DNA from: Alkalispirochaeta sp. | Lineage (GTDB): Bacteria > Spirochaetota > Spirochaetia > DSM-27196 > Alkalispirochaetaceae | Assembly (NCBI GenBank): GCA_965242725.1 | Contig: CBDESZ010000022.1 | Span: forward strand, 1 to 64,000 | Length of the DNA stretch: 64,000 nucleotides | Direction: 5' to 3' | Part shown: one piece after another, positions 1-64,000 of the stretch | How positions within the stretch are numbered: position 1 is the first letter of the stretch | How the letters are laid out: the number at the start of each line of letters is the position of its first letter | Notes under the pieces: generated by a model | Databases searched by the model: none | Told to the model about the DNA's origin: nothing | Seen by the model: only the letters and a program-made list of their open reading frames with translations | Position numbers and translations under genes: made by a program

Positions 1-2
1 AG

Positions 3-122
3 CGCAGGGTGACACGCTACCGGCTAGACGCCGACCGGTACGGAAAAGGCGAAGCATTTTCAGACGCTATTGCGTTTGCCGGCGTCCACATTGACCTCGA
101 GGCGGTGTGGGAACGCCTCTGA
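3..122 (+). CDS. 3' end of a gene entering the window, possibly a Uma2-family endonuclease
   Basis: Open frame RRVTRYRLDADRYGKGEAFSDAIAFAGVHIDLEAVWERL* ending at TGA 120-122; resembles Uma2/DUF820 C-termini, only 39 codons visible. Confidence 0.35.
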   Translation, partial: RRVTRYRLDADRYGKGEAFSDAIAFAGVHIDLEAVWERL

Positions 123-137
123 CGGATGGAGGTATCC

Positions 138-380
138 ATGGACTACGAAATGCTCACTTCATTCTTTTTCTGGAGTTCCATAATCAACATCGTCATCCTC
201 CTCTTCGCTTCGGTAATGGTGAAGGTGGCGGGAGTGTGGATCTATGAAACCCACGGAAAGTGGTTCTCGATCCCCGAAGACAAGTATCTTGTGGTGATTT
301 ACGCGCTGTTGGGAGTGTATAAGGTGCTGATCCTCGTCTTTAACGTGGTGCCCTGGGTGGCGTTGCAGATCGTCGGATGA
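138..380 (+). CDS. Small two-helix membrane protein (DUF6868-like)
   Basis: GGAGGT Shine-Dalgarno at 128-133 before ATG 138; FFFWSSIIN...HGKWF...YKVLILVFNVVPW pattern with two hydrophobic segments. Confidence 0.65.
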   Translation: MDYEMLTSFFFWSSIINIVILLFASVMVKVAGVWIYETHGKWFSIPEDKYLVVIYALLGVYKVLILVFNVVPWVALQIVG

Positions 381-458
381 TGCCGCGCTGCCTCGGACAC
401 CGGGTTGTCCCGACGGCATTTGCATTTACCATGCATTAACGCTATTGTCATATCCATC

Positions 459-908
459 GTGAAACGCGTTGCAGTCATTCACGGACCAAATCTCAATATG
501 CTCGGCAGGCGTGAAGTCGGGATCTACGGCGGAAAAACCCTTGACTCAATCAACGATGAGATTGCCCGGGAAGCGGAGGCGCTCAGCGTGCAGATCGAGT
601 TTCACCAGTCCAATGTGGAGGGTGATCTTGTTACCATCATTCAGGACGGTCGGGGGCGGCTGGACGGCATCATTTTAAACGCCGCGGCATACACCCACTA
701 TTCGGTGGCATTGCGCGACGCAATCGCCGCCGCACAGGTGGCAACGGTTGAAGTTCATATTTCAAACATCTTCAAACGGGAAGACTTTCGCCATGTTTCG
801 TACGTTGCCCCCGTGTGTGTCGGGCAGATCTGCGGGTTGGGGTCTCACGGGTACATCCTTGCCCTCAGGGCGCTGATGGAAGAGCAGTTTGACCCGTGGC
901 TGCCGTAA
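459..908 (+). CDS. aroQ: Type II 3-dehydroquinate dehydratase, canonical copy
   Basis: HGPNLNMLGRRE..IYG, QSNVEG, NAAAYTHYS, EVHISN..RE.FRH motifs all intact; GTG start at 459 inferred. Confidence 0.95.
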   Translation: MKRVAVIHGPNLNMLGRREVGIYGGKTLDSINDEIAREAEALSVQIEFHQSNVEGDLVTIIQDGRGRLDGIILNAAAYTHYSVALRDAIAAAQVATVEVHISNIFKREDFRHVSYVAPVCVGQICGLGSHGYILALRALMEEQFDPWLP

Positions 909-921
909 AGGAGCGGAGGTT

Positions 922-1395
922 GTGAATCGACGAAGGTATCTGGTGATCTCCGGACCCAATCTGAATCTCCTGGGACAGCGAAAGACGTCCATCTATGGAG
1001 CCGGCTCCCTTGAAGATATCCATACGAGCCTTCATTCCCGGGCGGAGGAATTGGGCGTTTCCGTGGAATGTATGCAATCCAACAATGAAGGCGAGATCAT
1101 TGATGCCCTTCAGGCGGCACCGGGGAAAACGGACGGCATTATCATTAACGCCGGCGCCCTGGCTCACTACAGTTATGCCTTGCGCAGTGCCGTCGGCGCG
1201 ACGCTCCTTCCGTGCATCGAAGTGTTTATTTCAAACGTTCACGCCCGGGAGTCGTTCCGACACACATCGGTCATTGCCCCCGTCTGTGTGGGGGTCATCG
1301 GTGGATTCGGGAAGAAAAGCTATCTTCTCGCGCTGGAGGCGCTGGTCAATCTCACCGCCGCCGTAACGACAGACGACGGAAAGGATCGATCATGA
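922..1395 (+). CDS. aroQ: Second type II dehydroquinase paralog with altered active site
   Basis: GPNLNLLGQR..IYG, QSNNEGEIID, NAGALAHYS; EVHISN is replaced by EVFISN; GGAGG before GTG 922. Confidence 0.85.
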   Translation: MNRRRYLVISGPNLNLLGQRKTSIYGAGSLEDIHTSLHSRAEELGVSVECMQSNNEGEIIDALQAAPGKTDGIIINAGALAHYSYALRSAVGATLLPCIEVFISNVHARESFRHTSVIAPVCVGVIGGFGKKSYLLALEALVNLTAAVTTDDGKDRS

Positions 1396-2156
1396 GCTTT
1401 CGCTGGTCAAAAACTGTCGACAGCCCCGGTGATGCGTTCCTCGCACCTTCCGAAGGGTTTTCAAACGTTCAATTGCCCCTCGCCGATCTCATGGAGTTCT
1501 CGGATGCCGGGTTTTTGGAGTACCGGAGGCAAATGACCGAGGCAGGTCTCGTCGCGGAGGTATGTTCCAGACTGTTTCCACCCGATGTCGTCGTGACGGG
1601 ACAGGGCTTCAACCTCTACGTATGGGTCGAGTATCTCAAGAATGCCATGGCACGGGTGGCGGAACTCGGGTGTACCCGCCTTGCATGGAGCAACGGCCGA
1701 TCGAGAATTCTGCCGTGGGAAGAGAATGTCGACGAGATGAAAGAACAGGCGATGCAGTTCCTCTTCATGGTCTGTGACGTCGCCCAGACCTATGATATGA
1801 GCGTTGTGATTGAACCGCTCAGTTCCGAACGCACAAATTTTCTTACCTCGATGGAGGAAACCGACTCCTTCGTACGTCAAATCGGGAAAGAAAATCTGTC
1901 GTCCATGGTAAGCCTCCGTGATTTGGCGGCGATAGGACTATCTCCGCAATCATTGCACCAATGGAAGCATCGCATCTCCCACGTGCTCATTGAGAATCCG
2001 GAGAGAAGCACCACGTTGAGGACCGCGCCGTCGCAGGATGATTCCTTTGACTACAAGCCGTTTCTCGATGGTTTGCGTGACATCGATTATCAGGGCCTCA
2101 TCGCACTGCCGTCGGACGCGACTTCGACAACACTGCAGTTCTGCATCTCCCTGTGA
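1392..2156 (+). CDS. Sugar phosphate isomerase/epimerase-like TIM-barrel protein, degenerate metal site
   Basis: ATGA overlap with upstream stop; VVIEPL..E.TNF and FDYKPFLDGLRDIDYQG segments typical of the xylose-isomerase-like TIM barrel family. Confidence 0.7.
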   Translation: MSFRWSKTVDSPGDAFLAPSEGFSNVQLPLADLMEFSDAGFLEYRRQMTEAGLVAEVCSRLFPPDVVVTGQGFNLYVWVEYLKNAMARVAELGCTRLAWSNGRSRILPWEENVDEMKEQAMQFLFMVCDVAQTYDMSVVIEPLSSERTNFLTSMEETDSFVRQIGKENLSSMVSLRDLAAIGLSPQSLHQWKHRISHVLIENPERSTTLRTAPSQDDSFDYKPFLDGLRDIDYQGLIALPSDATSTTLQFCISL

Positions 2157-2180
2157 GTCCGCCCGGAAAGGTCGTGCCCG

Positions 2181-3059
2181 TTACGTATCGACGGAGGATT
2201 CGGTGATTTCCGACATGACACGATGCATGATCGCCGTCGGTTCCGGCTTGCCGGTGATCAGGGCAAATCCCTTTATTCCCTGATTAATAACCATGCCGAT
2301 ACCGTTCATGACCTTACATCCGACCCGCATTGCGTCCTTCAACAGCCGTGTCTCCGCCGGGTTGTAGGTAAAATCGGCAACAAGGATTTCGGGCCGCAGC
2401 AGGGCGGGATCTACCGGTGTCCGGTCGGTGTGGGGATACATTCCCACTCCCGAACCGTTTATCAGAACGTCACTTCCCTGTATGAGTCCCTCAATCGGCG
2501 CTTTGTCGAAGGGATAGTACTCGGCGCAGCTACGGATGCGATTATTGATGTCACCTGCCAGACGTTTGGCCATGTCATCAAACGTGTCAAGGATGATGAG
2601 GCGCCTGGCGCCGTGATAGGCGAGCGTGGACGCCACTGCCCGGGATGCGCCGCCTGCCCCGAAAAACAGGAAGGTTGATGTCTCGATGTCAATTGCAGTT
2701 TCTTCCTTGAACGCCATGAGAAAGCCGATGCCGTCGGTGTTGTACCCCTTCAACACGCCGTCGCGAACGGTGACAACGTTGACCGATCCGATCATCGCCG
2801 CAAGTTCGTCAAGTTCGTCCAGGTAATCAATGATCTGAATCTTGTTCGGCTTGGTCACATTGAAACCGGCGTAGTTCATACACCGGATTGCCTTCACGAT
2901 TGTTTCCAGATTCTCGTTTTCTACCTCTATCGGAAAGTAGAGATAGTCCATATCGAGCTCACGGAAGGTGGCGTTGAATAACTGAGGTGCAAAGGTCTGG
3001 GCCAGAGGATATCCAAGGAGACTTACAAGGCTGGTCTTCGTCGAAATTTTCATTGTCAT
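2181..3059 (-). CDS. aroE: Shikimate/quinate dehydrogenase family protein
   Basis: NVTKPNK, GSVNVV, GYNTDG, GAGGASRA, TYNP, GMVINQG motifs; start at ATGA overlap with upstream gene. Confidence 0.9.
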   Translation of the reverse strand: MTMKISTKTSLVSLLGYPLAQTFAPQLFNATFRELDMDYLYFPIEVENENLETIVKAIRCMNYAGFNVTKPNKIQIIDYLDELDELAAMIGSVNVVTVRDGVLKGYNTDGIGFLMAFKEETAIDIETSTFLFFGAGGASRAVASTLAYHGARRLIILDTFDDMAKRLAGDINNRIRSCAEYYPFDKAPIEGLIQGSDVLINGSGVGMYPHTDRTPVDPALLRPEILVADFTYNPAETRLLKDAMRVGCKVMNGIGMVINQGIKGFALITGKPEPTAIMHRVMSEITESSVDT

Positions 3060-4240
3060 TCCTCGCCTTCGAGATATATGCGTCGACCTTCTTCCGCCGA
3101 CTGATAGGCGGCATAGATCACGCGAACCGTCAAAGCGGACAGGTCGAATCCCGATTGGGGTGGTCGACCGAATGCTGCGGCTTCCATGAAATCCTGCAGT
3201 TCCCCGGTGTATCCCCTTATCACCTCGTCCGCCACAAAGGCCTTGTTCCACCCGGTCCTGGAAGAAAGCATTTCCGAGAGGTAGACCTCCTCCATATTAT
3301 CTTCGTCGAGAAAATAGGTCCGTAACAGATCGGTAGGTGTAAGCGTGGAATGGAGGACCCCGTCGTTGCAGTACGCCTCCACGTAGTTTCGGGATCCTCC
3401 GAGCGCCGTATCGGAGGCAATTATCAGCGCCCGGGTGCCGTCGGAAAAGGACAGGGTGACTGCTGCAAAATCCTCAACGTCCTCGGGATACGCCCGAAGA
3501 TGGCGATGTTCATATTCCGAGAGGGATGCGCTGGCATGCCCCGTCTCGGCGTGTACGGCGACTACCCTGATTTCTTCGTTCCGGGCCTCTCCTTCAACCT
3601 TCTTGAGCCACAGCACGCCCGTAAGAGGGTGAATTCCCGCCCTGATAAGCACGCCGCCGCCGGTCCTGTTCCACTGACCGGCTACAGACGAAGAGGAACC
3701 GTTCAGGCTTTCCTCGCCTTTCAGAAAGAGAACCTTGCTCTTCCGGGCGCGGATAATTTCCGCCGTCTTCTGCAAGGCGGGGCTGTATACGTAGTTTTCG
3801 GCATACATGAAATGCTTCCCCGACCGTCTCACGATAGACTGGAAGTCCCTGATACTGCGGTCCATTTCGGCCGCCATTTGAGCCTTCGGGACCTTTGTCC
3901 CCACCGGTTCCGGGTCACCGGGCATGCCGAAGTACCCCGTCAGGGGCTTCTCGCAAATCACATGCTTCCCCGCCTTCAGAGCGCGTTCGGCAATCGGAAT
4001 ATGCAGATGTGGTGGTGTGCAGATATCGATGACATCGATGGACGGATCTTCGATTAGGTGTTCAATCGAATCGGTGACCTGTCCAAATCCAAACTGTTCG
4101 GCGATACGCCGCGCCCGCTCTTTGTCAATATCGGCGACGGCCGCCAGCACAGGCTGGAGGCCATGGACCAACTTGTATGCCGCACCATGAAGTGATGCGG
4201 CGTATCCGCCTCCAACCAGGCCGACTCGTACCTCTTCCAT
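3056..4240 (-). CDS. Gfo/Idh/MocA family oxidoreductase
   Basis: VGLVGGG Rossmann start, ICTPPHLH, GKHVICEKP, GGGVL..GIHP. Confidence 0.9.
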   Translation of the reverse strand: MEEVRVGLVGGGYAASLHGAAYKLVHGLQPVLAAVADIDKERARRIAEQFGFGQVTDSIEHLIEDPSIDVIDICTPPHLHIPIAERALKAGKHVICEKPLTGYFGMPGDPEPVGTKVPKAQMAAEMDRSIRDFQSIVRRSGKHFMYAENYVYSPALQKTAEIIRARKSKVLFLKGEESLNGSSSSVAGQWNRTGGGVLIRAGIHPLTGVLWLKKVEGEARNEEIRVVAVHAETGHASASLSEYEHRHLRAYPEDVEDFAAVTLSFSDGTRALIIASDTALGGSRNYVEAYCNDGVLHSTLTPTDLLRTYFLDEDNMEEVYLSEMLSSRTGWNKAFVADEVIRGYTGELQDFMEAAAFGRPPQSGFDLSALTVRVIYAAYQSAEEGRRIYLEGEE

Positions 4241-4315
4241 TCAGGGGTGCCTCCACATCCGATCCGGCCGGGCACCGGGCAAAAGGGATTGACCCATCGC
4301 GGTGCCGATTCGTCC

Positions 4316-5773
4316 TCAATACTCCCGGTATTTCACCTTCATATCCGTGTAGAAGTCCATGGTCGTGCTTCCAATACCGAAGGGACCGAGGCCGGAATGC
4401 TTTGTTCCCCCGAAGGGCATGTTTCCGCCGCTGACACCCAGGTTATTGATACGCACCATGCCGACTTCAACCTCTTCCTCGAAGTCGTAGGTATAACTCA
4501 AATCGTCGGTGAAGAGGGACGCAGTCAGACCGTACTCGGTGTCGTTGCACACCGCTATCGCCTCTTCCTTCGACTTGACCCGCAAGACCGACAGGACGGG
4601 ACCGAAAATCTCTTCCCGGGCGACGCGCATCGTCGGCGTTACACCGGTAATGACCGTTGGAGCAAAGTAGTGACCTTTGTCGTAGACTCCTCCGGTGAGG
4701 CGAGTTCCGCCTATTGCGATCGTCGCGCCTTCCTTCCGTGCCGATTCGACATACTCTTCCATAGTCTTTACGGCGTCGGCACTGGTAATCGGTCCCATAT
4801 CCACACCCTCTTCCGTGCCGGGGCCAACCTTCATCCGTCCGGCGCTCTCTGCAAGCAGCTTTTCCAGTTCCGCGGCCTGAGACTCGTGAACGATCACCCG
4901 GCTGATGGCCGTGCATCTTTGACCGGCATTTGAAAACGCCGCCTTGACAATCTTGGGCGCGACATCCTTTATATCTCGGTAATTCACGACAACCGCCGCG
5001 TTTTTTCCGCCCATTTCCAATTGAACTTTCGCAAAATTCTCTGCGGCCATTCGGTTTATATTCCGCCCGACTTCTGTCGATCCGGTAAAGCTGACGCCAC
5101 GAACGAGAGGATTACCCACCAGAGCCGCGCCGACCGTTCTTCCGGAGCCGGTGAGAAGGTTCAGGGCGCCCGGCGGGAGTCCCGCCTTGTCAAAGAGTTC
5201 GGTAATGATGACCGCCGTGAGGGGCGTGACCGTCGCCGGCTTGAAAACCACGGTGCAGCCGGATACGAGGGCGGGGACGATTTTGCGGAGAGGATTCAGA
5301 ATTGGAAAGTTGAACGGTGAGATCGCCGCGATGACGCCGATGGGAACCCTGTCGGCGACGTTGGTCGTACGCTTGCTGTCGGAAGGACGGGCAATGCCCT
5401 CCAGCCGTAACGCCTCGCCTGCGGTAATGAGCAGCTCTTTTGTGCCGCGTGTCGGTTCGGCCAACGCCTCCCTGTAGACTTTTCCCTGTTCGAGAACAGC
5501 GGCTTCCGCCAGTCGTTCCTTATTGTCTCCCAGCAACTCAACAAATCGGTAGATATAGGACGTCCGTTCCGAAGGCGAAAGATTCTTCCAGGTCAGAAAG
5601 CTCCGGTGCGCCGCATCAACGGCTCGCGCCGCGTCGTCCGGTGTAGAAAGGGGAAATTGTCCAACAACTTCAGTGGTATTGCCGGGAGAATATGTTTCAT
5701 AGGTTTTTCCGTCCGACGCGTCGGTCCACGTGCCGTCAATATAATTCTGAAAACGCGAAGCTGTATTGACCAT
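4316..5773 (-). CDS. NAD(P)-dependent aldehyde dehydrogenase
   Basis: ISPFNFP, KPA, FTGSTEVG, LEMGGKN, NAGQRCTA (catalytic Cys), EEIFGPV. Confidence 0.95.
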   Translation of the reverse strand: MVNTASRFQNYIDGTWTDASDGKTYETYSPGNTTEVVGQFPLSTPDDAARAVDAAHRSFLTWKNLSPSERTSYIYRFVELLGDNKERLAEAAVLEQGKVYREALAEPTRGTKELLITAGEALRLEGIARPSDSKRTTNVADRVPIGVIAAISPFNFPILNPLRKIVPALVSGCTVVFKPATVTPLTAVIITELFDKAGLPPGALNLLTGSGRTVGAALVGNPLVRGVSFTGSTEVGRNINRMAAENFAKVQLEMGGKNAAVVVNYRDIKDVAPKIVKAAFSNAGQRCTAISRVIVHESQAAELEKLLAESAGRMKVGPGTEEGVDMGPITSADAVKTMEEYVESARKEGATIAIGGTRLTGGVYDKGHYFAPTVITGVTPTMRVAREEIFGPVLSVLRVKSKEEAIAVCNDTEYGLTASLFTDDLSYTYDFEEEVEVGMVRINNLGVSGGNMPFGGTKHSGLGPFGIGSTTMDFYTDMKVKYREY

Positions 5774-5791
5774 TGATTTCCTCCTTCAGAT

Positions 5792-5842
5792 TGTATACCC
5801 TTGGTATATTATGGGTATACCACGTAATACCCGGGTCGTCAA
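5792..5842. promoter_or_regulatory. Divergent promoter region with GTATAC-based operator, putative GntR site
   Basis: TGTATACCC (5792-5800) and ATGGGTATACC (5811-5821) form an inverted pair; minus-strand TTGACG at 5842-5837; the same ATGGGTATAC 10-mer lies upstream of the gntR gene. Confidence 0.65.
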
Positions 5843-5883
5843 GAAAAATACTCGCTCCACCTGTCCCGAAGGAGAAACAGTGT

Positions 5884-7014
5884 ATGAACGTCCCTTTCAA
5901 TGTGGATAAGTTCAATGATTTGCTGGCAGCAGCTTCTGTCGATTTGCTGCTCGTTCATACCCGCCACAACGTCAGGTACCTGACCGGCGGGTACTATTAC
6001 CACTTTCATGCGGTATCCACTCGAATGGACCGCTCCCGGTATATTCCATTCCTCTGTATCCCCCGGGGCAACCTGGAAAAGACGTTCTTCGTGTGCAGAC
6101 ACGAGGAACACGATCAGTTGCGGTCGGAGGAACTCTGGATACCAAACTGGGTTGAGACAATCAGAGGTACCCGTCCGGCCGCTCAACGCCTGATCGAGGC
6201 GATCCGCGCCCACGGCTTGTCAAACGTGCGAATCGCCGTTGAGATGTCGTTCATCCCGGCAGACGTCTATACCGCCCTGGTCGACGCATTTCCGGATGCC
6301 CGTTTTTCAGACGCATCACCGATTCTCGAAAGTCTCCGGGCGGTCAAAAGCGATCGTGAAATAGAACATATTCGAAGTGTCTATGACCGGACCGCCGAGG
6401 CGGTACATGAAGCGTTCACGGAGAGCCGGGAGGGAGATACCACGGCGATGATTGAGTCGCGGGTCCGTGTTGCCATGGCAAAACGGAACCTGACATTCCT
6501 CTTCGCCCTGATCAGTGCAGGCCCGCACTTTTCCCGGGCACCTTCAGATCGTATACGCTGGGAGCGGGGGCAGATCCTTCATATCGATGCCGGCGGCGGG
6601 GACGACGACTATATCGCCGATATCTGCAGAACCGGCTGTATGGGTGAGCCCCCGCCCCTTGCAGCTGAATTACACGAGGAGTGCCAGTCGATTATTGACG
6701 CCGTGAGGGAAACTATACGACCCGACGTACCGGTAAACAGCGTCCTTGCGATGGGCCGGTTGGCCGCGGAGCGCACGAAACACGCCCGATACTGCCGATT
6801 TGTCGTACACGGTACGGGAATGGTTCCTCATGAACAACCGTATTTCTCCCCCGACGAGAGGCGTCCCCTTGAACCGGGTATGGTCATTTCAATCGAGACG
6901 GATTTTCTCCACCCCGACACGGGGCATTTGAAAATAGAAGAGTCCGTTGTGGTGACCGGGTCGGGGTGTGATGAGCTGGGCCGACTGAGCAGGGAATGGT
7001 ACGTCCCGTCGTGA
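5884..7014 (+). CDS. M24 (Xaa-Pro peptidase/creatinase fold) metallohydrolase
   Basis: NVRYLTG, LRAVKSDREI, IDAG...YIADICRT, HGTGM.PHE, ISIE, KIEE metal-ligand pattern; AAGGAG before ATG 5884. Confidence 0.85.
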   Translation: MNVPFNVDKFNDLLAAASVDLLLVHTRHNVRYLTGGYYYHFHAVSTRMDRSRYIPFLCIPRGNLEKTFFVCRHEEHDQLRSEELWIPNWVETIRGTRPAAQRLIEAIRAHGLSNVRIAVEMSFIPADVYTALVDAFPDARFSDASPILESLRAVKSDREIEHIRSVYDRTAEAVHEAFTESREGDTTAMIESRVRVAMAKRNLTFLFALISAGPHFSRAPSDRIRWERGQILHIDAGGGDDDYIADICRTGCMGEPPPLAAELHEECQSIIDAVRETIRPDVPVNSVLAMGRLAAERTKHARYCRFVVHGTGMVPHEQPYFSPDERRPLEPGMVISIETDFLHPDTGHLKIEESVVVTGSGCDELGRLSREWYVPS

Positions 7015-7017
7015 CGG

Positions 7018-8052
7018 TCAGGAGAATTCAAAAAGTACCTTCATTGCGTCTCCTTCCCGGGTGGCCATAAACGCACTCTCCGCTTCTTCAACGGTCTTTC
7101 GGTGGGTTATGACCGGCGCAAAATCGATGACTCCCGATCCCATGATCTGAATCGCCTGAATGAAATGTCTCGTCAGTTGAGCAACATCTCCAAAGGTTGT
7201 CACACCCTTGCGCAGGATCTGCAGCGGGCTGAATTCCGCCGATGGATAGAGACCAAAGAGAGAAACCCGCCCCAGGGGACCAACAAGATCAAAGGCAAGA
7301 CTCGTCGCCTTTGGTGAACTCGCCGTCTCCACAACGATATCCGCTCCTTCACCGGCGGTGTAATCCTTAATCGCCTCTACCGGGTTGTCCACATCGGCGC
7401 GAATGATGTGGGCCGCCCCGATCTTTCGTGCTATTTCAAATCGCTGCGCGTCCTGGGAAAGTCCGACCATTGTCACATTCCGGATTCCCGCCGCGAGAAA
7501 TGCAAGCAGATGGAGAATTCCGATCGGACCGGGCCCGATAATCGCCGCACTTTCGCCGACTATCGGCTTTACCTGTTCCAGGGTACGCACCACAAGCCCG
7601 AATGGTTCGGTCAAGGCGGCCGTATCAAACCCCACGGAATCGTCAATGCGGTGAGCCTGCTTTGAAGGAATAGCAATGTACTCTCCAAACGTACCGTCCC
7701 GGGTCAACCCGATGTGCTCCCAGTGAGTACATAAGTTTTGATGTCCCGTGAGACACTGACGGCAATGACCACACCCTGCAATGGGTTCCAGGGCAACACG
7801 CTGGCCCACCCGTGCGGCGGATACGCCGTTACCGATCTCGACGATCTCTCCTGCCCCTTCATGGCCCATGACCATGGGAATCGGGACGGGGCGTCGGCCG
7901 ATGTATTTATTCTGTAATACCGTTACGTCGGTGTAGCATATTCCGGTGGCCCTGACTTTTACCAGCACATCCCCGTCTCCAACCCGAGGCGTGGGAACAT
8001 CCGTTACGGACAGGACGCCCGCTTCCGCCGTGGCCTTTACGATTGCTTTCAT
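7018..8052 (-). CDS. Zinc-dependent medium-chain alcohol dehydrogenase
   Basis: GICYTD, GHEGAG, CGHCRQC..G..NLC structural zinc site, GPGPIG. Confidence 0.93.
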   Translation of the reverse strand: MKAIVKATAEAGVLSVTDVPTPRVGDGDVLVKVRATGICYTDVTVLQNKYIGRRPVPIPMVMGHEGAGEIVEIGNGVSAARVGQRVALEPIAGCGHCRQCLTGHQNLCTHWEHIGLTRDGTFGEYIAIPSKQAHRIDDSVGFDTAALTEPFGLVVRTLEQVKPIVGESAAIIGPGPIGILHLLAFLAAGIRNVTMVGLSQDAQRFEIARKIGAAHIIRADVDNPVEAIKDYTAGEGADIVVETASSPKATSLAFDLVGPLGRVSLFGLYPSAEFSPLQILRKGVTTFGDVAQLTRHFIQAIQIMGSGVIDFAPVITHRKTVEEAESAFMATREGDAMKVLFEFS

Positions 8053-8076
8053 CTGAAGCCCCCCTTATCGCTCTCA

Positions 8077-9129
8077 TCACTCCCGACCGAATTCGATCGC
8101 CCGGCCGGTTCTTGCCGACTCAATAACGGCCATCGTTACTTTGAGTGTCTGCAGTGCGTCCTTCCCGTCGGTACGGGGTTTCTCCTTTCCCAGTACGACG
8201 TTGCAGAAATGGCGCATTTGAAGGGGATAGGGATCGGCCGTTTTGAGATTCAACTGTGCAGTTTGGACCGGGTGTTGCCACCCCCGGGGACCGCCTTTGG
8301 GATAGGATACTTTCAACATTTCGGGAAACGCGATGGACGCCTCGGTCCCGAAGAAATGGTAAATGTTCCCGTTACCCTGATAGAAATGGTCAAATTCCGC
8401 CATCGTCTGTTCGTACGCCCAGATAGAGGGCACCGTGTCGGTGAGGAGAATGGTGGCGATTGCCCCGTCGGCCATTTGCAGCGTCAGCCCGACGGTGTCT
8501 TCCACCGGGAAACCGCGCGCCTCGTTACTGACGACGCCATAGACTGAAGAAATTTCGCCGTAGAGGTACCGCAGGTTGTCGATTTCGTGAATCAGGTTGA
8601 TCAATACCGGTCCACCCCCCGGTTTTTTTCGCCAGGGGCCCTGGACAAAGTATTCATCCGGTTTCAACATCGCCCACAGCATGGAGATGCCGACAATCTT
8701 CCCCAACTCGCCTCTCCCGATTATTTCTTTCATCGCCGTCATCAGCGGATTGAAGCGTCGGTGATGTCCCACCAGCAGATGAACGCCGTTCCGTTCCGCC
8801 GCATCTATGAGTTGTTGTGATTCCGCGATTGTGGGTGCGATCGGTTTCTCCATGAACAGGTGGAGACCGTGATCGGCACACACCGTTCCGACTTCCCCGT
8901 GCCGGTCGTTGGGTACCGCGACAACCACGCCGTCCAGCTTCTCGGTCTCTATCATTTCCACATAATCACGGTAGAAAGGAATTCCGGCGGCATCGGCGGC
9001 TTCCTTTTTTGCCGGATCGGAATCACACATCGCTACATACTCACATCGTTCTTCCCGCTTCAGGGACTTTGTGTGCACCGTTCCGATCATTCCCACTCCG
9101 ATTGACGCGAGTCGTGCTCGTTCTTTCAT
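8077..9129 (-). CDS. Gfo/Idh/MocA family oxidoreductase
   Basis: IGVGMIG, MEKP, VGHHRRFNP, GGGPVLINLIHEID; start at ATG 9129 after GAGGAG. Confidence 0.92.
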   Translation of the reverse strand: MKERARLASIGVGMIGTVHTKSLKREERCEYVAMCDSDPAKKEAADAAGIPFYRDYVEMIETEKLDGVVVAVPNDRHGEVGTVCADHGLHLFMEKPIAPTIAESQQLIDAAERNGVHLLVGHHRRFNPLMTAMKEIIGRGELGKIVGISMLWAMLKPDEYFVQGPWRKKPGGGPVLINLIHEIDNLRYLYGEISSVYGVVSNEARGFPVEDTVGLTLQMADGAIATILLTDTVPSIWAYEQTMAEFDHFYQGNGNIYHFFGTEASIAFPEMLKVSYPKGGPRGWQHPVQTAQLNLKTADPYPLQMRHFCNVVLGKEKPRTDGKDALQTLKVTMAVIESARTGRAIEFGRE

Positions 9130-9157
9130 GTGACGTTCCTCCTCACGGTCTGTATTT

Positions 9158-10441
9158 CTATCGCACGTAGTCAAATAGTTGCGGAAGCCAAAGCGTGATC
9201 GGCTCGATATACGTCACCAGGAGAAGGACTACAATTTCTATACCGAGAAAGGGCAGGACCGCCCGTGCGACCTCTTCGAGCTTCAGTTTTGTCAGACCGC
9301 ATACCACAAAGAGACAAAGACCGAGGGGCGGGGTGATGAGACCGATCATCAGATTAATGACCACGACGGCACCCAGCGTCACCGGATGAATACCGAAGGG
9401 TGCGGTAATTTGAATGAGCACGGGAACGGTGATGATCATGGCCGCCGTTCCTTCTACAAAGGTCCCGAGAATAAGCAGAACGATGTTGATCCAAAACAGC
9501 AGAGCCACCGGACTCGCGACGAGATCACCGACTATTGCGGCCATTTGCTGCGGTATCTGCTCAATCGCGAGCACCCAGTTAAAAATTGCGGCCGAAGCAA
9601 TGACGATGAAGACGACTCCCGTCGTTTTTGCCGTCCGAACGGCGATATCTTTCAGGGTCCTGAGGTCAAGTTTGTGAAACACAAATCCGCCGACTATCAG
9701 GGCATATACAACGGCAATACCTGACGCTTCCGTCGCGGTGAATACGCCGGAAAGAATGCCTCCAAGGATGATTACCGGCATCAACAACGGAATGAATGCG
9801 GCAACCAGTGCAACAAACATTTCCCTGACGGTCGCTCTCCGGGCGTTTTTGGGGTAATTTCGCTTCCGGGCAATGATAAAGGTCACCCCCATCAAACCGA
9901 ATCCCAGAAGAATTCCGGGAATAACCCCGGCAAGAAACAACGCGGCCACAGATGTTCCGCTTATAAGTGAGTAAATGACAAAAGGAATGCTGGGAGGGAT
10001 AATAGGTCCGATTACCGACGATGATACGGTGACGGCGGCACTGAAGTCCTCATCATACCCCTCTTCATTCATTGCGGGAATCAACATGGAACCGATCGCC
10101 GATGTGTCCGCAACTGCCGAACCGGTAATTCCCGCAAAAAACATGCTCGTCACGATATTGACGTGGGCCAGACCACCCTGGAGATGACCGACAAGAACAT
10201 CTGCGAGACGGACGAGACGTTTGGTTATTCCGGTGCTGTTCATCAGCTCTCCAGCCAGGATAAAGAACGGCACCGCCATAAAAGGGTACACGTCAAGTCC
10301 GGTAAAAAGACGTTGTGCTATGAGCGTCATCGGAATCGAAGGATTCGCGAAAAGGTACGCCGCTGATGCAAAGGCGAGGCCGAAGGCAATGGGCACTCCT
10401 ATCGCCGTTGCGAATGCAAAAACAATGAGCAGCAAAATCAT
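9158..10441 (-). CDS. dctM: TRAP transporter large permease
   Basis: AVPFFILAGELM, GSAVAD, IIPPSIP, FTATEA, IGLITPP.G motifs; very hydrophobic. Confidence 0.95.
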   Translation of the reverse strand: MILLLIVFAFATAIGVPIAFGLAFASAAYLFANPSIPMTLIAQRLFTGLDVYPFMAVPFFILAGELMNSTGITKRLVRLADVLVGHLQGGLAHVNIVTSMFFAGITGSAVADTSAIGSMLIPAMNEEGYDEDFSAAVTVSSSVIGPIIPPSIPFVIYSLISGTSVAALFLAGVIPGILLGFGLMGVTFIIARKRNYPKNARRATVREMFVALVAAFIPLLMPVIILGGILSGVFTATEASGIAVVYALIVGGFVFHKLDLRTLKDIAVRTAKTTGVVFIVIASAAIFNWVLAIEQIPQQMAAIVGDLVASPVALLFWINIVLLILGTFVEGTAAMIITVPVLIQITAPFGIHPVTLGAVVVINLMIGLITPPLGLCLFVVCGLTKLKLEEVARAVLPFLGIEIVVLLLVTYIEPITLWLPQLFDYVR

Positions 10442-10920
10442 GAGTTTCCGTCCTTCAATTCTATGATTGTCCGCTTGATCTGTTGGGCTACCATGAGAAA
10501 TGCGCCGGCACATACCGAGAAATAGGGAACTTGCATGGATATTCCCATTGCCGGAGAGGTCTGCCCCTTCAATCTGTCCATATATTTTAGAGAAAGATAT
10601 GTTAATAGTACTAAAAATGACAGTATAAACATGTTAATGATAAAATCTATCACTTTTCGAATTGACGGTGAGGCGAGTTCTTTGACAACCACAAGGGATA
10701 CGTGATCGTGATCGCGAAGGGCCAGCCCCATACCGAGATAGGCAAACCAGATCATGATATACCTGGCAAACTCCTCGGCCCAGATAATCGGCAAATAGAA
10801 GACGTAGCGGGTAAACACGTTGAATGCGACATTCACGACCATGACGACGAGCATGATCGCCAAGGTATGTTCAATAATGCCGTCGAAAACAAGATATATC
10901 CGCCTGATAGTCCGTATCAC
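10438..10920 (-). CDS. dctQ: TRAP transporter small permease
   Basis: VFTRYVF..PI.WAEEFARY..IW..YLG....DHV, four TM helices. Confidence 0.92.
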   Translation of the reverse strand: MIRTIRRIYLVFDGIIEHTLAIMLVVMVVNVAFNVFTRYVFYLPIIWAEEFARYIMIWFAYLGMGLALRDHDHVSLVVVKELASPSIRKVIDFIINMFILSFLVLLTYLSLKYMDRLKGQTSPAMGISMQVPYFSVCAGAFLMVAQQIKRTIIELKDGNS

Positions 10921-10957
10921 AACGTCACGTCCTTTGGTGTCACATCGTCTGTAAACA

Positions 10958-10987
10958 AATAGGGCGAGTCACCGGACCCGCCCTATT
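10958..10987. other. Intergenic stem-loop downstream of dctP
   Basis: AATAGGGCGAGTC...GACCCGCCCTATT near-perfect inverted repeat, no clear U-tract; position typical of transcript-stabilising hairpins after solute-binding-protein genes. Confidence 0.55.
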
Positions 10988-11001
10988 ATCCAGGTACCGT
11001 T

Positions 11002-12078
11002 TCAGTATTCCGCTTTCATCGCCGCGACGGTCGATTCAACAGCGTCCATCGCTTCCTGAATGAGCGCCGGATCAATCTGTGTTTCCATCCACTCGATGAC
11101 CGCGGGTTGTGCCGCCTGCCGGAATTGCTGCATTTCCTGTTCCGTGGGAACGTACACGTCCATACCGAGTTCCTGGAGCTTGCTGACGCCTGTAGAACCG
11201 AGAGCATTCTGGACACCACGGCCTACGCCGTTGGCGATACGTGCAGAATCAAGAACGACAAACTTCAGCCCCTCCGGGAGACTCTGGAAGAAATCCTCGT
11301 TGATGAGAAACCAGTCGACACCGTAGACGTGACCGTCCAGGGTGATGTAGTCCTGCACCTCCGGGAAATTGGCTCCAAGAATAACCGCCACAGGATTCTC
11401 CTGTCCGTCTACCACACCTGTTTGCAGGGCCGAATAGGTTTCGGGCCACGCAATCGGTGTCGGGGTGGCGCCGAGCGACTTGACCAGGTTCACGAAGACG
11501 GGAGTTTCCTGGACTCGGAATCGCAGTCCCCGCATATCCGCCGGAGTGCGTATACGTCTGCTGTCGTTCGTAAAATGGCGAAATCCAACTTCCGCAAATC
11601 CGAGACATCTGATTCCCGTTTCCTCAAGCAAACGTTCCCGCATCATATCGCCGAACGGGCCATCCATTGTCGCCCATGCAACTGCCTCAGTCGGGAAGAG
11701 ATATGGAATATCCGTGACCATCGCCGGCGGAAAGAAACTTGCCATGACACCGGAGGCGATTCCCGCCTCTATGGTACCGTTTTGTATACCTTCAACGTAC
11801 TCCCGCTCGCCTCCCAGTGCACCTCCTCCGTACACTTCAACGCTGATCTGGCCATTGCTCCGCGCGTTGACCAGGGCTGCAAATGCGATCGCCTGGGTGT
11901 GTTTCCTTGATGTATATACATTCGTCGCATCGGCGTGGGCAAGTTTCAGGACGTACTGGGCGTCCTGGGGCGCCTGTACTTCAGGCTGCTCCTTCGGTTG
12001 TTCTCCCTGTCCTCCCGCAATCGCGAAAGCGGCGACCGCCGTGATCAGGACGATCAGCAACGCTAACTTCTTCATCAT
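11002..12078 (-). CDS. dctP: TRAP transporter substrate-binding protein
   Basis: Signal peptide then AGGQGE; GFRHFT, DMRGLRFRVQ (carboxylate-binding Arg), ETYSALQTGVVDGQEN. Confidence 0.95.
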   Translation of the reverse strand: MMKKLALLIVLITAVAAFAIAGGQGEQPKEQPEVQAPQDAQYVLKLAHADATNVYTSRKHTQAIAFAALVNARSNGQISVEVYGGGALGGEREYVEGIQNGTIEAGIASGVMASFFPPAMVTDIPYLFPTEAVAWATMDGPFGDMMRERLLEETGIRCLGFAEVGFRHFTNDSRRIRTPADMRGLRFRVQETPVFVNLVKSLGATPTPIAWPETYSALQTGVVDGQENPVAVILGANFPEVQDYITLDGHVYGVDWFLINEDFFQSLPEGLKFVVLDSARIANGVGRGVQNALGSTGVSKLQELGMDVYVPTEQEMQQFRQAAQPAVIEWMETQIDPALIQEAMDAVESTVAAMKAEY

Positions 12079-12174
12079 GCCCTCCTTACGATTCGCAGGG
12101 TCAATCCCTGCGGGTAACATTTTTTCCGGGACAACGTCCCGGTTGAAACCATGAAATGCCGACGCGAGTTGTCG

Positions 12175-13140
12175 TCACGACGGATATGCAACCGTATAGA
12201 TGTGTTTGCCGCCCTTATCCACACCTCGCAAAAGCGCGTCGATCTCGTCCTTGTCCCGCTGCGTCAGGTATTTCGCTTCCGGCAGCTTGCCTGCAGGAAA
12301 TCTTTCGAGAACGTCGTCGTGGAGTTTGACTACATAGTCCATAAAGGTCTCGATCGCGTTGTACGCCTTTTCACCCTTTGCCTTTGACGGCTTTCCAAGG
12401 ACTCCTTCGGGATAGACGGCAAATTCGACGCCTCCTCCACCGACGTGACTCTGGCCGGCAAGGGGCAGACCGTAGACGTCTCCGCCTTTATCGATATGGC
12501 CTTCCGGCAGGAACCCCCACGTCTCCGTATCAACTGCGTGTTCCATCTGTATCATCTCCGGAAAGAGAGCCAGACAGACCGAGTTTTCCGCCTCATCTCC
12601 GTGACGGAACGGTGTATCGAAAGGACCTCCGTGGGCTTTGTCTTTAATTCCGTCACCCGCGATTTTCCAGACATCAAGGAAGAAAATCATTGCAGGTACC
12701 TGATATCTCTTGGCCCATTCCTGCATGGCCGAGGGAATTATGTATTCCTGACCGTGACTGCTCATAAGAATCTGTTTCCGGAAACCCGCATTCCAATATC
12801 CCGAAATGATTGAACGGATATAGGCCGAGTTTACGTCGTCCGGAATCGGCACCGTAAATCGCTGTCCCAGATGCGCAAAGGGATGGGAGGCGTAGAAGAT
12901 GGGAGAAGCCACCGTACATCCCGTTTTTTGGGCAATTTGTTCACACATTCGTGTGACAATGAACGTATCCTCGCCCATCGGCTGGGCATCACCGTGGTTC
13001 TCGGTTGAGCCGAAAGGAATGAGAAGAACGTCGTTTTTCTCGAGCCTCATTTCGAGTTCCCGCTTGGTCATTGTGTGATAGTAAATACCGTTCGGTGTTT
13101 CCAGATGTCCACCAGACGGCGGAAGGGTCCACTTTCCCAT
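12175..13140 (-). CDS. iolN: Creatininase-family ring-opening hydrolase, IolN (3-dehydro-scyllo-inosose hydrolase)-like
   Basis: GSTENHG, GEDTF, GYWNAGFRKQI...HGQE, HGDEAE, GFLPEGHIDK, YPEGVLGK; closely resembles Thermotoga IolN as recalled; substrate may differ. Confidence 0.8.
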   Translation of the reverse strand: MGKWTLPPSGGHLETPNGIYYHTMTKRELEMRLEKNDVLLIPFGSTENHGDAQPMGEDTFIVTRMCEQIAQKTGCTVASPIFYASHPFAHLGQRFTVPIPDDVNSAYIRSIISGYWNAGFRKQILMSSHGQEYIIPSAMQEWAKRYQVPAMIFFLDVWKIAGDGIKDKAHGGPFDTPFRHGDEAENSVCLALFPEMIQMEHAVDTETWGFLPEGHIDKGGDVYGLPLAGQSHVGGGGVEFAVYPEGVLGKPSKAKGEKAYNAIETFMDYVVKLHDDVLERFPAGKLPEAKYLTQRDKDEIDALLRGVDKGGKHIYTVAYPS

Positions 13141-13156
13141 ATTACACTCCTTGGTC

Positions 13157-13525
13157 TTAGGCGTTTTCGACGCGATGCTGTTTGAGTTGAGGCGAGTACA
13201 TCCAGACAAATTTCAGGACTTCGTCGCCGGTATTGATGATCTTGTGCTTGGCTCCGGGAGGATTGTAGATACAGACCCCCGGTTCGAGCGGTATTTCTTC
13301 TTCTGCGGTAACAAAGACACCCCTCCCTGCAAGAAAGAACATGACTTCCTCTTCGGTCTCGTGCATGTGTTCCGGAACCATTCCTCCCGGATACGTCTCG
13401 TTGACTCCCATGGCGATATTCTTGGAGCCGACGGTCTTTTCCGATACGAGGATCCAGGAGGTACGGGGCGGATCGCGCCGTTCTCCTTTGACATTCTTTA
13501 TATTCACTACCTTTACAGCCGACAC
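13157..13525 (-). CDS. Cupin domain protein
   Basis: PGGMVPEHMHETEEEV...G.G and PPGAKH cupin metal motifs; AGGAGG before GTG 13525. Confidence 0.88.
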   Translation of the reverse strand: MSAVKVVNIKNVKGERRDPPRTSWILVSEKTVGSKNIAMGVNETYPGGMVPEHMHETEEEVMFFLAGRGVFVTAEEEIPLEPGVCIYNPPGAKHKIINTGDEVLKFVWMYSPQLKQHRVENA

Positions 13526-13580
13526 ATGTTCCTCCTTTTTCTGTCGCATACGTTGTTTTTGGTACACAAATGGGTATCTC

Positions 13581-14651
13581 TCATCCTCCGGTCGCCCCCT
13601 TCGAGACAACGTCGCCAAGGCGGACGGACAATCCCCTTTTTTTAAAGACGGCATCGATCTCCCTGATCGTTTTTGCGTCGATAGTGATGCCTTCCGACCG
13701 CGCCGTCATTTCCCTGATCGCCTCGATTTCTCCGGGAAGATAGATGCGCTCCACTCCCTCGGCCTTTTTTGACGCACGAATTGCCGCGACGTGATGTGAA
13801 ACATGAGACCGGAAAACGGACATCGGCATGAATCGCCCGATGTCGATGGCCATGACCATTACGCCCACACCGGTCGGACCGTCGGGGCGGTGAAAGGTCA
13901 GGACGTCACGACTGAAACTCGATCCCGACAACAGACCGCATACGAGATCGATAAAGAATGCCATTCCATAGCCCTTTGCACCGCCGATCGGCATGAGGGT
14001 ACCCCGCATCGCTTCTGCAGGATCCTCGGTTTCATCTCCATTGGGGGTAAAGGCCCATCCCCTGGGAATGTGTTCGTCCCTGTCCAGGGCACGACGTATA
14101 CGGCCACGGGCGACAACCGTCGTGGACATATCCAATACAATAGGCACGCCTCCATCGGCAGGTGCCGCGATAGAGAATGGATTGGTACCAAAAAAGGCCT
14201 CCGTACCGCCCCAGGGGGCGACGGACGGGGCACTGTTGCACGCGGCGAAACCGATCATGTCCCTTTCAGCGGCCATCATGGAGTACGAAGCCAATAGTCC
14301 TATGTGGTTTGTGTTTCGAATTAATGCCATACCGATCCCGTAGCGGGACGCGGCGTCAATTGCTTGCTCCATGCCCAACGTCGCTGCCACCTGGCCAAAT
14401 CCATTGTTTCCGTCGATGTGGGAGGTCCCGCCGTCCCGGGAAAGGACGACCGCCCGGGTCGGCACATTCAGGACGTGACCCTCAATACGCTCAGCAATTT
14501 TCGGGAGAAAGTTGATGCCGTGAGTCTGGATTCCCCGCATTTCAGCGTGGACGAGGCTGCGCGCAACTACTCCCGCCTCTTCATCAGAGGCGCCGACGGC
14601 AACGAGAAAAGTCCGGGCAACCGATTCCAGATCTTCCACGCTGATCGTCAT
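13581..14651 (-). CDS. Ldh_2 family (ComC/AllD/YbiC-like) 2-hydroxyacid oxidoreductase
   Basis: RGIQTHG, DGNNGFGQ, NTNHIG, GTNPFS, LDMSTT, GGAKGYG, YLPGE. Confidence 0.92.
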   Translation of the reverse strand: MTISVEDLESVARTFLVAVGASDEEAGVVARSLVHAEMRGIQTHGINFLPKIAERIEGHVLNVPTRAVVLSRDGGTSHIDGNNGFGQVAATLGMEQAIDAASRYGIGMALIRNTNHIGLLASYSMMAAERDMIGFAACNSAPSVAPWGGTEAFFGTNPFSIAAPADGGVPIVLDMSTTVVARGRIRRALDRDEHIPRGWAFTPNGDETEDPAEAMRGTLMPIGGAKGYGMAFFIDLVCGLLSGSSFSRDVLTFHRPDGPTGVGVMVMAIDIGRFMPMSVFRSHVSHHVAAIRASKKAEGVERIYLPGEIEAIREMTARSEGITIDAKTIREIDAVFKKRGLSVRLGDVVSKGATGG

Positions 14652-14654
14652 CCT

Positions 14655-15326
14655 TCACTCCTCAACCAGGCCAAGGGATGCGAACACGTTGTCCAGGCCA
14701 CTGAGTTCCACGTTTGGAATCCCTTCCTTGAGGCGTTTGCGTTTGTCCTCCTCTTTACGGACACGAGTCTCTGCAGCCGCCAACACCTCGTCGATTCGGT
14801 CCCGCGGTATCGCGACCACCCCGTCGTCGTTACCAAGAACGAGGTCCCCCGGATGAACGACGACATCTCCGATCAGAATCGGATGGTTTACCAGGCCCAG
14901 GCATTGTTTGCTTGTACCCCGGACGCACGTCCCGCGGCAGAATACAGGGAATCCCATTTCAATGATTTCGGAGCTGTCCCGTATACTGCCGTCAATGACG
15001 AGACCGGCGATCCCTCGGGCGGAAGCGGAAGTCGCCATCAATTCGCCCCAGTATCCGGCTTCCGGAAATCCATCGGTGGCAGCCACTATCACATCTCCGG
15101 GACGGGCGATTTGAATTGCCTTATGCAGCATCAAATTGTCTTTTGGATGACAAAGAACGGTCAGTGCCGGTCCCACTACCGACATACCCTGAGCTATGGG
15201 TTTAATATTTGAACGAATGGCACCGATTCGTCCGGCAGCTTCATGAACGGTAGCTGCGTCCAATTTCGCAAACCTTTTGACAGTCGCAAGGTCCGGTCGC
15301 GGAAACTCTCTGTGGACATGGACCAT
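14655..15326 (-). CDS. RraA-family HMG/CHA aldolase (LigK/GalC-like)
   Basis: ATVHEA, GPALTV...DNLMLH, WGELM, IDGSIRD, PGDLVLGNDDGVV; ATG 15326 fits the AAGGAG spacing. Confidence 0.88.
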   Translation of the reverse strand: MVHVHREFPRPDLATVKRFAKLDAATVHEAAGRIGAIRSNIKPIAQGMSVVGPALTVLCHPKDNLMLHKAIQIARPGDVIVAATDGFPEAGYWGELMATSASARGIAGLVIDGSIRDSSEIIEMGFPVFCRGTCVRGTSKQCLGLVNHPILIGDVVVHPGDLVLGNDDGVVAIPRDRIDEVLAAAETRVRKEEDKRKRLKEGIPNVELSGLDNVFASLGLVEE

Positions 15327-15338
15327 TCGCACGCTCCT

Positions 15339-16013
15339 TTATTTCATAGTCATTATGTACGTCAGTGCATTTTTCAGATGTTCCCGCAATCGTTGTTGAG
15401 CAAGTTCCGTGTTTCCGTCGACGATGGCGTCCAGAATAGCGACGTGTTCGTCGACGATGTGTTCCAATCTGCGTTGAGAAAAACGAGGGCCGAAACTGTT
15501 GCGAATTCTCACGATGGAATCGAGAATTTCCCGATACAGCTGGGACAGTCGTTCGTTCCCGACGCTGTCTATTATTTCAAGATGGAGATCGTCGCAGGCA
15601 TCGTCGGCGCAGAATTCATCTGAACGGCTTATCGAAAGCTGGTTTTGTACGAGCGTATTCCGACGATTGACAAATACAGTTTTGTCATCCAACTGCGCCG
15701 CATGTCGTATGGCCCCGCACTCAATAATTTCCCGAACTTCGAAAACTTCGTGAATGTCCGAGGATGAAATATACGACACAATAGATCCGCGACCGGCGAT
15801 GGTTTTTACCAGACCTTCCCGTTCCAACCGGCGCAAAGCTTCCCGCACGGGGGTCTTGCTCACCCCCAGCGAGTCGGCATACACCGTTTCGTTGATCGGC
15901 GTGCCCGGCTGCAACGTACAGGCGATAATCTGACACCGCAGTTGTTCATAGGCGTATTCAACTTTGTTCTTCGTCGGTACCTGCAACACCTTCAGCTCCT
16001 TCGGTATACTCAC
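15339..16013 (-). CDS. GntR family transcriptional regulator with FCD domain
   Basis: LGVSKTPVREALRRLEREGLV winged HTH; EVREIIE and EHVAILDAI FCD features. Confidence 0.93.
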   Translation of the reverse strand: MSIPKELKVLQVPTKNKVEYAYEQLRCQIIACTLQPGTPINETVYADSLGVSKTPVREALRRLEREGLVKTIAGRGSIVSYISSSDIHEVFEVREIIECGAIRHAAQLDDKTVFVNRRNTLVQNQLSISRSDEFCADDACDDLHLEIIDSVGNERLSQLYREILDSIVRIRNSFGPRFSQRRLEHIVDEHVAILDAIVDGNTELAQQRLREHLKNALTYIMTMK

Positions 16014-16035
16014 AATATACTCTTAGTACATTAGA

Positions 16036-16064
16036 ACTATACGATGGGTATACGGTGCTGTCAA
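16036..16064 (-). promoter_or_regulatory. Sigma70 promoter of the gntR operon with operator in the spacer
   Basis: Minus strand TTGACA-17 nt-TATAGT; the spacer contains GTATACCCAT. Confidence 0.8.
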
Positions 16065-16153
16065 ATAATTTTTCGTTTCATTTTGAGGGGGAAATGCATA
16101 TCCGATGCTGGTCCGTCGGAAACACCGGATCGAAATCTATAGGAACGTGGCGT

Positions 16154-16591
16154 TCAGCCCCGGATATCCAACATGACGCCGGAGGAGCGGGTGGATGAGT
16201 ACACGGTCTTGCGTCGGGGAGGGACTTTCAACCCGGCGATCTCCCGGGCTGTTTCGGTTCGTTTTTGGGCAAGAATCTGCCGGTTCCGTCGGTGCAGAAT
16301 CGCAGCTTGTTTGTAGAGGGAATTTATTTCATCCACGTTGGCGAGGATCTCTTCACGTTCTGAGGGCTCGGGAAGTCTCACTATGGCCAACGCGTCCAGC
16401 TCTTCCAGGATTTGTCGTTCTCTGGAGATTGTCTCCTCTACATGGTTCAGGTCATTCTGTTCCAGGGCACGTCGCTGGACCGCGAGAAGGTGCAGGTAGT
16501 GGATCAACAGCTCCCGTTGTCTGTTGCAATGTCGCAGGCGGACTTCAGTGAGGGAAGCCGCCGGCCGGGAGATTCGACGATCAGCCGGCAA
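16154..16591 (-). CDS. FlgN-like flagellar export chaperone
   Basis: Helical protein overlapping the fliS stop; QRE...YL.LL..Q pattern and C-terminal MLDIRG. Confidence 0.6.
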   Translation of the reverse strand: MPADRRISRPAASLTEVRLRHCNRQRELLIHYLHLLAVQRRALEQNDLNHVEETISRERQILEELDALAIVRLPEPSEREEILANVDEINSLYKQAAILHRRNRQILAQKRTETAREIAGLKVPPRRKTVYSSTRSSGVMLDIRG

Positions 16592-17006
16592 TATTTACAC
16601 CGCCCCCGGACGGCCGACCGCCGGCGCTTGTGTTTTCAATCTGCTTCCACGCATCCCGCAGTTCCGCCATGAGACTGCGCACCTCCCGCAGTGGACCGTC
16701 GCTCTTTTTCACGTTCCCTTCCATGAGGCGATCATTGAAAAACATGTAGAGGCGGAAAAGATTCTGGGCGATCTCGCCGCCACTTTCCATATCCAGCGAT
16801 ACCATCAGCTCCGTGACGATGCTCTGCGCCTTGATAATGGCGTTGTTTATCGCATCCAGTTTTTTGCTCTCCGAGCTGATGCCGTCCAGTGCGATATCGA
16901 TCTGGCGCAGCGCCTCTTCATAGAGCATGACGATTACCCTTCCCTGGGTCGCCGTCTTTACGCTCGTCTGGCGATATGCCTGCACCGAACTCTGTTGATA
17001 AGCCAT
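16581..17006 (-). CDS. fliS: Flagellar export chaperone FliS
   Basis: AYRQTSVKTA..G..IVMLYE, KAQSIVTELMVSLDME.GGEIAQNL..LY, ELRDAW. Confidence 0.96.
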   Translation of the reverse strand: MAYQQSSVQAYRQTSVKTATQGRVIVMLYEEALRQIDIALDGISSESKKLDAINNAIIKAQSIVTELMVSLDMESGGEIAQNLFRLYMFFNDRLMEGNVKKSDGPLREVRSLMAELRDAWKQIENTSAGGRPSGGGVNIAG

Positions 17007-17018
17007 GTCTCCCCTCTC

Positions 17019-19521
17019 CTATCGTGCATTATCCATCAGGGTGGATACCGTGACGGTATCGTATCCCCGTTCAATCAATCCATTTATCAATACATCCAGC
17101 CGGTGGAAAAGGTAGTCCTCCCTCCCACCATCGGGACGGTCGTCTCCGGGACGGCCCACCGTCATGGCGATGATAGACCCGGGCTGTTTCTGCTGTAATA
17201 CCGATTCGAACAATATCCCGCGGCCGGTTTGTAAAGCCTGCTGATCCCGTTTTCGTCCCGCAGGGGGATCCAGTCGAGACTGTCCCACATCCCGCCCCGA
17301 TATACGCGTAGTTCATTTCCCGCGATGCGGCAATGATGACGGGATTGACGAAATAGTACGGCGCGTGCCACAGAAGCGACAGCTCTTCCCCCGGTCACAT
17401 CAAAGAACTCATCCTCGTTGCGGGCGAGTCCCTGCTTCACAAACTCCGTATCAATTTGAAACTGACCATCGGCAAAGTCGAAGTGAGTGAAAAAGAGATT
17501 GCCCACCTCGTGGCCGCTTCGCCGCGATCTCCCGCACCGCTCCGGGATGGCGCCGTATGAAATCGCCGTTCAGGAAGAAGGTCGCCCCGAATATCGTACT
17601 CAACGAGGGTATTGAGTATTTCCGTGAGTCCCGCCACGGATGTCAACGGCATTGAATACGAGCGCGACCTCACGGCGGCGTATACGTGAACCGTGGGCAA
17701 AGTTCGTCATATCCACCGGCTGATCCCGTTCGGGAAAATGGTTCAAACTGACGACGGGGCCGCGGGAAGAGCGGCGTCGTTCCGTATGACGTAATGCTGC
17801 GAACCACTCACCATATTGGCGTAGCTCCCGCGGGATACATTTTCAAGATAGACCCGGTGTTCCTCTCCCGCGACGCGGGACGGTATTACCTCCATATTCC
17901 TCGATCAGTGTCCATTCCCGACTCATTCAATTCATAGGCCTGATCCCCGCTCCGTACGCGAATTGCAGCGTTTTCCGGGGCAAAGCCCGCCTCATCAACC
18001 GCACTGAAGGCGACAAGCTCCCGGGCGGAATCCTTCGCCGCGTCGTTGCGCGCCCGTCTCAAAGGCGTTCAAATCGACGCGCTCAATCCGACTCCTCCCT
18101 GCGAGCACGATTCTTGTATTTCCGTACCACGCGCCATGCAAAAGCAGCGCGTGGGGAATCGTCACTTCAGTCACTCCCAGGTTGCATAGTTTCTTATGAA
18201 TCCTTCTTCCCCCCGTCCATACGAGGTGCACGCGTCCCCGTCGGGAGAGAGCGTTATTCCGATCACATCCTTCGTCGTCGGTCTTCATGAAAATTCCGGT
18301 CGTCCGCACCGCTGCTGAGGTCCAGTCGATATACCGCCGTCGTCTTTTCACCGTAAGCGGATACTGCCGGCAAGGACGGTAATACGGTCCGCCTGTGACC
18401 ACAGGACGGTCTGGACGCGTGTGTTCCGCGGCAGATAGAGGTGGGGAAGGACAACGGCGCCCTCTTCACTCCCCCAGATAGTCGTCAGCTTCCAGGAGGA
18501 GAACCATGAGGTTTCGTCCGTCCTTGTTCAAAAGGATTTTGGAGCCGTCGGGGGAGATCCAGAAACGATCAAAGTTGGGATTGAAACGCATCGGGAAGTT
18601 TCCCCACGATGGTGCCGATCTTGAGCAGCTGCTGATAGAGGGAGCGCGTAAAGAATTCGGTACCCCGAATCTGATACACAAGGGAACCCCTGACGTAGTA
18701 GAGGGTATCTTCACCGCTCCAGGCAACGTTAGTCGTCATTCCCGGACCGAGTTGACGGAATGCCTCGGTAAGGACTCGTCCGTTCCGGTATTGATCGAGG
18801 GAATAGTAATAGAGCTCGTTGCTGCGAACTGTAAATGAAGAACCGGGAATTGCCCGACCAACGCAGCGGCGCCCGGTCAAGAGTCAGTTCCACACGCTCA
18901 CTGATCGTCGTTTCCCTGGCAAGGACGGTGTCATACATGCGCAGATCGGCGTATCCGGCGGAGGAGGGAACAAGGTAGGTCAGGTACCGTCCGTCGGACG
19001 GACTCGTTTCCACCGCGACGATCTTTCCCGTCTGTATGTCTTTTCCCTGAACAAATGCGGGAAAGTGGGACATCGGCCGCAACGCCAATTTCCGGTCGGG
19101 GCGGCAGATAGGGATTGGGGTCTGCCCCGCTTTCCGTCGGACCCGGCCAGCACTCGATTGAGCGGCACTCGATTGGGCGGTACCCGATTGCGAAGTACCG
19201 GGTCCGGCCGGAGCCGGTCGCGGGAGCCGCATTGACTTCCCGCGTCCGAAACAGGCCGTACCGATTCTGAATCTGAATGACACCGGAGGATGGCACGACG
19301 TGCATCCGTTCAGGAAAAACCGTCAGTTGCCGCATAGATGCCCCTGGGATGTCGGCAAAGAGGGTCGTACCGTATTGCCCCAGCCCCGGCATTTCAGTGG
19401 TTGCGGTAAAAAGCAGCTCACCCGACGCGTTGATGTTTAAATCTCCAAAACGGACCTGTTGCGAGACGACGCCGATGAGAACCGATGTGAACATTGCGAG
19501 CACAAGTATGAAGCGTTTCAA
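17019..19521 (-). pseudogene. Secreted polysaccharide deacetylase family protein with N-terminal beta-propeller-like region, split by many frameshifts (probable sequence error)
   Basis: TTG start with GGAGG and signal peptide; consecutive fragments in different frames (SPSDGRYL, ISPDGSKILL, GNLFFTHFDF..GLARNEDEF, PGSIIAMTVG..RGYDTVTVSTLM). Confidence 0.65.
19150..19194. repeat. Three imperfect 15-bp tandem repeats encoding a low-complexity linker
   Basis: GCACTCGATTGAGCG / GCACTCGATTGGGCG / GTACCCGATTGCGAA; reads SQSGTAQSSAAQSSA on the minus strand. Confidence 0.7.
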
Positions 19522-19573
19522 TGTGCTACCTCCCGGTGACGTTCTTAACTGTCGGCATTTGGCGGTACAGGTA

Positions 19574-19762
19574 TTAGGGGTAGTGGGCAAATTCAACCAA
19601 CATTGCATTCAACTCTTCTTCCATCCGTTCCAAACGACGCGCCATGTCGTCCAGGCGTTCCAGATAGTGATGCTTCTGTTGTTGTTCAATCTGGTCAAAA
19701 GGTTCTTCCAGGTATTCATCCAGTGGTGGTGGTTGCCATGGAACGCCGTCTGAAGGGAACAT
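19574..19762 (-). CDS. Small acidic coiled-coil hypothetical protein
   Basis: 62-aa ORF filling the gap before the deacetylase gene; LERLDDMARRLERMEEEL heptad pattern. Confidence 0.45.
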   Translation of the reverse strand: MFPSDGVPWQPPPLDEYLEEPFDQIEQQQKHHYLERLDDMARRLERMEEELNAMLVEFAHYP

Positions 19763-19890
19763 GCACCCGTACTATAGCCCCTCCTCGACGGCACTGCAAC
19801 GTTTTTCAGTGAGTATTTCCACGTTCCGGGGCGGCCCGCGTGCCGTCGCGGAACGCTTGCGATTGGCTGTGTATCGATTAGACTCGTGGT

Positions 19891-22800
19891 ATGCGGTTAC
19901 GTCGACGGATTCATTTTCATGTAAGTCTCATGACGGTCATTATTCTGTTGGTCGTCGTGATGACCGCGACGACAATAACGGCGGTAGTCATCGTCAGCGG
20001 CCGGTCGGTCAGGCAGACGTCCCAGCAACTCTTTGATTCCGCCGGAACCCTTGCGGAAGAGCGGACAACGACGATACTGGAAAGTTCACAGCTGGTGGCC
20101 ACCACCGCAGTAACGATACCGGATTTGACCGTTTCCATAAGCCATGACGAAGTGCATCCGGTCTTCCCCTTCTTCACTGAGCACCTGCGCAGCAACGACA
20201 ACCTCTACTCCCTGTACATCGGACGGGAAAACGGTGACTTTCTCCAGGTCATTCAGACCCGCGGAGACGAGCGAATTCTGGAGAGTCACAACGCTCCCGA
20301 CGAGACGGCGTTCATTCTGCGGACGATTGCGGGGTCCCCGGACGGGCAGGAGGGATCGCGGGCGCAGCGCTGGCGTTTTCTCGATGAGGAAGGGACACTG
20401 TTGGCGTACCGGGATGAGACGGCCCCGACCTACGATCCCCGCGACCGTATGTGGTACCTCGACGCAGCATCGGAAGACGAGACAATTCTTTCCGAGGTAT
20501 ACGTCTTTCATTCACTCCAGGCGCCCGGCATCACCGCCGCCCGAGCACTTCCGGACGGTACAGGGGTACTCGGGGTGGACGTCACTCTGTCCAGTCTGCA
20601 GACCTTTGTCCGGAACGAGCGCATTTCGCCCCGCGGCGGGATCATTCTCGCCGACGCGGAAGAACGCATCCTCGCCTTCCACAATAATATTCGCCGTCTC
20701 CTTCCGAAAATCGACAGTGAAACGGCGTCGACAGTCCCTGATAATCTTCAGGATACGGCGGAACGCGAAGGCTGGCTCCTTGAGCGCCGCACATGGCTGA
20801 GCGCAGACGACAACGCATGGACGATCATCATCGGCGCGCCGGTATCGGACTTCCTCGGGCCTTATGAGATGATCCGCAACCGCGTGATTATTCTCGCCGT
20901 CGTCCTGCTCCTGACGGCGATCCCGCTGATCCTGTGGATATCCCGTGCCATGACACGGGTTCTCGGGGATCTCGCCGCCGACGCGAGTCGTATCAAGAAC
21001 CTGGATTTTTCCTCGGAAAGCATCGCCCGATCGTCGATCATCGAGTTTCATCAGCTGGCGGAAGGGTTCACCGACATGAAGAGTAGCCTCTTCACCCGCA
21101 CTCAGGATCTCAACGTGTCCCTCGACCGGCTGGCGACGATTATTGAGCTGAATATCGCAATCTCGGCGGAGCAGAACATCGACCGCCTCACGGAACTGAT
21201 ACTTGAAGGGGCCCGCACGATATCCCACGCCGATGGAGGAAGCCTCTATATCCTCAACGAGGAAAACCGGTCGCTGGATTTCGCGATCGTCCTCAACGAT
21301 ACACTCGGTTTCATCCAGGGCGGGACGAGCGGGACCGATGTGACCCTTCCTCCCGTCCCTCTCTACGAGAAATCGGGCAATCCCAATGAACACAACGTCG
21401 TTTCCTACGCGGTACACCACGAAAAGACTGTCAATATCGCCGATGCCTACAACGCGGGCGGATTTGATTTCTCGGGAACGCGCCGCTTTGACGAAACAAA
21501 CGGCTACCGGACCGAATCGGTTCTTACCGTCCCGCTCAAACCGAGGGGAAGTGATATCATCGGCGCCATTCAGCTTCTCAACGCAAAGGATCCGCAGACA
21601 GGAGCCACTGTGCAGTTCTCCGAAGAGATTCAGCGATTTGTCGAGGCCCTCTCCGCCGGCGCCGCCACCGCGTTGTACAACCGTGATCTCATTGAAGAAC
21701 AGCGCCGCCTCTTTGAGGCGATGATTCAACTTATCGCCGGTGCCATCGACGCAAAGAGCCCGTACACCGGCGGCCACTGCGCCAGGGTACCGGAGATCGC
21801 ACTCATGCTCGCCGGGGAGGCGGAACGGACCGGCCAGGGGTCGCTCCGGGACTTTCATTTTTCCGACGCCGACGATCGCCGTGCCTTTCGCATCGGCGCG
21901 TGGCTGCACGACGCCGGGAAGGTGACGACTCCCGACTTTGTTGTCGACAAGGCGACAAAGCTTGAAACCATGTACAACCGCATCCATGAAATACGCACCC
22001 GTTTTGAGGTACTGCTTCGCGACGCTCGTATCGCCCGTCATGAGGCGGTGATCGCCGGGGCGGACCCGGTGGAGGCGGACGCTCGCCTGAATGAGACGGA
22101 ACGGGAACTTCACGACGACTTTGCCTTCATCGCGGAATGCAACGAGGGCGGTGAGTACATGGCTCCTGAACGGCTGGAACGTCTCAGGGAAATCGCACGG
22201 AAAGAGTGGCAGCGTTTTTTTGATGACTCCATCGGTTTGTCCTGGGAGGAGAAACTGCGTTACGACGGGACGACCGATACGGAGGAATCGAGCGACGACA
22301 CCCCGAACAAAGGGCGACTGCCGGTAACGGAGACGTTACTGGCGGACAGAAAACGGCATATCATCCCCCGGACCGACGACTTCTATCGCCAGTATGAACA
22401 GTACCGGTTCGCCATGGACGTGCCCCGACACCTCTACAATCTCGGCGAAGTCTACAACCTTGCCGTGGAGCGGGGAACGCTCACCGCGGAAGAACGGTTC
22501 AAGATAAACGAGCATGTGATGCAGACGATCGTCATGCTCGATCACCTCCCCTTTCCGACATCCCTGAAGAATGTACCGGAGTATGCGGGGACACATCATG
22601 AGGCGTTGAACGGCACCGGCTATCCAAGACGCCTCACCGGGGAGGATCTCTCCATTCCGGCGCGGATCATGGCAATCGCGGACATCTTTGAAGCCCTCAC
22701 CGCCTCAGACCGACCTTACAAAAAAGCGAAACCCCTCTCCGTGGCGATAGATATTCTCGCCAAATTCAAGACGGACGGTCATATCGATCCCGAACTCTTT

Positions 22801-22899
22801 GATCTGTTCCTCACCTCCGGGGTATACCGTCGCTACGCGGAACGATATCTCAAGCCGGAGCAGCTTGATGAGGTCGAAATTTCCCGGTATGTGGGATAA
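19891..22899 (+). CDS. Membrane-anchored Cache-HAMP-GAF-HD-GYP phosphodiesterase
   Basis: Two TM helices flanking a Cache domain (YDPRDRMWY), HAMP, GAF (FDFSGT..FD..NGYRT.S.LTVP), DAKSPYTGGHC, LHDAGK, HHEALNGTGYP, ADIFEALT..DRPYK. Confidence 0.92.
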   Translation: MRLRRRIHFHVSLMTVIILLVVVMTATTITAVVIVSGRSVRQTSQQLFDSAGTLAEERTTTILESSQLVATTAVTIPDLTVSISHDEVHPVFPFFTEHLRSNDNLYSLYIGRENGDFLQVIQTRGDERILESHNAPDETAFILRTIAGSPDGQEGSRAQRWRFLDEEGTLLAYRDETAPTYDPRDRMWYLDAASEDETILSEVYVFHSLQAPGITAARALPDGTGVLGVDVTLSSLQTFVRNERISPRGGIILADAEERILAFHNNIRRLLPKIDSETASTVPDNLQDTAEREGWLLERRTWLSADDNAWTIIIGAPVSDFLGPYEMIRNRVIILAVVLLLTAIPLILWISRAMTRVLGDLAADASRIKNLDFSSESIARSSIIEFHQLAEGFTDMKSSLFTRTQDLNVSLDRLATIIELNIAISAEQNIDRLTELILEGARTISHADGGSLYILNEENRSLDFAIVLNDTLGFIQGGTSGTDVTLPPVPLYEKSGNPNEHNVVSYAVHHEKTVNIADAYNAGGFDFSGTRRFDETNGYRTESVLTVPLKPRGSDIIGAIQLLNAKDPQTGATVQFSEEIQRFVEALSAGAATALYNRDLIEEQRRLFEAMIQLIAGAIDAKSPYTGGHCARVPEIALMLAGEAERTGQGSLRDFHFSDADDRRAFRIGAWLHDAGKVTTPDFVVDKATKLETMYNRIHEIRTRFEVLLRDARIARHEAVIAGADPVEADARLNETERELHDDFAFIAECNEGGEYMAPERLERLREIARKEWQRFFDDSIGLSWEEKLRYDGTTDTEESSDDTPNKGRLPVTETLLADRKRHIIPRTDDFYRQYEQYRFAMDVPRHLYNLGEVYNLAVERGTLTAEERFKINEHVMQTIVMLDHLPFPTSLKNVPEYAGTHHEALNGTGYPRRLTGEDLSIPARIMAIADIFEALTASDRPYKKAKPLSVAIDILAKFKTDGHIDPELFDLFLTSGVYRRYAERYLKPEQLDEVEISRYVG

Positions 22900-22922
22900 C
22901 GAGTGCGAAATTTCGTATTCCT

Positions 22923-22951
22923 TTGAAGGCGGGTAATAGTTTTGTTACCAT
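22923..22951 (+). promoter_or_regulatory. Putative sigma70 promoter for glgE, leaderless geometry
   Basis: TTGAAG-17 nt-TACCAT with TGn extension; 6 nt to the GTG at 22958. Confidence 0.55.
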
Positions 22952-22957
22952 ATAAGA

Positions 22958-24925
22958 GTGAAAAGTCGACCAATACACGCATGGGACGGCCGCAAACGGG
23001 TCGTCATTGACCGCATTCGCCCCTCAATCGACGGTGGACGCTTTCCGATCAAGCGGGTGCAGGGAGAAAGCGTCCACGTTGAGGCGGATATCGTCGCCGA
23101 TGGACATGATCTCGTCCGCGCCGTCCTGAGGTATCGACCGGAACGTGGAAAGTGGCGCGAAACGGCTCTCCACGACCAGGGCAACGATCACTGGACCGCC
23201 TCGTTTGTGTCGGAAAAGCTCGGATTCTATGAATACACCGTGCGTGCCTGGATAGACCATTTCGAAACATGGCTGTCGGGAATCAGGAAAAAACACGATG
23301 CCGCCGTTGTAGAAGAGGCGGATCTCGCGATCGGGGCGGATCTCGTCCGCCGTACGGCGGAGCGGGCGGCACAAAAGGACCGGAAAACGCTACAGGAGAT
23401 CGTAGCGTCCCTCGAGAACAACAGAAGGGATGTAGACCATCGCCTTGCGGCAGTCTTCAGTGCCCGCGCAGTCGATCTGATACGACGCTATCCCGACCGA
23501 TCGCTGGAGTCAGAGTATCCCGGGGTCCTTACGGTACGGGTGGACCGCGCCCGTGCCGGTTTCAGCGCGTGGTATGAACTCTTTCCCCGTTCCGCGGGAC
23601 CGACAAAATCACACGGCACCTTTCGGGACGTCATGAACCGGCTGCCCTACGTCGCACGCATGGGATTTGACGTCGTTTATCTTCCGCCGATTCACCCGAT
23701 CGGAACGACCAAGCGCAAGGGCAAAAACAACAACGTCATCGCCGGCGCCGGTGATCCCGGTTCTCCCTGGGCTATCGGCGCTCCCGAGGGCGGCCATACC
23801 GCCATACATTCCCAGCTGGGAACGATCGACGATTTCCGGGAACTCCTGGAACGGATGGAAAGCTATGAACTGGAGGCGGCCCTGGACATCGCCTTTCAGT
23901 GCTCCCCCGACCACCCCTGGGTGACGGAACACCCTGAATGGTTCGTTTCCCGGCCGGACGGGACCATTCAATACGCGGAAAATCCCCCGAAGAAATATGA
24001 AGACATATATCCCATCAACTTTGAAACGCCCCGGTGGAAGGAGCTGTGGCAGGAGCTGAAAGGGGTCTTTCTCTACTGGGCTGAAGTCGGGGTACGAATC
24101 TTCCGGGTCGACAATCCCCATACCAAAGCCTTTCCCTTCTGGGAGTGGGTTATCGGGGAGGTCCAGAAAGTATACCCCGATACAATCTTCCTCGCGGAAG
24201 CGTTTACCCGGCCCAAGCGCATGTATCGCCTCGCCAAGACGGGTTTCACCCAGTCCTACACATACTTCACCTGGCGCAACACCCCGGCGGAACTGCAGGA
24301 GTACATGACCGAGCTGACGACCACGGAAGCGGCGGAGTTTTTTCGACCCAACTTCTGGCCCAACACGCCGGATATTCTTCATGAGGATCTTCAGACGGGG
24401 GGCGTCCCGGCCTTTACGGCACGTCTCGTCCTGGCGGCAACGTTGAGCAGCAATTACGGAATTTACGGTCCCGCCTTTGAGCTGCAGGAGCATACGCCGG
24501 CCCGCCCCGGGAGCGAAGAGTATCTGAATTCCGAGAAATATGAGATTCGCCAATGGGATCTCGACCGAAAAACATCCCTCGCGCCCTTCATCGGGAAGGT
24601 AAATGCAATCCGCCGCGACAATGAGGCGTTACAGGACAACCGCAATCTTCGCTTTCATCAGTGTGACAACCCGGCGATTCTCTGCTACAGCAAGCGAAAC
24701 GACGAGGGCGACAACGTCATTTTCGTTTGCGTGAATATGAATTTCCGACACACCCAGTCGGGATGGGTTGAATTTTCGCCCCCGGCGGTGGGGCTGCCGA
24801 AACAGCCGCCCTTTGTCGTGCGGGATCTGTTGACCGACGTCACCTATACGTGGCGCGGATTCTGGAACTACATCGAGTTGAACCCGCACACACAGCCTGT
24901 GCATATTTTTTCAGTTGACCTGTAA
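22958..24925 (+). CDS. glgE: Alpha-1,4-glucan:maltose-1-phosphate maltosyltransferase
   Basis: WYELFPRS, YLPPIHPIG, QCSPDHP, YAENPPKKYEDIYP, FRVDNPHTK, LAEAFT, NTPDIL. Confidence 0.97.
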   Translation: MKSRPIHAWDGRKRVVIDRIRPSIDGGRFPIKRVQGESVHVEADIVADGHDLVRAVLRYRPERGKWRETALHDQGNDHWTASFVSEKLGFYEYTVRAWIDHFETWLSGIRKKHDAAVVEEADLAIGADLVRRTAERAAQKDRKTLQEIVASLENNRRDVDHRLAAVFSARAVDLIRRYPDRSLESEYPGVLTVRVDRARAGFSAWYELFPRSAGPTKSHGTFRDVMNRLPYVARMGFDVVYLPPIHPIGTTKRKGKNNNVIAGAGDPGSPWAIGAPEGGHTAIHSQLGTIDDFRELLERMESYELEAALDIAFQCSPDHPWVTEHPEWFVSRPDGTIQYAENPPKKYEDIYPINFETPRWKELWQELKGVFLYWAEVGVRIFRVDNPHTKAFPFWEWVIGEVQKVYPDTIFLAEAFTRPKRMYRLAKTGFTQSYTYFTWRNTPAELQEYMTELTTTEAAEFFRPNFWPNTPDILHEDLQTGGVPAFTARLVLAATLSSNYGIYGPAFELQEHTPARPGSEEYLNSEKYEIRQWDLDRKTSLAPFIGKVNAIRRDNEALQDNRNLRFHQCDNPAILCYSKRNDEGDNVIFVCVNMNFRHTQSGWVEFSPPAVGLPKQPPFVVRDLLTDVTYTWRGFWNYIELNPHTQPVHIFSVDL

Positions 24926-24936
24926 ATCAAGGAGGT

Positions 24937-27900
24937 ATGGTGACCTATAACAGCAAGACCGAACATGACTGGTACAAAGACGCAGTAATATATGAACTTC
25001 ACGTACGCTCATTCATGGACAGCAACAGCGACGGAATGGGCGATTTCAAGGGACTTACCGGAAAACTGGATTACCTCCACGACCTCGGGGTAAATGCAAT
25101 CTGGGTCCTCCCCTTCTACCCCTCACCGTGGCGGGACGACGGCTATGACATATCCGACTACAACGGAATTCACCCTGCCTACGGCAACATTCGCGACTTC
25201 AGGAAATTTCTCAAAGAGGCGCACGCTCGGGACCTGAAAGTCATTACCGAACTTGTCATCAACCACACCTCCAATCAGCACCCATGGTTCGAACGTTCCC
25301 GCACCGCAAAGGCGGGCAGTAAATGGCGGGATTTTTACGTCTGGAGCGACACCGCGGACAAATACACGGAAGCGCGCATCATCTTCCAGGACTTCGAGAG
25401 TTCAAACTGGACGTGGGATCCGGTGGCCCAGGCCTATTACTGGCACCGTTTTTATTCCCATCAGCCCGATCTCAACTTCGACAATCCCCGCGTTCAGGAC
25501 GAAGTATTCAAGGTTCTCGATTACTGGTTTTCAATGGGCGTGGACGGTCTCCGCCTCGATGCCGTTCCCTACCTATTTGAACGGGAGGGTTCAAACTGTG
25601 AAAACCTCCCGGAGACCCACGATTTTCTGAGGAAGATGCGCACCCACGTGGATACCCACCATCCCGGAAAGATGCTGCTGGCCGAGGCGAATCAGTGGCC
25701 CGAAGATGCGGTCAACTACTTTGGAGGCGGCGACGGTGACGAGTGCAATATGGCGTTTCACTTTCCTCTCATGCCGCGCCTGTTCATGTCACTGAAGATG
25801 GAAGACGCCTTTCCCGTTATCGATATCCTTGAGCAGACGCCGCCGATTCCCAGGACGTCGCAATGGGGTATTTTTCTGAGGAATCATGATGAACTGACCC
25901 TTGAAATGGTGACCGACGAGGAGCGGGACTACATGTACCGCGCCTATGGACGGGATCCCCGTCAGCGTATCAACCTCGGTATCCGCCGGAGACTGGCTCC
26001 ACTTCTTGAAAATAACCGCCGGCGAATCGAGCTCATGAACAGCCTGCTCTTTTCCCTGCCCGGCACGCCGGTCATTTACTACGGTGACGAGATTGGTATG
26101 GGCGACAACATCTACCTCGGTGATCGTGACGGCGTCCGGACCCCGATGCAGTGGAGCCCCGACCGGAACGCCGGCTTCTCCGGCGCCAATCCGCAGAAGC
26201 TCTATCTACCGGTCATCATAGACCCCGAGTATCACCACGGTTCGGTCAATGTGGAAACGCAGCAAATGAACAGCTCATCCCTGCTATGGTGGATGAAGCG
26301 CGTCATCGCCACGCGACGCCGCTTTTCGGCATTCAGCCGGGGCGAGCTTGAAGTGATATCGGGCACCAACCATCGCGTATTCGCCTATATCCGGCGGGAC
26401 GAAGAAGAGTCCATTCTGGTGGTGGTCAACTTTTCCCGTCACACCCAGGTCACGGAGCTTGAACTTCCCGCCTACGGGGGATATGTACCGGAAGAGGTCT
26501 TCAGTCAGACCCAGTTCCCCACGATCAGGGACGATCATTACACAGTCACCATCGGCGGCAACGACTTCTACTGGCTCCTTCTGAAACCCGCCTCCGACGA
26601 CTACGGCGACCAGAAAACACCGCACACAATCACCTGTACACCCCGTGACTGGTCCGCCCTGACGGAAAATCTTCGCACCACACTTGAACGCTCCGTCCTC
26701 ATCCCCTTTGTACGACGGAGTCGCTGGTTCCGGGAAAAGACGGCGAAAATACGAAAAATACGCATCGCAGACGCCGTACCGTTTGGGAACGGTGTGGACC
26801 GCTCCTGGCTGCTGGTCGGTGAACTCTCCCTCGCGGAAGACCGGACGGAACGATACGCAATACCGATCGCCTTTTCCCATGGAGAACAGGCCGATCGCAT
26901 TCGGGAAGAGGCAAACCACGCCGTGATTACGACGGCGGTCATCGGAGATACCGAGGGTATCATCCATGACGGCGCCTTCAGCGAGACGTTCAGGGACGGA
27001 CTCTATCAGGCACTGGTCGCAAAGAAGCGCCTGAAGGGCGACATCGGCGCGATCGACGCCGTACGTGGCCGGGCGTTGAAACTGCAGTCCGGCCGAAGCG
27101 GGGGGATCACCTCCCGTGTGGTGGCGGCTGAACAGTCAAATACGTCGATTCTCTACAACGATGCCTTTTTTCTCAAGCTGTTCCGGAAACTTGAAAGCGG
27201 CGTGAACCCCGACGTTGAACTGACGCGATACCTGAGTGAGCAACGACGTTTCACCGGTGTCCCCGCCTTTGGCGGAAACCTCACATACACTTCAGGGAAG
27301 GACGACACGTCCGCACTGGGACTGATGATTCAGTACGTTCCCAACCATGGTGACGCATGGCGCTACTCCCGGGACACCATCGATCGCTTCTACGAAACGA
27401 TTCTCGCCGAGTCGGACTCCGCCGACCGGCTGGGCAAGGTACCCGCATCGCTCCTCGACGTCGATCCGGCGGAGATCCCCGACGCCTTTCTTGAACGGGT
27501 GGACGGCTTCTATCTTGAAATGATTGAACTCCTCGGACGCCGTACGGGAGAAATGCACCTCGCCCTGGCATCGCCGACGGAAGACGTGGCGCTCAAGGCG
27601 GAACCTTTTTCAAAGCTGTATCAGCGCTCGGTCTATCAGTCGCTGCGCAGCCTCACCCGACGCGTGGTAAGCACCATCAAGAAGTCACGACGGAACCTCC
27701 CTGAAATGGTGCAGGAAGATGCTCAACGCTTCGTCCTCCGGGAAAACGAGATTCTGGAGCGCTTTGCGACGATCACGGAGCGCAAAATCGACGCCAGGAA
27801 GATCAGAATCCACGGTGACTATCACCTCGGCCAGGTCCTCTTCACGGGACGTGACTTTGTTATCATCGATCTTGAAGGCGAGCCGGCGCGGACCCTCAGT

Positions 27901-28266
27901 GAGCGACGGCTGAAGTTCTCCGCCTTCCGGGACGTTGCCGGCATGCTGCGCTCCTTTCACTACGTAATCTACGGAGGGTTCCTCGAGCGGGTCGCAATCA
28001 GGCCTGAAGACGGAGAGCACCTGGAAGGATGGATCAAGCCGTGGTACACCCTCGTGGGCGGAACCTTCCTCTCAGGATATCTGAATACCGTCAGGGACGC
28101 ACCGTTCGTACCCCGCGACCGGGAGGCGATCAAGACGGCGCTGGAAGTCTTCCTTCTTGAAAAAGCGGTATACGAAGTCGGCTATGAGGCGAACAACCGT
28201 CCCGACTGGCTTCCCATTCCGTTGGCGGGCATTCGATTTGTTCTCGACGAGGGCGGTGTTGGCTGA
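24937..28266 (+). CDS. treS: Trehalose synthase fused to maltokinase (TreS-Mak/Pep2)
   Basis: GH13 motifs (LRLDAVPYL, LAEANQW, FLRNHDELTLE) followed by maltokinase motifs (EQSNTS, IHGDYHLGQVL, IDLEGEP, RDVAGMLRSF, LEKAVYE..YE.NNRPDW). Confidence 0.96.
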   Translation: MVTYNSKTEHDWYKDAVIYELHVRSFMDSNSDGMGDFKGLTGKLDYLHDLGVNAIWVLPFYPSPWRDDGYDISDYNGIHPAYGNIRDFRKFLKEAHARDLKVITELVINHTSNQHPWFERSRTAKAGSKWRDFYVWSDTADKYTEARIIFQDFESSNWTWDPVAQAYYWHRFYSHQPDLNFDNPRVQDEVFKVLDYWFSMGVDGLRLDAVPYLFEREGSNCENLPETHDFLRKMRTHVDTHHPGKMLLAEANQWPEDAVNYFGGGDGDECNMAFHFPLMPRLFMSLKMEDAFPVIDILEQTPPIPRTSQWGIFLRNHDELTLEMVTDEERDYMYRAYGRDPRQRINLGIRRRLAPLLENNRRRIELMNSLLFSLPGTPVIYYGDEIGMGDNIYLGDRDGVRTPMQWSPDRNAGFSGANPQKLYLPVIIDPEYHHGSVNVETQQMNSSSLLWWMKRVIATRRRFSAFSRGELEVISGTNHRVFAYIRRDEEESILVVVNFSRHTQVTELELPAYGGYVPEEVFSQTQFPTIRDDHYTVTIGGNDFYWLLLKPASDDYGDQKTPHTITCTPRDWSALTENLRTTLERSVLIPFVRRSRWFREKTAKIRKIRIADAVPFGNGVDRSWLLVGELSLAEDRTERYAIPIAFSHGEQADRIREEANHAVITTAVIGDTEGIIHDGAFSETFRDGLYQALVAKKRLKGDIGAIDAVRGRALKLQSGRSGGITSRVVAAEQSNTSILYNDAFFLKLFRKLESGVNPDVELTRYLSEQRRFTGVPAFGGNLTYTSGKDDTSALGLMIQYVPNHGDAWRYSRDTIDRFYETILAESDSADRLGKVPASLLDVDPAEIPDAFLERVDGFYLEMIELLGRRTGEMHLALASPTEDVALKAEPFSKLYQRSVYQSLRSLTRRVVSTIKKSRRNLPEMVQEDAQRFVLRENEILERFATITERKIDARKIRIHGDYHLGQVLFTGRDFVIIDLEGEPARTLSERRLKFSAFRDVAGMLRSFHYVIYGGFLERVAIRPEDGEHLEGWIKPWYTLVGGTFLSGYLNTVRDAPFVPRDREAIKTALEVFLLEKAVYEVGYEANNRPDWLPIPLAGIRFVLDEGGVG

Positions 28267-28267
28267 A

Positions 28268-28372
28268 GCGCGCAGTACTCAGTAACAGACCGGCGCTACG
28301 GATGCTTCCGCCCTTAGTTGGCGGAAGGGCGTAATATTCAGTAACCGGCCGCGACAAAGCGGTGCTTCCGCC
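28268..28372. repeat. Imperfect ~60-bp direct duplication with central hairpin between convergent genes
   Basis: TCAGTAAC at 28279 and 28338, TGCTTCCGCC at 28303 and 28363; CTTCCGCC/GGCGGAAG stem at 28305-28327. Confidence 0.55.
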
Positions 28373-28421
28373 GGCCCGTTGTCCTGTGGAGGCCACACCA
28401 CCGTAGCGTCGGCCTCCTCCC

Positions 28422-29771
28422 TTACAGGAGCTCCGCCGCCAGCTCGGAGAGGCGGCTCCGCTCCGAGTGCGTCATGAGAACATGCCCAAAAAGGGACTGC
28501 CCTTTGAAGGCCTCCACCAGATAGGTGAGGCCGTTGGAGTTTGCGTCGAGATAGGGGCTGTCGATCTGGAAGGGATCTCCCGTCAGAACGACCTTGGAAT
28601 CCGTACCTGCCCGGGAGACGATCGTCTTTACCTCGTGGGGAGAGAGATTCTGCGCTTCATCAATGATGATGAACTGGTTGGGCAACGAACGTCCCCGGAT
28701 GTAACTCAACGCTTCCAGCTCAATGACGTTGCCGTTCAGCATCTGTTCCGGCGTCTTCATGTTCTGCTTGTGATACACACTTGTAATCAGCTCCAGATTG
28801 TCAAAGAGGGGCTGCATCCAGTGGGACAGCTTTTCTTCCTTTGCACCGGGAAGAAACCCGATATCCTTTCCCATGGGTATCACCGGTCGGGACACAAGGA
28901 CGCGCTTGTAGCTTTTCTCCTCCATCGTCTGCCTGAGGCCCGCCGCGATGGCGAGGAGGGTCTTGCCCGTCCCCGCCTTTCCGACAAGTGTCACCAGCTG
29001 AACCCGCGGATTCAGCAAAAGGTCAAATGCGATGAGCTGTTCCTCGTTGAGGGGGCGGATTCCTGCCACGGCGGGCATTTTGTGGTCAAGGAGGGTGAGT
29101 AATCCCGCCTCCTTTTCGTATCTCCCGATGATTTCCTCGGGGTGGTCCTTGTCCCGCAGGACGAGGTAGTGGTTAGGCGGCAGCTCCTCGGACCACGGGA
29201 GGGAACCCTCATCGGAGAGCTGCCGGTACGACTCGGGCCGCACATCCGTGACGGTAAAGCCCGTATAGAGCTTTGTAATATCGATCTTCTGTTTTTCGTA
29301 GTCAACGGCCTTGATACCCAGCGCCGTCGCCTTTACCCGGGCATTGATATCCTTACTGACAAAGAATACCTGCCCTCCCTCCTGTTGAATCTGCCACGCC
29401 GCGAGGATGATCTTGTTGTCCGCCTTGTCCTGCAGAAAATCGTTGGGAATGTGCCGCGGTTGCGTGGAGACTACCCTGAGGGTTGAGCCGTTCTCGATCT
29501 TCACGCCCTCCGCAAGGTTGCCGTGTTTGCCGGCGGAATCGAGAAACCGGATCGCCTGTCGGGCGTTCCGGCCCCGTTCATCTGAAAAGGTCTTCAGACG
29601 GTCCAGCTCTTCAAGGACCCACATGGGGACGACCACATCGTTGTCCTTGAAACTGAGTATTGCATCGGGACGATGAATCAGGACGTTGGTATCGATAACG
29701 AAGGTCTTGTCGGAGTACTTGACCTTCTGTTTGCCGTCACTTCCCTTTTTGGACACTGCATCCTCCTTCAT
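28422..29771 (-). CDS. PIN-PhoH (PhoH2/YlaK-type) RNase-ATPase
   Basis: N-terminal PIN (VIDTNVL, VLEELD, DNKI, SKDINAR), Walker A GKAGTGKT, YIRGRS, IIDEAQN, GDPFQID. Confidence 0.93.
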   Translation of the reverse strand: MKEDAVSKKGSDGKQKVKYSDKTFVIDTNVLIHRPDAILSFKDNDVVVPMWVLEELDRLKTFSDERGRNARQAIRFLDSAGKHGNLAEGVKIENGSTLRVVSTQPRHIPNDFLQDKADNKIILAAWQIQQEGGQVFFVSKDINARVKATALGIKAVDYEKQKIDITKLYTGFTVTDVRPESYRQLSDEGSLPWSEELPPNHYLVLRDKDHPEEIIGRYEKEAGLLTLLDHKMPAVAGIRPLNEEQLIAFDLLLNPRVQLVTLVGKAGTGKTLLAIAAGLRQTMEEKSYKRVLVSRPVIPMGKDIGFLPGAKEEKLSHWMQPLFDNLELITSVYHKQNMKTPEQMLNGNVIELEALSYIRGRSLPNQFIIIDEAQNLSPHEVKTIVSRAGTDSKVVLTGDPFQIDSPYLDANSNGLTYLVEAFKGQSLFGHVLMTHSERSRLSELAAELL

Positions 29772-29844
29772 ACCCCTTCACGACGTCATACATACGAGTG
29801 TAATGCCTCACCGGTTAAATTTTCATAAAAAATAGTGTACACCT

Positions 29845-31524
29845 GTGGGAATGCCCAAACCTCTGATCGTACAAGGTGACCACACCATTCTGCTCGATGT
29901 GCATGACGATGAGGCGGATGCCGCACGCGCCGCGATCGCCCCGTTCACGGAACTTGAAAAGTCGCCCGAACATTTTCATACCTATCGCATCACCCCCCTT
30001 TCCCTCTGGAATGCCGCATCCGCGGGCCTGTCCGCGGATGACGTACTCTCGGGGATCAGCGACTATTCACGCTTTCCCGTACCTCCCCATATTCAGACCT
30101 CCGTCTCGGAGCTTATCGGGCGGTACGGGACGATAGCCCTCCACCCCACCGACGACGATTACACCCTGCGGCTGTCGGTACCGGACGAGGATATCCGGCG
30201 TGAACTGTTGTCGCGCCCGACGATTGCAAAGCTCTTCCTCGACGACGGAGCTTATGACGACGGCTTCCACATACGCCTTGTCGACCGGGGCACGATAAAA
30301 CAGGAGCTCATACACATCGGATATCCCGTGGACGACCGAGCGCCGCTGCGCGAGGGAGATCCCATATCCTTCTCTCTGAGAAGCACCACCGAGGCGGGCA
30401 AGTCCTTTGACCTCAGGAACTACCAGCACGAGGCGGCGCACATATTCTACGGTGAGGGCCGGCCCGGTGCCGGATATGGAACGATCGTCCTTCCCTGTGG
30501 AGCGGGTAAAACGGTGGTCGGCATGGCCGCGATGGAGCTTCTCAAGACCAATACACTCATTCTCACAACCAACATCGCCGCCGTTCACCAATGGATCGAT
30601 GAACTCGTCGACAAGACCACATTGACCCGCGACGATATCGGAGAATACACGGGGCAGAACAAGATTATTCGGCCCGTCACGGTGGCAACCTATCAGATTC
30701 TCGTATGGCGCCCCGACAGGGACGCCGTCTTTCCTCACTTTGATATCTTTCGCCGCCAGCGCTGGGGACTCATCATTTACGATGAGGTCCATCTCCTGCC
30801 GGCACCGATCTTTCGGGTTACCGCGGAAATACAGGCAATTCGACGACTGGGGCTGACGGCGACACTCGTTCGGGAAGACGGACGGGAAGAAGATGTCTTC
30901 TCCCTGGTGGGTCCCAAGCGCTATGACGTGCCGTGGAAGGAACTAGAACAGAAGGGGTGGATCGCGGAAGCGGCGTGTTACGAAATTCGTCTCGACATGC
31001 CCCGGGATCTGCGGACAGAATACGCCGTCGCGGACAAACGACGTAAGTTCCGTCTCGCAAGCGAAAACCCCCGCAAGCTTGAAGCGGCGGTTCAGATTGT
31101 CGAAAACCATCGGGAAGAGTCGGTCATCGTCATAGGCCAATATCTGTCCCAGCTCCATGAGATTGCCGAGCGCCTCGACGCGCCGATCATCACCGGAAAG
31201 ACTCCCAACCAGCAGCGGGAAGAGATCTATCGCGCCTTTCGACGCGGGGACATACGGGTTATCGTGGTAAGCAAGGTGGCCAATTTCGCGATCGATCTTC
31301 CCGATGCGTCGGTGGCGGTTCAGATATCGGGAAGCTTCGGATCCCGGCAGGAAGAAGCGCAACGGTTGGGACGCATTCTCCGTCCCAAGGCGGGAGAGCA
31401 TCACAACTCCCACTTTTACACCCTCGTCTCAAATCAGACGGTGGAGGAAGGATTTGCGGCAAACCGCCAGAAATTTCTGACCGAACAAGGTTATACCTAC
31501 CATATTGAACACTGGGAGGGATAA
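29845..31524 (+). CDS. XPB/Ssl2/Rad25-family DNA helicase
   Basis: LEKSPEHFHTYRITPLSLWNA, LPCGAGKT, DEVH, GLTATLVRED, SRQEEAQRLGRILR. Confidence 0.95.
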   Translation: MGMPKPLIVQGDHTILLDVHDDEADAARAAIAPFTELEKSPEHFHTYRITPLSLWNAASAGLSADDVLSGISDYSRFPVPPHIQTSVSELIGRYGTIALHPTDDDYTLRLSVPDEDIRRELLSRPTIAKLFLDDGAYDDGFHIRLVDRGTIKQELIHIGYPVDDRAPLREGDPISFSLRSTTEAGKSFDLRNYQHEAAHIFYGEGRPGAGYGTIVLPCGAGKTVVGMAAMELLKTNTLILTTNIAAVHQWIDELVDKTTLTRDDIGEYTGQNKIIRPVTVATYQILVWRPDRDAVFPHFDIFRRQRWGLIIYDEVHLLPAPIFRVTAEIQAIRRLGLTATLVREDGREEDVFSLVGPKRYDVPWKELEQKGWIAEAACYEIRLDMPRDLRTEYAVADKRRKFRLASENPRKLEAAVQIVENHREESVIVIGQYLSQLHEIAERLDAPIITGKTPNQQREEIYRAFRRGDIRVIVVSKVANFAIDLPDASVAVQISGSFGSRQEEAQRLGRILRPKAGEHHNSHFYTLVSNQTVEEGFAANRQKFLTEQGYTYHIEHWEG

Positions 31525-31528
31525 GGAA

Positions 31529-33628
31529 GTGAAATCCGATACGGTCTTTACATCGTACCTCCTCAATCTCGACGATGAGTCCTTTTTTGCGGTCTATCGC
31601 AATTATCTCGGTCCCGTCCAGACGCCGTACAACAAGCATGATCTCATTCAGGAGCTTCAGGACTTTCTCGTACGTCCCGTCACGGGAGAACGCATACGGA
31701 GGCTCATATCACAGGAGGACGCCCTGCTGCTCTCGGCGGTACATGTTCTCCGTACTCCCACGGAAGAGCAACTCTACCGCTTTCTGTCGGGAGAAATGGA
31801 GTACGCCCTCTTTCAGGCGTCCCTGCTCAATCTCAAGGACCGGCTTCTCGTCATCCAGAACACGACCAGGGGCGACACAATTCAGATAAATCCTCTTCTC
31901 GAGGAGGCGCTGGCTCCGCTCAACATCGGTATGCACTACCTGATCGGCGGTCAGAACCTGCCGTCCTCAGTCCGGACTGAGCCCGTATCCCAGCCGTGGT
32001 TATCACCGGATTTTCTCGTCGCCCTCTACGCCTTTCTCAGGGAGTTTCCTGAACCCTTTACCCGCTCGGGAACGATGCGAAAAAAGGTTTCCGCTGCGGT
32101 GGACGAACGCTTCGGTACATATTTTCAGACCCGGCCGGCGGAACGGTATTTGCGTTTTGCCGTCTCCACATGTGAAACTCTCGGCCTCGTAAACTTTGAC
32201 GACGAAACGCAGGCGGTGCGCCTGCGCCCCGATAGCTGGGACGCCTTTCTGTCGGAACTCCCGGAACGGTGGGTCCGGTACCTTCTCTGGGGCGCGGCGC
32301 TCACCGGTACGGTGGAGCGCAGCTTTGAGTATGCGGAACTGCTCCTTGAGGCGCTCTCGGCCATCCCGGCGACCCGCAGTTATTCCGTCGGAGAAGTGGT
32401 CCGTCTGCTGCAACTCAGCGGCAACGGTCTCTCTCTCCCCATTGACGGCGAGACCGTGCAGAGACTGCTTTCACTGGGCGTACTGGTCGCCCTTGACGGT
32501 AGTGGAGACGAGGAGTCTGTTGCGTCGCGGGAAGATGAAGGGAGCGATGAATCGGACGGACCGCACCTGCACAGGGTATCCCGCCTGCGAATCAATCCGA
32601 CGATAACGGCCGTTCACGACCGTCCCACCGCAAGGGGAGGAGTGCGGGTTCACGCCAATATGGAAATTACCGTTGCACCGGGCAGCGACATTCACCAGGC
32701 GTGGACAATTGCGTCCTTTTCCCGGCTGGTACGGTATGACACGGTCCCGACCTACATCCTCACCGACGAGAGCGTTGCCGATGCGCGCCGGGAGGGAGTG
32801 GAAAACGTCCTCGCCCTCATGTCGGAAACGACCGACGATATCCCCCAGAACGTCCGCTTTCTCCTCAAACGATGGGAAAGTCGCTCCCGAGCGGTCCGCC
32901 TCATCAGAGGGCTCGTGGTCATTGCGGGGGAGGAAGAGGGAGAAATTCTGAAGAAATCCGAGGATTTCCTCTCATCCATGCGGGAGGAAATAGCCCCCAA
33001 CGTCTTTCTCTTCAACCTTGAGGATGAGGCGAGGGTGGAAAAGCTCCTGCGTAAAATCGACATCGGGTCGACACCCACCGTTGAAACGGCACGGGTCGTT
33101 GATGTCAATGTTCCTGAATACCAGCGGTACCTCCTACGCCACCAGCAGCCGGCGCTTCGTTCCTCCGTTGCGCTGCGGGCAGAAACGGGGGACCCCGCCG
33201 GCCCCATCCCCCTCCACTCGACCATCCGGGAGGAACTGATGGAACAGCTCAACGGCGAGACCCTTCCGGAAGAGGTTCGACAGGAGATCGCATTGCGGAT
33301 CGACCGGGGTCTCATCATCTTTCCTCAGCAGATTCGGAAAGACATCGTACCCCAGCACGGTATAGAGGTCCGCGGTCTCGATTATCTGGGTAAGATCCGT
33401 ATGATTGAACAGGCAATCTCCAACGGCGATATTCTCGAGGTCATTACCCGATCCGGATCGGGATCGCCTCAGCGTATTCTGGTCAAGCCCCGGGAGGTTG
33501 TGGAAAACGCGGGAGACCTCATGCTGCGGGCGATTCGGCAGCCCGACGGTCCGGCCGTCAAAATCAGGATTCGCCGTATTTCCGTCCTGCGCCGTTTGAG
33601 CGGAACACTTATAAACAGGAAACGCTAA
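31529..33628 (+). CDS. XPB-associated protein with helicase-binding domain
   Basis: Directly follows XPB; VHANMEI...YILTDESV..A...IPQNV...L..W segment resembles the XPB/Ssl2 N-terminal (Helicase_C_3) domain; C-terminal IRIRRISVL strand resembles WYL-like folds. Confidence 0.6.
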   Translation: MKSDTVFTSYLLNLDDESFFAVYRNYLGPVQTPYNKHDLIQELQDFLVRPVTGERIRRLISQEDALLLSAVHVLRTPTEEQLYRFLSGEMEYALFQASLLNLKDRLLVIQNTTRGDTIQINPLLEEALAPLNIGMHYLIGGQNLPSSVRTEPVSQPWLSPDFLVALYAFLREFPEPFTRSGTMRKKVSAAVDERFGTYFQTRPAERYLRFAVSTCETLGLVNFDDETQAVRLRPDSWDAFLSELPERWVRYLLWGAALTGTVERSFEYAELLLEALSAIPATRSYSVGEVVRLLQLSGNGLSLPIDGETVQRLLSLGVLVALDGSGDEESVASREDEGSDESDGPHLHRVSRLRINPTITAVHDRPTARGGVRVHANMEITVAPGSDIHQAWTIASFSRLVRYDTVPTYILTDESVADARREGVENVLALMSETTDDIPQNVRFLLKRWESRSRAVRLIRGLVVIAGEEEGEILKKSEDFLSSMREEIAPNVFLFNLEDEARVEKLLRKIDIGSTPTVETARVVDVNVPEYQRYLLRHQQPALRSSVALRAETGDPAGPIPLHSTIREELMEQLNGETLPEEVRQEIALRIDRGLIIFPQQIRKDIVPQHGIEVRGLDYLGKIRMIEQAISNGDILEVITRSGSGSPQRILVKPREVVENAGDLMLRAIRQPDGPAVKIRIRRISVLRRLSGTLINRKR

Positions 33629-35133
33629 CTCCCGCCGGGACCCTCCAGACGGACAAATTGTTCATACTGTAACGCTCCCTGCCGTTCAAACATGTCGGCA
33701 CCGTTTACGACGGCGCAGCCGGCACGAGCGGCACGCTGGAGAAACTCAGTCTCAGACGGCGTATAGACGACGTCGTAGGCGAGCTCACTGCCGGCAAAAT
33801 CGTACCCTTCAGAGGGATCACCGGGCGTCCCGTGCGCCATTCCGACGGACGTCGTCTGTATAACCAGATCGAAGGAACCCGCAGGAATTTCCGGGAGTTC
33901 CGTGAGTCGCAGTTGCCGTTCCGGAGGGATTCCAAATCTGGTTGCCACCTCACCCATACGCCCCGCCGAACGGTTTGCCAGTGTGATCGAATGAACCCTG
34001 CCTTTGAGGGCGGCCAGCACCGCCCGGGCGGCACCCCCCGCGCCGATGACGAGAACCCGTAACGTTCCCGTTTCCCGGTCCAGATGTGCCGCCACCGCCT
34101 CCCTTATTGAGTGAAAAAGGGCGGGAACATCGGTGTTGTCGGCATGCCAGCCGTCCTCATGAAGGGTGAGCGTATTTGCCGCACCGCAATCAAACGCAGC
34201 GGTACTCTTTTCCGCTTCCGCAAAATCATACGCCCCTTCTTTATGCGGGACCGTGACGGATGCACCTTTCAGCCCGTACGTCTCCACCGCGTCCGGGAAC
34301 GAGTCAAATGAATCGAGTCGAAGGGGCAGGTATATCGCGTTGATACCGTCGTCGTCGAAACGTCTGTTGTGGTACTCAGGCGAACGGGAATGAGCAACGG
34401 GACTGCCGATTACCGCAAAGGCCGGCCAGTCGGCGCCGGCTCGGTCCACGCGATATACTTCCCGCAACTGCCGCGGACTGACGTTCCCAGGGGCCGCGGC
34501 GGAACCGGGATCGGAGGCATAGGTGAGGAGACTCCCCGCTCCGGCAGGCCATACCCGTGTCGGCAGGCCGTATTCCCCCATGGCGATCCAAATGCCCTCT
34601 CTCCCGCTCATGAGCTTTCCGAAGCGTCGCGCGTTGTGGACGAGGCGCATCGTATCGCCTTCTGACTGTGCCATGACCTCAAGCTTGGGAATCTCCTGGG
34701 GCTCCGCCGAGAGGCGCGCCATGAGGGATGAGAGATCTTCAGGGGTACTCCGTGCTTCGTGATGAGACCGAATGACCGTCGCGCCGTCGGCGCGTACCGA
34801 GGCGGCGAGGCGATCCCAGTCCGCCTGCCCCACCCGATCGAGTTCGATGTCGATATATGAAGGGCTGATCGCCATGACCAGACGATTCAGGAGATGCAGT
34901 CGTTGCGCCTCGTCGCCTTCCCAGTGACCGAGATCCTGACTTCTCCGTACGGTGAGAATACACGGGAGGGATCCACCCACCTCGCGCCACCATTCGGCGA
35001 GATCCTCGACGCCGCGCTCCGCGGGTTTCAGCATATCCACCCGCAGTTCAACGAGATCGATCCAGCGTCGATTGTGAGATATCGCCTGAGACCAGTCCTC
35101 CCGGGTTTCCCCGGTGAGTGAAAGACATATCAT
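33625..35133 (-). CDS. aroDE: Bifunctional type I dehydroquinase / shikimate dehydrogenase (AroD-AroE fusion)
   Basis: VELRVD, YIDIEL, RSHH, IPKL (Schiff-base Lys), AMGEYG, APG then GSPVAHSRSP, SVTVPHK, NTD, GAGGAARA. Confidence 0.9.
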   Translation of the reverse strand: MICLSLTGETREDWSQAISHNRRWIDLVELRVDMLKPAERGVEDLAEWWREVGGSLPCILTVRRSQDLGHWEGDEAQRLHLLNRLVMAISPSYIDIELDRVGQADWDRLAASVRADGATVIRSHHEARSTPEDLSSLMARLSAEPQEIPKLEVMAQSEGDTMRLVHNARRFGKLMSGREGIWIAMGEYGLPTRVWPAGAGSLLTYASDPGSAAAPGNVSPRQLREVYRVDRAGADWPAFAVIGSPVAHSRSPEYHNRRFDDDGINAIYLPLRLDSFDSFPDAVETYGLKGASVTVPHKEGAYDFAEAEKSTAAFDCGAANTLTLHEDGWHADNTDVPALFHSIREAVAAHLDRETGTLRVLVIGAGGAARAVLAALKGRVHSITLANRSAGRMGEVATRFGIPPERQLRLTELPEIPAGSFDLVIQTTSVGMAHGTPGDPSEGYDFAGSELAYDVVYTPSETEFLQRAARAGCAVVNGADMFERQGALQYEQFVRLEGPGGS

Positions 35134-35162
35134 ACCGTATCCTATCGCGAAATACCGTGATG

Positions 35163-35191
35163 AAAAAGCGGGCCGTCATATGACGGCCCGC
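35163..35191 (-). terminator. Rho-independent terminator of the hydrogenase operon
   Basis: Perfect GCGGGCCGTCA/TGACGGCCCGC stem followed by TTTTT on the minus strand, 30 nt after the hydA stop. Confidence 0.85.
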
Positions 35192-35220
35192 CGGGAATCA
35201 AGGAGGGAGACGCTGTAGGT

Positions 35221-36972
35221 CTACCGCTGGTAGAGCTTCCGCTCGGTGTAATGGGTATGGAGGTACTTGTGCGACTTCTCGCCCAGGGGTTTGCCGAGAA
35301 ACTCCTTGTATATCGCCTGTATTTGCGGGTTGTCATGGCTGCAGCGGTACGTCTGGGCCTTGTCGTCCTTGTAGACGCCGGCGATTCGCTGTCGACGGAT
35401 TTCATCCGTCGCACCGTGGGGCTGGCCACCGCCGCCGATACAACCGCCGCGACACGCCATGATTTCAATGAAATGCCACGGGGGTTCTTCTCCCGCCGCT
35501 TCCGCCGCCTGGATCGCTTCCACCACTTTCCGGGCGTTCCCCATTTGGTGGGCCACCGCGACGCGCACTTCGGTGCCCTGGACGTCCACAACCGCCTCTT
35601 TGACGCCGTCCAGCCCGCGCACGGGCTCAAACTCCACCTTCGGCAGGTTGTATCCGGTAATGAAATTGTAGGCGCTGCGCAATGCGGCTTCCATGACACC
35701 ACCGGTTGCACCGAAGATCGTACCCGCACCGGTATAAATACCGAGGGCGGGGTCCGCCTCTTCATCGGGGAGATTGACAAAATCGATACCGGCGCTCTTG
35801 ATCATACGTGCCAGCTCCCGGGTGGTGAGGACAACATCGACATCCTTTTCACCGGTGGAGTACATGTACTCATCCCGGGATATTTCATACTTCTTCGAGG
35901 TACAGGGCATGATGGAAACGTGGAAAATCTCCTCCGCCTTTTTGTTCACCTTCTCTGCATAGTAGCTCTTTACCATCGCCCCCATCATCATCTGGGGACT
36001 CTTGGCGGTGGAGAAGTTGGGAATCAGCTCGGGATAGTATTTTTCCATATAGTCCACCCAGCTGGGGCAGCAGGTGGTAATCATGGGGATCTTGCCCTTG
36101 CCGTTTGCGAAGCGATGGACGAACTCCGTCGCCTCTTCCATGATCGTCAGGTCGGCGGCGAAGTTCGTATCAAAGACGACGTCGAAACCGAGACGGCGCA
36201 GGGCGGCATAGAGCTTTCCGGTTGAAATCTCACCGGGAGCATATCCGAACGCCTCGCCCACGGCGACGCGTACCGCCGGCGCGATTTGCACAACGCTGTG
36301 CTTTTCCCCGCCCCGGAGAACTCTCAGCACCTCCGCCGACTGGTCTTTTTCGTATATGGCACCGACGGGGCAGTGGGCGGAACATTGACCGCACTTGATA
36401 CAGGGACTGTCGTTGAGGGCGATATCCCCGGCGGGAGCCATTCTCGTCGTGTCTCCACGACCGATGAACTCAAGGGCCCACACATCCTGCATTTGCTGAC
36501 AGACGTTGACGCAGCGCCCGCACTTCACGCATTTCTCGGGGTCCAGAACGATGGAGGGTGTGGAGGTGTCCCGCTCCTGTTCCATGATGTTCATTTCAAA
36601 GGGAATATCCCGGATTCCGAACTCCGCAGCCAGCCGTTGAAGCTCACAGTCCTGGTTGCGGGGACAGGTGAGACAGCTCGACGGATGGGTCGAGAGGATC
36701 AGCTCGATAACCGTCTTGCGGACCTGATGGAGTTCCGGGTCGTGGGTGATGATCTTCATTCCCTCGGTAGCTGCCGTCGCACAGGCGCGTACCATCTTGG
36801 GAGAATTTTCAAGCTTGACGACACAGATGCCGCACGCTGCCCACGCGGGGAGATCGGGATGGTAACACAACGCCGGTATATTGACGTACGCCTCTTTTGC
36901 GGCGGCAAATATGGTCGTCCCTTCCGGTACGGTTACGGCGTTACCATTTACATAGCACGTAATATCTTTCAT
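35221..36972 (-). CDS. hydA: [FeFe]-hydrogenase catalytic subunit, group A multimeric type
   Basis: H-cluster motifs TTCCPSW, MPCTSKKYE, EIMACRGGCIGGGGQP; N-terminal 2Fe-2S, His-ligated and two 4Fe-4S motifs. Confidence 0.97.
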   Translation of the reverse strand: MKDITCYVNGNAVTVPEGTTIFAAAKEAYVNIPALCYHPDLPAWAACGICVVKLENSPKMVRACATAATEGMKIITHDPELHQVRKTVIELILSTHPSSCLTCPRNQDCELQRLAAEFGIRDIPFEMNIMEQERDTSTPSIVLDPEKCVKCGRCVNVCQQMQDVWALEFIGRGDTTRMAPAGDIALNDSPCIKCGQCSAHCPVGAIYEKDQSAEVLRVLRGGEKHSVVQIAPAVRVAVGEAFGYAPGEISTGKLYAALRRLGFDVVFDTNFAADLTIMEEATEFVHRFANGKGKIPMITTCCPSWVDYMEKYYPELIPNFSTAKSPQMMMGAMVKSYYAEKVNKKAEEIFHVSIMPCTSKKYEISRDEYMYSTGEKDVDVVLTTRELARMIKSAGIDFVNLPDEEADPALGIYTGAGTIFGATGGVMEAALRSAYNFITGYNLPKVEFEPVRGLDGVKEAVVDVQGTEVRVAVAHQMGNARKVVEAIQAAEAAGEEPPWHFIEIMACRGGCIGGGGQPHGATDEIRRQRIAGVYKDDKAQTYRCSHDNPQIQAIYKEFLGKPLGEKSHKYLHTHYTERKLYQR

Positions 36973-36991
36973 CGCTCTCATCTCCTCACTG

Positions 36992-38779
36992 TTAGCGGCG
37001 AATCACCGCGCCGAACTTGCACGCTTCAAAACATTCACCGCACTTGATACATCCGTCCTGATTGATCTCATGCACCTGTTTCCGCTCGCCCGAGATGACG
37101 TTGACGGGACACCTGCGGGCACAGAGGGTACATCCGATACACTTGTCGGGAAGGATGAAATACTTCACCAGGTCCTTACAGACACCGGCGGGACAGGTCT
37201 GTTCGTTTATGTGCTGTTCAATCTCGTCCCGGAAGTAGTTGATCATGGAGAGCGCGGGGTTGGGGGCGGTCTGACCGAGCCCGCAGAGGGAGGCCCGCTT
37301 CATGGCCTGGCCGATTTCCGCAATCTGATCGAGATGCTCCAACGTGCCCTGTCCCTTGGAGATCTTGTCCAGGATGTTGTACAGTTTTCGTCCGCCGACG
37401 CGACAGGGGGCGCACTTTCCGCAGGACTCTTCAACGGTAAAGTCCAGATAGAACTTTGCGACGTCCACCATGCAGTCGTCTTCGTCCATGACGATCATGC
37501 CGCCGGATCCCATTATGGAGCCGAGCTCCTGGAGGTGCTGAAAGTCAATGGGTACGTCGATGTAGTCGGCGGTGATGACACCTCCCGAGGGTCCGCCTGT
37601 CTGCACCGCTTTAAAGGCCTTGCCTTTCGGTATCCCCCCTCCGATGTTGTACACGATATCCCGCAGGGGCGTGCCCATGGGCACTTCAACGAGGCCTGAG
37701 TTCTTGATCTTTCCGGTGAGTGCAAAAACCTTGGTACCGGTGCTGTCGCCGCTTCCGATTTTGGCAAACCAGTCACCGCCCTTGTTGATGATGACGGGGA
37801 TATTGGCCCAGGTCTCGACGTTATTGATGACCGTCGGTTTTTCCCACAGTCCCTTCACCGCGGGAAAGGGCGGGCGCGGCCGGGGCATTCCCCGTTCACC
37901 CTCGATAGATGCAAGGAGTGCCGTCTCTTCGCCACAGACGAAAGCGCCCGCACCGAGCCGGATTTCGATGTGAAACGAGAAATCGGTGCCGAGAATATTG
38001 TCACCCAGAAGGCCGAGTTCCACGGCGTCTTCAATCGCTTTCTGCAGGCGTCGAATCGCCAGCGGATATTCCGCCCGGATGTATATGTATCCCTGATCGG
38101 CTCCGGCGGTATAGCCCGCGATCGCCATCGCTTCAAGTACGCTGTGGGGATCACCTTCCAGGACGCTCCGGTCCATATATGCACCCGGATCGCCTTCATC
38201 GGCGTTACAGACGACGTATTTCTGATCCGATGCAACGACGCGGGTGAAATCCCACTTCTTCCACGTGGGAAAACCGGCGCCGCCCCTGCCCCGCAGTCCC
38301 GACTTCCGCAGTTCACCGATGACATCTTCGGGACTCATCCCGGTGAGAACTTTTTCAAGGGCGGCGTAGCCGTCCCGGGCGATATACTCTTCGATGTTTT
38401 CGGGATTAATGAATCCGCAGTTGCGCAGGACAATACGGAACTGTTTCTGGTAGAAACTGAGGTCATCGATTTTTGCGTGTTCTTTGCTTTCATCCTCTTT
38501 GTAGAGGAGACGCTGTACCGTCCGGCCTTTGACGACGTGCTCGGCGACGAGTTCCGCCGCGTCTTCAGGCTTTACTTCGACGTAGAACGCCTCGTCGGGC
38601 AGCACTTTGACGATGGGGCCTTTCTCACAGAAACCGAAGCAGCCGGTCTTTACGACCTGGACATCTTCTTTCATGCCGGCTTTGTTCAGCTCTTCCACGA
38701 TGTTGGTGAAGATCTCGTCGGCCTTGCTGGATTCGCACCCCGTGCCGCCGCAAATCAAGATATACTGATTGTATGCCAT
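36992..38779 (-). CDS. hydB: NuoF-like FMN/NAD-binding hydrogenase subunit
   Basis: N-terminal CGGTGC..GCFGFC, GLRGRGGAGFP, CNADEGDPGA, GAGAFVCGEETAL, ESCGKCAPCR, C-terminal 2x4Fe-4S. Confidence 0.96.
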   Translation of the reverse strand: MAYNQYILICGGTGCESSKADEIFTNIVEELNKAGMKEDVQVVKTGCFGFCEKGPIVKVLPDEAFYVEVKPEDAAELVAEHVVKGRTVQRLLYKEDESKEHAKIDDLSFYQKQFRIVLRNCGFINPENIEEYIARDGYAALEKVLTGMSPEDVIGELRKSGLRGRGGAGFPTWKKWDFTRVVASDQKYVVCNADEGDPGAYMDRSVLEGDPHSVLEAMAIAGYTAGADQGYIYIRAEYPLAIRRLQKAIEDAVELGLLGDNILGTDFSFHIEIRLGAGAFVCGEETALLASIEGERGMPRPRPPFPAVKGLWEKPTVINNVETWANIPVIINKGGDWFAKIGSGDSTGTKVFALTGKIKNSGLVEVPMGTPLRDIVYNIGGGIPKGKAFKAVQTGGPSGGVITADYIDVPIDFQHLQELGSIMGSGGMIVMDEDDCMVDVAKFYLDFTVEESCGKCAPCRVGGRKLYNILDKISKGQGTLEHLDQIAEIGQAMKRASLCGLGQTAPNPALSMINYFRDEIEQHINEQTCPAGVCKDLVKYFILPDKCIGCTLCARRCPVNVISGERKQVHEINQDGCIKCGECFEACKFGAVIRR

Positions 38780-38780
38780 T

Positions 38781-39188
38781 TCACTCTCCCCGCTTTGTCT
38801 CGCCCACGATATCCACCGCCGGACGATCGTAAATGTGCTCGTTCAGAAGCTTTTTGCCGATGATATGGCGCCGAATGATCTGGCGGGCTACCTCGGGGGT
38901 GACGGAACCGTAAATGACGGAGGGCATGTCACTGGTACGGACCTCAACGGTCGGCTCCGCGTGATCGAGCCCCATACCACCAACCTGACGTACCGCCACG
39001 TTGGTCAATCCATGCTGGTTCAACTCCTCGATAAACGCCTTCAATGTGTCCTTGGCGCCTGCGGCAATTCCGCTCGTGCCCATGCTGACGATGATGTCGG
39101 CGTCTTTGTTTTCCGGCGATCGCATTTCCAGCTCCTGCCGTTTTGCCTCTCTGAGTTTTCTCAGATCTTCCAACGTCATCTTTGCCAT
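38781..39188 (-). CDS. Thioredoxin-like ferredoxin-fold subunit (HndB/HydD-like) with no cysteines
   Basis: MGTSGIAAGA, EPTVEV, YGSVTPE..IIRRHI match HndB-type subunits, but the protein has no Cys. Confidence 0.85.
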   Translation of the reverse strand: MAKMTLEDLRKLREAKRQELEMRSPENKDADIIVSMGTSGIAAGAKDTLKAFIEELNQHGLTNVAVRQVGGMGLDHAEPTVEVRTSDMPSVIYGSVTPEVARQIIRRHIIGKKLLNEHIYDRPAVDIVGETKRGE

Positions 39189-39760
39189 TCTCGGCCTCCC
39201 TCGGTAATTTCAAGGCTCTCTTCCAGAGAACCGATGTACTCGGCGAGGAGCAGTTGGGATCCAGCCGTTTCCAGCTCCCCCAGGGCTTCCCGCAATTCGC
39301 TTCGCCGTAACGAGTAGTCGCCGTCGTTACGTCGACGAACAACCGTCAACTCATAATCTCCGTCAAAACAAAGGAGTCGCTGTATCATCTCCGCGACACT
39401 CCCCATCGGAGGTGCGTCGATATGGTCCGTCGGCAGGGTGAGGACCACCTGCGTACCGCGACCCGGTTCACTCCTGATCTCGAAGGAACCGTTTACGGCC
39501 TCCGTCATTTGCCGTACGAAGGGAAGGCCCAGTCCGACGCTCCGTCCCGGATGTTTCTTCCCGTCCGTAAAAAAGGGATCCAGGGCGCGCTCCAACGCTT
39601 CTCTGTCCATCCCCTTTCCGTCGTCCCGGAGGTCGATATGAATGGACGTCCGACCTCCCGACTCAACCCGCTCTTCCAGATTCAGATTGATAACCCGCGA
39701 CCCCGCCTCTATGGAGTTCTGGACGAGGTCCAGCAGATACTCCGCAACGGTGTAATGCAG
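39176..39760 (-). CDS. Stand-alone HATPase_c (histidine-kinase-like ATP-binding) protein
   Basis: DLVQNSIEAG (N box), DDGKGM (G1), DPFFT (F), GLGLP (G2), SEPGRGT; no His-phosphoacceptor domain; apparent start codon is CTG. Confidence 0.85.
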   Translation of the reverse strand: MHYTVAEYLLDLVQNSIEAGSRVINLNLEERVESGGRTSIHIDLRDDGKGMDREALERALDPFFTDGKKHPGRSVGLGLPFVRQMTEAVNGSFEIRSEPGRGTQVVLTLPTDHIDAPPMGSVAEMIQRLLCFDGDYELTVVRRRNDGDYSLRRSELREALGELETAGSQLLLAEYIGSLEESLEITEGGREWQR

Positions 39761-39761
39761 C

Positions 39762-40247
39762 TTACGCCCCCCGGTGTTTTGCGAGAATTTCCGGGAGATC
39801 GCCTTTGGAGAGCTTTCCGTACACCTCGTCATTGACCATGACCACCGGAGCCAGACCGCAACATCCGACACACCGGACGGACTCCATTGAAAAATGCTCG
39901 TCTTCAGTTGTCTGGTTTACCCCGATGCCGATGAGGTTTTCGATCTCGTCAATCAGGTCCTGTCCGCCTTTCAAATAGCACGCCGTGCCCATGCAGACCT
40001 GTATTCTGTTCCGTCCCGGTTTTTTCAGTTTGAAATAGTGATAGAAGGTGATGACACCGTAGATCTTGGCGAGGGGGACATCCATGTATCGCGCCAGCTC
40101 AAGCGCCTCCGCCCGGGGGATGTAACCGTAAATCTGCTGCATCTTGTGGAGGATCATGATGAGATTCCCCGGTTTTGCACGCCACAAATCTACAAAGTCA
40201 ATAAGTTCCTTCGGAAGTTCGGTTTTTTGTGCCGTTTGACTCGCCAT
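39762..40247 (-). CDS. hydC: NuoE-like 2Fe-2S hydrogenase subunit
   Basis: YGVITFY, VCMGTACYLKG, RCVGCCGLAPV; GAGGAGG before ATG 40247. Confidence 0.95.
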   Translation of the reverse strand: MASQTAQKTELPKELIDFVDLWRAKPGNLIMILHKMQQIYGYIPRAEALELARYMDVPLAKIYGVITFYHYFKLKKPGRNRIQVCMGTACYLKGGQDLIDEIENLIGIGVNQTTEDEHFSMESVRCVGCCGLAPVVMVNDEVYGKLSKGDLPEILAKHRGA

Positions 40248-40327
40248 ATACGGCCTCCTCGTATCTGTGGTAATTAACGTCCGAATTGTAGCGTCATATG
40301 AAATTTGTTGCAAGAGAAATCGTTTTA

Positions 40328-40345
40328 TTGTTATTCCGTTCACAT
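40328..40345. promoter_or_regulatory. Putative Rex operator
   Basis: TTGTTAT-TCCG-TTCACAT fits the TTGTGAA-N4-TTCACAA Rex consensus; lies in the AT-rich gap between divergent hydC and rex. Confidence 0.7.
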
Positions 40346-40429
40346 TATTTCTTACTGAAAAACTTTGTTGAATGTAGTTGGCACGGAGAGTATTATTCTG
40401 TTAGTTTATGTGATACAAGGTGCAAATAT

Positions 40430-41131
40430 ATGGAAACTAAAATCAACAGAGGAATAGTATTACGACTCGCAAAGTACTTGCGGGTACTACATAAGCTCAA
40501 AAGCCTGGGTTTTGTGAAGGTCTTTTCCAATAACCTCGGTGACGCCATCGGTGTAACCCCCGCGGTGGTACGTAAAGACTTCTCCACGATCAATATTCCC
40601 GGCAACAAACGGGGTGGCTACAATATCGATGTCATTATAGAAGAAGTGGAAAAGGTCCTCGGGAAAGAAGACCGTCAGCAGGTGGTCATTATCGGCTGCG
40701 GAAAGATCGGCCAGGCCCTGATGAATTACTCCGAGTTCGAACGGGAAGGCATCGAGGTCGTCGCAGGATTTGACGTAAACCCGGAGGTGGTCAATCAGGA
40801 TGCCCGTATCCCCGTCTATCCTCTCGATGAGTTCACCGCATTTACCGAGAATCGGGATATCAGGGTGGCGATACTTGCCGTCCCGGATACTGCAGCCACT
40901 GAGGTGTTTGAGATGGTGACCCAGGCGGGAATCCCCGGGGTCCTCAACTTTACCGCGGTGGAACTGAAATGTTCCAAGTGCGACTACGAAAACTGTCCCG
41001 TCAGATGTGTCGTTCAAAATGTGAACATCGGTCTCGAGATAGAGAACCTCTTTTATCTCGTACGCATGAAAAACGCCGATCTCCTTGAAGAGCAGAAATC
41101 GGAATCCAACGTATCGAGCCGCGTCAGCTGA
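40430..41131 (+). CDS. rex: Redox-sensing transcriptional repressor Rex
   Basis: RLAKYLR, VRKDFS, G.KRGGYNI, IIGCGKIGQAL, FDVNP, AILAVP, GVLNFT. Confidence 0.95.
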   Translation: METKINRGIVLRLAKYLRVLHKLKSLGFVKVFSNNLGDAIGVTPAVVRKDFSTINIPGNKRGGYNIDVIIEEVEKVLGKEDRQQVVIIGCGKIGQALMNYSEFEREGIEVVAGFDVNPEVVNQDARIPVYPLDEFTAFTENRDIRVAILAVPDTAATEVFEMVTQAGIPGVLNFTAVELKCSKCDYENCPVRCVVQNVNIGLEIENLFYLVRMKNADLLEEQKSESNVSSRVS

Positions 41132-41133
41132 CA

Positions 41134-41478
41134 ATGACATTGACAGAGTGTGTTGACCGCGTTTCCGCGGAATGGATCGTCCCCGGCGACGGAGCGACCG
41201 AATTTCACGACATCGTCGTTTCCGACCTGATGAGCGATGTTCTGGTAACGGAGCATGATGATTTCCTCCTCGTCACCTCTCTCACATCGGAGCAGGTCGT
41301 GCGTACGGCGGATATCGTCGATGCAAAGGCAATTCTCCTTTCCAACGGGAAACACCCCCAGCCGGCGATGAAGACGCTGGCTGCCCAGCAAGGTATTCCC
41401 GTTCTGACATCGCCCCTTCCCACCTTCGACGTCTGCCGACTCCTCGCAGGCTGCAAGGACAGGACGCCCGCTTCATGA
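41134..41478 (+). CDS. DRTGG domain protein
   Basis: SDLMSDVL, LLVTSL...QVVRTA, GKHP. Confidence 0.85.
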   Translation: MTLTECVDRVSAEWIVPGDGATEFHDIVVSDLMSDVLVTEHDDFLLVTSLTSEQVVRTADIVDAKAILLSNGKHPQPAMKTLAAQQGIPVLTSPLPTFDVCRLLAGCKDRTPAS

Positions 41479-42413
41479 CCAGCGGAAGCCCGATCCCCAT
41501 CGATACCGACCAGGCTTCCCCCCTTATTACAGAGCTTATTTACCGCCTCAAAATTCGGGATATCATGACTACCGATGTGCATACGGAGTCTTCGGAACAC
41601 ACGATGCGGGATGCCCAGCAGCTGATGAAGGCAAATGGAATTACCGGAGTCCCTATCATCGAAGCGGACCGTCTGGTGGGCATTATCAGCATGGATGACG
41701 TCATCCATGCCCTGGACGACGGGAAGATCGACGCGCCGATACACTCATACATGACCCGCAAGGTGATCGTCCTGGAGGACGACATGCCGGTCAGTTTCGG
41801 GATTTCCTATCTCGAGAAGTACCGCTACGGGCGTTTTCCCGTACTCAATGCGGCAAAACAGCTTGTCGGTATCATCACAAGTCGGGACATCATTATTGCC
41901 CTCCTCCTGGAAATCAACAAAGAGGTCGAACGTTTCGAGGCGGCAAATCCGCCGCAGCAGACCGACGGCCTCGGATTTCGTCTTGAGTACGCTACCCGTC
42001 GATTTGATTTTGAGACTGCGGGGCGGCTGTCAACGGAGACGAAAAAGCAACTCAAGATCCGCAAAATGCCGCCAAAGCTGATGCGCCGTGTCGCGGTTGC
42101 GTGCTATGAGCTTGAAATGAACCAGGTGGTCCACTCCTACGGCGGTTCGGTTCGGGTTGAATTTGATCCCAACCGGGGACGCATCGATATCGTCGCCGCC
42201 GACCGCGGACCCGGCATCGAAAATGTGGACGAGGCACTCACCGAAGGCTATTCCACCGCAACCGAATGGGTGCGATCCCTCGGATTCGGAGCGGGAATGG
42301 GCCTTCCCAACACGCGACGCGTCACAGACGAATTTGACATACAATCCAGCCCGGCGGGCACAACCGTTCGGGTAACAATTTTTATTCCGGAGGCGGGTGA
42401 TGAACGTAGGTGA
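41475..42413 (+). CDS. CBS-pair protein fused to RsbT/anti-sigma-type ATPase (putative Ser/Thr kinase)
   Basis: Two CBS motifs (GVPII..LVGIISMDD; RFPVL..LVGIITSRD) then YELEMN, DRGPGI, GYST, GFGAGMGLPN. Confidence 0.88.
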   Translation: MTSGSPIPIDTDQASPLITELIYRLKIRDIMTTDVHTESSEHTMRDAQQLMKANGITGVPIIEADRLVGIISMDDVIHALDDGKIDAPIHSYMTRKVIVLEDDMPVSFGISYLEKYRYGRFPVLNAAKQLVGIITSRDIIIALLLEINKEVERFEAANPPQQTDGLGFRLEYATRRFDFETAGRLSTETKKQLKIRKMPPKLMRRVAVACYELEMNQVVHSYGGSVRVEFDPNRGRIDIVAADRGPGIENVDEALTEGYSTATEWVRSLGFGAGMGLPNTRRVTDEFDIQSSPAGTTVRVTIFIPEAGDERR

Positions 42414-42735
42414 GCTCTCGGAAATCCTCAAACTCGAAACACTTCAGGGAGCCTTTGAAGACCGTCCCCTTTCGGGGGCATACACGTCTGATCTGCTCAG
42501 TGACGTAATGGCCCATGGCCACGATGCGGATGTCCTCATAACGATTCAGTCCCATAAAAATACGGTCGCAGTGGCGACGCTTATAGGGGCGGCGGCAATT
42601 CTCATTTGCAATGGACGTCCCGTTCCGGAAGAGATGATTGCCGCAGCGAGAGATGAGGAAATCGCAATTTTCCGTTCCCGGGAAGACCAGTTTACCCTTT
42701 CCGGAAAGATCTACGAGATCCTCAGGCGCACATAG
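42400..42735 (+). CDS. DRTGG domain protein
   Basis: YTSDLLSDVMA, ITIQSHKNTVAVA. Confidence 0.85.
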   Translation: MNVGELSEILKLETLQGAFEDRPLSGAYTSDLLSDVMAHGHDADVLITIQSHKNTVAVATLIGAAAILICNGRPVPEEMIAAARDEEIAIFRSREDQFTLSGKIYEILRRT

Positions 42736-42749
42736 CCCGGAACGCTCCG

Positions 42750-43500
42750 TTGAAAATCGTCGCGGATCTCCACAACCATTCATGCCTCAGCCCCTGTGGA
42801 GACCTCTACGCAAGTCCGTTACGCCTGGCGGAACGGGCCGCCGCCGCCGGCATTCACCTCATGGCGCTGACCGACCATAACAGTGCCGCAAACTCCCCCG
42901 CCTTTGCCGAGGCGTGCCGCCGCTGGAAAATTATGGCGCTCTTCGGAACGGAGACGACGAGCCGCGAAGAGGTTCACATTCTTTCCCTCTTTCCGACCGT
43001 CGACGCCGCCCTCGCCTGGGGCGAGTGGCTCTACGGCTATCTCCCCGATTTTCGACACGATCCCGAAAAATTCGGCGACCAGGTTATTGTGGATGTGGAT
43101 GAAAATATTATCGACTTTGAGAAGCGTTACCTCATTCCTGCGGTGGATCTTGGTATCGAGGAAATTGTTGCGAAAACTCACAAACGGAAGGGGCTGATCA
43201 TTCCCGCCCATATCGACCGCAGCGCCAACAGCATCTTCTCTCAACTCGGCTTTCTTCCCGACCTGCCCTACGACGCCCTGGAGATCACCCGGCTTCCCCC
43301 TCCCCCGGAGGACGGGACGTTTCCCGCTGATTTGCGACTCCGACGCCCATTTTCTTGACGACGTCGGACGCCGCACCTTCTCCTTTTCCGCGGATATTTC
43401 TCCCTCGTCGACTCAGGAGGAGATATTCGACGCTCTTACCGGCGCCCTGCGGAGCGGAGCAATCACTCTCTCCATCAACTTGGAAAAAGGAACATTTTGA
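42750..43500 (+). CDS. PHP domain phosphoesterase, one frameshift near 43300-43320
   Basis: DLHNHSCLSPC, ALTDHN, PAHIDR; the closing SDAH motif (FPLICDSDAHFLDDVG) is in another frame after a C-rich run. Confidence 0.85.
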
Positions 43501-43517
43501 AGTATCTTCCCCCGGTA

Positions 43518-44290
43518 ATGGGAAGAGATACTCGTACACTCCTGTTTGTTCTCGGTACGGCACTCATTCTCATTCTTCCGGTACGTGAAAATCACGGCAC
43601 TGCCGGACGTACCGCCCCCTCCGGAGGGATTTCACCTCCTGGAAGAGGCGACGCAGTACATGCTGACCATAGAGGAGCATCCGGACGAGATTCTTCGTCT
43701 GATCAATGCCGCGGAACATTCGTTTCGGAAACTTCCTGACGAACAGACGCGACAATACTGGATTGCCCGGGCGGAACTGGCACGGGCGACGAGATACAAC
43801 CAGCTGGATGAAAAAAGCAGCGCCGCCGATGCGGCGGCGCGGGGGCTGAAGGTGATAGAGCGCCTCCTTCAGGACGAACCGTTTTCCGATGGTTTACGGG
43901 TACTCGCGGATTTGCACGCTCAAATGATGTCGGCGAAGGGATTGATATACATGATACGAAACGGCAGCACAGCGAGAGACGCCGCGATCGAAGCGTTGGA
44001 ACGGGAGCCCCGGAACATAAAGGCACAGATCACCGTCGCGGGCTTTCTCCTCAATGCACCACCCATGGCGGGAGGAGACACGGAACAGGGGCGCATGGTC
44101 CTGGAGCGCGCCCTCGCACAGGAACCGGCCAGCGCAAACGACCGATTTCTCATCCTCGGGTGGCTTGCCCAGGCGAGTCACACCCTGAACGATATGGACG
44201 CGGCGGAACAATACCTCGCCGAAGCACTTTTCAATCTATCCCGAAAGCGAGTGGCTCGCCGAAATCGGTGACGAAATTCTGGAACCCTGA
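43518..44290 (+). CDS. Exported TPR-like helical protein, two apparent frameshifts
   Basis: Signal-peptide-like MGRDTRTLLFVLGTALILILPV, main frame 43546-44271 with APPMAGGD and TPR-like helices, shifted tail SIYPESEWLAEI. Confidence 0.55.
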
Positions 44291-44296
44291 GCGACC

Positions 44297-46754
44297 CTAC
44301 CCCATCGTTGCGGTCCCGAATCACGTCACGGGGTTTGCTTCCGTTCTGGGGGCCTACGATTCCCATTCGTTCCATCTCTTCCACCATCCGGAGCGGCTCG
44401 ATTGTATCCGACCTTCAGCCGCCGCTGGAGGTAACTCGCCGACGCCTTCTGTGAGGACGTCACGACCTCAATTGCCTTTTCCATGAGCGGATCTTCCAGA
44501 ACGTCGGTATCCATGATGTCATCGTCGTCTTCGATGAAGATTTCGTCGTCTATGTAGTCAGGCTCTCCGTACTTCTTTACCTCCTCGACGACCCGTTCAA
44601 CTTCATCCTCCGAGAGAAAGGCCCCCTGAATGCGCACCGGAAAGGGATCGGCGGAGGAGGTAAAGAGCATGTCTCCCCGACCGAGAAGCTTTTTCCGCCC
44701 CGACCGTGTCGATGATGATCCGGGAATCCACCTTGCTGGCGACCATGAAGGCGATGCGGGAGGGGATATTCGCCTTAATGAGACCGGTAATGACGTCCGT
44801 CGACGGCCGCTGCGTGGCAAGGACGATGTGAATGCCGACGGCGCGGCTCATTGCGGCAAGACGGGCAACGGTGCTCTCCAGCTCCTTGCCGCTAGTGGCC
44901 ATGAGGGTCTGCAAACTCATCGATGATCACCACGATGTACGGAAGCGGTTCAGTGGCGAGATTCTTGCGTTTTATTTTGGCGTTGTACCCGGATATGTCC
45001 CGTGCTCCCAGGGAATCAAGGAGGCTGTAACGTCGTTCCATTTCATAAATCAGGTACTGCAGTGCCTGAAACGCCCCCGTTTGGGATCGGTGATGACCGG
45101 CGTGAGCAGGTGCGGTATGTCGTTGTAAAACTTCAGTTCCACGATCTTCGGATCGATGAGGATAAGCTTTACATCCGCAGGTCGTCGACGATAGAGAACT
45201 GAACAAATGATTGAGTTGACGCAGACCGATTTTCCGCTCCCCGTTGCACCCGCTATGAGGAGATGGGGGGTTCGCGTCAAATCGACGATCTGCGCCTCAC
45301 CGGCGATATCCTTCCCGAGGGCGATAGGGATACCGTGGTCGTCACCGAAGAATTCGTCGTCCCGGAGGAGCTCGCCGAAGGAGACGATGTTCCGCTCCTT
45401 GTTGGGGATCTCGATACCCACTGCATGTTTCCCCGGTATCGGTGCCACGATACGGACGCTCGAAGCCGCAAGTCTCAGGGCAATGTTGTCGGCGAGATTC
45501 GTTATTTTCGTGAGCTTCACCCCCGGCGCGGGGAGAATTTCAAACATGGTGATGACGGGACCCTTCCTGATACCCGTAACCTCCGCACGAATACCGAACT
45601 CCTCGAGGGTGACACGCAGCACTTCGCCCGCATCGCGCGTTCCGTCGTCAATTTCCCAATATCGACCGTCGGAGTATTGGTGCAGAATGGTGTCTATAGG
45701 CAGGGAGTAGGGGCGTCCGCCGCTCTTCGCGGGCTTTTTGTCGACGTTCCCGGCCAGTCCCGTTTCCCGACGCTCCGGTAACTCATCGTCTCCGTTCCAT
45801 TGGTCGAGCACGTCATCGTCGTCAAACTCCTCGTCGTCCCACTCGTCCTCTTCGTCATAGGCCGCATCGAGAATCTCCACATCGTCATCATCGGGGCCAT
45901 ACCGTCCGTCCACTTCGTCGTCGATGTCGGCGTCCACGTCGGCGGCGGGTCCGGATTTTCGGCCGAAAATGAGCGGAAGGGGCTCGTCGTCCAGCCCCTC
46001 TTCCATCTTTCGCCGGAGTGCGGAAAGGGTCCGGCCGATATCTCCGGCCGGTGTCTCTTCCCGGGGCGGGATGGTGCGGGCGACGTCATGTACGGCGTCC
46101 TCTTCGGTATATCCGTCGTCTTCCACGATGTAGGCGTATCGATCATCCCGTTCATCGTGGTCATCGAGCACCTCTTCTTCCTCTTCGAAGAGCTCCTCAA
46201 CTTCTTCCCTCCGCGCCTGTTCCGGTTCCGGGAGGGGCAGCACCTGGGATTCTTCGTCTGGAGTCTCCTCGTCATTGTCGTCGGCCTCCTGGTCCTCCTG
46301 GTCGGCAGCAAGATAGCGCCAGATCTGCATGAGTCCCACCGCCTCTATGGCGAGGACAAGGCTGAGCACGAGAATCGCACCCCGGGGCGTGAATGACTGA
46401 ACGACGAGTCGAAGGAAGGGGAGAAAGCGCTTCGCCGTCCGCCGTGAAGAGCTGCAGAATTGCGGCGATTGTCAATACGGGAACATGCACCAGATTGAGA
46501 AGGACGATCGTCGACCACGTTAGGGGTGCCTTCCGACCCGTTAACCCGGCGAGAATGAGAATGTACAGAGGAACCCACCACGCCGCCACATGTAATATGG
46601 TAAAGAGGAACCGCCCCGGTATCGCCACAATCCAGCCAAAAAAGGCGTTTGGATCGAGCATCGCGACGCCCAATGAAAGGACGACTGCAACGCCGGTTAT
46701 ACCGAGAATCGCGGCAATGATGACGTGTGCCGGATGTTTTGTACGCTGGACCAC
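44297..46754 (-). CDS. ftsK: DNA translocase FtsK, several frameshifts; 3' end approximate
   Basis: N-terminal TM block, [57 protein letters not shown], gamma domain [17 protein letters not shown]. Confidence 0.92.
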
Positions 46755-46825
46755 AAATACCCTCCCTGTACCTCAGTATCGGTAGGTTGAGCCCGGGGTA
46801 TTAGGTCTTCCCGAGAGTCGGGGCG

Positions 46826-47619
46826 CTAGAAAAAGAAGAGGCCCCACAGCCCGAGGGGGACGAGGTACATGGCAAAAAGATACATCTTTCCCGCCTGGAC
46901 GATTCGCAAGAGGACGGTAAGCGCAAAGAATCCCACTATTCCGGCGGCGACACACCCTGCAAGAATATTCGCCACTCCGATCTGTGCATTCAGAGAACCG
47001 AGGTCCCGCGCCGTGAGTACAAGGGCGCCGAGTATTGCCGGAATGGAGAGGAGGAATGAGTATTCCCCCGCGGTTTTACGGTCCATGTGGGCATACAACG
47101 CCGCTGAAATGGTGATACCCGATCGGGAAATCCCGGGCAGCACCCCAAAGCCCTGGGCAACGCCAAGGAGAACCGAGTCCTTCCATCCGATATCGCCCAT
47201 TGGACGTCGCCCGGTGCTCCACCGCGTCATGATCAAAAGCGCGGCGGTGACCAGAAAGAGCACCGATGTAATCCGGGGATCGCGGATATCGAAGGATGCA
47301 TCCAGGGCGATACCGACACCTCCGTTATCGCCGTGGTGACGATGATCATCGGTATGAGCCGTACATATGGTCGATCTTCCTCGGTGACTGAACGTCCGAA
47401 AAACCGTACGAGGGCCCTCAGGAACGCCGTCACCTGACGACGCAACACGATAATGACGGCAACAAGCGTGGCCGCATGGAGGAGCACATCAAAGAGGACG
47501 GGAATTTCACCAACTCCGAAGAGTTCACGGGCAACTACCAGATGGCCGCTGCTTGAAACGGGCAGGAATTCCGTTGCCCCCTGGAGTACGCCAAGTGCTA
47601 TCGATTGAATCACATTCAT
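46826..47619 (-). CDS. uppP: Undecaprenyl-diphosphate phosphatase, frameshift near 47320
   Basis: QGATEFLPVSSSGH, LHAATL and PGISRSG, YSFLLSIP in two frames. Confidence 0.92.
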
Positions 47620-47638
47620 CACATGTTCCTTTCAGTCA

Positions 47639-50020
47639 TCATGGGTCGAAGAGTTGATGAAACGTCCGTTCCGGCGGCGTACCGTCGGCGATCCACTGGT
47701 ACATCGCTGCCGAAACGGCGATTCTCCGCACGTACCAACGAGTTTCGATAAAGGGCAGGGACTCTATTTGCAGTATCGGCGGAAGATCACCGAACTCATC
47801 TATCCACCGTCGCCCTCGTCCGAGACCTGCATTGTACGCCGCCAATTGAATGACGGGAACACTCAAGTGCTCCTCAAGATAATCCAGGTAATACGCCCCG
47901 AGACGAAGATTGTCATCGGGATTGGACAAATCAAGCGGGGCGATATCAAGGCGCCGTATCACATCGTCCGCGGTGGCGGGCATAAGCTGTGCGAGGCCGT
48001 ACGCTCCCACGTGGGACCGGGCATCCCGACGAAAATGACTCTCCTCCCGAACGAGGGCTGTCAACAACGCCGCGGGAACATCGTATCGCTGTGCCGCGGC
48101 GGCGATCTCCTGTCGAAAGGCGGGAGGATAGAGCACCGTGAGGTCATCGGCTGTAAGAGACAGTCCCTCCCCCCGCGCAACCGATCGCCGCGCAAGATCG
48201 AGCGCCGCCGAGTGGTGGCCCAGACGGGCAAGACGCCGGGCCAACGCCAGCGCGGGCGCGGCGACGGCGCCGTCCCGTGCGGGGCGGTCATCGCAAATTC
48301 AAGCGCGGCGTCCACGTCTCCCGCAGTGGTCAATGCATCGGCGATCAGGAGGAGGGCTTCACCACCTTCCCTGGGACCCGTTGATGCTCCGGGGAAGCCC
48401 CCCATTCCCCCGCGACTCATCCACCGGGAATACCTCGGCAAGGTCGGTCTCGGTTCCGGCGATGACCCGCGCCGCAAGGCCTCCAAATTCGTCGATCGAC
48501 AGAGAGCGTGTTCGTTCAAGAAGGGCATCCACCGAATCCCGGGGCGTATAGAGGCGTGACTCCGCCGCCGCCGCGAGAACGTATGACACTTGGGCGGCCG
48601 CCGCAGCCGTGACGGTGGATTCACCTTCCGACGACGTCAGGAGGTGCAGCGCCTCTTCAATCGTCCGGAACCGGCGGCGTCGTACCAGATCGGGGAGGAG
48701 GCGATCCACCGCCCGTTGCAGCTCTTCCGCAGTCGCCCCGAACGCAATCAGGTCGGAAAGGACGGGAATCAGCCCGTCCCCGGAGCCGTCGGCGGTGTAC
48801 AGCGCGAGGTAGCGGTCCCGTATTTCCCGTACAAGCGGATCGGCCGAACCGGCGCGTTCCGAGAGGATGGCACGATACACAGATTGTGCGCGATCGGGAT
48901 CATCCTGCGTCGTCGACGCACGACCCTGCAACACCGCAAGCCGTTCGACGAGGGTGGCGCCGGTATCGGGGGATTCAGGAGACGACGCGCCGGATGCGAC
49001 CGCCTGCGCCGAGAGTCGGGACAACCACGCATCCGTCGTGGGGCGGGCGACGGACAGCGCCTGATCCAGAGTGGCAAAGAGGCCGGGCAACGCCATCTCC
49101 GCCGCAACGGGCGGGGCGGCAACGGCGGAAAACTCCGGTGTTCCAGGCGCCGCGCCGGCGGAGGCGCCGGCGGAGGCGGAGGCGGAGCGAAGGTACCGGA
49201 TCAGATCGTCCGGGGGAATTCCTTCAAAGAGGCGCAGCCCTTCAATACGCTCGCCCTGGGCAACACGGTATACTCCGTCGAGCAGCCGTCGTTCAACGGG
49301 CGTGAATCGCTCAAGCGCGCCCGGGCGATAGTAAAGGTACAGGTAGAGGCGCGTGTGAATATCACCGGCAGGTACGTACAAAAAGGCGTCCAGGATGGCC
49401 TGTCGAACCGAGGGCGTGGCGGTGAACTGCGCAACTGCGAGCCATACGGCGATCTCGTCCCGAAGGGTTCGCAACGACACCTCCTCTCCGATTGTAAGCT
49501 CGTCCATATCGGGGATTTCGCCGACCAGAGCAACCAGTTGAGCGTACTCCTCCATGTTATAGAGACTTTGTCCGCGCAGATACCACCCGTCCCGATGGTA
49601 AGGATACTCCTCGGTTCCACGAATCGCCCATGCGAGCGCGGCGCCCCACTCTTCCCGCTCGGAAAAGATGTGTGCCTTCCGGATCGCCGCAAGTCCGGCC
49701 CAGGGATCGCTCCCCGCGTCGTATGCAAACTGATACGCCTCTTCCGCCGCAACCCGACGCCCCCGGCGTTCAAGTGCCCGGCCGAGAGTGAAGGGCAAAC
49801 TGCGGTGAGACTCCGCCAATTGACCGAGAAGGGAGTGCGTCACATCGAGGGTATCAAGGAAGCGGTGATCCTCCCGCGCCAGTTTCTCCGCAAACGAATC
49901 GGTGTAGCCAGCGGGTTCACCTTCTCCGGCGGGAAGAGAGCTCCCGCACGCCGTCAGGGTGAAGACACCCATGACGATAACGGCGATCAGGGAAGGGAAT
50001 TTGCGGTGAAGGGTGCTCAT
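47639..50020 (-). CDS. Lipoprotein with TPR-like helices and C-terminal SLT lytic transglycosylase, frameshifts near 48240-48390
   Basis: Lipobox-like LTAC; REESHF, GAYGLAQLMPATA, AAYNAG, ETRWYV. Confidence 0.85.
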
Positions 50021-50715
50021 GTACGGAAGGTATCTGCCATTCCGAACGCCGCGGCGGTGCTTCTCAATTCGGGCAGTGCGTCGCCGCGGAGGGCAACAAA
50101 GACAAAATACGCTCCCACCATGACGATGCTCAGGACAATCAGTATCGCGGCGATAAGTACGACGATGTTAAAGGGACGACCGACAGTCCGCGCTTCCTCA
50201 GACTCTTCTTCATCGTCAAAGCCGATCAGCTCGTCGTCACCGATTGTGTCCCGCCGTTCCGCGACGGCGTCATGGAGCGCCTCTTCCCCTTCAAAGAAAT
50301 CAAAATCATCGGTGAAGTCATCTTCGTCCGATTCAAATGCCTCAAGGCGGACATCGGAAACAGCGGACGATTCATCGGGCAGCTGAAAATCCCCGGATTG
50401 GCCGGAACCGGACAGATGTGTGGAGAAACTCTGATGGTGGTCACCCGAACCGTCCCGGATTGTAGCCTCCACCGCACCGGAGCTGTCCAGCGAGAGCTGA
50501 AACTCCAACTCCCGCCCCGCCTCTTCCGGAAGATCGTCAAGCACGAGGGACCCGACAAATTCGTCGCCTTCTTCGCTTCGACGGATCAGATCTACCTGCA
50601 CACTCTGCTGTCCATCCCGCGCCACGGTGAGGACCATCCGCTTTTTCTGCGGCTCATCGTCGGTAAGTACCGGATAAAAAGTGTGATCTGCAAGTTTTAT
50701 ACCAATTTGTGCCAC
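50017..50715 (-). CDS. Membrane-anchored protein with Hsp70-peptide-binding-like N-terminal domain
   Basis: IGIKLAD.TFYPVL...LTVARDGQ.SVQVDL, acidic linker, C-terminal TM helix; AGGAG before GTG. Confidence 0.6.
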   Translation of the reverse strand: MAQIGIKLADHTFYPVLTDDEPQKKRMVLTVARDGQQSVQVDLIRRSEEGDEFVGSLVLDDLPEEAGRELEFQLSLDSSGAVEATIRDGSGDHHQSFSTHLSGSGQSGDFQLPDESSAVSDVRLEAFESDEDDFTDDFDFFEGEEALHDAVAERRDTIGDDELIGFDDEEESEEARTVGRPFNIVVLIAAILIVLSIVMVGAYFVFVALRGDALPELRSTAAAFGMADTFRT

Positions 50716-50836
50716 GACGCGCTCCTACGATATTGACGCTATGGATTTATCCCCTCTTTGTCAACGCGACGGCGGCGGGAGCGGAACGTCATGGCCAGCG
50801 CATTAAATCAGAGGAGCCGGCGGCAGGTGCGGAACG

Positions 50837-50865
50837 TTGACACGCCACAACGGCCGACGGATAAT
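50837..50865 (+). promoter_or_regulatory. Sigma70 promoter, leaderless geometry
   Basis: TTGACA-17 nt-GATAAT, then 6 nt to ATG 50872; no Shine-Dalgarno. Confidence 0.7.
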
Positions 50866-50871
50866 GGCGCA

Positions 50872-52228
50872 ATGCCGTTTCCCGTCATAATTGGCATCCT
50901 TATTCTGGTTATTTCTCTTTTGACTGCCGTCTACTGGTTCACACTGGGGAACAAAGATACTCCCAAGAAGAAAAAACAGAACGCTCCACAACGGCAGGAT
51001 CGTAACGCCGTATTGCGGGAGGCCAATCGTCAACTGGCGTCAAATCCCCGTGACCACCGGGCCCTCAACCAGATTGCGGACCTCTACTACGACGAACAGT
51101 CGTGGGAGAAGTCTATGAAAACCTACGGTATTCTCATGAATCTCGCCGCGTCAAATCAGGAGATCGACGAATGTCTGGTCACCACCCGCTACGGACTCTC
51201 GGCGCTCCAGCTCAACCAGTATGATGAGGCGTACAAGGCGCTCATGGTCGCCCGGACGATCAATGAAGAGCCCTTTGACATCAATTACAACCTGGGATAC
51301 CTGGAATATCGGCGGAAAAATTACGAACGGGCGGCACAACTCCTTCGCGCCGCCCTGGAAGCGCAGCCGGAACACGTTGCCGTACGACGGTACCTCGGGC
51401 GGACCATGTACAAGCTCCAGAAATTCAAGGACGCCCTCCGATATCTGCGGCAGGTCGTAGACCTCGCGCCGGAAGACAAGGAGTCTCTCTTTTTTTCTCG
51501 CCCAGAGTTACCATGAGCTGGGACAGAACGAGCAGGCCCTCATGATTTTCAGCCACCTCAGGCCCGACCCGACCATGGGACCCCACGCATCGTTGTTTGC
51601 GGGTATTATCCGCATGTCAAAACGGGAACTCGAAAAGGCGACGATGGATTTTGAACTCGGCCTGCGCCACGAAAAAGTGCGGGAAGATGTTGCCCTGGAG
51701 CTTCGCTACCGCCTGGCCGATGCCTACACGCGACAACAGGACATCGGAAAGGCGCTCCATCAGCTCGTTGAAATTCACCGGGTCAATCCGGGGTACAAGG
51801 ACGTAGCCGCCCAGATCGCCCGCAACAAGGAACTCCACAGCAATCGCCACCTGCAGATCTATCTCATCTCGCCAACCAGCGAATTTCTCTCTCTCTGCCG
51901 CAGGATGGTCATGACGTTCTACAATAACGCGAAAGTGAAGATCGTGGACGTGCAGATTCAACAAAATGAATACGCCGACATCCTGACGGAGGTCGAAACT
52001 GCACGATGGGAAGATGTGATTCTCTTTCGATTTATCCGCGGTACCGGCCAGGTGGGAGAACTGGTTGTTCGCGAACTTAACTCCCGGCTCAAAGAGACGA
52101 GGGCGGGACGCGGATTTTGCATCACCGCCGGTTCATATTCCGAGACGGCGACGCATTTTGTGGAGGCACGGCTGATAGACCTCCTGGACAAGGACAAACT
52201 CCTGGAAATATTCAACCGCCTCGACTGA
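50872..52228 (+). CDS. Membrane-anchored TPR protein with C-terminal Mrr-like domain, frameshift at T-run near 51490
   Basis: N-terminal TM, TPR repeats (YNLGYLEY, YLGRTMY, YRLADAY), C-terminal VGELVVREL..RGFCITAGSYSETA..F...RLIDLLD. Confidence 0.8.
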
Positions 52229-52234
52229 GTATCG

Positions 52235-53315
52235 TTACCGTTCCACGGTGTATCGGACTATCTGTGCCGTCTCCTGGTTGGTCGCGACGATATGGTCTCC
52301 GCCGGGATGGTGGACCACCGTCACCTGGGCTGTTCCCGTCCCCTCGGCGATGGTCACAACCGCGGGCTCCTGTTCTCCCGTCCATTGAAGAAGTTCCAGA
52401 TTCTTGTGTCCGCTGCGGTTTCCTACAATGACCGAGGGCACGCCGTTGACCGGACCGGCCCAGAGCCCGTGGCCGAAGGCTATGGGACGGGTCTCCCGGC
52501 GAGCGGCAGGAGCGTCGTCAACGGTGTCATAGACAACCAACTCATCGCCGTGAAAGGGTTCGATCGTCACCATTTCATCACGGCCATCCTGATCAATATC
52601 GAGAAACGCCATTTCCGAGACTTCGCCGTTGAAAATTTTGTGAAAGCGCCACCGTTCTTCCGGCAATTCCGGGATCGCGGCGCGATACATCCCCCTCCTC
52701 GCCGGAAATATAGATCCATCGCCCCCGGGCGAGAAGTCCGTGGTTCTTATGCAGTTCCGGCAGCACCGGCCGGAGCGGTATCGGCGCATCGGCGGGTAGA
52801 TAGTCGAGGCCCCCGCCGTCCCGTCGGCCCGTCGTCGCGGAGTTGCCGAGGGCGTGGGCGAGGCGGTTCCCGGGAATTTCCGCTGCGAAGAGGGCTCCCG
52901 GTCGACACCAGTCATCCCTGTCGCTCTTTGTCAGGGCGATCGTTGCCGCAAGGACGACGACACCCGTTCCGTTTGCATAGCTGTGTAACCGATGCAGAAA
53001 GGGAAGATCAAACAACCGTACCGGAGACCCCGCTTCGGTGACTCCCGCGACGTAGACGGCGGATCGGTGAAAGTCGTATCCCACATTGGAGCCGCCGATC
53101 ATGAAGACGGCGTCCCGACCTGGCACCGGTACGATGTCGAGACACCCTCCGGGACCTTCCGATACGGTTGTCACGTCCCATTGCTTCGGGTCTATACGCA
53201 CCACCGCACCGGCCCCTTCGCTGGCGACGATGACGGCGGTGCCGAATGAAAAATCGACCTTCCGTGCAACATATGGATTCGGCATTGAGGCGAGAACCGC
53301 GGCGGTGATCTTCAC
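52235..53315 (-). CDS. FG-GAP/VCBS-like beta-propeller hypothetical protein, frameshifted
   Basis: GTG overlapping upstream stop; LPFLHR, KNHG, DIDQDGRDEMVTIEPFHGD, FGHGLWAG spread over alternating frames. Confidence 0.6.
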
Positions 53316-54208
53316 GACTCCTCCGTCCGCCCGATATTGATGCCGAGAAGATCTTCCCACAGTTGCACGATCACCGGCTGTGACCTGGGGCCGTCGCCGC
53401 GGGCGATTGCCGCGGTAAAGACCTCATCAACGATTGCGGTCACGGGAACGGGAATATGGGATGACCTGGCGAGGTTGCGTGCGTATCCGAGATCCTTGCT
53501 CAAAAGGTCGACGGTTCCTCCCGGGCTGTAGTCCCCCTTTGTGACTGCATCGATCGTGACGTCCAGCACCGGCGACCCCGCCCATCCACCGCGTATGGCG
53601 GCGTGCAGATCTCCTGGATCGATACCCGCTTTGGCGCTGAGGGCGAGACCCTCTGCGATCGAGGTGAACGCGGCGCCCACGATCATATTGTTGACCAGCT
53701 TTGCGACGCCACCGCTTCCGGTGTCGCCGACACGAACAACGGACCGGCCCATCATCTCCATGAGAGGACGGAACCGTTCAATCAGCTCCTCCGGCCCGCC
53801 GCACATGATGGAAAGCGAGCCCGACTCCGCGCCGAGCTGTCCGCCCGAGACGGGAGCGTCAATATATCCGATGCCGCGTTTTGCCGCGCTAGTTGCGAGG
53901 AGGCGTGTCGCTTCCGGTTCCGTCGTCGAGACGTCGATAATGACGTCGCCCGGTGAAAGGTGTTCCGTCAATCCGCCGGGACCATCCACCACATCTCGTA
54001 CCGCTCCCGTCGAGGGGAGGGAAAGGAATACCACTTCCGCCGCCGCGGCAACCTCGGGAACGCCGGCGACGACGGTCATTCCCGTCGAACCCGCAACGGC
54101 GTGCAAACGTTCCGTATCCCGGTCGTAGGCAAAGACGCTGTGCTTCCCCTGCAACCGGGTTGCCATCGGAGCACCCATCACTCCGAGACCGATCCATCCG
54201 ATATTCAT
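53312..54208 (-). CDS. Beta-hydroxyacid dehydrogenase (3-hydroxyisobutyrate dehydrogenase/GarR family)
   Basis: IGLGVMGAPMA, DVST, DAPVSGG, KLVNN, KDL. Confidence 0.93.
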   Translation of the reverse strand: MNIGWIGLGVMGAPMATRLQGKHSVFAYDRDTERLHAVAGSTGMTVVAGVPEVAAAAEVVFLSLPSTGAVRDVVDGPGGLTEHLSPGDVIIDVSTTEPEATRLLATSAAKRGIGYIDAPVSGGQLGAESGSLSIMCGGPEELIERFRPLMEMMGRSVVRVGDTGSGGVAKLVNNMIVGAAFTSIAEGLALSAKAGIDPGDLHAAIRGGWAGSPVLDVTIDAVTKGDYSPGGTVDLLSKDLGYARNLARSSHIPVPVTAIVDEVFTAAIARGDGPRSQPVIVQLWEDLLGINIGRTEES

Positions 54209-54217
54209 GAAGGCCGG

Positions 54218-54706
54218 TTACCAGTCAAGCTGTACAGTAAATCCGGCAAATACCTGGACGGGCTGACTGGAAAACTGCGGTTTGGGATAAAAATCGAAAC
54301 CGGGGGCAACTTCGACAAAAAACTCAAGGAAGTCGTCCAGGAGGAGAACGCTCAGCGCAAAGGGAACGCGGGCACCGCCGTCAAACTGGACATCTCCGTC
54401 GCCGTCGCGCCCCTCCGGATAGAGCTTGCCGTAAAGTCCGATACCGAAAGAGCCGTGGAGCACTTCCACCAACTGGCGATTGTCGATAAGGCGCAGATCG
54501 CCGGCGAGAAACACGTACTGCTTCCCCTCGGTCAGGTCGTATCCGATCTTCACATCCATCGGCGACGGCCGATATACGAGCACACCATTGGGCGTCCCCG
54601 CCGCCAGTCCGAGACGACCCGGCCTGTTGCCGACCTGTGCGAAAAGCGGCGTTGCAACGGCAACTGCCAACAATAGGGTGACCAATATGAACTGTCGTTT
54701 CATCAT
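54218..54706 (-). CDS. Small outer-membrane beta-barrel protein (DUF3996-like)
   Basis: Signal peptide, alternating-residue strands (GARVPFALS, LEFFVEVAPG), C-terminal Trp; GGAGG before ATG. Confidence 0.7.
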   Translation of the reverse strand: MMKRQFILVTLLLAVAVATPLFAQVGNRPGRLGLAAGTPNGVLVYRPSPMDVKIGYDLTEGKQYVFLAGDLRLIDNRQLVEVLHGSFGIGLYGKLYPEGRDGDGDVQFDGGARVPFALSVLLLDDFLEFFVEVAPGFDFYPKPQFSSQPVQVFAGFTVQLDW

Positions 54707-54734
54707 ATCCTCCGTGGCCAGTATACGATATTTC

Positions 54735-54763
54735 TTGTCCGCTGGCCCATTGCCTGATATAGT
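54735..54763 (+). promoter_or_regulatory. Sigma70 promoter of the PilZ-fusion operon
   Basis: TTGTCC-17 nt-TATAGT with TGn extension, 12 nt before ATG 54776. Confidence 0.6.
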
Positions 54764-54775
54764 CATTTCTCAATT

Positions 54776-57700
54776 ATGGCCGAAAAACGTCAACACCCGC
54801 GTGTGGTGCATCGGGACGTGGTCAGGTTTGAGGGAAACGGTGCGACCATTGAGGGGTTGTCCGTTGATATCAGTCGGGCGGGGATTCAGGTTGAAGTCGC
54901 CGATCCCCATTCCCTGAACAGTGTTGAAACGATCCGGTTTTCACTTCCCAATACGAAGTCGGAACTGGAGCTCCCCGTACGTATTACCCGCCGGGAAAGC
55001 GCTGCGGACGGGAACGGTCAGCATAGACTCGGCTGTGAATTCCTCCGCAAATCAGATCAGCATATTCGTCTCATCGAAAACTACATCCGCGACACCGTCG
55101 CCCTTCCCGATCAGGATGGTCGCCAGATTCCCCGCATTACCACGTCGATTCCGGTGGAGTGGGATGACGGTCGCTCCCGGGGGACGATTGAAAACATCTC
55201 ACTCACGGGGGTGCGCATTTCCACGGAACGTGCCGTGGAGGTCCACAGGGATCTGCATCTCACATTCACACTGCCCGAACGAGGGGGTGCGACAAAGGCA
55301 TCGGCCCGCGTCGTCTATACCATACGGGAGGAATCGAGCCGGAACGTGCGGTTCGGCGCAACCTTTGTGGACCTTCCCCAGGTGCATCGTGCGCGCATCA
55401 ATAATTTCATTGAACAGACGACTGCGGTGACCTCACTCAAGTCGGTATGGGCGCGCCTCAACACCGACGGCGGGCGGGGATACACCCTGGAGGGGCATGA
55501 ACTCGCCGTCATCCTGCAGCGGGTGCCCGGGATCGTCTTCCATATCCTCATGGAGGGTGACCTCTCCATACATACGGCCACGGCGTCATATGACGGCGGG
55601 GAGCGGGAAATGCGGTTTACCCTGGTTCCCCAATCGGGTAGTTCCCCGTCCCAACCGGGGCAACGCCTCTTCGTCACCTTTACCGCCCTGGGGAGCAACT
55701 ACTATTTCGCCGCTCCCATAACCGGGATTTCCCGCCCCGACGCGACCGCCGCCGGCTCCGGGACCGTCGAAAATCGTGACGGAGTGTCGCAGGTCGTCAC
55801 CCGATGGCCGCAACACATCCATCGTTCCGACGACCGTGCCGATCACCGCTCGCCGGTGGAGAGCGACCAGCGGCTTTCGTTACGGCCCGAAGGAGGTATG
55901 GCACTTCTTGAGGGTCTCCTCATTGATGTGAGCCACGGGGGGTTTCTCTGCTCCCTGACCGTATCCGCCTCTGAAACGGGGCAGCTGCAGCCCGATACCG
56001 CGGTTGCAATTGAAACGGACGGCCCGGTGCCGCTCCAAAGCTACGGACGAATACGGCATCGGGAAATCAGGGACGACACCGGGGAAGGTGCCGATACCCG
56101 TGTGGTCTACGTCGGCGTGGAAACGGGGGTACGCCACGGTACCTTCGTACGTAGAGAGATATCCACCGATGAATGGGAACGACGCCTTGAACGATTAAGG
56201 AACGAGGACGACGGGGAAACGCCGGACGTTGAATCGCGCCACATTGAGACGCGGCGCATTTCCTATCGCAACAACGAAGGACACCGTATCGTCGCCCTCA
56301 TGAACCGCGTCGGAGACGACCGGTCGGGACGTCCGACGGTCGTCATCATTCCCCCCGCCTTCGGAAAGAAGAAGGAAAACCCGGCGCCGCTGGCGCTGAC
56401 CTTGTGTACAACCTTTCTCCGTGCAGGTGCGCCGCTCGTCGTTATTCGGTACGACGGTATCAACCGTCCCGGTGAGAGCCACAACGAAGGGGGTGGAGCA
56501 CTGCGGGGATACGAGATGATCCACTACCGGCCGACCCAGGGAGTACGGGACATATCGACTACGCTGGATTTCGTATACGGCAACGGCGAGTTTATTCCAC
56601 AACGGGTCATTCTCATCACCAGCAGTATGTCCTCGGTGGACGCACGAAAACTCCTCGTCCGGGAAGGTCGCGTAGACGGCTGGATCAGCCTCATGGGAGT
56701 CCCCGCCGGCAGAACCACCATGATGAACGTCCTCGCCGGAACGGACATCATTGCAAATTACCGCCTCAGCGTCCCCAACGGGGTACGGGGCATGCTGGGT
56801 CACCTGGTCGACATGGATGTGGTTGCCCGGGATCTCGTGGAGGAGCATTACGCCTTCGTTGCCGATGCGCGTCACGATATGGCTCTCATTGACATTCCCG
56901 TCACGTGGATCGTCGGCCGGCATGACCACTGGGTGGACAGGGAAGAAGTTGAAGACATCATGTCCGTCGAAGCCGGCGCCCCCCGGGAGGTGGTCCACAT
57001 ACCCACCGGCCACAACCTCAGAAACAGTGACGACGCAGCCGAGGCATTCCGCATCATCGCCCAGTACTGCGCCGATGCGGCGGGGCTGTCGGTGGAAGCG
57101 GCGGCACCTCCCCGGGAGGCGGTCCTCCAGACACTTTCCCGGGAACGTGAGGGACTCTACAAACCGATTGACACCGACACCGTCACCGCCTACTGGCACT
57201 CCTACCTTCTCGGCGGCGACGGAACGAGTGAAGGCTACGATTTCTACCGGAATCTGGCGGAGTTCCGCGAGTTCATCGCTCAGGAAGCGGAGATGCTGGA
57301 CCCGCAACCTGGTGATCACATTGCGGATATGGGGTGTGGAACGGGTATTCTCACAGAGGCCCTCCTGCGCAGGCTCGTCGACGACGGGCCACGTAACGAT
57401 GACAGACCTCCCTCCGGAATCGTCGCGGTGGATATCATTCCGGACGCCCTCGTCCGGGCGGAGAAGAAATGCCGGCTCATCCTCGGAGAAAACGCACCGG
57501 CGCCTGACATATCACTTGAATTCCGGACGGCAAATCTCGAGCCGGACCGATATGCCCCGGTGCGGGACTTTGTATTGAACCGACAGTTGTCGCCGGCCTT
57601 TCTCAGGGGCCGCATCGAGGGGCTGTACGACAGCGTGGTGGATCTCTGGGACAGGGAAGACTCTGCGGGCGACATTCTCCGCGGAGACGATATCGCCCTG

Positions 57701-58270
57701 CCCGACGATTTTCCCCGTGCCGATGAGGCACGGGAGTTCCGCACCGCCGCCCGCGTTGCCACAGGCCACATGGACGCAGCGGACGCATGCTATTCGATTT
57801 TCTCCTTCGGAGACGCGCCGCGGCAGAGGGCACAACGAGAGGAGCCGCGACGGTACGACCGTCTCGCGGCGAGCCTCTTCATTTCCTATATTCTGAACCC
57901 CGATTACCTCCTCTGGGAGTTTCATCGCATGCTGCGCCCGGGCGGGGTGATCCTCGTCTCTTCCATGCGTCCCGACAGCGACGTTTCAAAGATCTTTACC
58001 ACCTACATTGAAGAGGTGGACTCGGGACGGGCCGATGCGACGCACCGCGGAGCGGCCGACGCGATGCTCAATGAGGCGGCGGCACTCTTTGAACTGGAAG
58101 AGGAGGGCCATTTCCGCTTTTACACCGCCGAAGAATTGTCGGCCATGTTGATCGCCGCCGGTTTCACGGATGTCCGGGTGCGACCTTCCCTTGGAACGCC
58201 CCCGCAGGCGTACATCGCGACGGGTATCGCCGTCGAAAATCCCCCCGAGCCATGGAGGAACTATGCATGA
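54776..58270 (+). CDS. Multidomain protein: three PilZ domains, LuxD-like alpha/beta-hydrolase, class I SAM methyltransferase
   Basis: RQHPR..DISRAG, RQIPR..NISLTG, RADHR..DVSHGG; RYDGINRPGES, TSSMS, DHWVDREEV, GHNL; ADMGCGTG and RMLRPGG. Confidence 0.85.
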   Translation: MAEKRQHPRVVHRDVVRFEGNGATIEGLSVDISRAGIQVEVADPHSLNSVETIRFSLPNTKSELELPVRITRRESAADGNGQHRLGCEFLRKSDQHIRLIENYIRDTVALPDQDGRQIPRITTSIPVEWDDGRSRGTIENISLTGVRISTERAVEVHRDLHLTFTLPERGGATKASARVVYTIREESSRNVRFGATFVDLPQVHRARINNFIEQTTAVTSLKSVWARLNTDGGRGYTLEGHELAVILQRVPGIVFHILMEGDLSIHTATASYDGGEREMRFTLVPQSGSSPSQPGQRLFVTFTALGSNYYFAAPITGISRPDATAAGSGTVENRDGVSQVVTRWPQHIHRSDDRADHRSPVESDQRLSLRPEGGMALLEGLLIDVSHGGFLCSLTVSASETGQLQPDTAVAIETDGPVPLQSYGRIRHREIRDDTGEGADTRVVYVGVETGVRHGTFVRREISTDEWERRLERLRNEDDGETPDVESRHIETRRISYRNNEGHRIVALMNRVGDDRSGRPTVVIIPPAFGKKKENPAPLALTLCTTFLRAGAPLVVIRYDGINRPGESHNEGGGALRGYEMIHYRPTQGVRDISTTLDFVYGNGEFIPQRVILITSSMSSVDARKLLVREGRVDGWISLMGVPAGRTTMMNVLAGTDIIANYRLSVPNGVRGMLGHLVDMDVVARDLVEEHYAFVADARHDMALIDIPVTWIVGRHDHWVDREEVEDIMSVEAGAPREVVHIPTGHNLRNSDDAAEAFRIIAQYCADAAGLSVEAAAPPREAVLQTLSREREGLYKPIDTDTVTAYWHSYLLGGDGTSEGYDFYRNLAEFREFIAQEAEMLDPQPGDHIADMGCGTGILTEALLRRLVDDGPRNDDRPPSGIVAVDIIPDALVRAEKKCRLILGENAPAPDISLEFRTANLEPDRYAPVRDFVLNRQLSPAFLRGRIEGLYDSVVDLWDREDSAGDILRGDDIALPDDFPRADEAREFRTAARVATGHMDAADACYSIFSFGDAPRQRAQREEPRRYDRLAASLFISYILNPDYLLWEFHRMLRPGGVILVSSMRPDSDVSKIFTTYIEEVDSGRADATHRGAADAMLNEAAALFELEEEGHFRFYTAEELSAMLIAAGFTDVRVRPSLGTPPQAYIATGIAVENPPEPWRNYA

Positions 58271-59690
58271 CCTCATAGCGACGATAGACGGTGCGCTTGC
58301 GACGTGGGGGCCTCACCCCGTCCTCATTGAAGTCGACGGGAACGGGACCATCACTCCGATCCCCTCATCGGAGCTCCTCCGACGGATCGACGGGGCGGAA
58401 CACTCCCTCCGGCGGTTCGGAGTTCAACGGTACGACGTGGTCGCCCTCTTTCTGGAGAATTCAGCGGATTACATCGCCGTCCTCATCGCCCTGTGGCGGC
58501 TGGGAGCGATACCGGTCTTTGCGAAACTGGAGTACCGCCGCAATGAACTGACCACCATTTTTCGCGACATCGATCCCGACGGGATAATCACGGAAGAGCA
58601 CTATCTGCCCCACCTGAAACAGTTCTATCCCGGACGGGGAATCATCGTTCGCAGACCCGACGGACTCGCTGCGGCGCAGCCCGTTACCCGGCACCACGTT
58701 TCGGAGGAGACGGTATCGGGAATAGCATCGATCAACTGCACCTATCGCGGCTGCGGCGAACTCCTGGGAAGCATGGCGACGGAGCGGCAGTATCTCCACG
58801 GGGCGAAGGTCCTGCAGGACGGTCTGCAGGGGAACGCCGGTGAATCGATGCTCTACCCCCTTCCACTGAGCCACATTTTCACCTTGATCGGCTGCCTTCT
58901 GGTACCCCTCATGTACGGAATGACAGGTGTAATCACCCGAACCGTCCATCCCAGAGTTCTCTTTGACACGATACATAAACTGGAGATCCGCCATATGACG
59001 GCGGTACCGGAGATCTATCGTCTCCTTGCACGCTCCTTTCGGTCGAAGCGGCCGCCGGAATCGCTGAAGACATTTGTTTCCGGCGGAAGCACCCTGGAAG
59101 CGGGAGAGTGCCGCAATTTCAACGATATCTTTGAGGTCGAAGTCCTCCACGGTTTCGGCCTGACCGAATTTACGCCGGTGAGCCGCAATGTACGGAATGA
59201 GAGCCGGTGCGGGACGGTAGGCCCTGTCTGCGACGGCGTGGAGGTATCCATCGCCAATCCCGACGACGAGGGGAAAGGGGAAATACTCGTCAAAAGCGAC
59301 GCGCTGGGATTGGGGTACTACAATCGCCCTCAGGCGACACGACAAGCCTTCCGGGACGGCTGGTTTCACACCGGTGACCGGGGATTTTTTGACGGGGACC
59401 ACCTCGTGTTCGATCGGGAGATAAAGGCGACAGGTAAAATCAACGGCGTCATGGTGGACCGGGAAGAGATCCGTCGGACGATCCTTGCGGCGACGCCCGC
59501 GCTCGACGCGGAGGTCCGACTGCAGGGAAATTCCATTTTGGCACTTCTGGAATTACCGGAAGACGCCGATATTGAGGGGGAACAAAAAAGACTTCATAAA
59601 GTGTTACCCCACCAGCTGGCGGCGTACAAGATTCCCCGTCGTCTGGAGCAGCGGGTCAGACCGGCCGTGGGCGAAAGAGAGGAACCGTGA
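58263..59690 (+). CDS. AMP-binding (acyl-adenylate-forming) enzyme, atypical
   Basis: LPLSHIF, SGGS, GFGLTE, GEILVK, GWFHTGD, YKIPR; P-loop reads CTYRGCGELLG; GGAGG before ATG 58263. Confidence 0.85.
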   Translation: MHDLIATIDGALATWGPHPVLIEVDGNGTITPIPSSELLRRIDGAEHSLRRFGVQRYDVVALFLENSADYIAVLIALWRLGAIPVFAKLEYRRNELTTIFRDIDPDGIITEEHYLPHLKQFYPGRGIIVRRPDGLAAAQPVTRHHVSEETVSGIASINCTYRGCGELLGSMATERQYLHGAKVLQDGLQGNAGESMLYPLPLSHIFTLIGCLLVPLMYGMTGVITRTVHPRVLFDTIHKLEIRHMTAVPEIYRLLARSFRSKRPPESLKTFVSGGSTLEAGECRNFNDIFEVEVLHGFGLTEFTPVSRNVRNESRCGTVGPVCDGVEVSIANPDDEGKGEILVKSDALGLGYYNRPQATRQAFRDGWFHTGDRGFFDGDHLVFDREIKATGKINGVMVDREEIRRTILAATPALDAEVRLQGNSILALLELPEDADIEGEQKRLHKVLPHQLAAYKIPRRLEQRVRPAVGEREEP

Positions 59691-59971
59691 GCGACAGAGA
59701 ACAACCGACGGAGCTGATGAATTCTGCGGCTCTCCGGGACCGACTGGAAATGATCGTTTCCCGCATATCGAGAATCCCCCGGGAAGAGTTTGAAGATGAG
59801 GTGCTCATCCGGGAGGAACTGGGCATCGACAGCCTCATGGCAATGGAAATCACCGCCGCGGTGGAGCGGGAGTTCAGCGTTGAGATCAATGAGGCGGAAA
59901 TGTTTTCAATCCAGGCGGTAGGCGAGTTTGCGCGGTTTGTAGAAGAGCGGTACCGGGAGACCCATGGATAA
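59687..59971 (+). CDS. Acyl carrier protein
   Basis: ELGIDSLMAMEI phosphopantetheine site, acidic, 94 aa, GTGA overlap with upstream stop. Confidence 0.92.
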   Translation: MSDREQPTELMNSAALRDRLEMIVSRISRIPREEFEDEVLIREELGIDSLMAMEITAAVEREFSVEINEAEMFSIQAVGEFARFVEERYRETHG

Positions 59972-61274
59972 GGGACGAATACTGCTCATTTCACCGGGTG
60001 GCGCGTTTCTGAGCCGGAACGAGGAATTTCGGACCTATGTTGAGACGTCCCGGGAGATGAAAACGATCCTTCACTACTGGAACGGTCTGGGTGCGGCTCT
60101 GCCGACGGTGGCGGCCCTCACACCCGAAAACTATTCGGTCACCATTTGCGACGAAAATTACAGCGACATCGACTTTGACTCGCCCGTCGAAATCGTCGGA
60201 CTGACGGGAATGACCCAGCAGGCTTCCCGGGCGTATGAGATCGCCGACGAATTTCGCAGGCGGGGCGTTTATGTAACGATGGGCGGAATGCACGCCACCG
60301 TCCTCCCCGAGGAGGCGCTTGAACACGTCGATTCCGTCTTTGTCGGGGAGGCGGAAAACACATGGCCCCGGTTTCTGTCCGACTACGACAGGGGAGAGCC
60401 TCGCCGTATATATGACCAGAACGATTATCCCGACGTCGACATGACGACGATTCCGCTGCCCCGGTACGACCTGGTAGCCCACAATGACTACCCCGTGGTG
60501 TGGGTTCAGGCGACACGGGGGTGCCCCCTTGACTGCGAGTTCTGTGCGGCCACACGGGTCTATGGTCGACGTTACCGCCACAAGGAGGTTTCCCAGGTCG
60601 CAACCGAGGTGCGTACGGTGCGATCGCTCTGGAAACACGCCCAGGTCGGATTTGCCGACGACAACATGTTCGTCAATCGACCGTGGGTACGAAAGCTTCT
60701 TGACGAATTTGAGACGATTCCGTTCACCTGGTACGCCCAGAGCGATATTTCAATTTCGGAGCATCCCGACCTCCTGCAACGGCTGCATGAAACGGGTCTG
60801 CGCATTCTCTTTGTCGGTTTTGAGAGCGTAAACCACGACAATCTCAAGGGGATAAACCGCAATGAGTGGAAAGCGCGCCGGCTGGAGCGATATCCTGACG
60901 CGATCGCGGCGATTCAGGGAGCGGGTATCGGCGTCTACGGCTCCTTCATCGTCGGAATGGAATCGGATGACCACGATGTGTTTTCCCAGATTGCGGACTT
61001 CGCAAACACCAATAATCTGATGGGTACGCAGATAACGATCCTCACGCCCTTTCCCGGCAGCCTCCTGCGAACCCGCATGGAGCGGGAGGGACGGATTGCG
61101 TCCAGCGACTGGAGTCTGTATACCGCGTGGAACAGCGTCATACACCATCCCCGCCTATCCGCAGACGAGCTCGAGTCGGGTCTGTTGAAAATCTATCGGT
61201 CGGTCTATGCGGAAGAACAACTACGCGCTCGAGCGGCGCATTTCAAGACCATTTTCCGGAAACTCGCGGGGTAA
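59964..61274 (+). CDS. Cobalamin-binding-domain radical SAM enzyme
   Basis: GGMHAT..PEE, GEAE, RGCPLDCEFC (CxxxCxxC), DDN, VGFES, TPFPGS. Confidence 0.92.
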   Translation: MDKGRILLISPGGAFLSRNEEFRTYVETSREMKTILHYWNGLGAALPTVAALTPENYSVTICDENYSDIDFDSPVEIVGLTGMTQQASRAYEIADEFRRRGVYVTMGGMHATVLPEEALEHVDSVFVGEAENTWPRFLSDYDRGEPRRIYDQNDYPDVDMTTIPLPRYDLVAHNDYPVVWVQATRGCPLDCEFCAATRVYGRRYRHKEVSQVATEVRTVRSLWKHAQVGFADDNMFVNRPWVRKLLDEFETIPFTWYAQSDISISEHPDLLQRLHETGLRILFVGFESVNHDNLKGINRNEWKARRLERYPDAIAAIQGAGIGVYGSFIVGMESDDHDVFSQIADFANTNNLMGTQITILTPFPGSLLRTRMEREGRIASSDWSLYTAWNSVIHHPRLSADELESGLLKIYRSVYAEEQLRARAAHFKTIFRKLAG

Positions 61275-61284
61275 CAACGACGAG

Positions 61285-63769
61285 ATGCAGCCGGGATACA
61301 TAGAGGAACAAAAAGAACGGGCCCTTCGGAACAGCCGTATCGCGGCCGTCTTTGCCGCGGTTGCAATTATGGTGTTCGCCCTTCTCGACATGGTGGTCTA
61401 TCCAGACTTTATGTACCGCTTTCTTATTCTCCGCATTTCAGTCGTCGGCGTCAGCGCGATCCTCTACGCCATTACCTATATTCCCCGTGCCGCCGATTTC
61501 GGACGGGAGATCGGTATGGTTCAGTACGTCATTACGGCTCTTTCAGTTGTCGTGATGATACATATGGCGGACGGGTACCTGAGTACCTATTACGCGGGGT
61601 TGAACATCATTTTCATCGTTTTTCTCGCCATTCTTCCCCTGGACCACATCAGGACAACCGTCATTTGCTCGGTCATCTACGCGGCGTATCTCATTCCCAT
61701 CCTCCTGCACGGCCAAATCGACGATTGGGCGATTTTTGTCAACAACAACGCCTTCCTCCTGGGAACAATCCTGCTCGCCGTCGTAAGCTCCTATTTTTCA
61801 AATCGCCTGCGCCGGAAGGAGTATATCGCCCGATACAACCTCGCCCGGGCAAATGACGAGCTGAAACAGATGGACCTGCTGAAATCCCAGTTTTTCGCCA
61901 ATATCAGCCATGAGGTGCGGACGCCGCTCACGTCGATCATCGGCCCCGTTCAAAGTCTCTACCAGGGGGAGGCCGGGGAGGTAAACGATATACAGCGGCA
62001 GCTCCTTTCCCAGGTCTATCGGAACGGCGTCAGACTCCTCGACATGATCAATCAAATGCTCGATTTTGCCCGGTTTGATGCAAATAAGATGCAGGTGCGT
62101 CTGTCCGAGGTCGATCTGGATACGGTCATTCAGGACATCATCTCCGTCTTTCTTGAAGTCGCTGCACGAAAATCACTGACGATCACCTATGAACTGGAGA
62201 CGGATATTTTTCCGGTCTATCTGGACAAGGAAAAAGCGGACCGGATTATCACCAATCTGCTGAGAAACGCCATAAAATTCACCGACCGCGGCGGAATCAC
62301 CATACGTGCGGGCAGCAACGGCGATACCGTCTATATCGAAATAGAAGACACGGGAATCGGCATACCGGGAGATCAGGTTTCGACGATTTTTGAACGGTTT
62401 CAGCAGGTCGACAGCTCGAGCACGCGAAGGTACGAAGGAACGGGCCTCGGATTGACGATCGTCAAGGAAGCGGTGGAGATCCAGAGGGGCTCGGTGGACG
62501 TCCGGAGCGTATACGGGGAAGGAACGACCTTTACCGTAACCTTCCCCTGCGATCTCCATGAACAGATGCCAAACGCCGTCGGTGCACCTGTTGCCAAGGA
62601 ACGGCGACGGGGGGACCGCCGAAAAGGAAACGGCGCCTATACCGGACCGGAACGGCGACGCGGACCGCGGCGACAGCTGGACTTTGCACGTGTGGACATC
62701 GCCGATATGGTCATGATCGATTCGGGGCTCTACGGGTTCGATGAAGAGGATGAGGAGTCGATCGCCGACCGGGACGATGACCGGGAGCGGACAATCGTTC
62801 TCTACGTCGAGGATAACGTCGACCTTCGCAGGTACGTGTATACAATGCTCTCCCGATCGGGGTATCGCGTCGTTACCGCCGCGGACGGCAGAGACGGGTG
62901 GGACAAATTGCAGGACCTCCACCCGGATGTCGTCGTTTCCGACGTCATGATGCCCCGCCTGGACGGCTACGACCTCATGAAACGGATGAGAAGCAGCGAC
63001 GAGCTGTGCACCATTCCGATCATCCTCACCACGGCCAAGTCGGAAACAGAGGAACGGATCAAGGGTCTGGAACACGGTGCGGATGATTACCTTGCCAAAC
63101 CGATAAACATCAGGGAACTTGACGCCCGTATTCGCAATCTCATAACCCGCAGGCTCTTTCAGGAAGCGGTGGCAAAAGCGGAAATGCTGGAACGGCGAAT
63201 GCAGGACATCACCCTGGGATTCTCCCGTTCCCTGGATCTGCGGGATCCCTACACGGCAAATCACTCAAAGGATGTCCTCTTTTTTGGTACGATTATCGCC
63301 GATGAACTGGGATATACCGTAGACGAGACGTTCCGTGACGCGCTGCTCCTTCACGATATCGGGAAAATCGGAATCCCCGACCGTATCCTTCTCAAGGAAG
63401 GGCCTCTCAATGATGACGAGTGGACGTTAATGAAACGACACGCCGAGTTCGGTGCCCAATTGCTGGCGGAAATTTGAATCATTCAGGGATGTCAGTGAAA
63501 TCGTCCTCGCCCATCAGGAACGGTTCGACGGGAGCGGATATCCCCGGGGCCTGAAAAACGGGGATATCCCCTTTATTGCCCGCATTATCGCCGTTGCCGA
63601 CGCATGGCACGCGATGACTGAAGATCGTCCCTACCGCAGGGCGCTGGATGTCTCCGAAGCCATTTGTGAATTGACCCGTGGCAGGGGCAGCCATTTTGAC
63701 CCTGCGGTGGTTGATGCATTTATTGCGGCTCTCTGCCGTCACCAATTGATCGATCTATCAATGTGCTGA
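61285..63769 (+). CDS. Hybrid sensor: multi-TM histidine kinase, receiver and HD-GYP domain, frameshift near 63472
   Basis: About six TM helices, SHEVRTPL, NAIKFT, DTGIGI, GTGLGL; VEDN, SDVMMP, LTTAK, KP; LLHDIGK, then HQERFDGSGYP and DRPYR in the next frame. Confidence 0.9.
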
Positions 63770-63785
63770 ATCGACGCCGGACGGG

Positions 63786-64000
63786 TCAGCAGAGAATGGT
63801 AATCCCTCCGTCTACGACCAGATCATGGCCGGTAATAAACCCCGCCATCGGCGACGCCAGAAAAAGCACAGCCCCTGCCACTTCGGAAACTTCCGCAAGA
63901 CGCCCCAATGGAGTTCTCTCGGTCCAGCGGGCAATGAGATCCTGCACCTCCGGGCGTTTGTTCATATCGGTGAGGGTATAGCCGGGACTGACGCTGTTCA
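63786..64000 (-). CDS. 3' end of an SDR family oxidoreductase
   Basis: Own translation: NSVSPGYTLTDM...TPLGRLAEVSEVAGAVLFLASPMAGFITGHDLVVDGG...C*. Confidence 0.9.
   Translation of the reverse strand, partial: NSVSPGYTLTDMNKRPEVQDLIARWTERTPLGRLAEVSEVAGAVLFLASPMAGFITGHDLVVDGGITILC

Follow-up and report, generated by a model that had tools for sequence, protein, structure and literature searches.

A candidate oxygen-independent route for quinate and shikimate degradation in an Alkalispirochaeta gene island

The plant acids quinate and shikimate are abundant, and their described catabolism consists of aromatisation and O2-dependent cleavage. A gene island in Alkalispirochaeta sp. (positions 459..16013 of the window, the whole 64,000-nucleotide stretch analysed here) raises the question of whether these acids can be degraded in another way. 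A sequence-only reading of the island had proposed that quinate is oxidised to a cyclic diketone, opened by an IolN-type hydrolase and converted to CHA (4-carboxy-4-hydroxy-2-oxoadipate). Co-occurrence across genomes, the active-site residues of the aldolase and the formula balance argue for this proposal, while the substrate and the assignment of each enzyme to a step are still inferred. We put at about 0.68 the probability that the ring of quinate or shikimate is opened hydrolytically, without oxygen, and the acid broken down by way of CHA; the exact order of steps is tentative, at slightly less than even odds.

The proposed route would begin with TRAP-mediated uptake, the island being putatively under GntR control. 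Quinate would be oxidised at C3 in an NAD-linked reaction by AroE, a Gfo/Idh/MocA enzyme or, in relatives, an SDR, giving 3-dehydroquinate; shikimate would enter through AroE and then AroQ1 working as a hydratase. Oxidation at C5 by the Zn-dehydrogenase would yield 3,5-didehydroquinate, a 2-hydroxy-1,3-diketone resembling the IolN substrate, which the IolN-family enzyme would open by C-C hydrolysis to HOCH2-CO-CH2-C(OH)(COOH)-CH2-COOH. Ketol-aldose isomerisation by the cupin, oxidation of the aldehyde (by an aldehyde dehydrogenase, ALDH, here and by aldehyde:ferredoxin oxidoreductase, AOR, in most relatives) and oxidation by the Ldh_2 enzyme would then produce CHA, and aldol cleavage would release pyruvate and oxaloacetate. 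The formula balance of the route closes on CHA. The island offers a complete, mass-balanced candidate route that can be assayed stepwise.

All genes listed in the earlier description were confirmed at their coordinates, including the family assignments of the two Gfo/Idh/MocA enzymes, ALDH, Zn-dehydrogenase, DctMQP, cupin, Ldh_2 and FCD-GntR. What had been called one GntR island nevertheless comprises several transcription units (gntR to the Zn-dehydrogenase on the minus strand, an M24 gene on the plus strand, ALDH-gfo1-aroE on the minus strand and aroQ1-aroQ2-TIM barrel on the plus strand), and two genes had been overlooked: an AP_endonuc_2 TIM barrel of ketose-epimerase type (1392..2156, plus strand) and an M24-family metallohydrolase with intact metal ligands (5884..7014, plus strand). 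The GntR (FCD) regulator (15339..16013, minus strand) is the first gene of the main operon, and a sigma-70-type promoter (16005..16064, minus strand; TTGACA-17-TATAGT, 11/12 match) is overlapped by an 11-bp-periodic array. Another such array, of GTATA/TATAC (5794..5830), lies in the divergent ALDH/M24 promoter region and is a candidate GntR operator, by a motif that was defined only after its sites had been seen. A new observation is that gntR and the ALDH-aroE unit are connected through this shared repeat.

The transporter consists of DctM, the large permease (9158..10441), DctQ, the small permease (10438..10920), and the solute-binding protein DctP (11002..12078), all on the minus strand. 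DctP contains an FRV arginine motif, which we take to bind carboxylate; its nearest solved structures gave no hint of the ligand. Gfo/Idh/MocA oxidoreductase 2 (8077..9129, minus strand) is a candidate ring-hydroxyl dehydrogenase in an island that lacks the SDR seen in relatives, and the Zn-dependent dehydrogenase (7018..8052, minus strand) is, by analogy with IolM, a candidate for the second (C5) oxidation to the 1,3-diketone. The cupin (13157..13525, minus strand), with an HxH-x4-E...H metal site, is a candidate ketol-aldose isomerase, and the Ldh_2-family 2-hydroxyacid dehydrogenase (13581..14651, minus strand) a candidate for the last oxidation to CHA. Gfo/Idh/MocA oxidoreductase 1 (gfo1; 3056..4240, minus strand) is accessory: 3 of 80 loci carry an orthologue, at 51-52%. 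Relatives of the M24 enzyme occur in 13 of 80 loci; that it hydrolyses a lactone or an ester is a guess.

A core of GntR, CHA-type aldolase, Ldh_2, cupin, IolN-family hydrolase, TRAP transporter and Zn-dehydrogenase is found in six phyla, in host lineages that are mostly anaerobic as judged by name; since the cluster is kept across phyla, the gene grouping is not due to chance. Cultured carriers include Desulfacinum infernum, Fervidicola ferrireducens and Thermovorax subterraneus. Among the 42 full-length loci (of 80), the Zn-dehydrogenase is present in 42, the aldolase in 41, Ldh_2 and the cupin in 40 each, DctM in 37, AOR in 35 and SDR in 32. The suggested association of iolN-like genes with an RraA-fold aldolase is thus seen in 41/42 of these loci. 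The association with aroE/aroQ was likewise recovered: an aro gene accompanies 23 of the 42 full loci (31 of 80 overall), against none of 117 loci from the remaining IolN-family clades (0/20, 0/80 and 0/17 in the three control sets, each scored for aroQ, aroE or aldolase), the control loci being shorter (35/80 reach 10 kb) and related loci not independent. Several aro lineages have been recruited, namely the spirochaete aroQ pair, an NC10/deltaproteobacterial aroQ, a QTFAP-type aroE, an NC10 aroE and a type I aroD. Of the 84 genomes of the order, four have the island hydrolase clade, and three of these four carry the intact aroQ1/aroQ2 pair; it is in none of the 80 others, two of which carry another aroQ. 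No aroQ match was found genome-wide in 14 of 50 cluster genomes, which are incomplete MAGs, and some genomes have no aroQ/aroE besides that of the cluster, which may there be biosynthetic. An aroK-like ORF lies near two of the loci (L041 and L054), and PEP carboxykinase adjoins several clusters.

The distribution also bears on whether the same hydrolytic logic serves a different carboxylated cyclitol (an epimer of quinate, a product of chlorogenate or an unknown compound), with the aro genes as optional entry points. No aro gene lies within 10 kb in 19 of the 42 full loci, at least two types of DctP exist among the loci, and there are two mutually exclusive front ends: one type of Zn-dehydrogenase occurs without a metal-complete TIM epimerase (53 loci), the other with it (11), and five loci have neither. 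In a sister hydrolase clade, moreover, the cupin, AOR and Ldh_2 genes are combined with CoA-transferases and the aldolase is absent, so that the cupin-AOR-Ldh_2 module is reusable. AroQ, AroD and AroE, however, act on a narrow range of compounds and were recruited several times, and CHA requires the C1 hydroxyl and carboxyl pattern of quinate. Another cyclitol is thus an unlikely substrate.

The aro genes of the island are additional to a housekeeping pair, an AroD-AroE fusion with an NADP-type NRS motif outside the island (33625..35133, minus strand) that is likely the biosynthetic copy. The island AroE (2181..3059, minus strand) belongs to a cluster-linked subfamily in which QTFAP replaces HSxSP and an Asp (LDTF) replaces the NADP N-R motif; its best model score, 227 bits, lies under every equivalog cut-off. 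Given the meaning that we presume these motifs to have for AroE and NADP preference, the enzyme looks NAD-type by sequence, and it is a candidate shikimate/quinate 3-dehydrogenase.

The two AroQ genes are the only aroQ genes of the genome, and both pass TIGR01088 (197 and 185 bits; cut-off 170). AroQ1 (459..908, plus strand) is a canonical type II dehydroquinase with every catalytic residue intact, including Arg19, Tyr24, Asp88 and His101, and probably lets shikimate in by hydrating 3-dehydroshikimate to 3-dehydroquinate. In AroQ2 (922..1395, plus strand), however, His101 is replaced by Phe and Asp88 by Ser (Mtb numbering), while the binding residues are intact. The AroQ2 clade (18 rows) is conserved, with His replaced by F in 15 members and by Y, T and Q in one each, and Asp by S in all 18; some members are fused to AroQ1. 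AroQ2 is thus probably not a working dehydroquinase, and the "AroQ x2" of the sequence-only reading is better described as one canonical enzyme and a degenerate paralogue. That catalytic His101 and Asp88 are both missing from a conserved clade is a new observation.

A rival reading is anaerobic use of gallate, in which AroE or an SDR working in reverse would reduce gallate to 3-dehydroshikimate, or an AroQ-like enzyme would hydrate its keto tautomer, with the same lower pathway to CHA. In its favour, the degenerate AroQ2 could catalyse another reaction. Such de-aromatising steps would be uphill, AroQ is missing from many clusters, and the island clade has no flavin reductase, whereas a nitroreductase is present in the sister CoA-transferase clade; gallate as the substrate is accordingly very improbable. 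3,5-Didehydroquinate could, on chemical grounds, lose water to gallate, which counts against the quinate route.

An aromatising route was suggested by the TIM barrel, whose gene accompanies the aroQ pair across loci and here lies beside aroE and aroQ, and whose Pfam family includes the 3-dehydroshikimate (DHS) dehydratase AsbF: quinate would pass through dehydroshikimate to protocatechuate, with the TIM barrel as the dehydratase, and CHA would come from ring cleavage elsewhere. The TIM barrel profile is nearer ketose 3-epimerases (E = 4e-12) than AsbF (2e-6), and two metal ligands, an Asp and the terminal Glu, are lost in the island copy, so the earlier remark that no DHS dehydratase is recognisable stands for the island, judged by comparison with AsbF. 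So does its counterpart on ring dioxygenases: the island has none, and the genome, 91.8% complete, matches neither PF00775 nor PF02900; COX1 was also looked for and not found. As aromatisation would in addition leave the hydrolase, cupin, Ldh_2 and AOR/ALDH unexplained, it is hardly credible.

The quinate route depends on the hydrolase (12175..13140, minus strand), a creatininase-fold protein (TM 0.61-0.64) of the IolN family that scores 474 bits on NF041098 (cut-off 245), above the 276 bits of the IolN copy in the genome's inositol cluster. Sequence alone would thus label it an inositol enzyme. A second pathway for inositol or a deoxy-inositol (quercitol), in which the IolN product would become a 2-keto-3-deoxy-aldarate cleaved by the aldolase and the aro genes would be incidental, is also favoured by the Gfo/Idh/MocA and IolM-like Zn-dehydrogenase genes of the island. 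In a tree that left out the T. maritima IolN protein, the island hydrolases form one clade of their own (SH-aLRT 100, 31 labelled rows) nested among IolO-linked hydrolases. Orthologues of IolO or IolG, at >=40% identity to the genome's own copies, occur in none of the 80 loci (best 30% and 24%), and the same genome carries its inositol genes elsewhere, in a cluster of their own whose IolO scores above cut-off. The island's transporter belongs to the carboxylate TRAP type, and the aro association is confined to the island hydrolase clade. We therefore consider inositols very unlikely substrates. The enzyme, of an aldolase-linked clade, is a candidate 2-hydroxy-1,3-diketone ring hydrolase.

At the end of the proposed quinate route, the HMG/CHA aldolase (RraA fold; 14655..15332, minus strand) scores 229.8 on NF006731 (cut-off 179) and 214.6 on TIGR02798, under its cut-off of 304.5. 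It retains R40, N71, H75, R123, D124, G144, T145, K147, R195 and E199, of which N71, H75, R123, D124, G144, T145 and K147 are invariant in 64 of 64 aldolases; the D102 position varies and is E in the island copy. N71 and K147 are proposed to bind the extra carboxylate of CHA (PMC5065237).

The ALDH (2,5-dioxovalerate/KGSA-DH-like; 4316..5773, minus strand) stands in for the AOR of most relatives. Its earlier assignment to the aldehyde step fits the pattern that AOR, or ALDH where AOR is missing, fills this step, but ALDH is a minority solution, occurring within 10 kb in one of the 42 full loci. ALDH is found in six AOR-less clusters (the window, L023, L024, L025, L105 and L146), and the three genomes tested among these have no AOR match anywhere. 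One locus (L093) carries both enzymes, five Atribacterota genomes have no AOR orthologue (best 29-35%) and no ALDH in their loci, and another locus (L083) lacks Ldh_2, AOR and cupin nearby.

Taken jointly, we give an even chance to a phylum-spanning anaerobic route from quinate and shikimate to pyruvate and oxaloacetate via 3,5-didehydroquinate hydrolysis and cupin-AOR/ALDH-Ldh_2, with a heteromeric AroQ1/AroQ2 whose second subunit lacks elimination chemistry, and a sister CoA-transferase pathway that may act on gallate or another reduced aromatic acid. If true, the route would supply a role for a hydrolase clade that automatic annotation at present labels an inositol enzyme, for an AOR subfamily and for the CHA aldolases of dioxygenase-less anaerobes; the cluster also reveals a conserved pseudo-dehydroquinase.

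The inositol pathway of Thermotoga maritima (IolG-IolM-IolN-IolO, TM0411-TM0416) was reportedly described by Rodionova et al. in 2013. Its intermediates are given in PMC5931981. As in that pathway, two dehydrogenations would lead to a cyclic diketone hydrolysed to a hydroxymethyl-ketone acid, and a Zn-dehydrogenase adjoins a creatininase-fold hydrolase passing NF041098. Unlike it, the island clusters lack an IolO/IolG orthologue, carry a carboxylate TRAP transporter, have a hydrolase of a distinct clade and add cupin, AOR/ALDH, Ldh_2, CHA aldolase and recruited aroQ/aroE/aroD. The aldolase shares its active-site residues and predicted products, pyruvate and oxaloacetate, with LigK/GalC, whereas no dioxygenase was found and CHA would be made without O2, through hydrolysis and oxidation of an alicyclic ring. 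The aerobic catabolism of quinate and shikimate (qui/qsu/qut) uses a dehydrogenase, dehydroquinase, DHS dehydratase and protocatechuate dioxygenase. The island resembles it in having extra, putatively catabolic copies of an NAD-type AroE-family dehydrogenase and a type II dehydroquinase; unlike it, the island has no DHS dehydratase or dioxygenase, one AroQ is degenerate, and the dehydroquinase would run toward hydration. The hydroaromatic-specialist anaerobes Ilyobacter insuetus and Propionivibrio limicola, described by 2002 (reportedly by Brune et al.), are said to ferment both quinate and shikimate by a route free of aromatic intermediates. We know of no genes for this fermentation, and the literature searched contained neither such genes nor a prior description of the pathway; neither genus is among the named matches, and few of the matches carry names. 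Their phenotype is what the island pathway would explain.

The catabolic cluster in the island (459..16013) is real and undescribed; it belongs to anaerobes and is assembled from known enzyme families. Relatives were sought in a genome collection by alignment of the hydrolase, an IolN-family protein of creatininase fold (12175..13140, - strand); 496 were found, and the best 80 (58-81% identity) were used. The hosts of these best 80 belong to the Spirochaetota, Atribacterota, Methylomirabilota, Thermodesulfobacteriota, Bacillota and Chloroflexota. Carriers in culture include Desulfacinum infernum DSM 9756, Fervidicola ferrireducens Y170 and Thermovorax subterraneus DSM 21563. The commonest gene order in the best 80 of 496 loci is GntR, aldolase, Ldh_2, aldehyde:ferredoxin oxidoreductase (AOR), SDR, cupin, hydrolase, TRAP transporter and Zn-dehydrogenase (Zn-DH); the same loci contain cupin in 74 cases, Zn-DH in 71, Ldh_2 and aldolase in 65 each, AOR in 63, DctM in 60, SDR in 53 and aroQ in 26. 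The 42 loci among them that span at least 20 kb (full loci) contain Zn-DH (42), aldolase (41), Ldh_2 and cupin (40 each), AOR (35) and SDR (32). One relative, L083, lacks the middle module (Ldh_2, AOR, cupin) nearby. An Asp/Glu racemase-family gene and a gene for a 210-aa protein without a Pfam or NCBIfam match (8 and 11 of the best 80/496 loci, respectively) adjoin the cluster, for example at L084:15462-16803 and 10 other loci. A plasmid search gave no match to the cluster.

The cluster probably degrades quinate or shikimate by hydrolytic ring opening to CHA (4-carboxy-4-hydroxy-2-oxoadipate), a reading to which we assign a probability of roughly 0.7. Quinate (C7H12O6) would lose 2H twice to form 3,5-didehydroquinate (C7H8O6), which would be opened with water to C7H10O7 and isomerized; addition of water and removal of 2H would then give C7H10O8, and a last removal of 2H would give CHA (C7H8O8). 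In line with the match of carbon skeletons noted in the sequence-only reading, the formula balance of this proposed route closes from C7H12O6 to C7H8O8, and CHA equals pyruvate plus oxaloacetate. A weak point of the pathway is the diketone, which could dehydrate to gallate.

Two dehydrogenases are required because two ring oxidations are proposed. SDR and Zn-DH occur together in 32/42 full loci, and nine of the 10 full loci without SDR carry a second Zn-DH, a Gfo/Idh/MocA enzyme or AroE, a count that includes L039, whose two Zn-DH pieces resemble one split gene. Strict exclusion between SDR and the second Gfo/Idh/MocA enzyme (Gfo2) was ruled out, as 11 loci carry both. Two front ends are mutually exclusive: a metal-complete TIM epimerase accompanies one Zn-DH type (11 loci) but not the other (53 loci). 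Five loci have neither variant.

The window lacks both AOR and SDR. An ALDH is present in the window cluster and in five other clusters without AOR, and no AOR match was found in the three genomes tested out of those with such clusters. This displacement of AOR by ALDH supports an aldehyde intermediate. Exceptions are L083 and five Atribacterota with distant AORs only; strict mutual exclusion of AOR and ALDH was rejected, since both occur in L093. The cupin metal motif is complete in 75/76 copies, and the likeness to sugar isomerases is weak.

The aldolase, of RraA fold, retains R40, N71, H75, R123, D124, G144, T145, K147, R195 and E199 of PDB 3NOJ, with D102 replaced by E. N71 and K147 are invariant in 64/64 cluster aldolases. 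According to the available part of PMC5065237, these two residues are proposed to bind a carboxylate present in CHA and absent in HMG, and their mutation cripples HMG cleavage too. PEP carboxykinase adjoins several clusters, which fits oxaloacetate as a product. No intradiol dioxygenase, LigB dioxygenase or COX1 was found in the host genome (4.34 Mb, 91.8% complete), so that for the intradiol and LigB families the earlier statement that no ring dioxygenase was recognized holds. The PDB structures nearest to DctP gave no clue to its ligand. An apparent multi-subunit [FeFe]-hydrogenase with NuoE/NuoF-like subunits, recognized by eye in translations, lies at 35221-40343 of the window; this putative enzyme is a possible sink for pathway NADH.

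On the IolN equivalog model the hydrolase reaches 474 bits, compared with 276 for a second copy in the genome; the latter belongs to a separate inositol cluster whose IolO passes its cut-off. The inositol cluster (L001:8900-19200, contig C31) contains long-form IolN, IolO and IolG-like genes, and its upstream Zn-dehydrogenase is apparently split (217-aa C-terminal ORF). In a 70-row tree, built without Thermotoga maritima IolN, 31 aldolase-linked hydrolases form one clade (SH-aLRT 100), which groups (96) with six proteins of CoA-transferase clusters lacking aldolase; the whole group is nested among IolO-linked enzymes. The clusters of those six proteins combine cupin and Ldh_2 or AOR with CoA-transferases. 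An AlphaFold model (pLDDT 84) confirms the creatininase fold and nothing further. From sequence and model, the hydrolase is predicted to act in an IolN-like manner; identity as an inositol enzyme does not follow. A sister cluster (L260-L266, L276; Bacillota genomes G696, G491, G619, G659, G729, G814, G628 and G773) contains an IolN-family hydrolase, cupin, AOR and/or Ldh_2, CoA-transferase and a tripartite tricarboxylate transporter, usually also a nitroreductase and a sigma-54 activator, and no aldolase or ring dehydrogenases. Speculatively, it might process gallate or another trihydroxy-aromatic acid by a reductive route.

The aro genes are a clue to the substrate. An aroQ, aroE or aroD lies within the fetched DNA at 23/42 full loci (31 of the best 80/496). 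These genes represent several lineages: for aroQ, a pair in spirochaetes and an NC10/deltaproteobacterial type that lies inside the operon; for aroE, a QTFAP type seen in three groups and an NC10 type; and for aroD, type I. Control loci of other IolN-family clades, many with IolO-like genes, had none (0/20, 0/80 metagenome loci and 0/17 Bacillota loci); on average, these controls span less DNA, and 35 of the 80 metagenome loci reach 10 kb. L116 was left out of the 20-locus set because it shares a genome with case locus L054, and L269, L271 and L277 were left out of the metagenome and Bacillota sets as aldolase-type. Within the order, 5/84 genomes have aroQ; three of these are among the four genomes that carry the hydrolase clade, and the other two lack that clade. 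The host covers biosynthesis with an AroD-AroE fusion (33625-35133), and its sole aroQ genes are the island copies. In the island AroE, an acidic residue takes the place of the N-R of NADP enzymes. A third AroE-family gene (L002:7287-9288, contig C30; 38% to island AroE) lies in a region for sugar catabolism, next to a Gfo/Idh/MocA gene. The expected co-occurrence with the hydrolase was borne out for the aldolase (41/42) and in part for aroE/aroQ. Two findings count against quinate or shikimate as substrate: aroQ matches are missing from 14/50 genomes with the cluster, and some genomes have no aroQ besides the cluster copy.

Both aroQ genes claimed earlier are present, but AroQ2 belongs to a supported 18-row clade without His101 and Asp88, the remaining active-site residues being kept (six out-of-frame fragments were ignored in the tree). 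In type II dehydroquinase, His101 is the proton donor for elimination and Asp88 is essential (PMC6011038, available part). AroQ2 would likely have a heteromeric or regulatory role. AroQ1-AroQ2 fusions are seen twice, both times in the same genome, and a same-genus genome that lacks the cluster has a decayed fusion on its own. The neighbouring TIM barrel has lost metal ligands as well; this loss and profile comparison ruled it out as a dehydroshikimate dehydratase, an enzyme of which the sequence-only reading had recognized none. The aroQ1-aroQ2-TIM triad is conserved (window 922-2156; L145:9550-11263; L140:1018-1926) and is also found apart from the core cluster (L145, L147).

All genes named in the sequence-only reading were found, although it had overlooked two island members, this AP_endonuc_2 TIM barrel (1392-2156, +) and an M24 hydrolase (5884-7014, +). 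From gntR through the Zn-dehydrogenase, neighbouring genes are spaced by -7 to 96 bp, which makes a single operon likely. ALDH-gfo1-aroE is a second transcription unit, and M24 and aroQ1-aroQ2-TIM lie on the opposite strand. A near-consensus promoter precedes gntR, and an 11-bp-periodic GTATA/TATAC array occurs at both the gntR promoter and the divergent ALDH/M24 promoter. Eleven clusters of at least three such sites exist genome-wide, 11-periodic only at these two promoters. The shared array suggests a common regulator for the aroE unit and the gntR operon; this evidence is moderate because the motif was defined post hoc, from the sites themselves, and was not seen to be conserved in relatives. 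No shared operator emerged there: the words enriched ahead of 45 gntR genes were the -35 box and AT-rich ones. Flagellar genes of FlgN-like and FliS-like type, recognized by eye, adjoin the island (16154-17006). Close relatives of the window genes are spirochaetal. The hydrolase clade is absent from 16/16 same-genus genomes, which suggests acquisition of the island or repeated loss in the genus.

The operon and the quinate-to-CHA route are undescribed in the literature searched (mostly non-subscription, supplements aside); the available parts of PMC12987601 and PMC10054779 have no bearing on the cluster. Hydroaromatic-specialist anaerobes are cited in the available parts of PMC5562018, PMC4140718 and PMC3035301; Ilyobacter insuetus and Propionivibrio limicola are absent among the named sequence matches, few matches carrying names. 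The island pathway resembles the Thermotoga inositol route at its front end and gallate/protocatechuate 4,5-cleavage at its end, but is a member of neither.

Follow-up and report, generated by a model that had tools for sequence, protein, structure and literature searches.

An operon of Alkalispirochaeta sp. that joins PilZ domains, a putative thioesterase-methyltransferase, an acyl carrier protein (ACP), a B12 radical SAM enzyme and a membrane kinase with an HD-GYP domain raises the question of whether it makes and senses a lipid signal linked to c-di-GMP and, if so, whether the system is new. The window analyzed here is the whole stretch of 64,000 nucleotides, in which the five same-strand genes A-B-C-D-E lie at 54776-63769 (+). 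The open reading frames and profile matches bear out the gene and domain content listed in an earlier note on this DNA. The features are as follows:

54735..54763, +: promoter-like consensus match, at chance level
54776..58270, +: gene A, putative signal synthase of 1164 aa (Pfam, AF2 model, fold match)
54788..55945, +: three intact c-di-GMP motif pairs of A, residues 5/31, 116/140 and 354/384 (motif match)
56231..57160, +: LuxD-like hydrolase domain of A, presumed triad Ser617, Asp717, His746 (alignment)
57260..58267, +: class I methyltransferase of A, DMGCGTG at residue 851 (Pfam, alignment, AF2 model)
58263..59690, +: gene B, ANL-fold protein of 475 aa (Pfam AMP-binding, 155 bits)
59687..59971, +: gene C, dedicated ACP, Ser49 (Pfam PP-binding, 49.7 bits)
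59964..61274, +: gene D, B12-binding radical SAM enzyme, an optional tailoring gene (Pfam)
61285..63769, +: gene E, sensor kinase-REC-HD-GYP (ORFs, Pfam)
61285..61884, +: six-transmembrane (6TM) sensor domain of E, MASE8-like and PhcS-type, with an adenylyl-cyclase-anchor fold (profile and fold)
61885..63769, +: cytoplasmic part of E, with HisKA, HATPase, REC and HD-GYP domains (Pfam)
63470, +: extra assembly base that frameshifts the HD-GYP domain, an artefact (other contigs, relatives)

Conservation of the operon

The operon, which belongs to free-living spirochaetes, is real and conserved. Its genes overlap by 8 bases (A/B), 4 bases (B/C) and 8 bases (C/D), with a 10-base gap between D and E, and the order synthase-ligase-ACP-(radical SAM)-kinase is fixed in all 27 spirochaete loci that extend as far as the kinase. 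More distant synthases, which lack the ACP and gene B, are followed by the same sensor in 45 of the 46 clusters with room for it; thus, the neighborhood test proposed in the earlier note finds the sensor next to the biosynthetic genes in both sets. For the distant forms, the labels of Atlas clusters and a single record with a name point towards Myxococcota, Nitrospirota, Verrucomicrobiota, Omnitrophota and Desulfobacula, and PilZ motifs are retained in 60 of 65 distant synthases. Genes for desaturases, cyclopropane synthases or AurF-like proteins lie near them in a few clusters. No recurrent regulator gene was seen 3' of the spirochaete operons, of which the last gene is the fused REC-HD-GYP kinase. 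Synthase matches were absent from plasmids, and a scan of genome contigs returned a single locus, a duplicate of G454. The sigma70-like promoter once placed ahead of gene A exists as a consensus site, yet such sites are as frequent as expected by chance (4 found versus 3.9 +/- 2.0 in shuffles) and the promoter is dropped as evidence.

The putative signal synthase

Protein A has the architecture PilZ-PilZ-PilZN-PilZ, followed by a LuxD-like alpha/beta hydrolase and a class I SAM methyltransferase that contains a helical insert (Pfam PilZ, 102.9 bits; Acyl_transf_2, 26.8 bits with a cut-off of 20.3; Methyltransf_23, 38.5 bits; AF2 model pLDDT of 88.7). The three PilZ domains described previously are all canonical, and a further PilZN-type domain, recognized by a profile match to PP4397 (2gjg/3kyf), precedes the third. 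The motif pair used for c-di-GMP binding by PilZ domains is given in a PilZ survey as RxxxR and [D/N]hSxxG (10.1101/814665); all three pairs are intact in 86 of 120 homologs of A and two in a further 22.

The best fold match of A is LuxD (1tht; Foldseek E of 7.8e-16 versus 6.3e-13 for the next), which is also the sole hydrolase match of a distant-profile search. The Ser-Asp-His triad, which we take to be Ser617/Asp717/His746 by the motif order of LuxD, is invariant in 50 of 50 aligned homologs. The hydrolase filled every match list of the fold search with protein A. By sequence, the closest solved relatives of the methyltransferase include N-, O-, C- and As-methyltransferases and thus do not point to one acceptor class. 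The methyltransferase is interrupted by the helical insert of ~110 aa, for which Pfam gave no match. Membership of the PhcB family was not found: the PhcB-like protein of L166, a phcB-phcS-type locus, matches the profile of the synthase with 23.7 bits over 120 columns that cover the generic SAM core only.

An ANL protein, a carrier and an optional radical SAM enzyme

Gene B was previously read as an adenylating enzyme for ATP-dependent loading, a role that its family does not bear out. Adenylating ANL ligases have a P-loop, visible in an alignment of B to 4-coumarate-CoA ligase, and a catalytic lysine near the C-terminus. B lacks both; a canonical P-loop is carried by 0 of 120 homologs and the GK motif after YKIP by 0 of 111. 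The AMP-side motifs GxGLTE and TGD and the hinge Lys/Gly are invariant (69/69). Protein B could thus perform only the thioester-forming half-reaction, moving an acyl group that is activated elsewhere. The ACP of gene C has an invariant Asp-Ser (25/25), and a second ACP gene is located elsewhere in the genome of the window.

The CxxxCxxC motif of gene D is conserved in 20 of 20 proteins. The gene is present in 20 of the 27 spirochaete loci and missing in 7; in 5 of these 7 genomes that were searched, no ortholog was found elsewhere (5/5), the matches being paralogs of 29-33% identity or nothing. Radical modification as a core step, as proposed earlier, is therefore not supported, and gene D is considered an optional tailoring gene.

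The sensor kinase and its output

Gene E is split in the window by a one-base frameshift within the HD-GYP domain (ORFs 61207-63477 and 63452-63769). The frameshift is an assembly error, since the letter at 63470 is missing in the contigs of both covering runs (X1 and X4, of one sample) and all 24 relatives that reach the gene end have a single ORF of 825-874 aa; the same contigs and intact relatives rule out a pseudogene. In each of the 24 complete relatives (24/24), a single protein holds both the membrane kinase and REC-HD-GYP.

The sensor fold matches ImcA (Z 15.9), AC9 (15.0) and AC5 (14.6), with the next at 9.7. Domains of this 6TM type are described as binding lipophilic ligands in passages of two reports (PMC4821796, PMC12505454). 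All 41 sensors that were compared, the PhcS-type one among them, keep Asp35 and Arg50. The top NCBIfam match of E is Leptospira LvrA, which covers the kinase core alone; LvrA was rejected as a relative, as nothing in the sensor domain matches it and passages of PMC5863495 describe LvrA as a soluble PAS kinase.

Active HD-GYP domains have the motifs HD, HHExxDGxGYP and RxY[K/R] (10.1101/2021.11.05.467447). In E the HD, GYP and RxYR are kept and HQE replaces HHE, as in 16 of the 24 relatives (HHE in 8); the activity may therefore be low. Loss of a key His need not abolish activity, according to a passage of the same survey.

Relation to Phc receptors

The profile of the E sensor matches the kinase of L166 with 79 bits (E 1.5e-23, model positions 3-193), the PhcS-type reference being a Paraburkholderia ortholog and not the characterized PhcS. 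Arg22 of the L166 methyltransferase stands in the sequence context that is reported for R22 of PhcB, and two homologs carry the JGI name PhcS. All 7 loci that have the sensor and lack this operon place a PhcB-like enzyme next to it; 4 of them have the whole kinase-REC-HD-GYP build or a contig that ends within it. A PilZ domain was not matched at the N-terminus of the short PhcB-like proteins; the longer partners (L168-L171) have weak PilZ matches of 16-20 bits. In the genome of the window, the L166 PhcB-like protein finds one match, a gene on contig C32. Since the same PhcS-type receptor occurs beside PhcB-like enzymes and after the distant synthases, protein A is probably a non-orthologous replacement of PhcB that makes a fatty acid methyl ester signal.

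No paper describing the system was found in a literature search that covered few subscription journals; bioRxiv supplements and image tables, such as the architecture lists of PilZ and HD-GYP surveys, lay beyond it and could include protein A or E. The full novelty suggested in the earlier note is not upheld, as the receptor belongs with the Phc sensors.

Joint exchange of tailoring enzyme and sensor

Genus g168 forms a single clade in the trees of A, B, the ACP and the kinase core, and its monophyly is rejected for the radical SAM enzyme (AU test, p-AU 4.6e-10) and the sensor (0.0067), with test groups that were chosen after the trees were seen. The test does not reject monophyly of family f49 (for the sensor, p 0.28). 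Partial correlations are 0.71 for sensor and radical SAM enzyme and -0.19 for sensor and hydrolase; the kinase core and radical SAM enzyme correlate with an r of 0.42. The ACP is within the exchanged block in f49 and outside it in g168. These trees and correlations indicate that the radical SAM enzyme and sensor domain move together between lineages. The two adjoin on the DNA and, thus, linkage alone can give co-transfer. A swappable block of enzyme plus receptor could give each lineage its own dialect.

Proposed mechanism and alternatives

The operon is proposed to be a Phc-type lipid signaling module with a different synthase, in which a fatty-acid-based signal is made and then sensed by E (a probability of about 0.65). 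Gene content, conservation, motifs, folds, sensor homology, partner swapping and tree conflict are observed, whereas the chemistry of each step, the identity of the ligand and the direction of the feedback are inferred. An acyl chain would be loaded on the ACP of the operon, with B as a non-adenylating partner, and, where encoded, the B12 radical SAM enzyme may modify the tethered chain (e.g., by methylation). The LuxD-like domain of A would free the acid from the ACP and the fused methyltransferase would convert it to a methyl ester that could diffuse as a neutral signal. Within the membrane, the 6TM domain of E is predicted to bind this ester and to alter kinase activity, REC phosphorylation and HD-GYP output, with c-di-GMP feeding back on A via the PilZ domains. 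Joint exchange of tailoring enzyme and sensor would then give signal specificity groups. The outline of the earlier proposal, in which A makes a lipid signal, E senses it and c-di-GMP links the two, is thus supported by the synteny, the PhcS-type sensor and the pairing with PhcB-like enzymes; loading by B and the radical step as core chemistry are not.

An unlikely alternative is that the kinase reads a membrane or metabolic lipid of its own cell as a measure of acyl-pool or B12 status, and not of cell density. The spirochaete operons have no recurrent exporter gene, B could be an acyl-binding pseudo-enzyme, and cyclase 6TM domains are described as responding to ordinary C18:1 acids (in a passage of PMC12505454). 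However, an MMPL exporter gene adjoins the distant synthases in 32 of 69 clusters, the synthase interchanges with PhcB-like enzymes whose characterized relative makes a secreted signal, and diversified sensor-enzyme pairs would be expected of signals between cells.

Two further readings, each quite improbable, concern the chemistry of A. In one, the methyltransferase esterifies free acid, the hydrolase is an esterase that destroys the ester, and c-di-GMP picks the direction. By Z score, LuxD and feruloyl or other esterases tie as matches of the hydrolase fold (28.0 versus 27.4), and PhcB-like enzymes paired with the same receptor do without a hydrolase; LuxD nonetheless ranks first by Foldseek and stands alone among hydrolases in the distant-profile search, the Acyl_transf_2 cut-off is passed, and the operon has a dedicated ACP. 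In the other, the LuxD-like domain acylates an amine or alcohol that the methyltransferase N- or C-methylates, yielding a lipid signal other than a methyl ester. The solved relatives of the methyltransferase are not specific for carboxyl acceptors, and B, as a non-adenylating protein, might serve as carrier of a second substrate. By contrast, the receptor is common to PhcB-like enzymes, the constancy of Asp35/Arg50 suggests a shared head group, and no recurrent acceptor-supplying gene was found around the spirochaete operons or distant clusters.

A broader extension of the Phc-type module is tentative and somewhat short of an even chance: a widespread undescribed branch in which a c-di-GMP-gated thioesterase-methyltransferase makes varied methyl ester signals for co-exchanged 6TM receptors, giving agr-like dialects; in spirochaetes the receptor-fused HD-GYP would close the loop and a new non-adenylating acyl transferase would feed it. 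The signal variants envisaged are radical-methylated, desaturated, cyclopropanated or plain, and the hosts are spirochaetes and other anaerobic or sediment bacteria.

Implications

According to a passage of PMC10653808, quorum sensing by methyl esters is confined for the most part to Betaproteobacteria. If the proposed module is correct, such signaling would extend to spirochaetes and towards Myxococcota, Nitrospirota, Verrucomicrobiota, Omnitrophota and Desulfobacula, with a new type of synthase. Orphan MASE8-like sensors would gain a class of ligands to try, and specificity could be studied with naturally occurring variants of matched enzyme and receptor. Gene D is a candidate for a B12 radical SAM enzyme whose substrate is an acyl chain on an ACP, and gene B would represent an ANL family that is conserved yet no longer adenylates. 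The four-gene form without radical SAM and the two-gene distant form are directly testable in E. coli.

Comparison with known systems

The closest counterpart is Ralstonia phcBSRQ, in which the PhcB methyltransferase, methyl 3-hydroxy fatty acid signals and the PhcS kinase operate. In both systems a methyltransferase gene is linked to a kinase gene, the 6TM sensors of the kinases being homologous, and PhcB-like enzymes stand in for this synthase beside the same receptor. Unlike phcBSRQ, the synthase here is outside the PhcB family and carries a LuxD-like hydrolase and PilZ domains in one polypeptide; the operon adds a dedicated ACP, a non-adenylating ANL protein and a B12 radical SAM enzyme, and has a fused REC-HD-GYP output in place of PhcR or PhcQ genes. 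The rpf/DSF system of Xanthomonas is composed of RpfF, RpfB, RpfC and RpfG, with the link of RpfC to RpfF and the activity of RpfG described in published work. It shares the fatty-acyl signal logic, an ANL-family gene, a membrane kinase and HD-GYP output, whereas none of the five genes here matches the RpfF enoyl-CoA hydratase (Pfam, NCBIfam), the kinase and HD-GYP are one protein, and the ANL protein is without adenylation motifs.

Vibrio CqsA/CqsS and Legionella LqsA/LqsS likewise place a synthase next to a 6TM kinase of adenylyl-cyclase-anchor design with a lipophilic ligand, as a passage of PMC4821796 describes, the likeness seen to CqsS being one of fold; Pfam finds no PLP-dependent synthase among the five genes. 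For gene B, PtmA2 is a described precedent, being according to a passage of PMC6594144 a non-adenylating ANL enzyme that performs the second half-reaction only; no PtmA1-like partner is in this operon. LuxD, a myristoyl-ACP thioesterase, shares the fold and Ser-Asp-His triad of A, but identity is 20%, the NCBIfam score is 20.9 against a 420-bit cut-off, A is a fusion and no lux genes are present. In the staphylococcal agr specificity groups, conserved flanks surround a variable block composed of a signal-shaping gene and the sensor domain of the receptor. While the proteins and chemistry are unrelated and the parallel is an analogy only, the variable block of the spirochaete operons has a similar layout.

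The operon and its conservation

ORF and domain analysis of the window bears out the five genes of the operon and their domains, and the names of homologues indicate Spirochaetales (Alkalispirochaeta, Spirochaetaceae):

54776-58270 (+), gene A, PilZ/LuxD-like hydrolase/SAM methyltransferase (putative synthase)
58263-59690 (+), gene B, ANL-fold protein
59687-59971 (+), gene C, acyl carrier protein (ACP)
59964-61274 (+), gene D, B12 radical SAM protein
61285-63769 (+), gene E, six-transmembrane (6TM) sensor-kinase-REC-HD-GYP protein (sensor domain, 61285-61884)

The sigma70-like promoter placed ahead of them in the earlier note is not supported, as matching sites occur at chance level (4 vs 3.9 expected). 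An upstream divergent gene with no Pfam match (54218-54727, -) starts only ~50 bases from gene A, which leaves little space for a leader or ribosome-binding site. Gene E is split in the window by one surplus base near 63470, a letter missing from the contigs of X1 and X4, the two sequencing runs covering the place (both of one sample, possibly the source of the window itself), and is a single ORF in all 24 relatives that reach the gene end. Overlapping or closely split same-strand ORF pairs at 52238-53360 (-) and 50758-52228 (+) resemble single genes broken by indels and suggest more assembly errors in the contig. At 56351, a letter is missing in one X4 contig at depth 4, while X1 and a further run, X2, match the window; this discrepancy is probably an error of that contig.

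Loci for synteny were selected by gene A alone; 33 were examined, including one duplicate (L075 = L027) and five that stop short of the kinase but agree up to their ends. The order A-B-C-(D)-E is found in all 27 remaining loci, which span two branches of the phylum (A identity 34-56%). Co-occurrence of all five genes, the check suggested in the earlier note, holds for A, B, C and E (27/27) but not for D, present in only 20; the sensor stays next to the biosynthetic genes in all 27. Five of the seven D-less genomes were searched for a D orthologue elsewhere and yielded either 29-33% paralogues or no match at all. Of 99 genomes in the order, 32 have family B and 39 a strong sensor match; the two occur together in 31 of the 32 B-bearing genomes (tallied from tables). 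The system is patchy, as A occurs in 8 of 401 genomes drawn evenly from the phylum.

Proteins A and B

The three PilZ domains of A, the third preceded by a PilZN-type domain, have both c-di-GMP motifs intact (as defined in 10.1101/814665), and all three motif sets are intact in 86/120 homologues. The hydrolase residues Ser617, Asp717 and His746 are invariant (50/50 homologues). For the AF2 model of A (pLDDT 88.7), LuxD is the top Foldseek match (E 7.8e-16 vs 6.3e-13 for the runner-up); it also ranks first by VIA (Z 28.0, rmsd 2.9, 276 aligned), though tied with esterases at 27.4. The SAM motif of the methyltransferase is intact, and the best-matching solved relatives of this domain include N-, O-, C- and As-methyltransferases. 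A helical insert within this domain (57530-57840) has no match in a Pfam search; it is missing from distant synthases of ~820 aa, which likewise have no ACP and gene B, and thus may be a docking site.

Protein B has an ANL fold without adenylation motifs. At the P-loop position of 4-coumarate-CoA ligase, the aligned B family reads YTYRGxGYPLG; the canonical P-loop is found in 0/120 homologues and the GK motif in 0/111, the chain mostly stopping 6-8 residues past YKIP. ATP-dependent loading by B, as the earlier note had it, is therefore doubtful. Residues on the AMP side and at the hinge do not vary (69/69). Given the usual roles of the ANL motifs, this pattern fits an enzyme limited to the thioester half. 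PtmA2 is a precedent (PMC6594144). The role of B is the least settled part of the scheme.

Sensor and output of E

The 200-residue N-terminus of E is predicted as six helices (pLDDT 94.3). The model matches ImcA (Z 15.9), AC9 (15.0) and AC5 (14.6) at rmsd ~3 over 192-198 aligned residues, the next match being at 9.7 and Z below ~13 being common among helical bundles; the margin of these model-based matches is modest, yet the three top matches are one family. MASE8 is matched below the cut-off by 20/28 sensor members. The design of such 6TM domains is common to CqsS and LqsS (PMC4821796), and the 6TM domain of Rv1625c responds to fatty acids (PMC12505454). Asp35 and Arg50 are present in 41/41 sensors and Tyr102 in 40/41, with Phe in the PhcS-type sensor. 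The HD-GYP domain reads HQE in the window and 16/24 relatives, and HHE in eight; given HQE (read against 10.1101/2021.11.05.467447), its activity is putative. The genome has 24 GGDEF-motif and seven HD-GYP-motif ORFs.

On a Pseudanabaena plasmid, the 6TM domain stands by itself ahead of an alpha/beta hydrolase (L167:7734-9451). Two kinases with a second kinase output (P0403 and P0417, one named Desulfobacula) group with the sensor type of locus L044 at 100/99, which suggests that sensor types cross phyla.

Relation to PhcB/PhcS

A Paraburkholderia graminis locus retrieved via plasmid search (L166) encodes a 468-aa methyltransferase, a 445-aa kinase matched by the sensor profile (79 bits) and two receiver proteins. 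The methyltransferase has Arg at position 22, a PhcB residue reportedly conserved in Paraburkholderia (PMC6989110), preceded by N-S-Q-G-E-L-V vs N-S-Q-G-Q-Q-V in a by-eye translation of the wild-type primer from that source. From these residues, the locus is taken for phcB-phcS-type. Upstream of its phcB-like gene, L166 also carries a gene for cyclopropane fatty acid synthase (L166:4517-5539), echoing tailoring genes near distant synthases.

Seven sensor loci outside the operon were fetched (four strong matches, three weaker), and a PhcB-like methyltransferase adjoins the sensor in all seven (25-33% identity, E ~1e-32 to 1e-40). At the strong loci, these partners start with a weak PilZ match, and three of the four receptors are full 6TM-kinase-REC-HD-GYP proteins, the fourth being cut by the contig end. 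Coordinates of pairs among the seven loci:

L168:7408-11791, L169:3087-6911, L170:1-4448 and L171:6694-11171, receptor of operon type, divergent from PilZ-like/PhcB-like methyltransferase
G000:C32:29176-32015 (L174:3201-6019), second module in the window's own genome, PhcB-like methyltransferase, then the same 6TM sensor fused to SpoIIE phosphatase

The SpoIIE pair is one of the three weaker matches and also occurs in G014 and G038; genome G438 has both a divergent receptor/PhcB-like pair and a ligase-type operon. By profile comparison, A itself lies outside the PhcB family. Two unrelated synthases are found next to one receptor, and no other finding argues as strongly for a PhcB-like product of A.

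Distant synthases and exchange among loci

A phmmer search yields 561 representatives (E 1e-10 or better); the same fusion recurs in Atlas clusters that carry the labels Verrucomicrobiota, Omnitrophota, Myxococcota and Nitrospirota. Scanning metagenomes with the ~820-aa group gave 199 confirmed loci, of which 80 were kept (69 clusters at 90%). The same sensor lies within 3.5 kb downstream in 45 clusters; one has room without a sensor and 23 too little DNA. PilZ motifs are retained by 60/65 distant synthases, the adjoining kinases have another kinase module at the end instead of HD-GYP, and neither ACP nor family B is near (0/69 clusters). This gene content points to a core of synthase and sensor, with ACP, B, D and HD-GYP as spirochaete additions. 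Neighbours within 6 kb by blastp (MMPL 32, LolA-like 7, desaturase 5, cyclopropane synthase 2, AurF-like 2, another radical SAM 1), where shadow ORFs may account for some few of the hits and the Pfam check covers seed genes only, are putative fatty-acyl tailoring or export genes. One distant synthase lies between two kinases carrying this sensor domain (L150:970-9861).

Trees and identities bear on exchange of an enzyme-sensor specificity block. In genus g168, the four loci are monophyletic in the trees of A (100/99), B (97), kinase core (98) and ACP (92), but this grouping is rejected for D at p-AU 4.6e-10 and for the sensor at 0.0067, the groups having been picked after the trees were seen; monophyly of family f49 is not rejected. 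Within f49, identity between L044 and L046 is 79/82/84% for ACP/D/sensor vs 56-76% for the flanking parts; between L046 and L047 it is 46/44/30% vs 79% in the hydrolase and 81% in the kinase. The identity jump is located at the sensor-kinase junction. Partial correlations with the sensor over 21 loci, in which kin are non-independent, are 0.71 for D, 0.36 for ACP, 0.13 for methyltransferase and -0.19 for hydrolase. Against such exchange count the adjacency of D and sensor on the DNA and the correlation of the kinase core with D (0.42). The ACP travels with the block in f49, not in g168.

Proposed mechanism and comparison with Phc

The favored reading, with a probability of about 0.65, is a Phc-type methyl ester signal. 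Protein A would release the acyl chain from its thioester and methylate it, both within one protein, after optional tailoring on the private ACP; the signal would be sensed inside the membrane, and c-di-GMP would be tied in at both ends. Every chemical step is a proposal from sequence. Cell-autonomous lipid sensing is an unlikely alternative to a diffusible role, and a make-and-break enzyme or a non-ester product would each be quite improbable.

A literature search, with most subscription journals and bioRxiv supplements outside its scope, found no description of the operon. The earlier note knew of no described system with this parts list. The synthase and relay do set the operon apart from Phc, but the sensor family is common to both, and the operon is predicted to work as Phc does.

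Follow-up and report, generated by a model that had tools for sequence, protein, structure and literature searches.

Phc quorum sensing, encoded by phcBSRQ in Ralstonia, Cupriavidus and Paraburkholderia, has a SAM methyltransferase gene ahead of a membrane kinase gene, and in the portions of the reports available for comparison (PMC11960443, PMC6989110, PMC7694676) synthase and sensor types vary jointly. In the Rpf/DSF system of Xanthomonas, as described in the available sections of PMC7912708, a thioesterase-type synthase has a ligase-fold neighbour and is controlled after translation by the binding of RpfC to RpfF, and a membrane kinase-REC protein is wired to an HD-GYP protein. LuxD of Vibrio harveyi (PDB 1THT, PF02273) is, in the available part of PMC6279958, a myristoyl-ACP thioesterase/acyl transferase. 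The agr and comQXP specificity groups (PMC3673130 and PMC4408185, each in part) have, between conserved flanks, a variable block that takes in the genes determining the signal and the 5' portion of the receptor gene.

The locus described here lies in a 64,000-nucleotide stretch of an Alkalispirochaeta sp. contig (the window). As in Phc, a SAM methyltransferase gene precedes a membrane kinase gene; the methyltransferase is part of a fusion whose gene is the first of a conserved five-gene cassette, followed by genes for a ligase, an acyl carrier protein (ACP), a B12 radical SAM enzyme and a receptor. The preliminary description had called the fusion a c-di-GMP-gated release-and-methylate enzyme. 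The anatomy behind that reading held, with conserved PilZ motifs, triad and SAM motif and neighbouring genes for c-di-GMP turnover, but the cassette context had been missed, and the reading was incomplete because the enzyme heads a synthase-plus-receptor cassette, which indicates a signal rather than a generic biosynthetic step. The features of the cassette are as follows.

54776..58270, + strand: PilZ-PilZ-PilZN-PilZ / LuxD-like hydrolase / class I methyltransferase fusion, 1164 aa (ORF, Pfam, model)
54782..55090, + strand: PilZ 1, with R5, R9, D31, S33 and G36 (Pfam; motif alignment)
55115..55414, + strand: PilZ 2, with R116, R120, N140, S142 and G145 (Pfam; motif alignment)
55469..56131, + strand: PilZN-like barrel and PilZ 3, with R354, R358, D384, S386 and G389 (motif alignment; PP4397 match; model)
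56240..57085, + strand: LuxD-fold alpha/beta hydrolase, S617 at 56624, D717 at 56924, H746 at 57011 (sequence, Pfam, fold, conservation)
57176..58228, + strand: class I SAM methyltransferase, DxGCGTG at 57326-57346, helical insertion at about 57548-57841 (Pfam, conservation, fold search)
58263..59690, + strand: atypical AMP-binding (ANL) enzyme, 475 aa, its start overlapping the fusion stop (Pfam, alignment)
59687..59971, + strand: dedicated acyl carrier protein, 94 aa, Ser49 in DSL (Pfam, NCBIfam, motif)
59964..61274, + strand: B12-binding radical SAM enzyme, 436 aa, CxxxCxxC at 60522 (Pfam, NCBIfam, motif)
61285..61839, + strand: membrane sensing domain of the receptor, MASE8-like, homologous to PhcS-type sensor (profile comparison)
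61840..63769, + strand: remainder of the receptor, with histidine kinase (H-box 61903), REC (62932) and HD-GYP (63349 onward) (Pfam, alignment)

The frame of the fusion, earlier reported as uninterrupted, is a single ORF of 1164 codons, and every motif quoted from it was located in the translation: RYDGINRPGES at residues 558-568, TSSMS at 615-619, DHWVDREEV at 717-725 and GHNL at 745-748 in the hydrolase, and DMGCGTG at 851-857 in the methyltransferase. Pfam found PilZ in three stretches (E 1.4e-29), Acyl_transf_2 (LuxD, PF02273) at 26.8 bits (cut-off 20.3), and a methyltransferase at residues 837-1133. Among the matches listed, 102/120 homologues were at least 1100 aa long, so the fusion is no assembly accident; a 1-base deletion at 56351 in one contig of one run was not shared by the other two runs that cover the position, all three being from one sample, possibly the one behind the assembly. 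The wider family, PilZ-less members included, has hydrolase and methyltransferase fused in the same order. No match to the fusion was found among the plasmids and viral contigs searched, and two weak matches from the phylum, L082 and L083, were rejected as members since they are stand-alone LuxD adjoining LuxE. A promoter-like site at 54735-54763 gave no evidence of a promoter, with 4 such sites found versus 4.4 expected. A literature search that left most subscription papers outside its reach found no account of a PilZ, LuxD, methyltransferase and thioesterase combination.

The three RxxxR...(D/N)xSxxG pairs read earlier in the N-terminal part are present (RQHPR 5-9/DISRAG 31-36, RQIPR 116-120/NISLTG 140-145 and RADHR 354-358/DVSHGG 384-389), and each lies on a PilZ barrel and has the canonical receptor form, RxxxR plus [D/N]x[S/A]xxG. 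Among 101 spirochaete homologues the first pair was complete in 91, the remaining 10 being gapped there, the second in 100 and the third in 97; the third was also complete in 80/105 distant relatives. Upstream of the third PilZ lies a fourth barrel (residues about 232-350), which the preliminary description did not mention. Together with PilZ 3 it matched PP4397 (2GJG, 3KYF; E 6e-5 and 8e-5), a YcgR-type PilZN-PilZ receptor, and the two form a unit retained in shorter relatives. No other part of the fusion has diverged as far as the PilZ regions, yet both ligand motifs are kept in all three barrels. PilZ count per protein ranges from 0 to 3, and the existence of PilZ-less hydrolase-methyltransferase clusters means that catalysis does not need PilZ. 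Of the 31 loci that were long enough, 28 have HD-GYP near the fusion and the other three have GGDEF genes, so that enzymes of c-di-GMP turnover are encoded beside it in either context. An N-terminal PilZ common to the fusion and PhcB-like proteins was rejected (profile probability <1%); one PhcB-like member has a weak Pfam PilZ match.

The proposed likeness of the hydrolase to LuxD was borne out: Foldseek on the whole model gave 1THT as the best match (E 5e-13, TM 0.82 on the target), followed by many esterases, and 1THT was also the best PDB match by sequence for the hydrolase part (E 8.1e-5). In the alignment S617 falls on S114 and D717 on D211, and with the conserved H746 they form the putative Ser-Asp-His triad that had been anticipated, complete in 100/101 spirochaete homologues and 105/105 distant relatives; in LuxD, D211 and H241 complete the triad. 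The hydrolase differs from LuxD in being fused and only about 20% identical. It is not LuxD proper, scoring 20.9 bits on the NCBIfam equivalog against a cut-off of 420, and its neighbours are other than luxC, luxE and luxAB.

The methyltransferase belongs to class I by its Rossmann fold, its glycine-rich motif I, DxGxGxG (101/101 spirochaete homologues), and the acidic residue that follows strand 2, D886 (100/101), and contains the long insertion noted earlier, which is helical. The insertion was rejected as an ACP, no DSL-type serine motif being seen in it. Fold searches gave tied generic matches, among them 4GEK (Z 19.1, rmsd 3.1, 214 aligned), that do not specify the methyl acceptor. A profile of 17 PhcB-like proteins, with the P. 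graminis protein standing in for Ralstonia PhcB, aligned over 58 columns in the long forms and 123 in the short forms; judged from these alignments, only the Rossmann core aligns and the enzyme is no orthologue of PhcB.

For counts of cassette conservation, 76 loci were collapsed to 67 clusters, in which the ligase was found in 51/54, ACP in 41/46, radical SAM in 29/39, sensor in 36/39 and HD-GYP in 28/31. The 10/39 loci that lack the radical SAM gene include three that are cassette-less and two without upstream sequence; in the L004 genome it was not found with the query used. NCBIfam matches in the cassette (such as TIGR04072, HpnJ) were all far below cut-off. The ligase has an altered P-loop, Glu in place of the A8 Arg, and a chain that stops before the A10 lysine, so that the P-loop lysine, A8 arginine and A10 lysine of 4-coumarate-CoA ligase are replaced or absent. 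Its chain ends 8-24 residues past YKxP in 44/45 members, one not being parsed. Roles of the A8/A10 lysines in adenylating ligases are described in PMC11253843. From these residues the ligase looks unable to adenylate, that is, to activate a free acid. AuaE, an anthranilate-CoA:ACP acyltransferase likened here by description and not by sequence (PMC10295502, in part), is a precedent for an adenylate-forming fold that moves an acyl group from CoA or acyl-AMP to ACP.

The sensor profile scored 67.9 bits on the kinase at the phcS position of the Paraburkholderia graminis operon, which was used in place of Ralstonia PhcS itself, and the receptor sensing domain is thus homologous to a PhcS-type kinase. 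The fourth gene of that operon, WP_114158450.1, is a PhcQ homologue according to Fig. S1 of PMC6989110, a source available in part. Of 14 genomes examined, 13 have weaker-scoring sensors of the same family next to PhcB-like methyltransferases. In a survey of 401 genomes of the phylum, the 8 with a full fusion match were the 8 with a sensor match of at least 167 bits, and in its own genome the sensor profile matched 2 ORFs only. On MASE8 (PF20968) the window sensor scored 14 against a cut-off of 26.2 bits; 17/31 members matched at E<=1 (best 1.6e-5), and the Atlas neighbours of the domain are MASE8/6/7/11. In a sensor tree with a PhcS-like row the long branch made placement uninformative. The H-box is present in 31/31 full-length sensors and HD[IV]GK in 27/31; three kinase-REC-kinase forms have HD-GYP on a separate gene, and L026-type loci have a separate REC-HD-GYP. 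LvrA likeness beyond the kinase core was rejected, with no LvrA match in any of the 31 sensing domains. A frameshift near 63470 in the window's receptor gene is likely an assembly error, because two contig sets and the relatives lack it.

Among 16 close pairs of loci, ACP, radical SAM enzyme and sensing domain changed jointly in 9 and stayed jointly in 7, none being discordant; this co-exchange comes partly from linkage, because the swapped genes are neighbours. Swaps of the block were seen in four lineages and left the fusion and the kinase core similar. In the pairs L018/L019, L020/L021, L026/L034 and L048/L042, DNA homology returns no more than about 25 bases from the junction of sensor and kinase, and trees agree with block exchange and a breakpoint inside the receptor gene. 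Between L018 and L019 identity is 95% in the hydrolase and 92% in the kinase core, and 42% in the radical SAM enzyme and 35% in the sensor; across swapped pairs the fusion hydrolase is 76-95% identical while ACP drops to 36-50%. Sensor distances do not follow the hydrolase or the methyltransferase of the fusion, with partial r from -0.11 to 0.06. The pattern resembles the variable-block exchange of agr types in the available part of PMC3673130. The three cassette-less loci, the sole such lineage, are the only 3/71 with Asp for Ser617; they keep the PilZ motifs and adjoin two cNMP-GGDEF genes, so that PilZ is retained where catalysis is likely lost.

Compared with Phc, the cassette adds ligase, ACP and radical SAM genes, has, instead of PhcB, a methyltransferase that shares its polypeptide with a LuxD-fold hydrolase and PilZ domains, and ends in a fused REC-HD-GYP rather than PhcR/PhcQ/PhcA. 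In common with Rpf it has a putative synthase of thioesterase type, a neighbour with the ligase fold and the membrane kinase-REC and HD-GYP wiring, with kinase, REC and HD-GYP mostly in one chain, and control, likewise after translation, would be exerted by c-di-GMP on PilZ instead of by RpfC. Its hydrolase has the LuxD fold and is not an RpfF-type synthase, whose fold is crotonase, and its ligase appears incapable of adenylation. The likeness to agr and comQXP is one of arrangement, with no homology, and the signal would be a lipid tailored by radical SAM on ACP rather than a peptide.

Cassette conservation together with joint exchange of the tailoring genes and sensing domain makes a self-sensed lipid signal in private dialects likely. 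From the domain anatomy, motif conservation, gene order, sensor homology and block exchange, which were observed directly, we infer the following route. The atypical ligase would move an acyl chain from CoA (or acyl-AMP) to the cassette ACP, making no adenylate itself, and the B12 radical SAM enzyme would tailor the ACP-bound chain and so set the dialect. By its fold and triad, Ser617 may take the chain off the thioester and free the acid, and by analogy to PhcB the methyltransferase may methylate the carboxylate; the fusion, which c-di-GMP is predicted to switch, would thus likely perform the last two steps toward a diffusible signal, a fatty-acyl methyl ester. Homology and co-exchange suggest that the PhcS-type membrane domain senses the product, after which His-to-Asp transfer within one polypeptide would control the HD-GYP phosphodiesterase. 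The PilZ domains of the fusion would read the change in c-di-GMP and close a post-translational feedback loop. We lean slightly towards positive feedback, in which the signal lowers c-di-GMP and relieves inhibition. We regard it as probable that the fusion carries out a generic step, release and methylation, in a so far undescribed system of the quorum-sensing type, in which c-di-GMP likely closes the loop from receptor to synthase. The fuller picture is held tentatively, at somewhat under even chances: a circuit with autoinduction through c-di-GMP acting directly on the synthase, and lipid dialects written by swappable radical SAM-ACP and read by the co-swapped sensor, amounting to 'pherotypes' of free-living spirochaetes.

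Lipid-tailoring clusters, too, typically contain ligase, ACP and B12 radical SAM genes, and product sensing would equally make sensor and tailoring enzyme co-vary. The cassette might then make a modified lipid or small metabolite for its own cell (a membrane component or defence compound), the receptor monitoring product or precursor in the membrane and no cell-to-cell signalling taking place. This is unlikely, as the sensor family is elsewhere paired with PhcB-like signal synthases, a breakpoint inside the receptor gene is the agr-type pattern (PMC3673130, in part), and the conserved five genes include no exporter and no lipid-assembly gene. A reversed role, in which the fusion inactivates an outside lipid cue by hydrolysis or methylation and the ligase recycles it, would agree with the esterases that follow LuxD in the Foldseek list and with RpfB as an acyl-CoA ligase in DSF turnover (PMC7912708, in part). 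The dedicated ACP and radical SAM tailoring enzyme indicate synthesis, however, the cassette has no other synthase, and the ligase lacks adenylation residues, which leaves this role highly improbable.

Other fusion chemistry within a signalling system is quite unlikely, the hydrolase-methyltransferase order being constant across the wider family and fitting consecutive steps, the ligase lacking residues for free-acid activation and the homologous receptor type sensing methyl esters. Such chemistry would place the LuxD domain upstream, drawing acyl chains off fatty-acid synthesis for the ligase, or make it a transacylase, with the methyl going to carbon, hydroxyl or amine and no methyl ester formed. 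It would accord with LuxD itself, which takes acyl-ACP or acyl-CoA and passes the acid to LuxE (PMC6279958, in part), and with fold matches that leave the acceptor unspecified; the hydrolase also stays alike while ACP diverges, so the fusion may not dock on the cassette ACP. We also doubt a reading in which catalysis is not allosterically gated and the PilZ domains serve for docking or as a scaffold, whether for the HD-GYP receptor, for a cyclase or for oligomerisation, or use c-di-GMP binding solely to place the enzyme in the cell. The variable PilZ number and the Asp-nucleophile lineage point that way; the ligand motifs kept in such divergent barrels, and a model that is one compact assembly (pTM 0.84 over 1164 residues), argue against it.

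If the quorum-sensing reading is true, the LuxD-fold hydrolase and methyltransferase would be a new synthase class for lipid-signal quorum sensing, an uncharacterised membrane sensor family would gain a ligand class, and a second messenger would gate an autoinducer synthase directly and not through transcription. Natural swapped pairs (e.g. L018 vs L019) could serve directly in cross-talk tests. They also suggest several new reactions of B12 radical SAM enzymes on acyl-ACP, and the neighbouring ligase is a candidate ATP-independent acyl shuttle. Related forms of the fusion occur also in Myxococcota and Nitrospirota.

The reading frame of the fusion proved uninterrupted over 1164 codons, as the preliminary description had stated, and four further genes follow on the same strand, with ends that overlap or abut:

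54776-58270, + strand: fusion, 1164 residues, no internal stop in the translation
58263-59690, + strand: AMP-binding enzyme (ligase), downstream of the fusion
59687-59971, + strand: ACP, downstream of the ligase
59964-61274, + strand: B12 radical SAM enzyme, downstream of the ACP
61285-63769, + strand: receptor, a membrane kinase-REC-HD-GYP protein, last gene of the cassette

The receptor carries a frameshift near 63470 that is missing from relatives and from both contig sets covering the site (both from one sample, perhaps the source of the window), and is likely a single-base assembly error. Several upstream genes (44326-53360) are also split across two or three frames, which suggests errors of the same kind; we take them to be FtsK-like, undecaprenyl phosphatase-like, lytic transglycosylase-like and TPR protein genes. 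An exported-looking 182-aa protein without a Pfam match (54218-54766, - strand) diverges from the cassette with start codons 9 bases apart; it was not found beside the cassette in L001, a homologous locus.

The domains proposed from the sequence were recovered in the Pfam search, which gave three PilZ stretches, an Acyl_transf_2 (LuxD) score over the cut-off and a methyltransferase match at residues 837-1133. S617 and D717 of the hydrolase aligned with S114 and D211 of V. harveyi LuxD (positions counted from the sequence alignment), where D211 and H241 presumably complete the triad. LuxD Ser114 is described as the acylated residue of the catalytic triad (PMC6279958). The AlphaFold2 model of the fusion, from an alignment of 101 sequences, had a mean pLDDT of 86.6 and a pTM of 0.84, and the suggested Foldseek search returned the LuxD structure 1THT as top match. 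An extra barrel at residues ~232-350, in front of PilZ 3, forms with it a pair that matches PP4397, which we take to be YcgR-type. Modelled alone, the methyltransferase has a class I fold in which the long insertion noted earlier is helical, and its best structural matches were tied and named no substrate. Long forms and some mid-size relatives have the insertion (57548-57841; ~100-130 aa, with a conserved LRxRIEGL motif), which most 820-aa forms lack; the copy in the window is shorter than that of most relatives.

The whole-fusion search gave 124 matches; among the 120 listed, names were Spirochaetota or unassigned bacteria only, and 102 were at least 1100 aa long. In the 101 of these that were aligned (P0002 left out), motif pairs were complete in 91 for PilZ 1, 100 for PilZ 2 and 97 for PilZ 3, the DxGxGxG motif was kept in 101, and the predicted Ser-Asp-His triad stood in 100, one having Cys. 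The hydrolase search gave 452 representatives at 50% clustering. In a set of 104 long, more distant homologues, hand-picked among the 150 listed, plus the query, the triad was kept in 105/105 and PilZ 3 in 80/105, mostly without PilZ 1, PilZ 2 or the insertion. A short-form query had 381 matches, two of them named Myxococcota, and as leads only the Atlas shows Myxococcota and Nitrospirota clusters of a similar kind, along with clusters of Verrucomicrobiota and Omnitrophota in which hydrolase and methyltransferase occur without PilZ. The core is thus hydrolase plus methyltransferase, with 0 to 3 PilZ modules. The family is real, conserved and uncharacterised. Within the phylum the fusion occurred in 8/401 genomes, the source genome and seven of one genus.

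Cassette genes were counted in 76 loci collapsed to 67 clusters, a sample biased to close relatives. Named genomes supplied 7 of the loci, the 80 best among 129 metagenome matches supplied 66, and 3 were further regions. Among sufficiently long loci, the ligase was found near the fusion in 51/54, ACP in 41/46, sensor in 36/39, HD-GYP in 28/31 and radical SAM enzyme in 29/39. The radical SAM gene was missing from L004, L013, L044, L047 and L053 (~7.5-8 kb seen per side, except for 5.4 kb on the downstream side of L044), and the L004 genome had no match with the cassette query; this step is therefore optional. All misses for ligase, sensor and HD-GYP came from a single lineage (L057, L058, L062), where none of the four other cassette genes lay within the stretches fetched. 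Only there is Ser617 replaced by Asp (3/71 scorable loci), and the methyltransferase motifs are worn. Judged from sequence, catalysis and cassette were likely lost together in one event, and this fusion is a candidate pseudo-enzyme receptor for c-di-GMP. In these loci (L057:5908-12286) it retains its PilZ motifs and is flanked by two cNMP-GGDEF genes plus a phosphopantetheinyl transferase.

Ligase residues were read against 4-coumarate-CoA ligase. The P-loop, TYRGxGxxLG, lacks the lysine. An invariant Glu stands in place of the A8 arginine, the A8 lysine (K392) never varies, and 44/45 sequences end 8-24 residues past YKxP. In PMC11253843 the A10 lysine is given a role in adenylation and the A8 lysine one in thiolation. 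Because the A8 lysine is kept while the P-loop lysine, A8 arginine and C-terminal A10 region are altered or missing, we infer that the ligase retains the thioester half-reaction only, for which AuaE is a precedent (PMC10295502). A search with the altered region found 170 proteins, the named ones among the 120 listed being Spirochaetota.

The sensor weakly resembles MASE8, and its profile matched 63/401 phylum genomes in two score classes. The upper class (at least 167 bits) comprised exactly the eight genomes with the fusion, lower scores falling in other genomes. In 14 genomes picked mostly for clustered matches, a 460-490 aa methyltransferase adjoined a lower-class sensor in 13, the source genome among them. 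A plasmid search with this methyltransferase led to a P. graminis operon of methyltransferase (468 aa), kinase and two receivers, the last gene of which is listed as a PhcQ homologue (Fig. S1 of PMC6989110). Its first gene has a PhcB-like length (464-468 aa for PhcB in PMC7694676) and Arg at position 22, a conserved site in the same figure. The kinase scored 67.9 bits on the sensor profile, which matches only two ORFs in the source genome. Methyl 3-hydroxymyristate, the product of PhcB, is given as the PhcS ligand (PMC11960443). The fusion's methyltransferase had the Rossmann core alone in common with the PhcB-like family; by these comparisons, the cassette shares its receptor type with Phc but has a different synthase.

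Across 32 cassettes, sensor distances tracked those of the radical SAM enzyme, with a partial rank r of 0.38 (0.64 once seven divergent-kinase loci were dropped; 0.38 with near-duplicates collapsed). They did not track those of the hydrolase, methyltransferase or ligase, for which r lay between -0.11 and 0.06. The correlation was reached in 0/300 permutations, which overstate significance among kin. We compared 16 close pairs, with identities of 75% or more in the hydrolase and 80% or more in the kinase core; these thresholds were chosen once the distance results were known. Nine, all from four lineages, had ACP 36-50%, radical SAM enzyme 39-46% and sensor 28-37% identical; the other seven had 75-96%, 83-93% and 78-95%, and none of the 16 was discordant. 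Between L018 and L019, DNA identity of 90% runs into the ligase 3' end and breaks, and homology returns at 15255, 22 bases before the end of the sensing domain; L020/L021, L026/L034 and L048/L042 restart at the same sensor-kinase junction. L026 grouped with L036/L037 in radical SAM, sensor and ACP trees (FastTree support 1.00, 1.00, 0.97) and with L029/L034 in hydrolase and kinase trees (1.00, 1.00); L048 grouped with L019/L020 (1.00, 0.98, 0.92) and with L042 (1.00, 0.99), respectively. The ligase tail changed clearly along with the ACP in only one of the four lineages. Adjacency alone can make neighbouring genes move as one, but a breakpoint recurring inside the receptor gene is as predicted by selection for matched signal and sensor. 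The agr hypervariable region, given as 3' of agrB, agrD and 5' of agrC (PMC3673130), also reaches into the 5' part of the receptor gene, as the swapped block covers the sensor; Bacillus pherotypes are tied to comQXP polymorphism (PMC4408185).

The best explanation, which we hold to be probable, is a circuit assembled from inferred steps. The ligase would load the cassette's private ACP, the radical SAM enzyme would tailor the acyl chain, and the fusion would free and then methylate it. The receptor would sense this product and adjust its own HD-GYP activity, and c-di-GMP would act back on the PilZ domains. Given the lack of co-variation between fusion and ACP, the chain may reach the fusion via CoA; LuxD is reported to accept acyl-CoA (PMC6279958). 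Accounts of REC-controlled HD-GYP activity and of post-translational autoinduction in the DSF system are given by bioRxiv 2021.11.05.467447 and PMC7912708. In its receptor the cassette resembles Phc, in its output Rpf. It belongs to neither, since PhcB homology beyond the Rossmann core, phcR/phcQ and an RpfF synthase were looked for in it and none was found. The literature searched, which covered few subscription papers, held no description of fusion or cassette.

Related arrangements were seen elsewhere. In L026:7219-10971, L029 and L034 the receptor is a sensor-kinase-REC-kinase protein followed by a separate REC-HD-GYP gene. A second source-genome module with this sensor family (contig C32, L126:6317-10019) encodes a small HATPase-like protein, a SiaC/STAS-like protein, a PhcB-like methyltransferase and a sensor-SpoIIE phosphatase fusion; most of the 14 genomes have it too, at times in several copies. 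At the edge of one cluster of lower-class sensors (L123:335-2292) are a single PilZ-like gene and a B12 radical SAM gene related to that of the cassette, scoring 358 bits on its profile. On a Pseudanabaena plasmid (NC_019690.1, L135:16631-19250) a short PhcB-like methyltransferase faces a receiver and a kinase whose sensor domain is of this family (51 bits), with a stand-alone sensor-domain protein 10 kb away. Two genomes of family f20 carry a LuxE-LuxD gene pair (L082:40-2175 and L083; 3.5 kb seen), followed by what looks to us like a threonine dehydratase relative.
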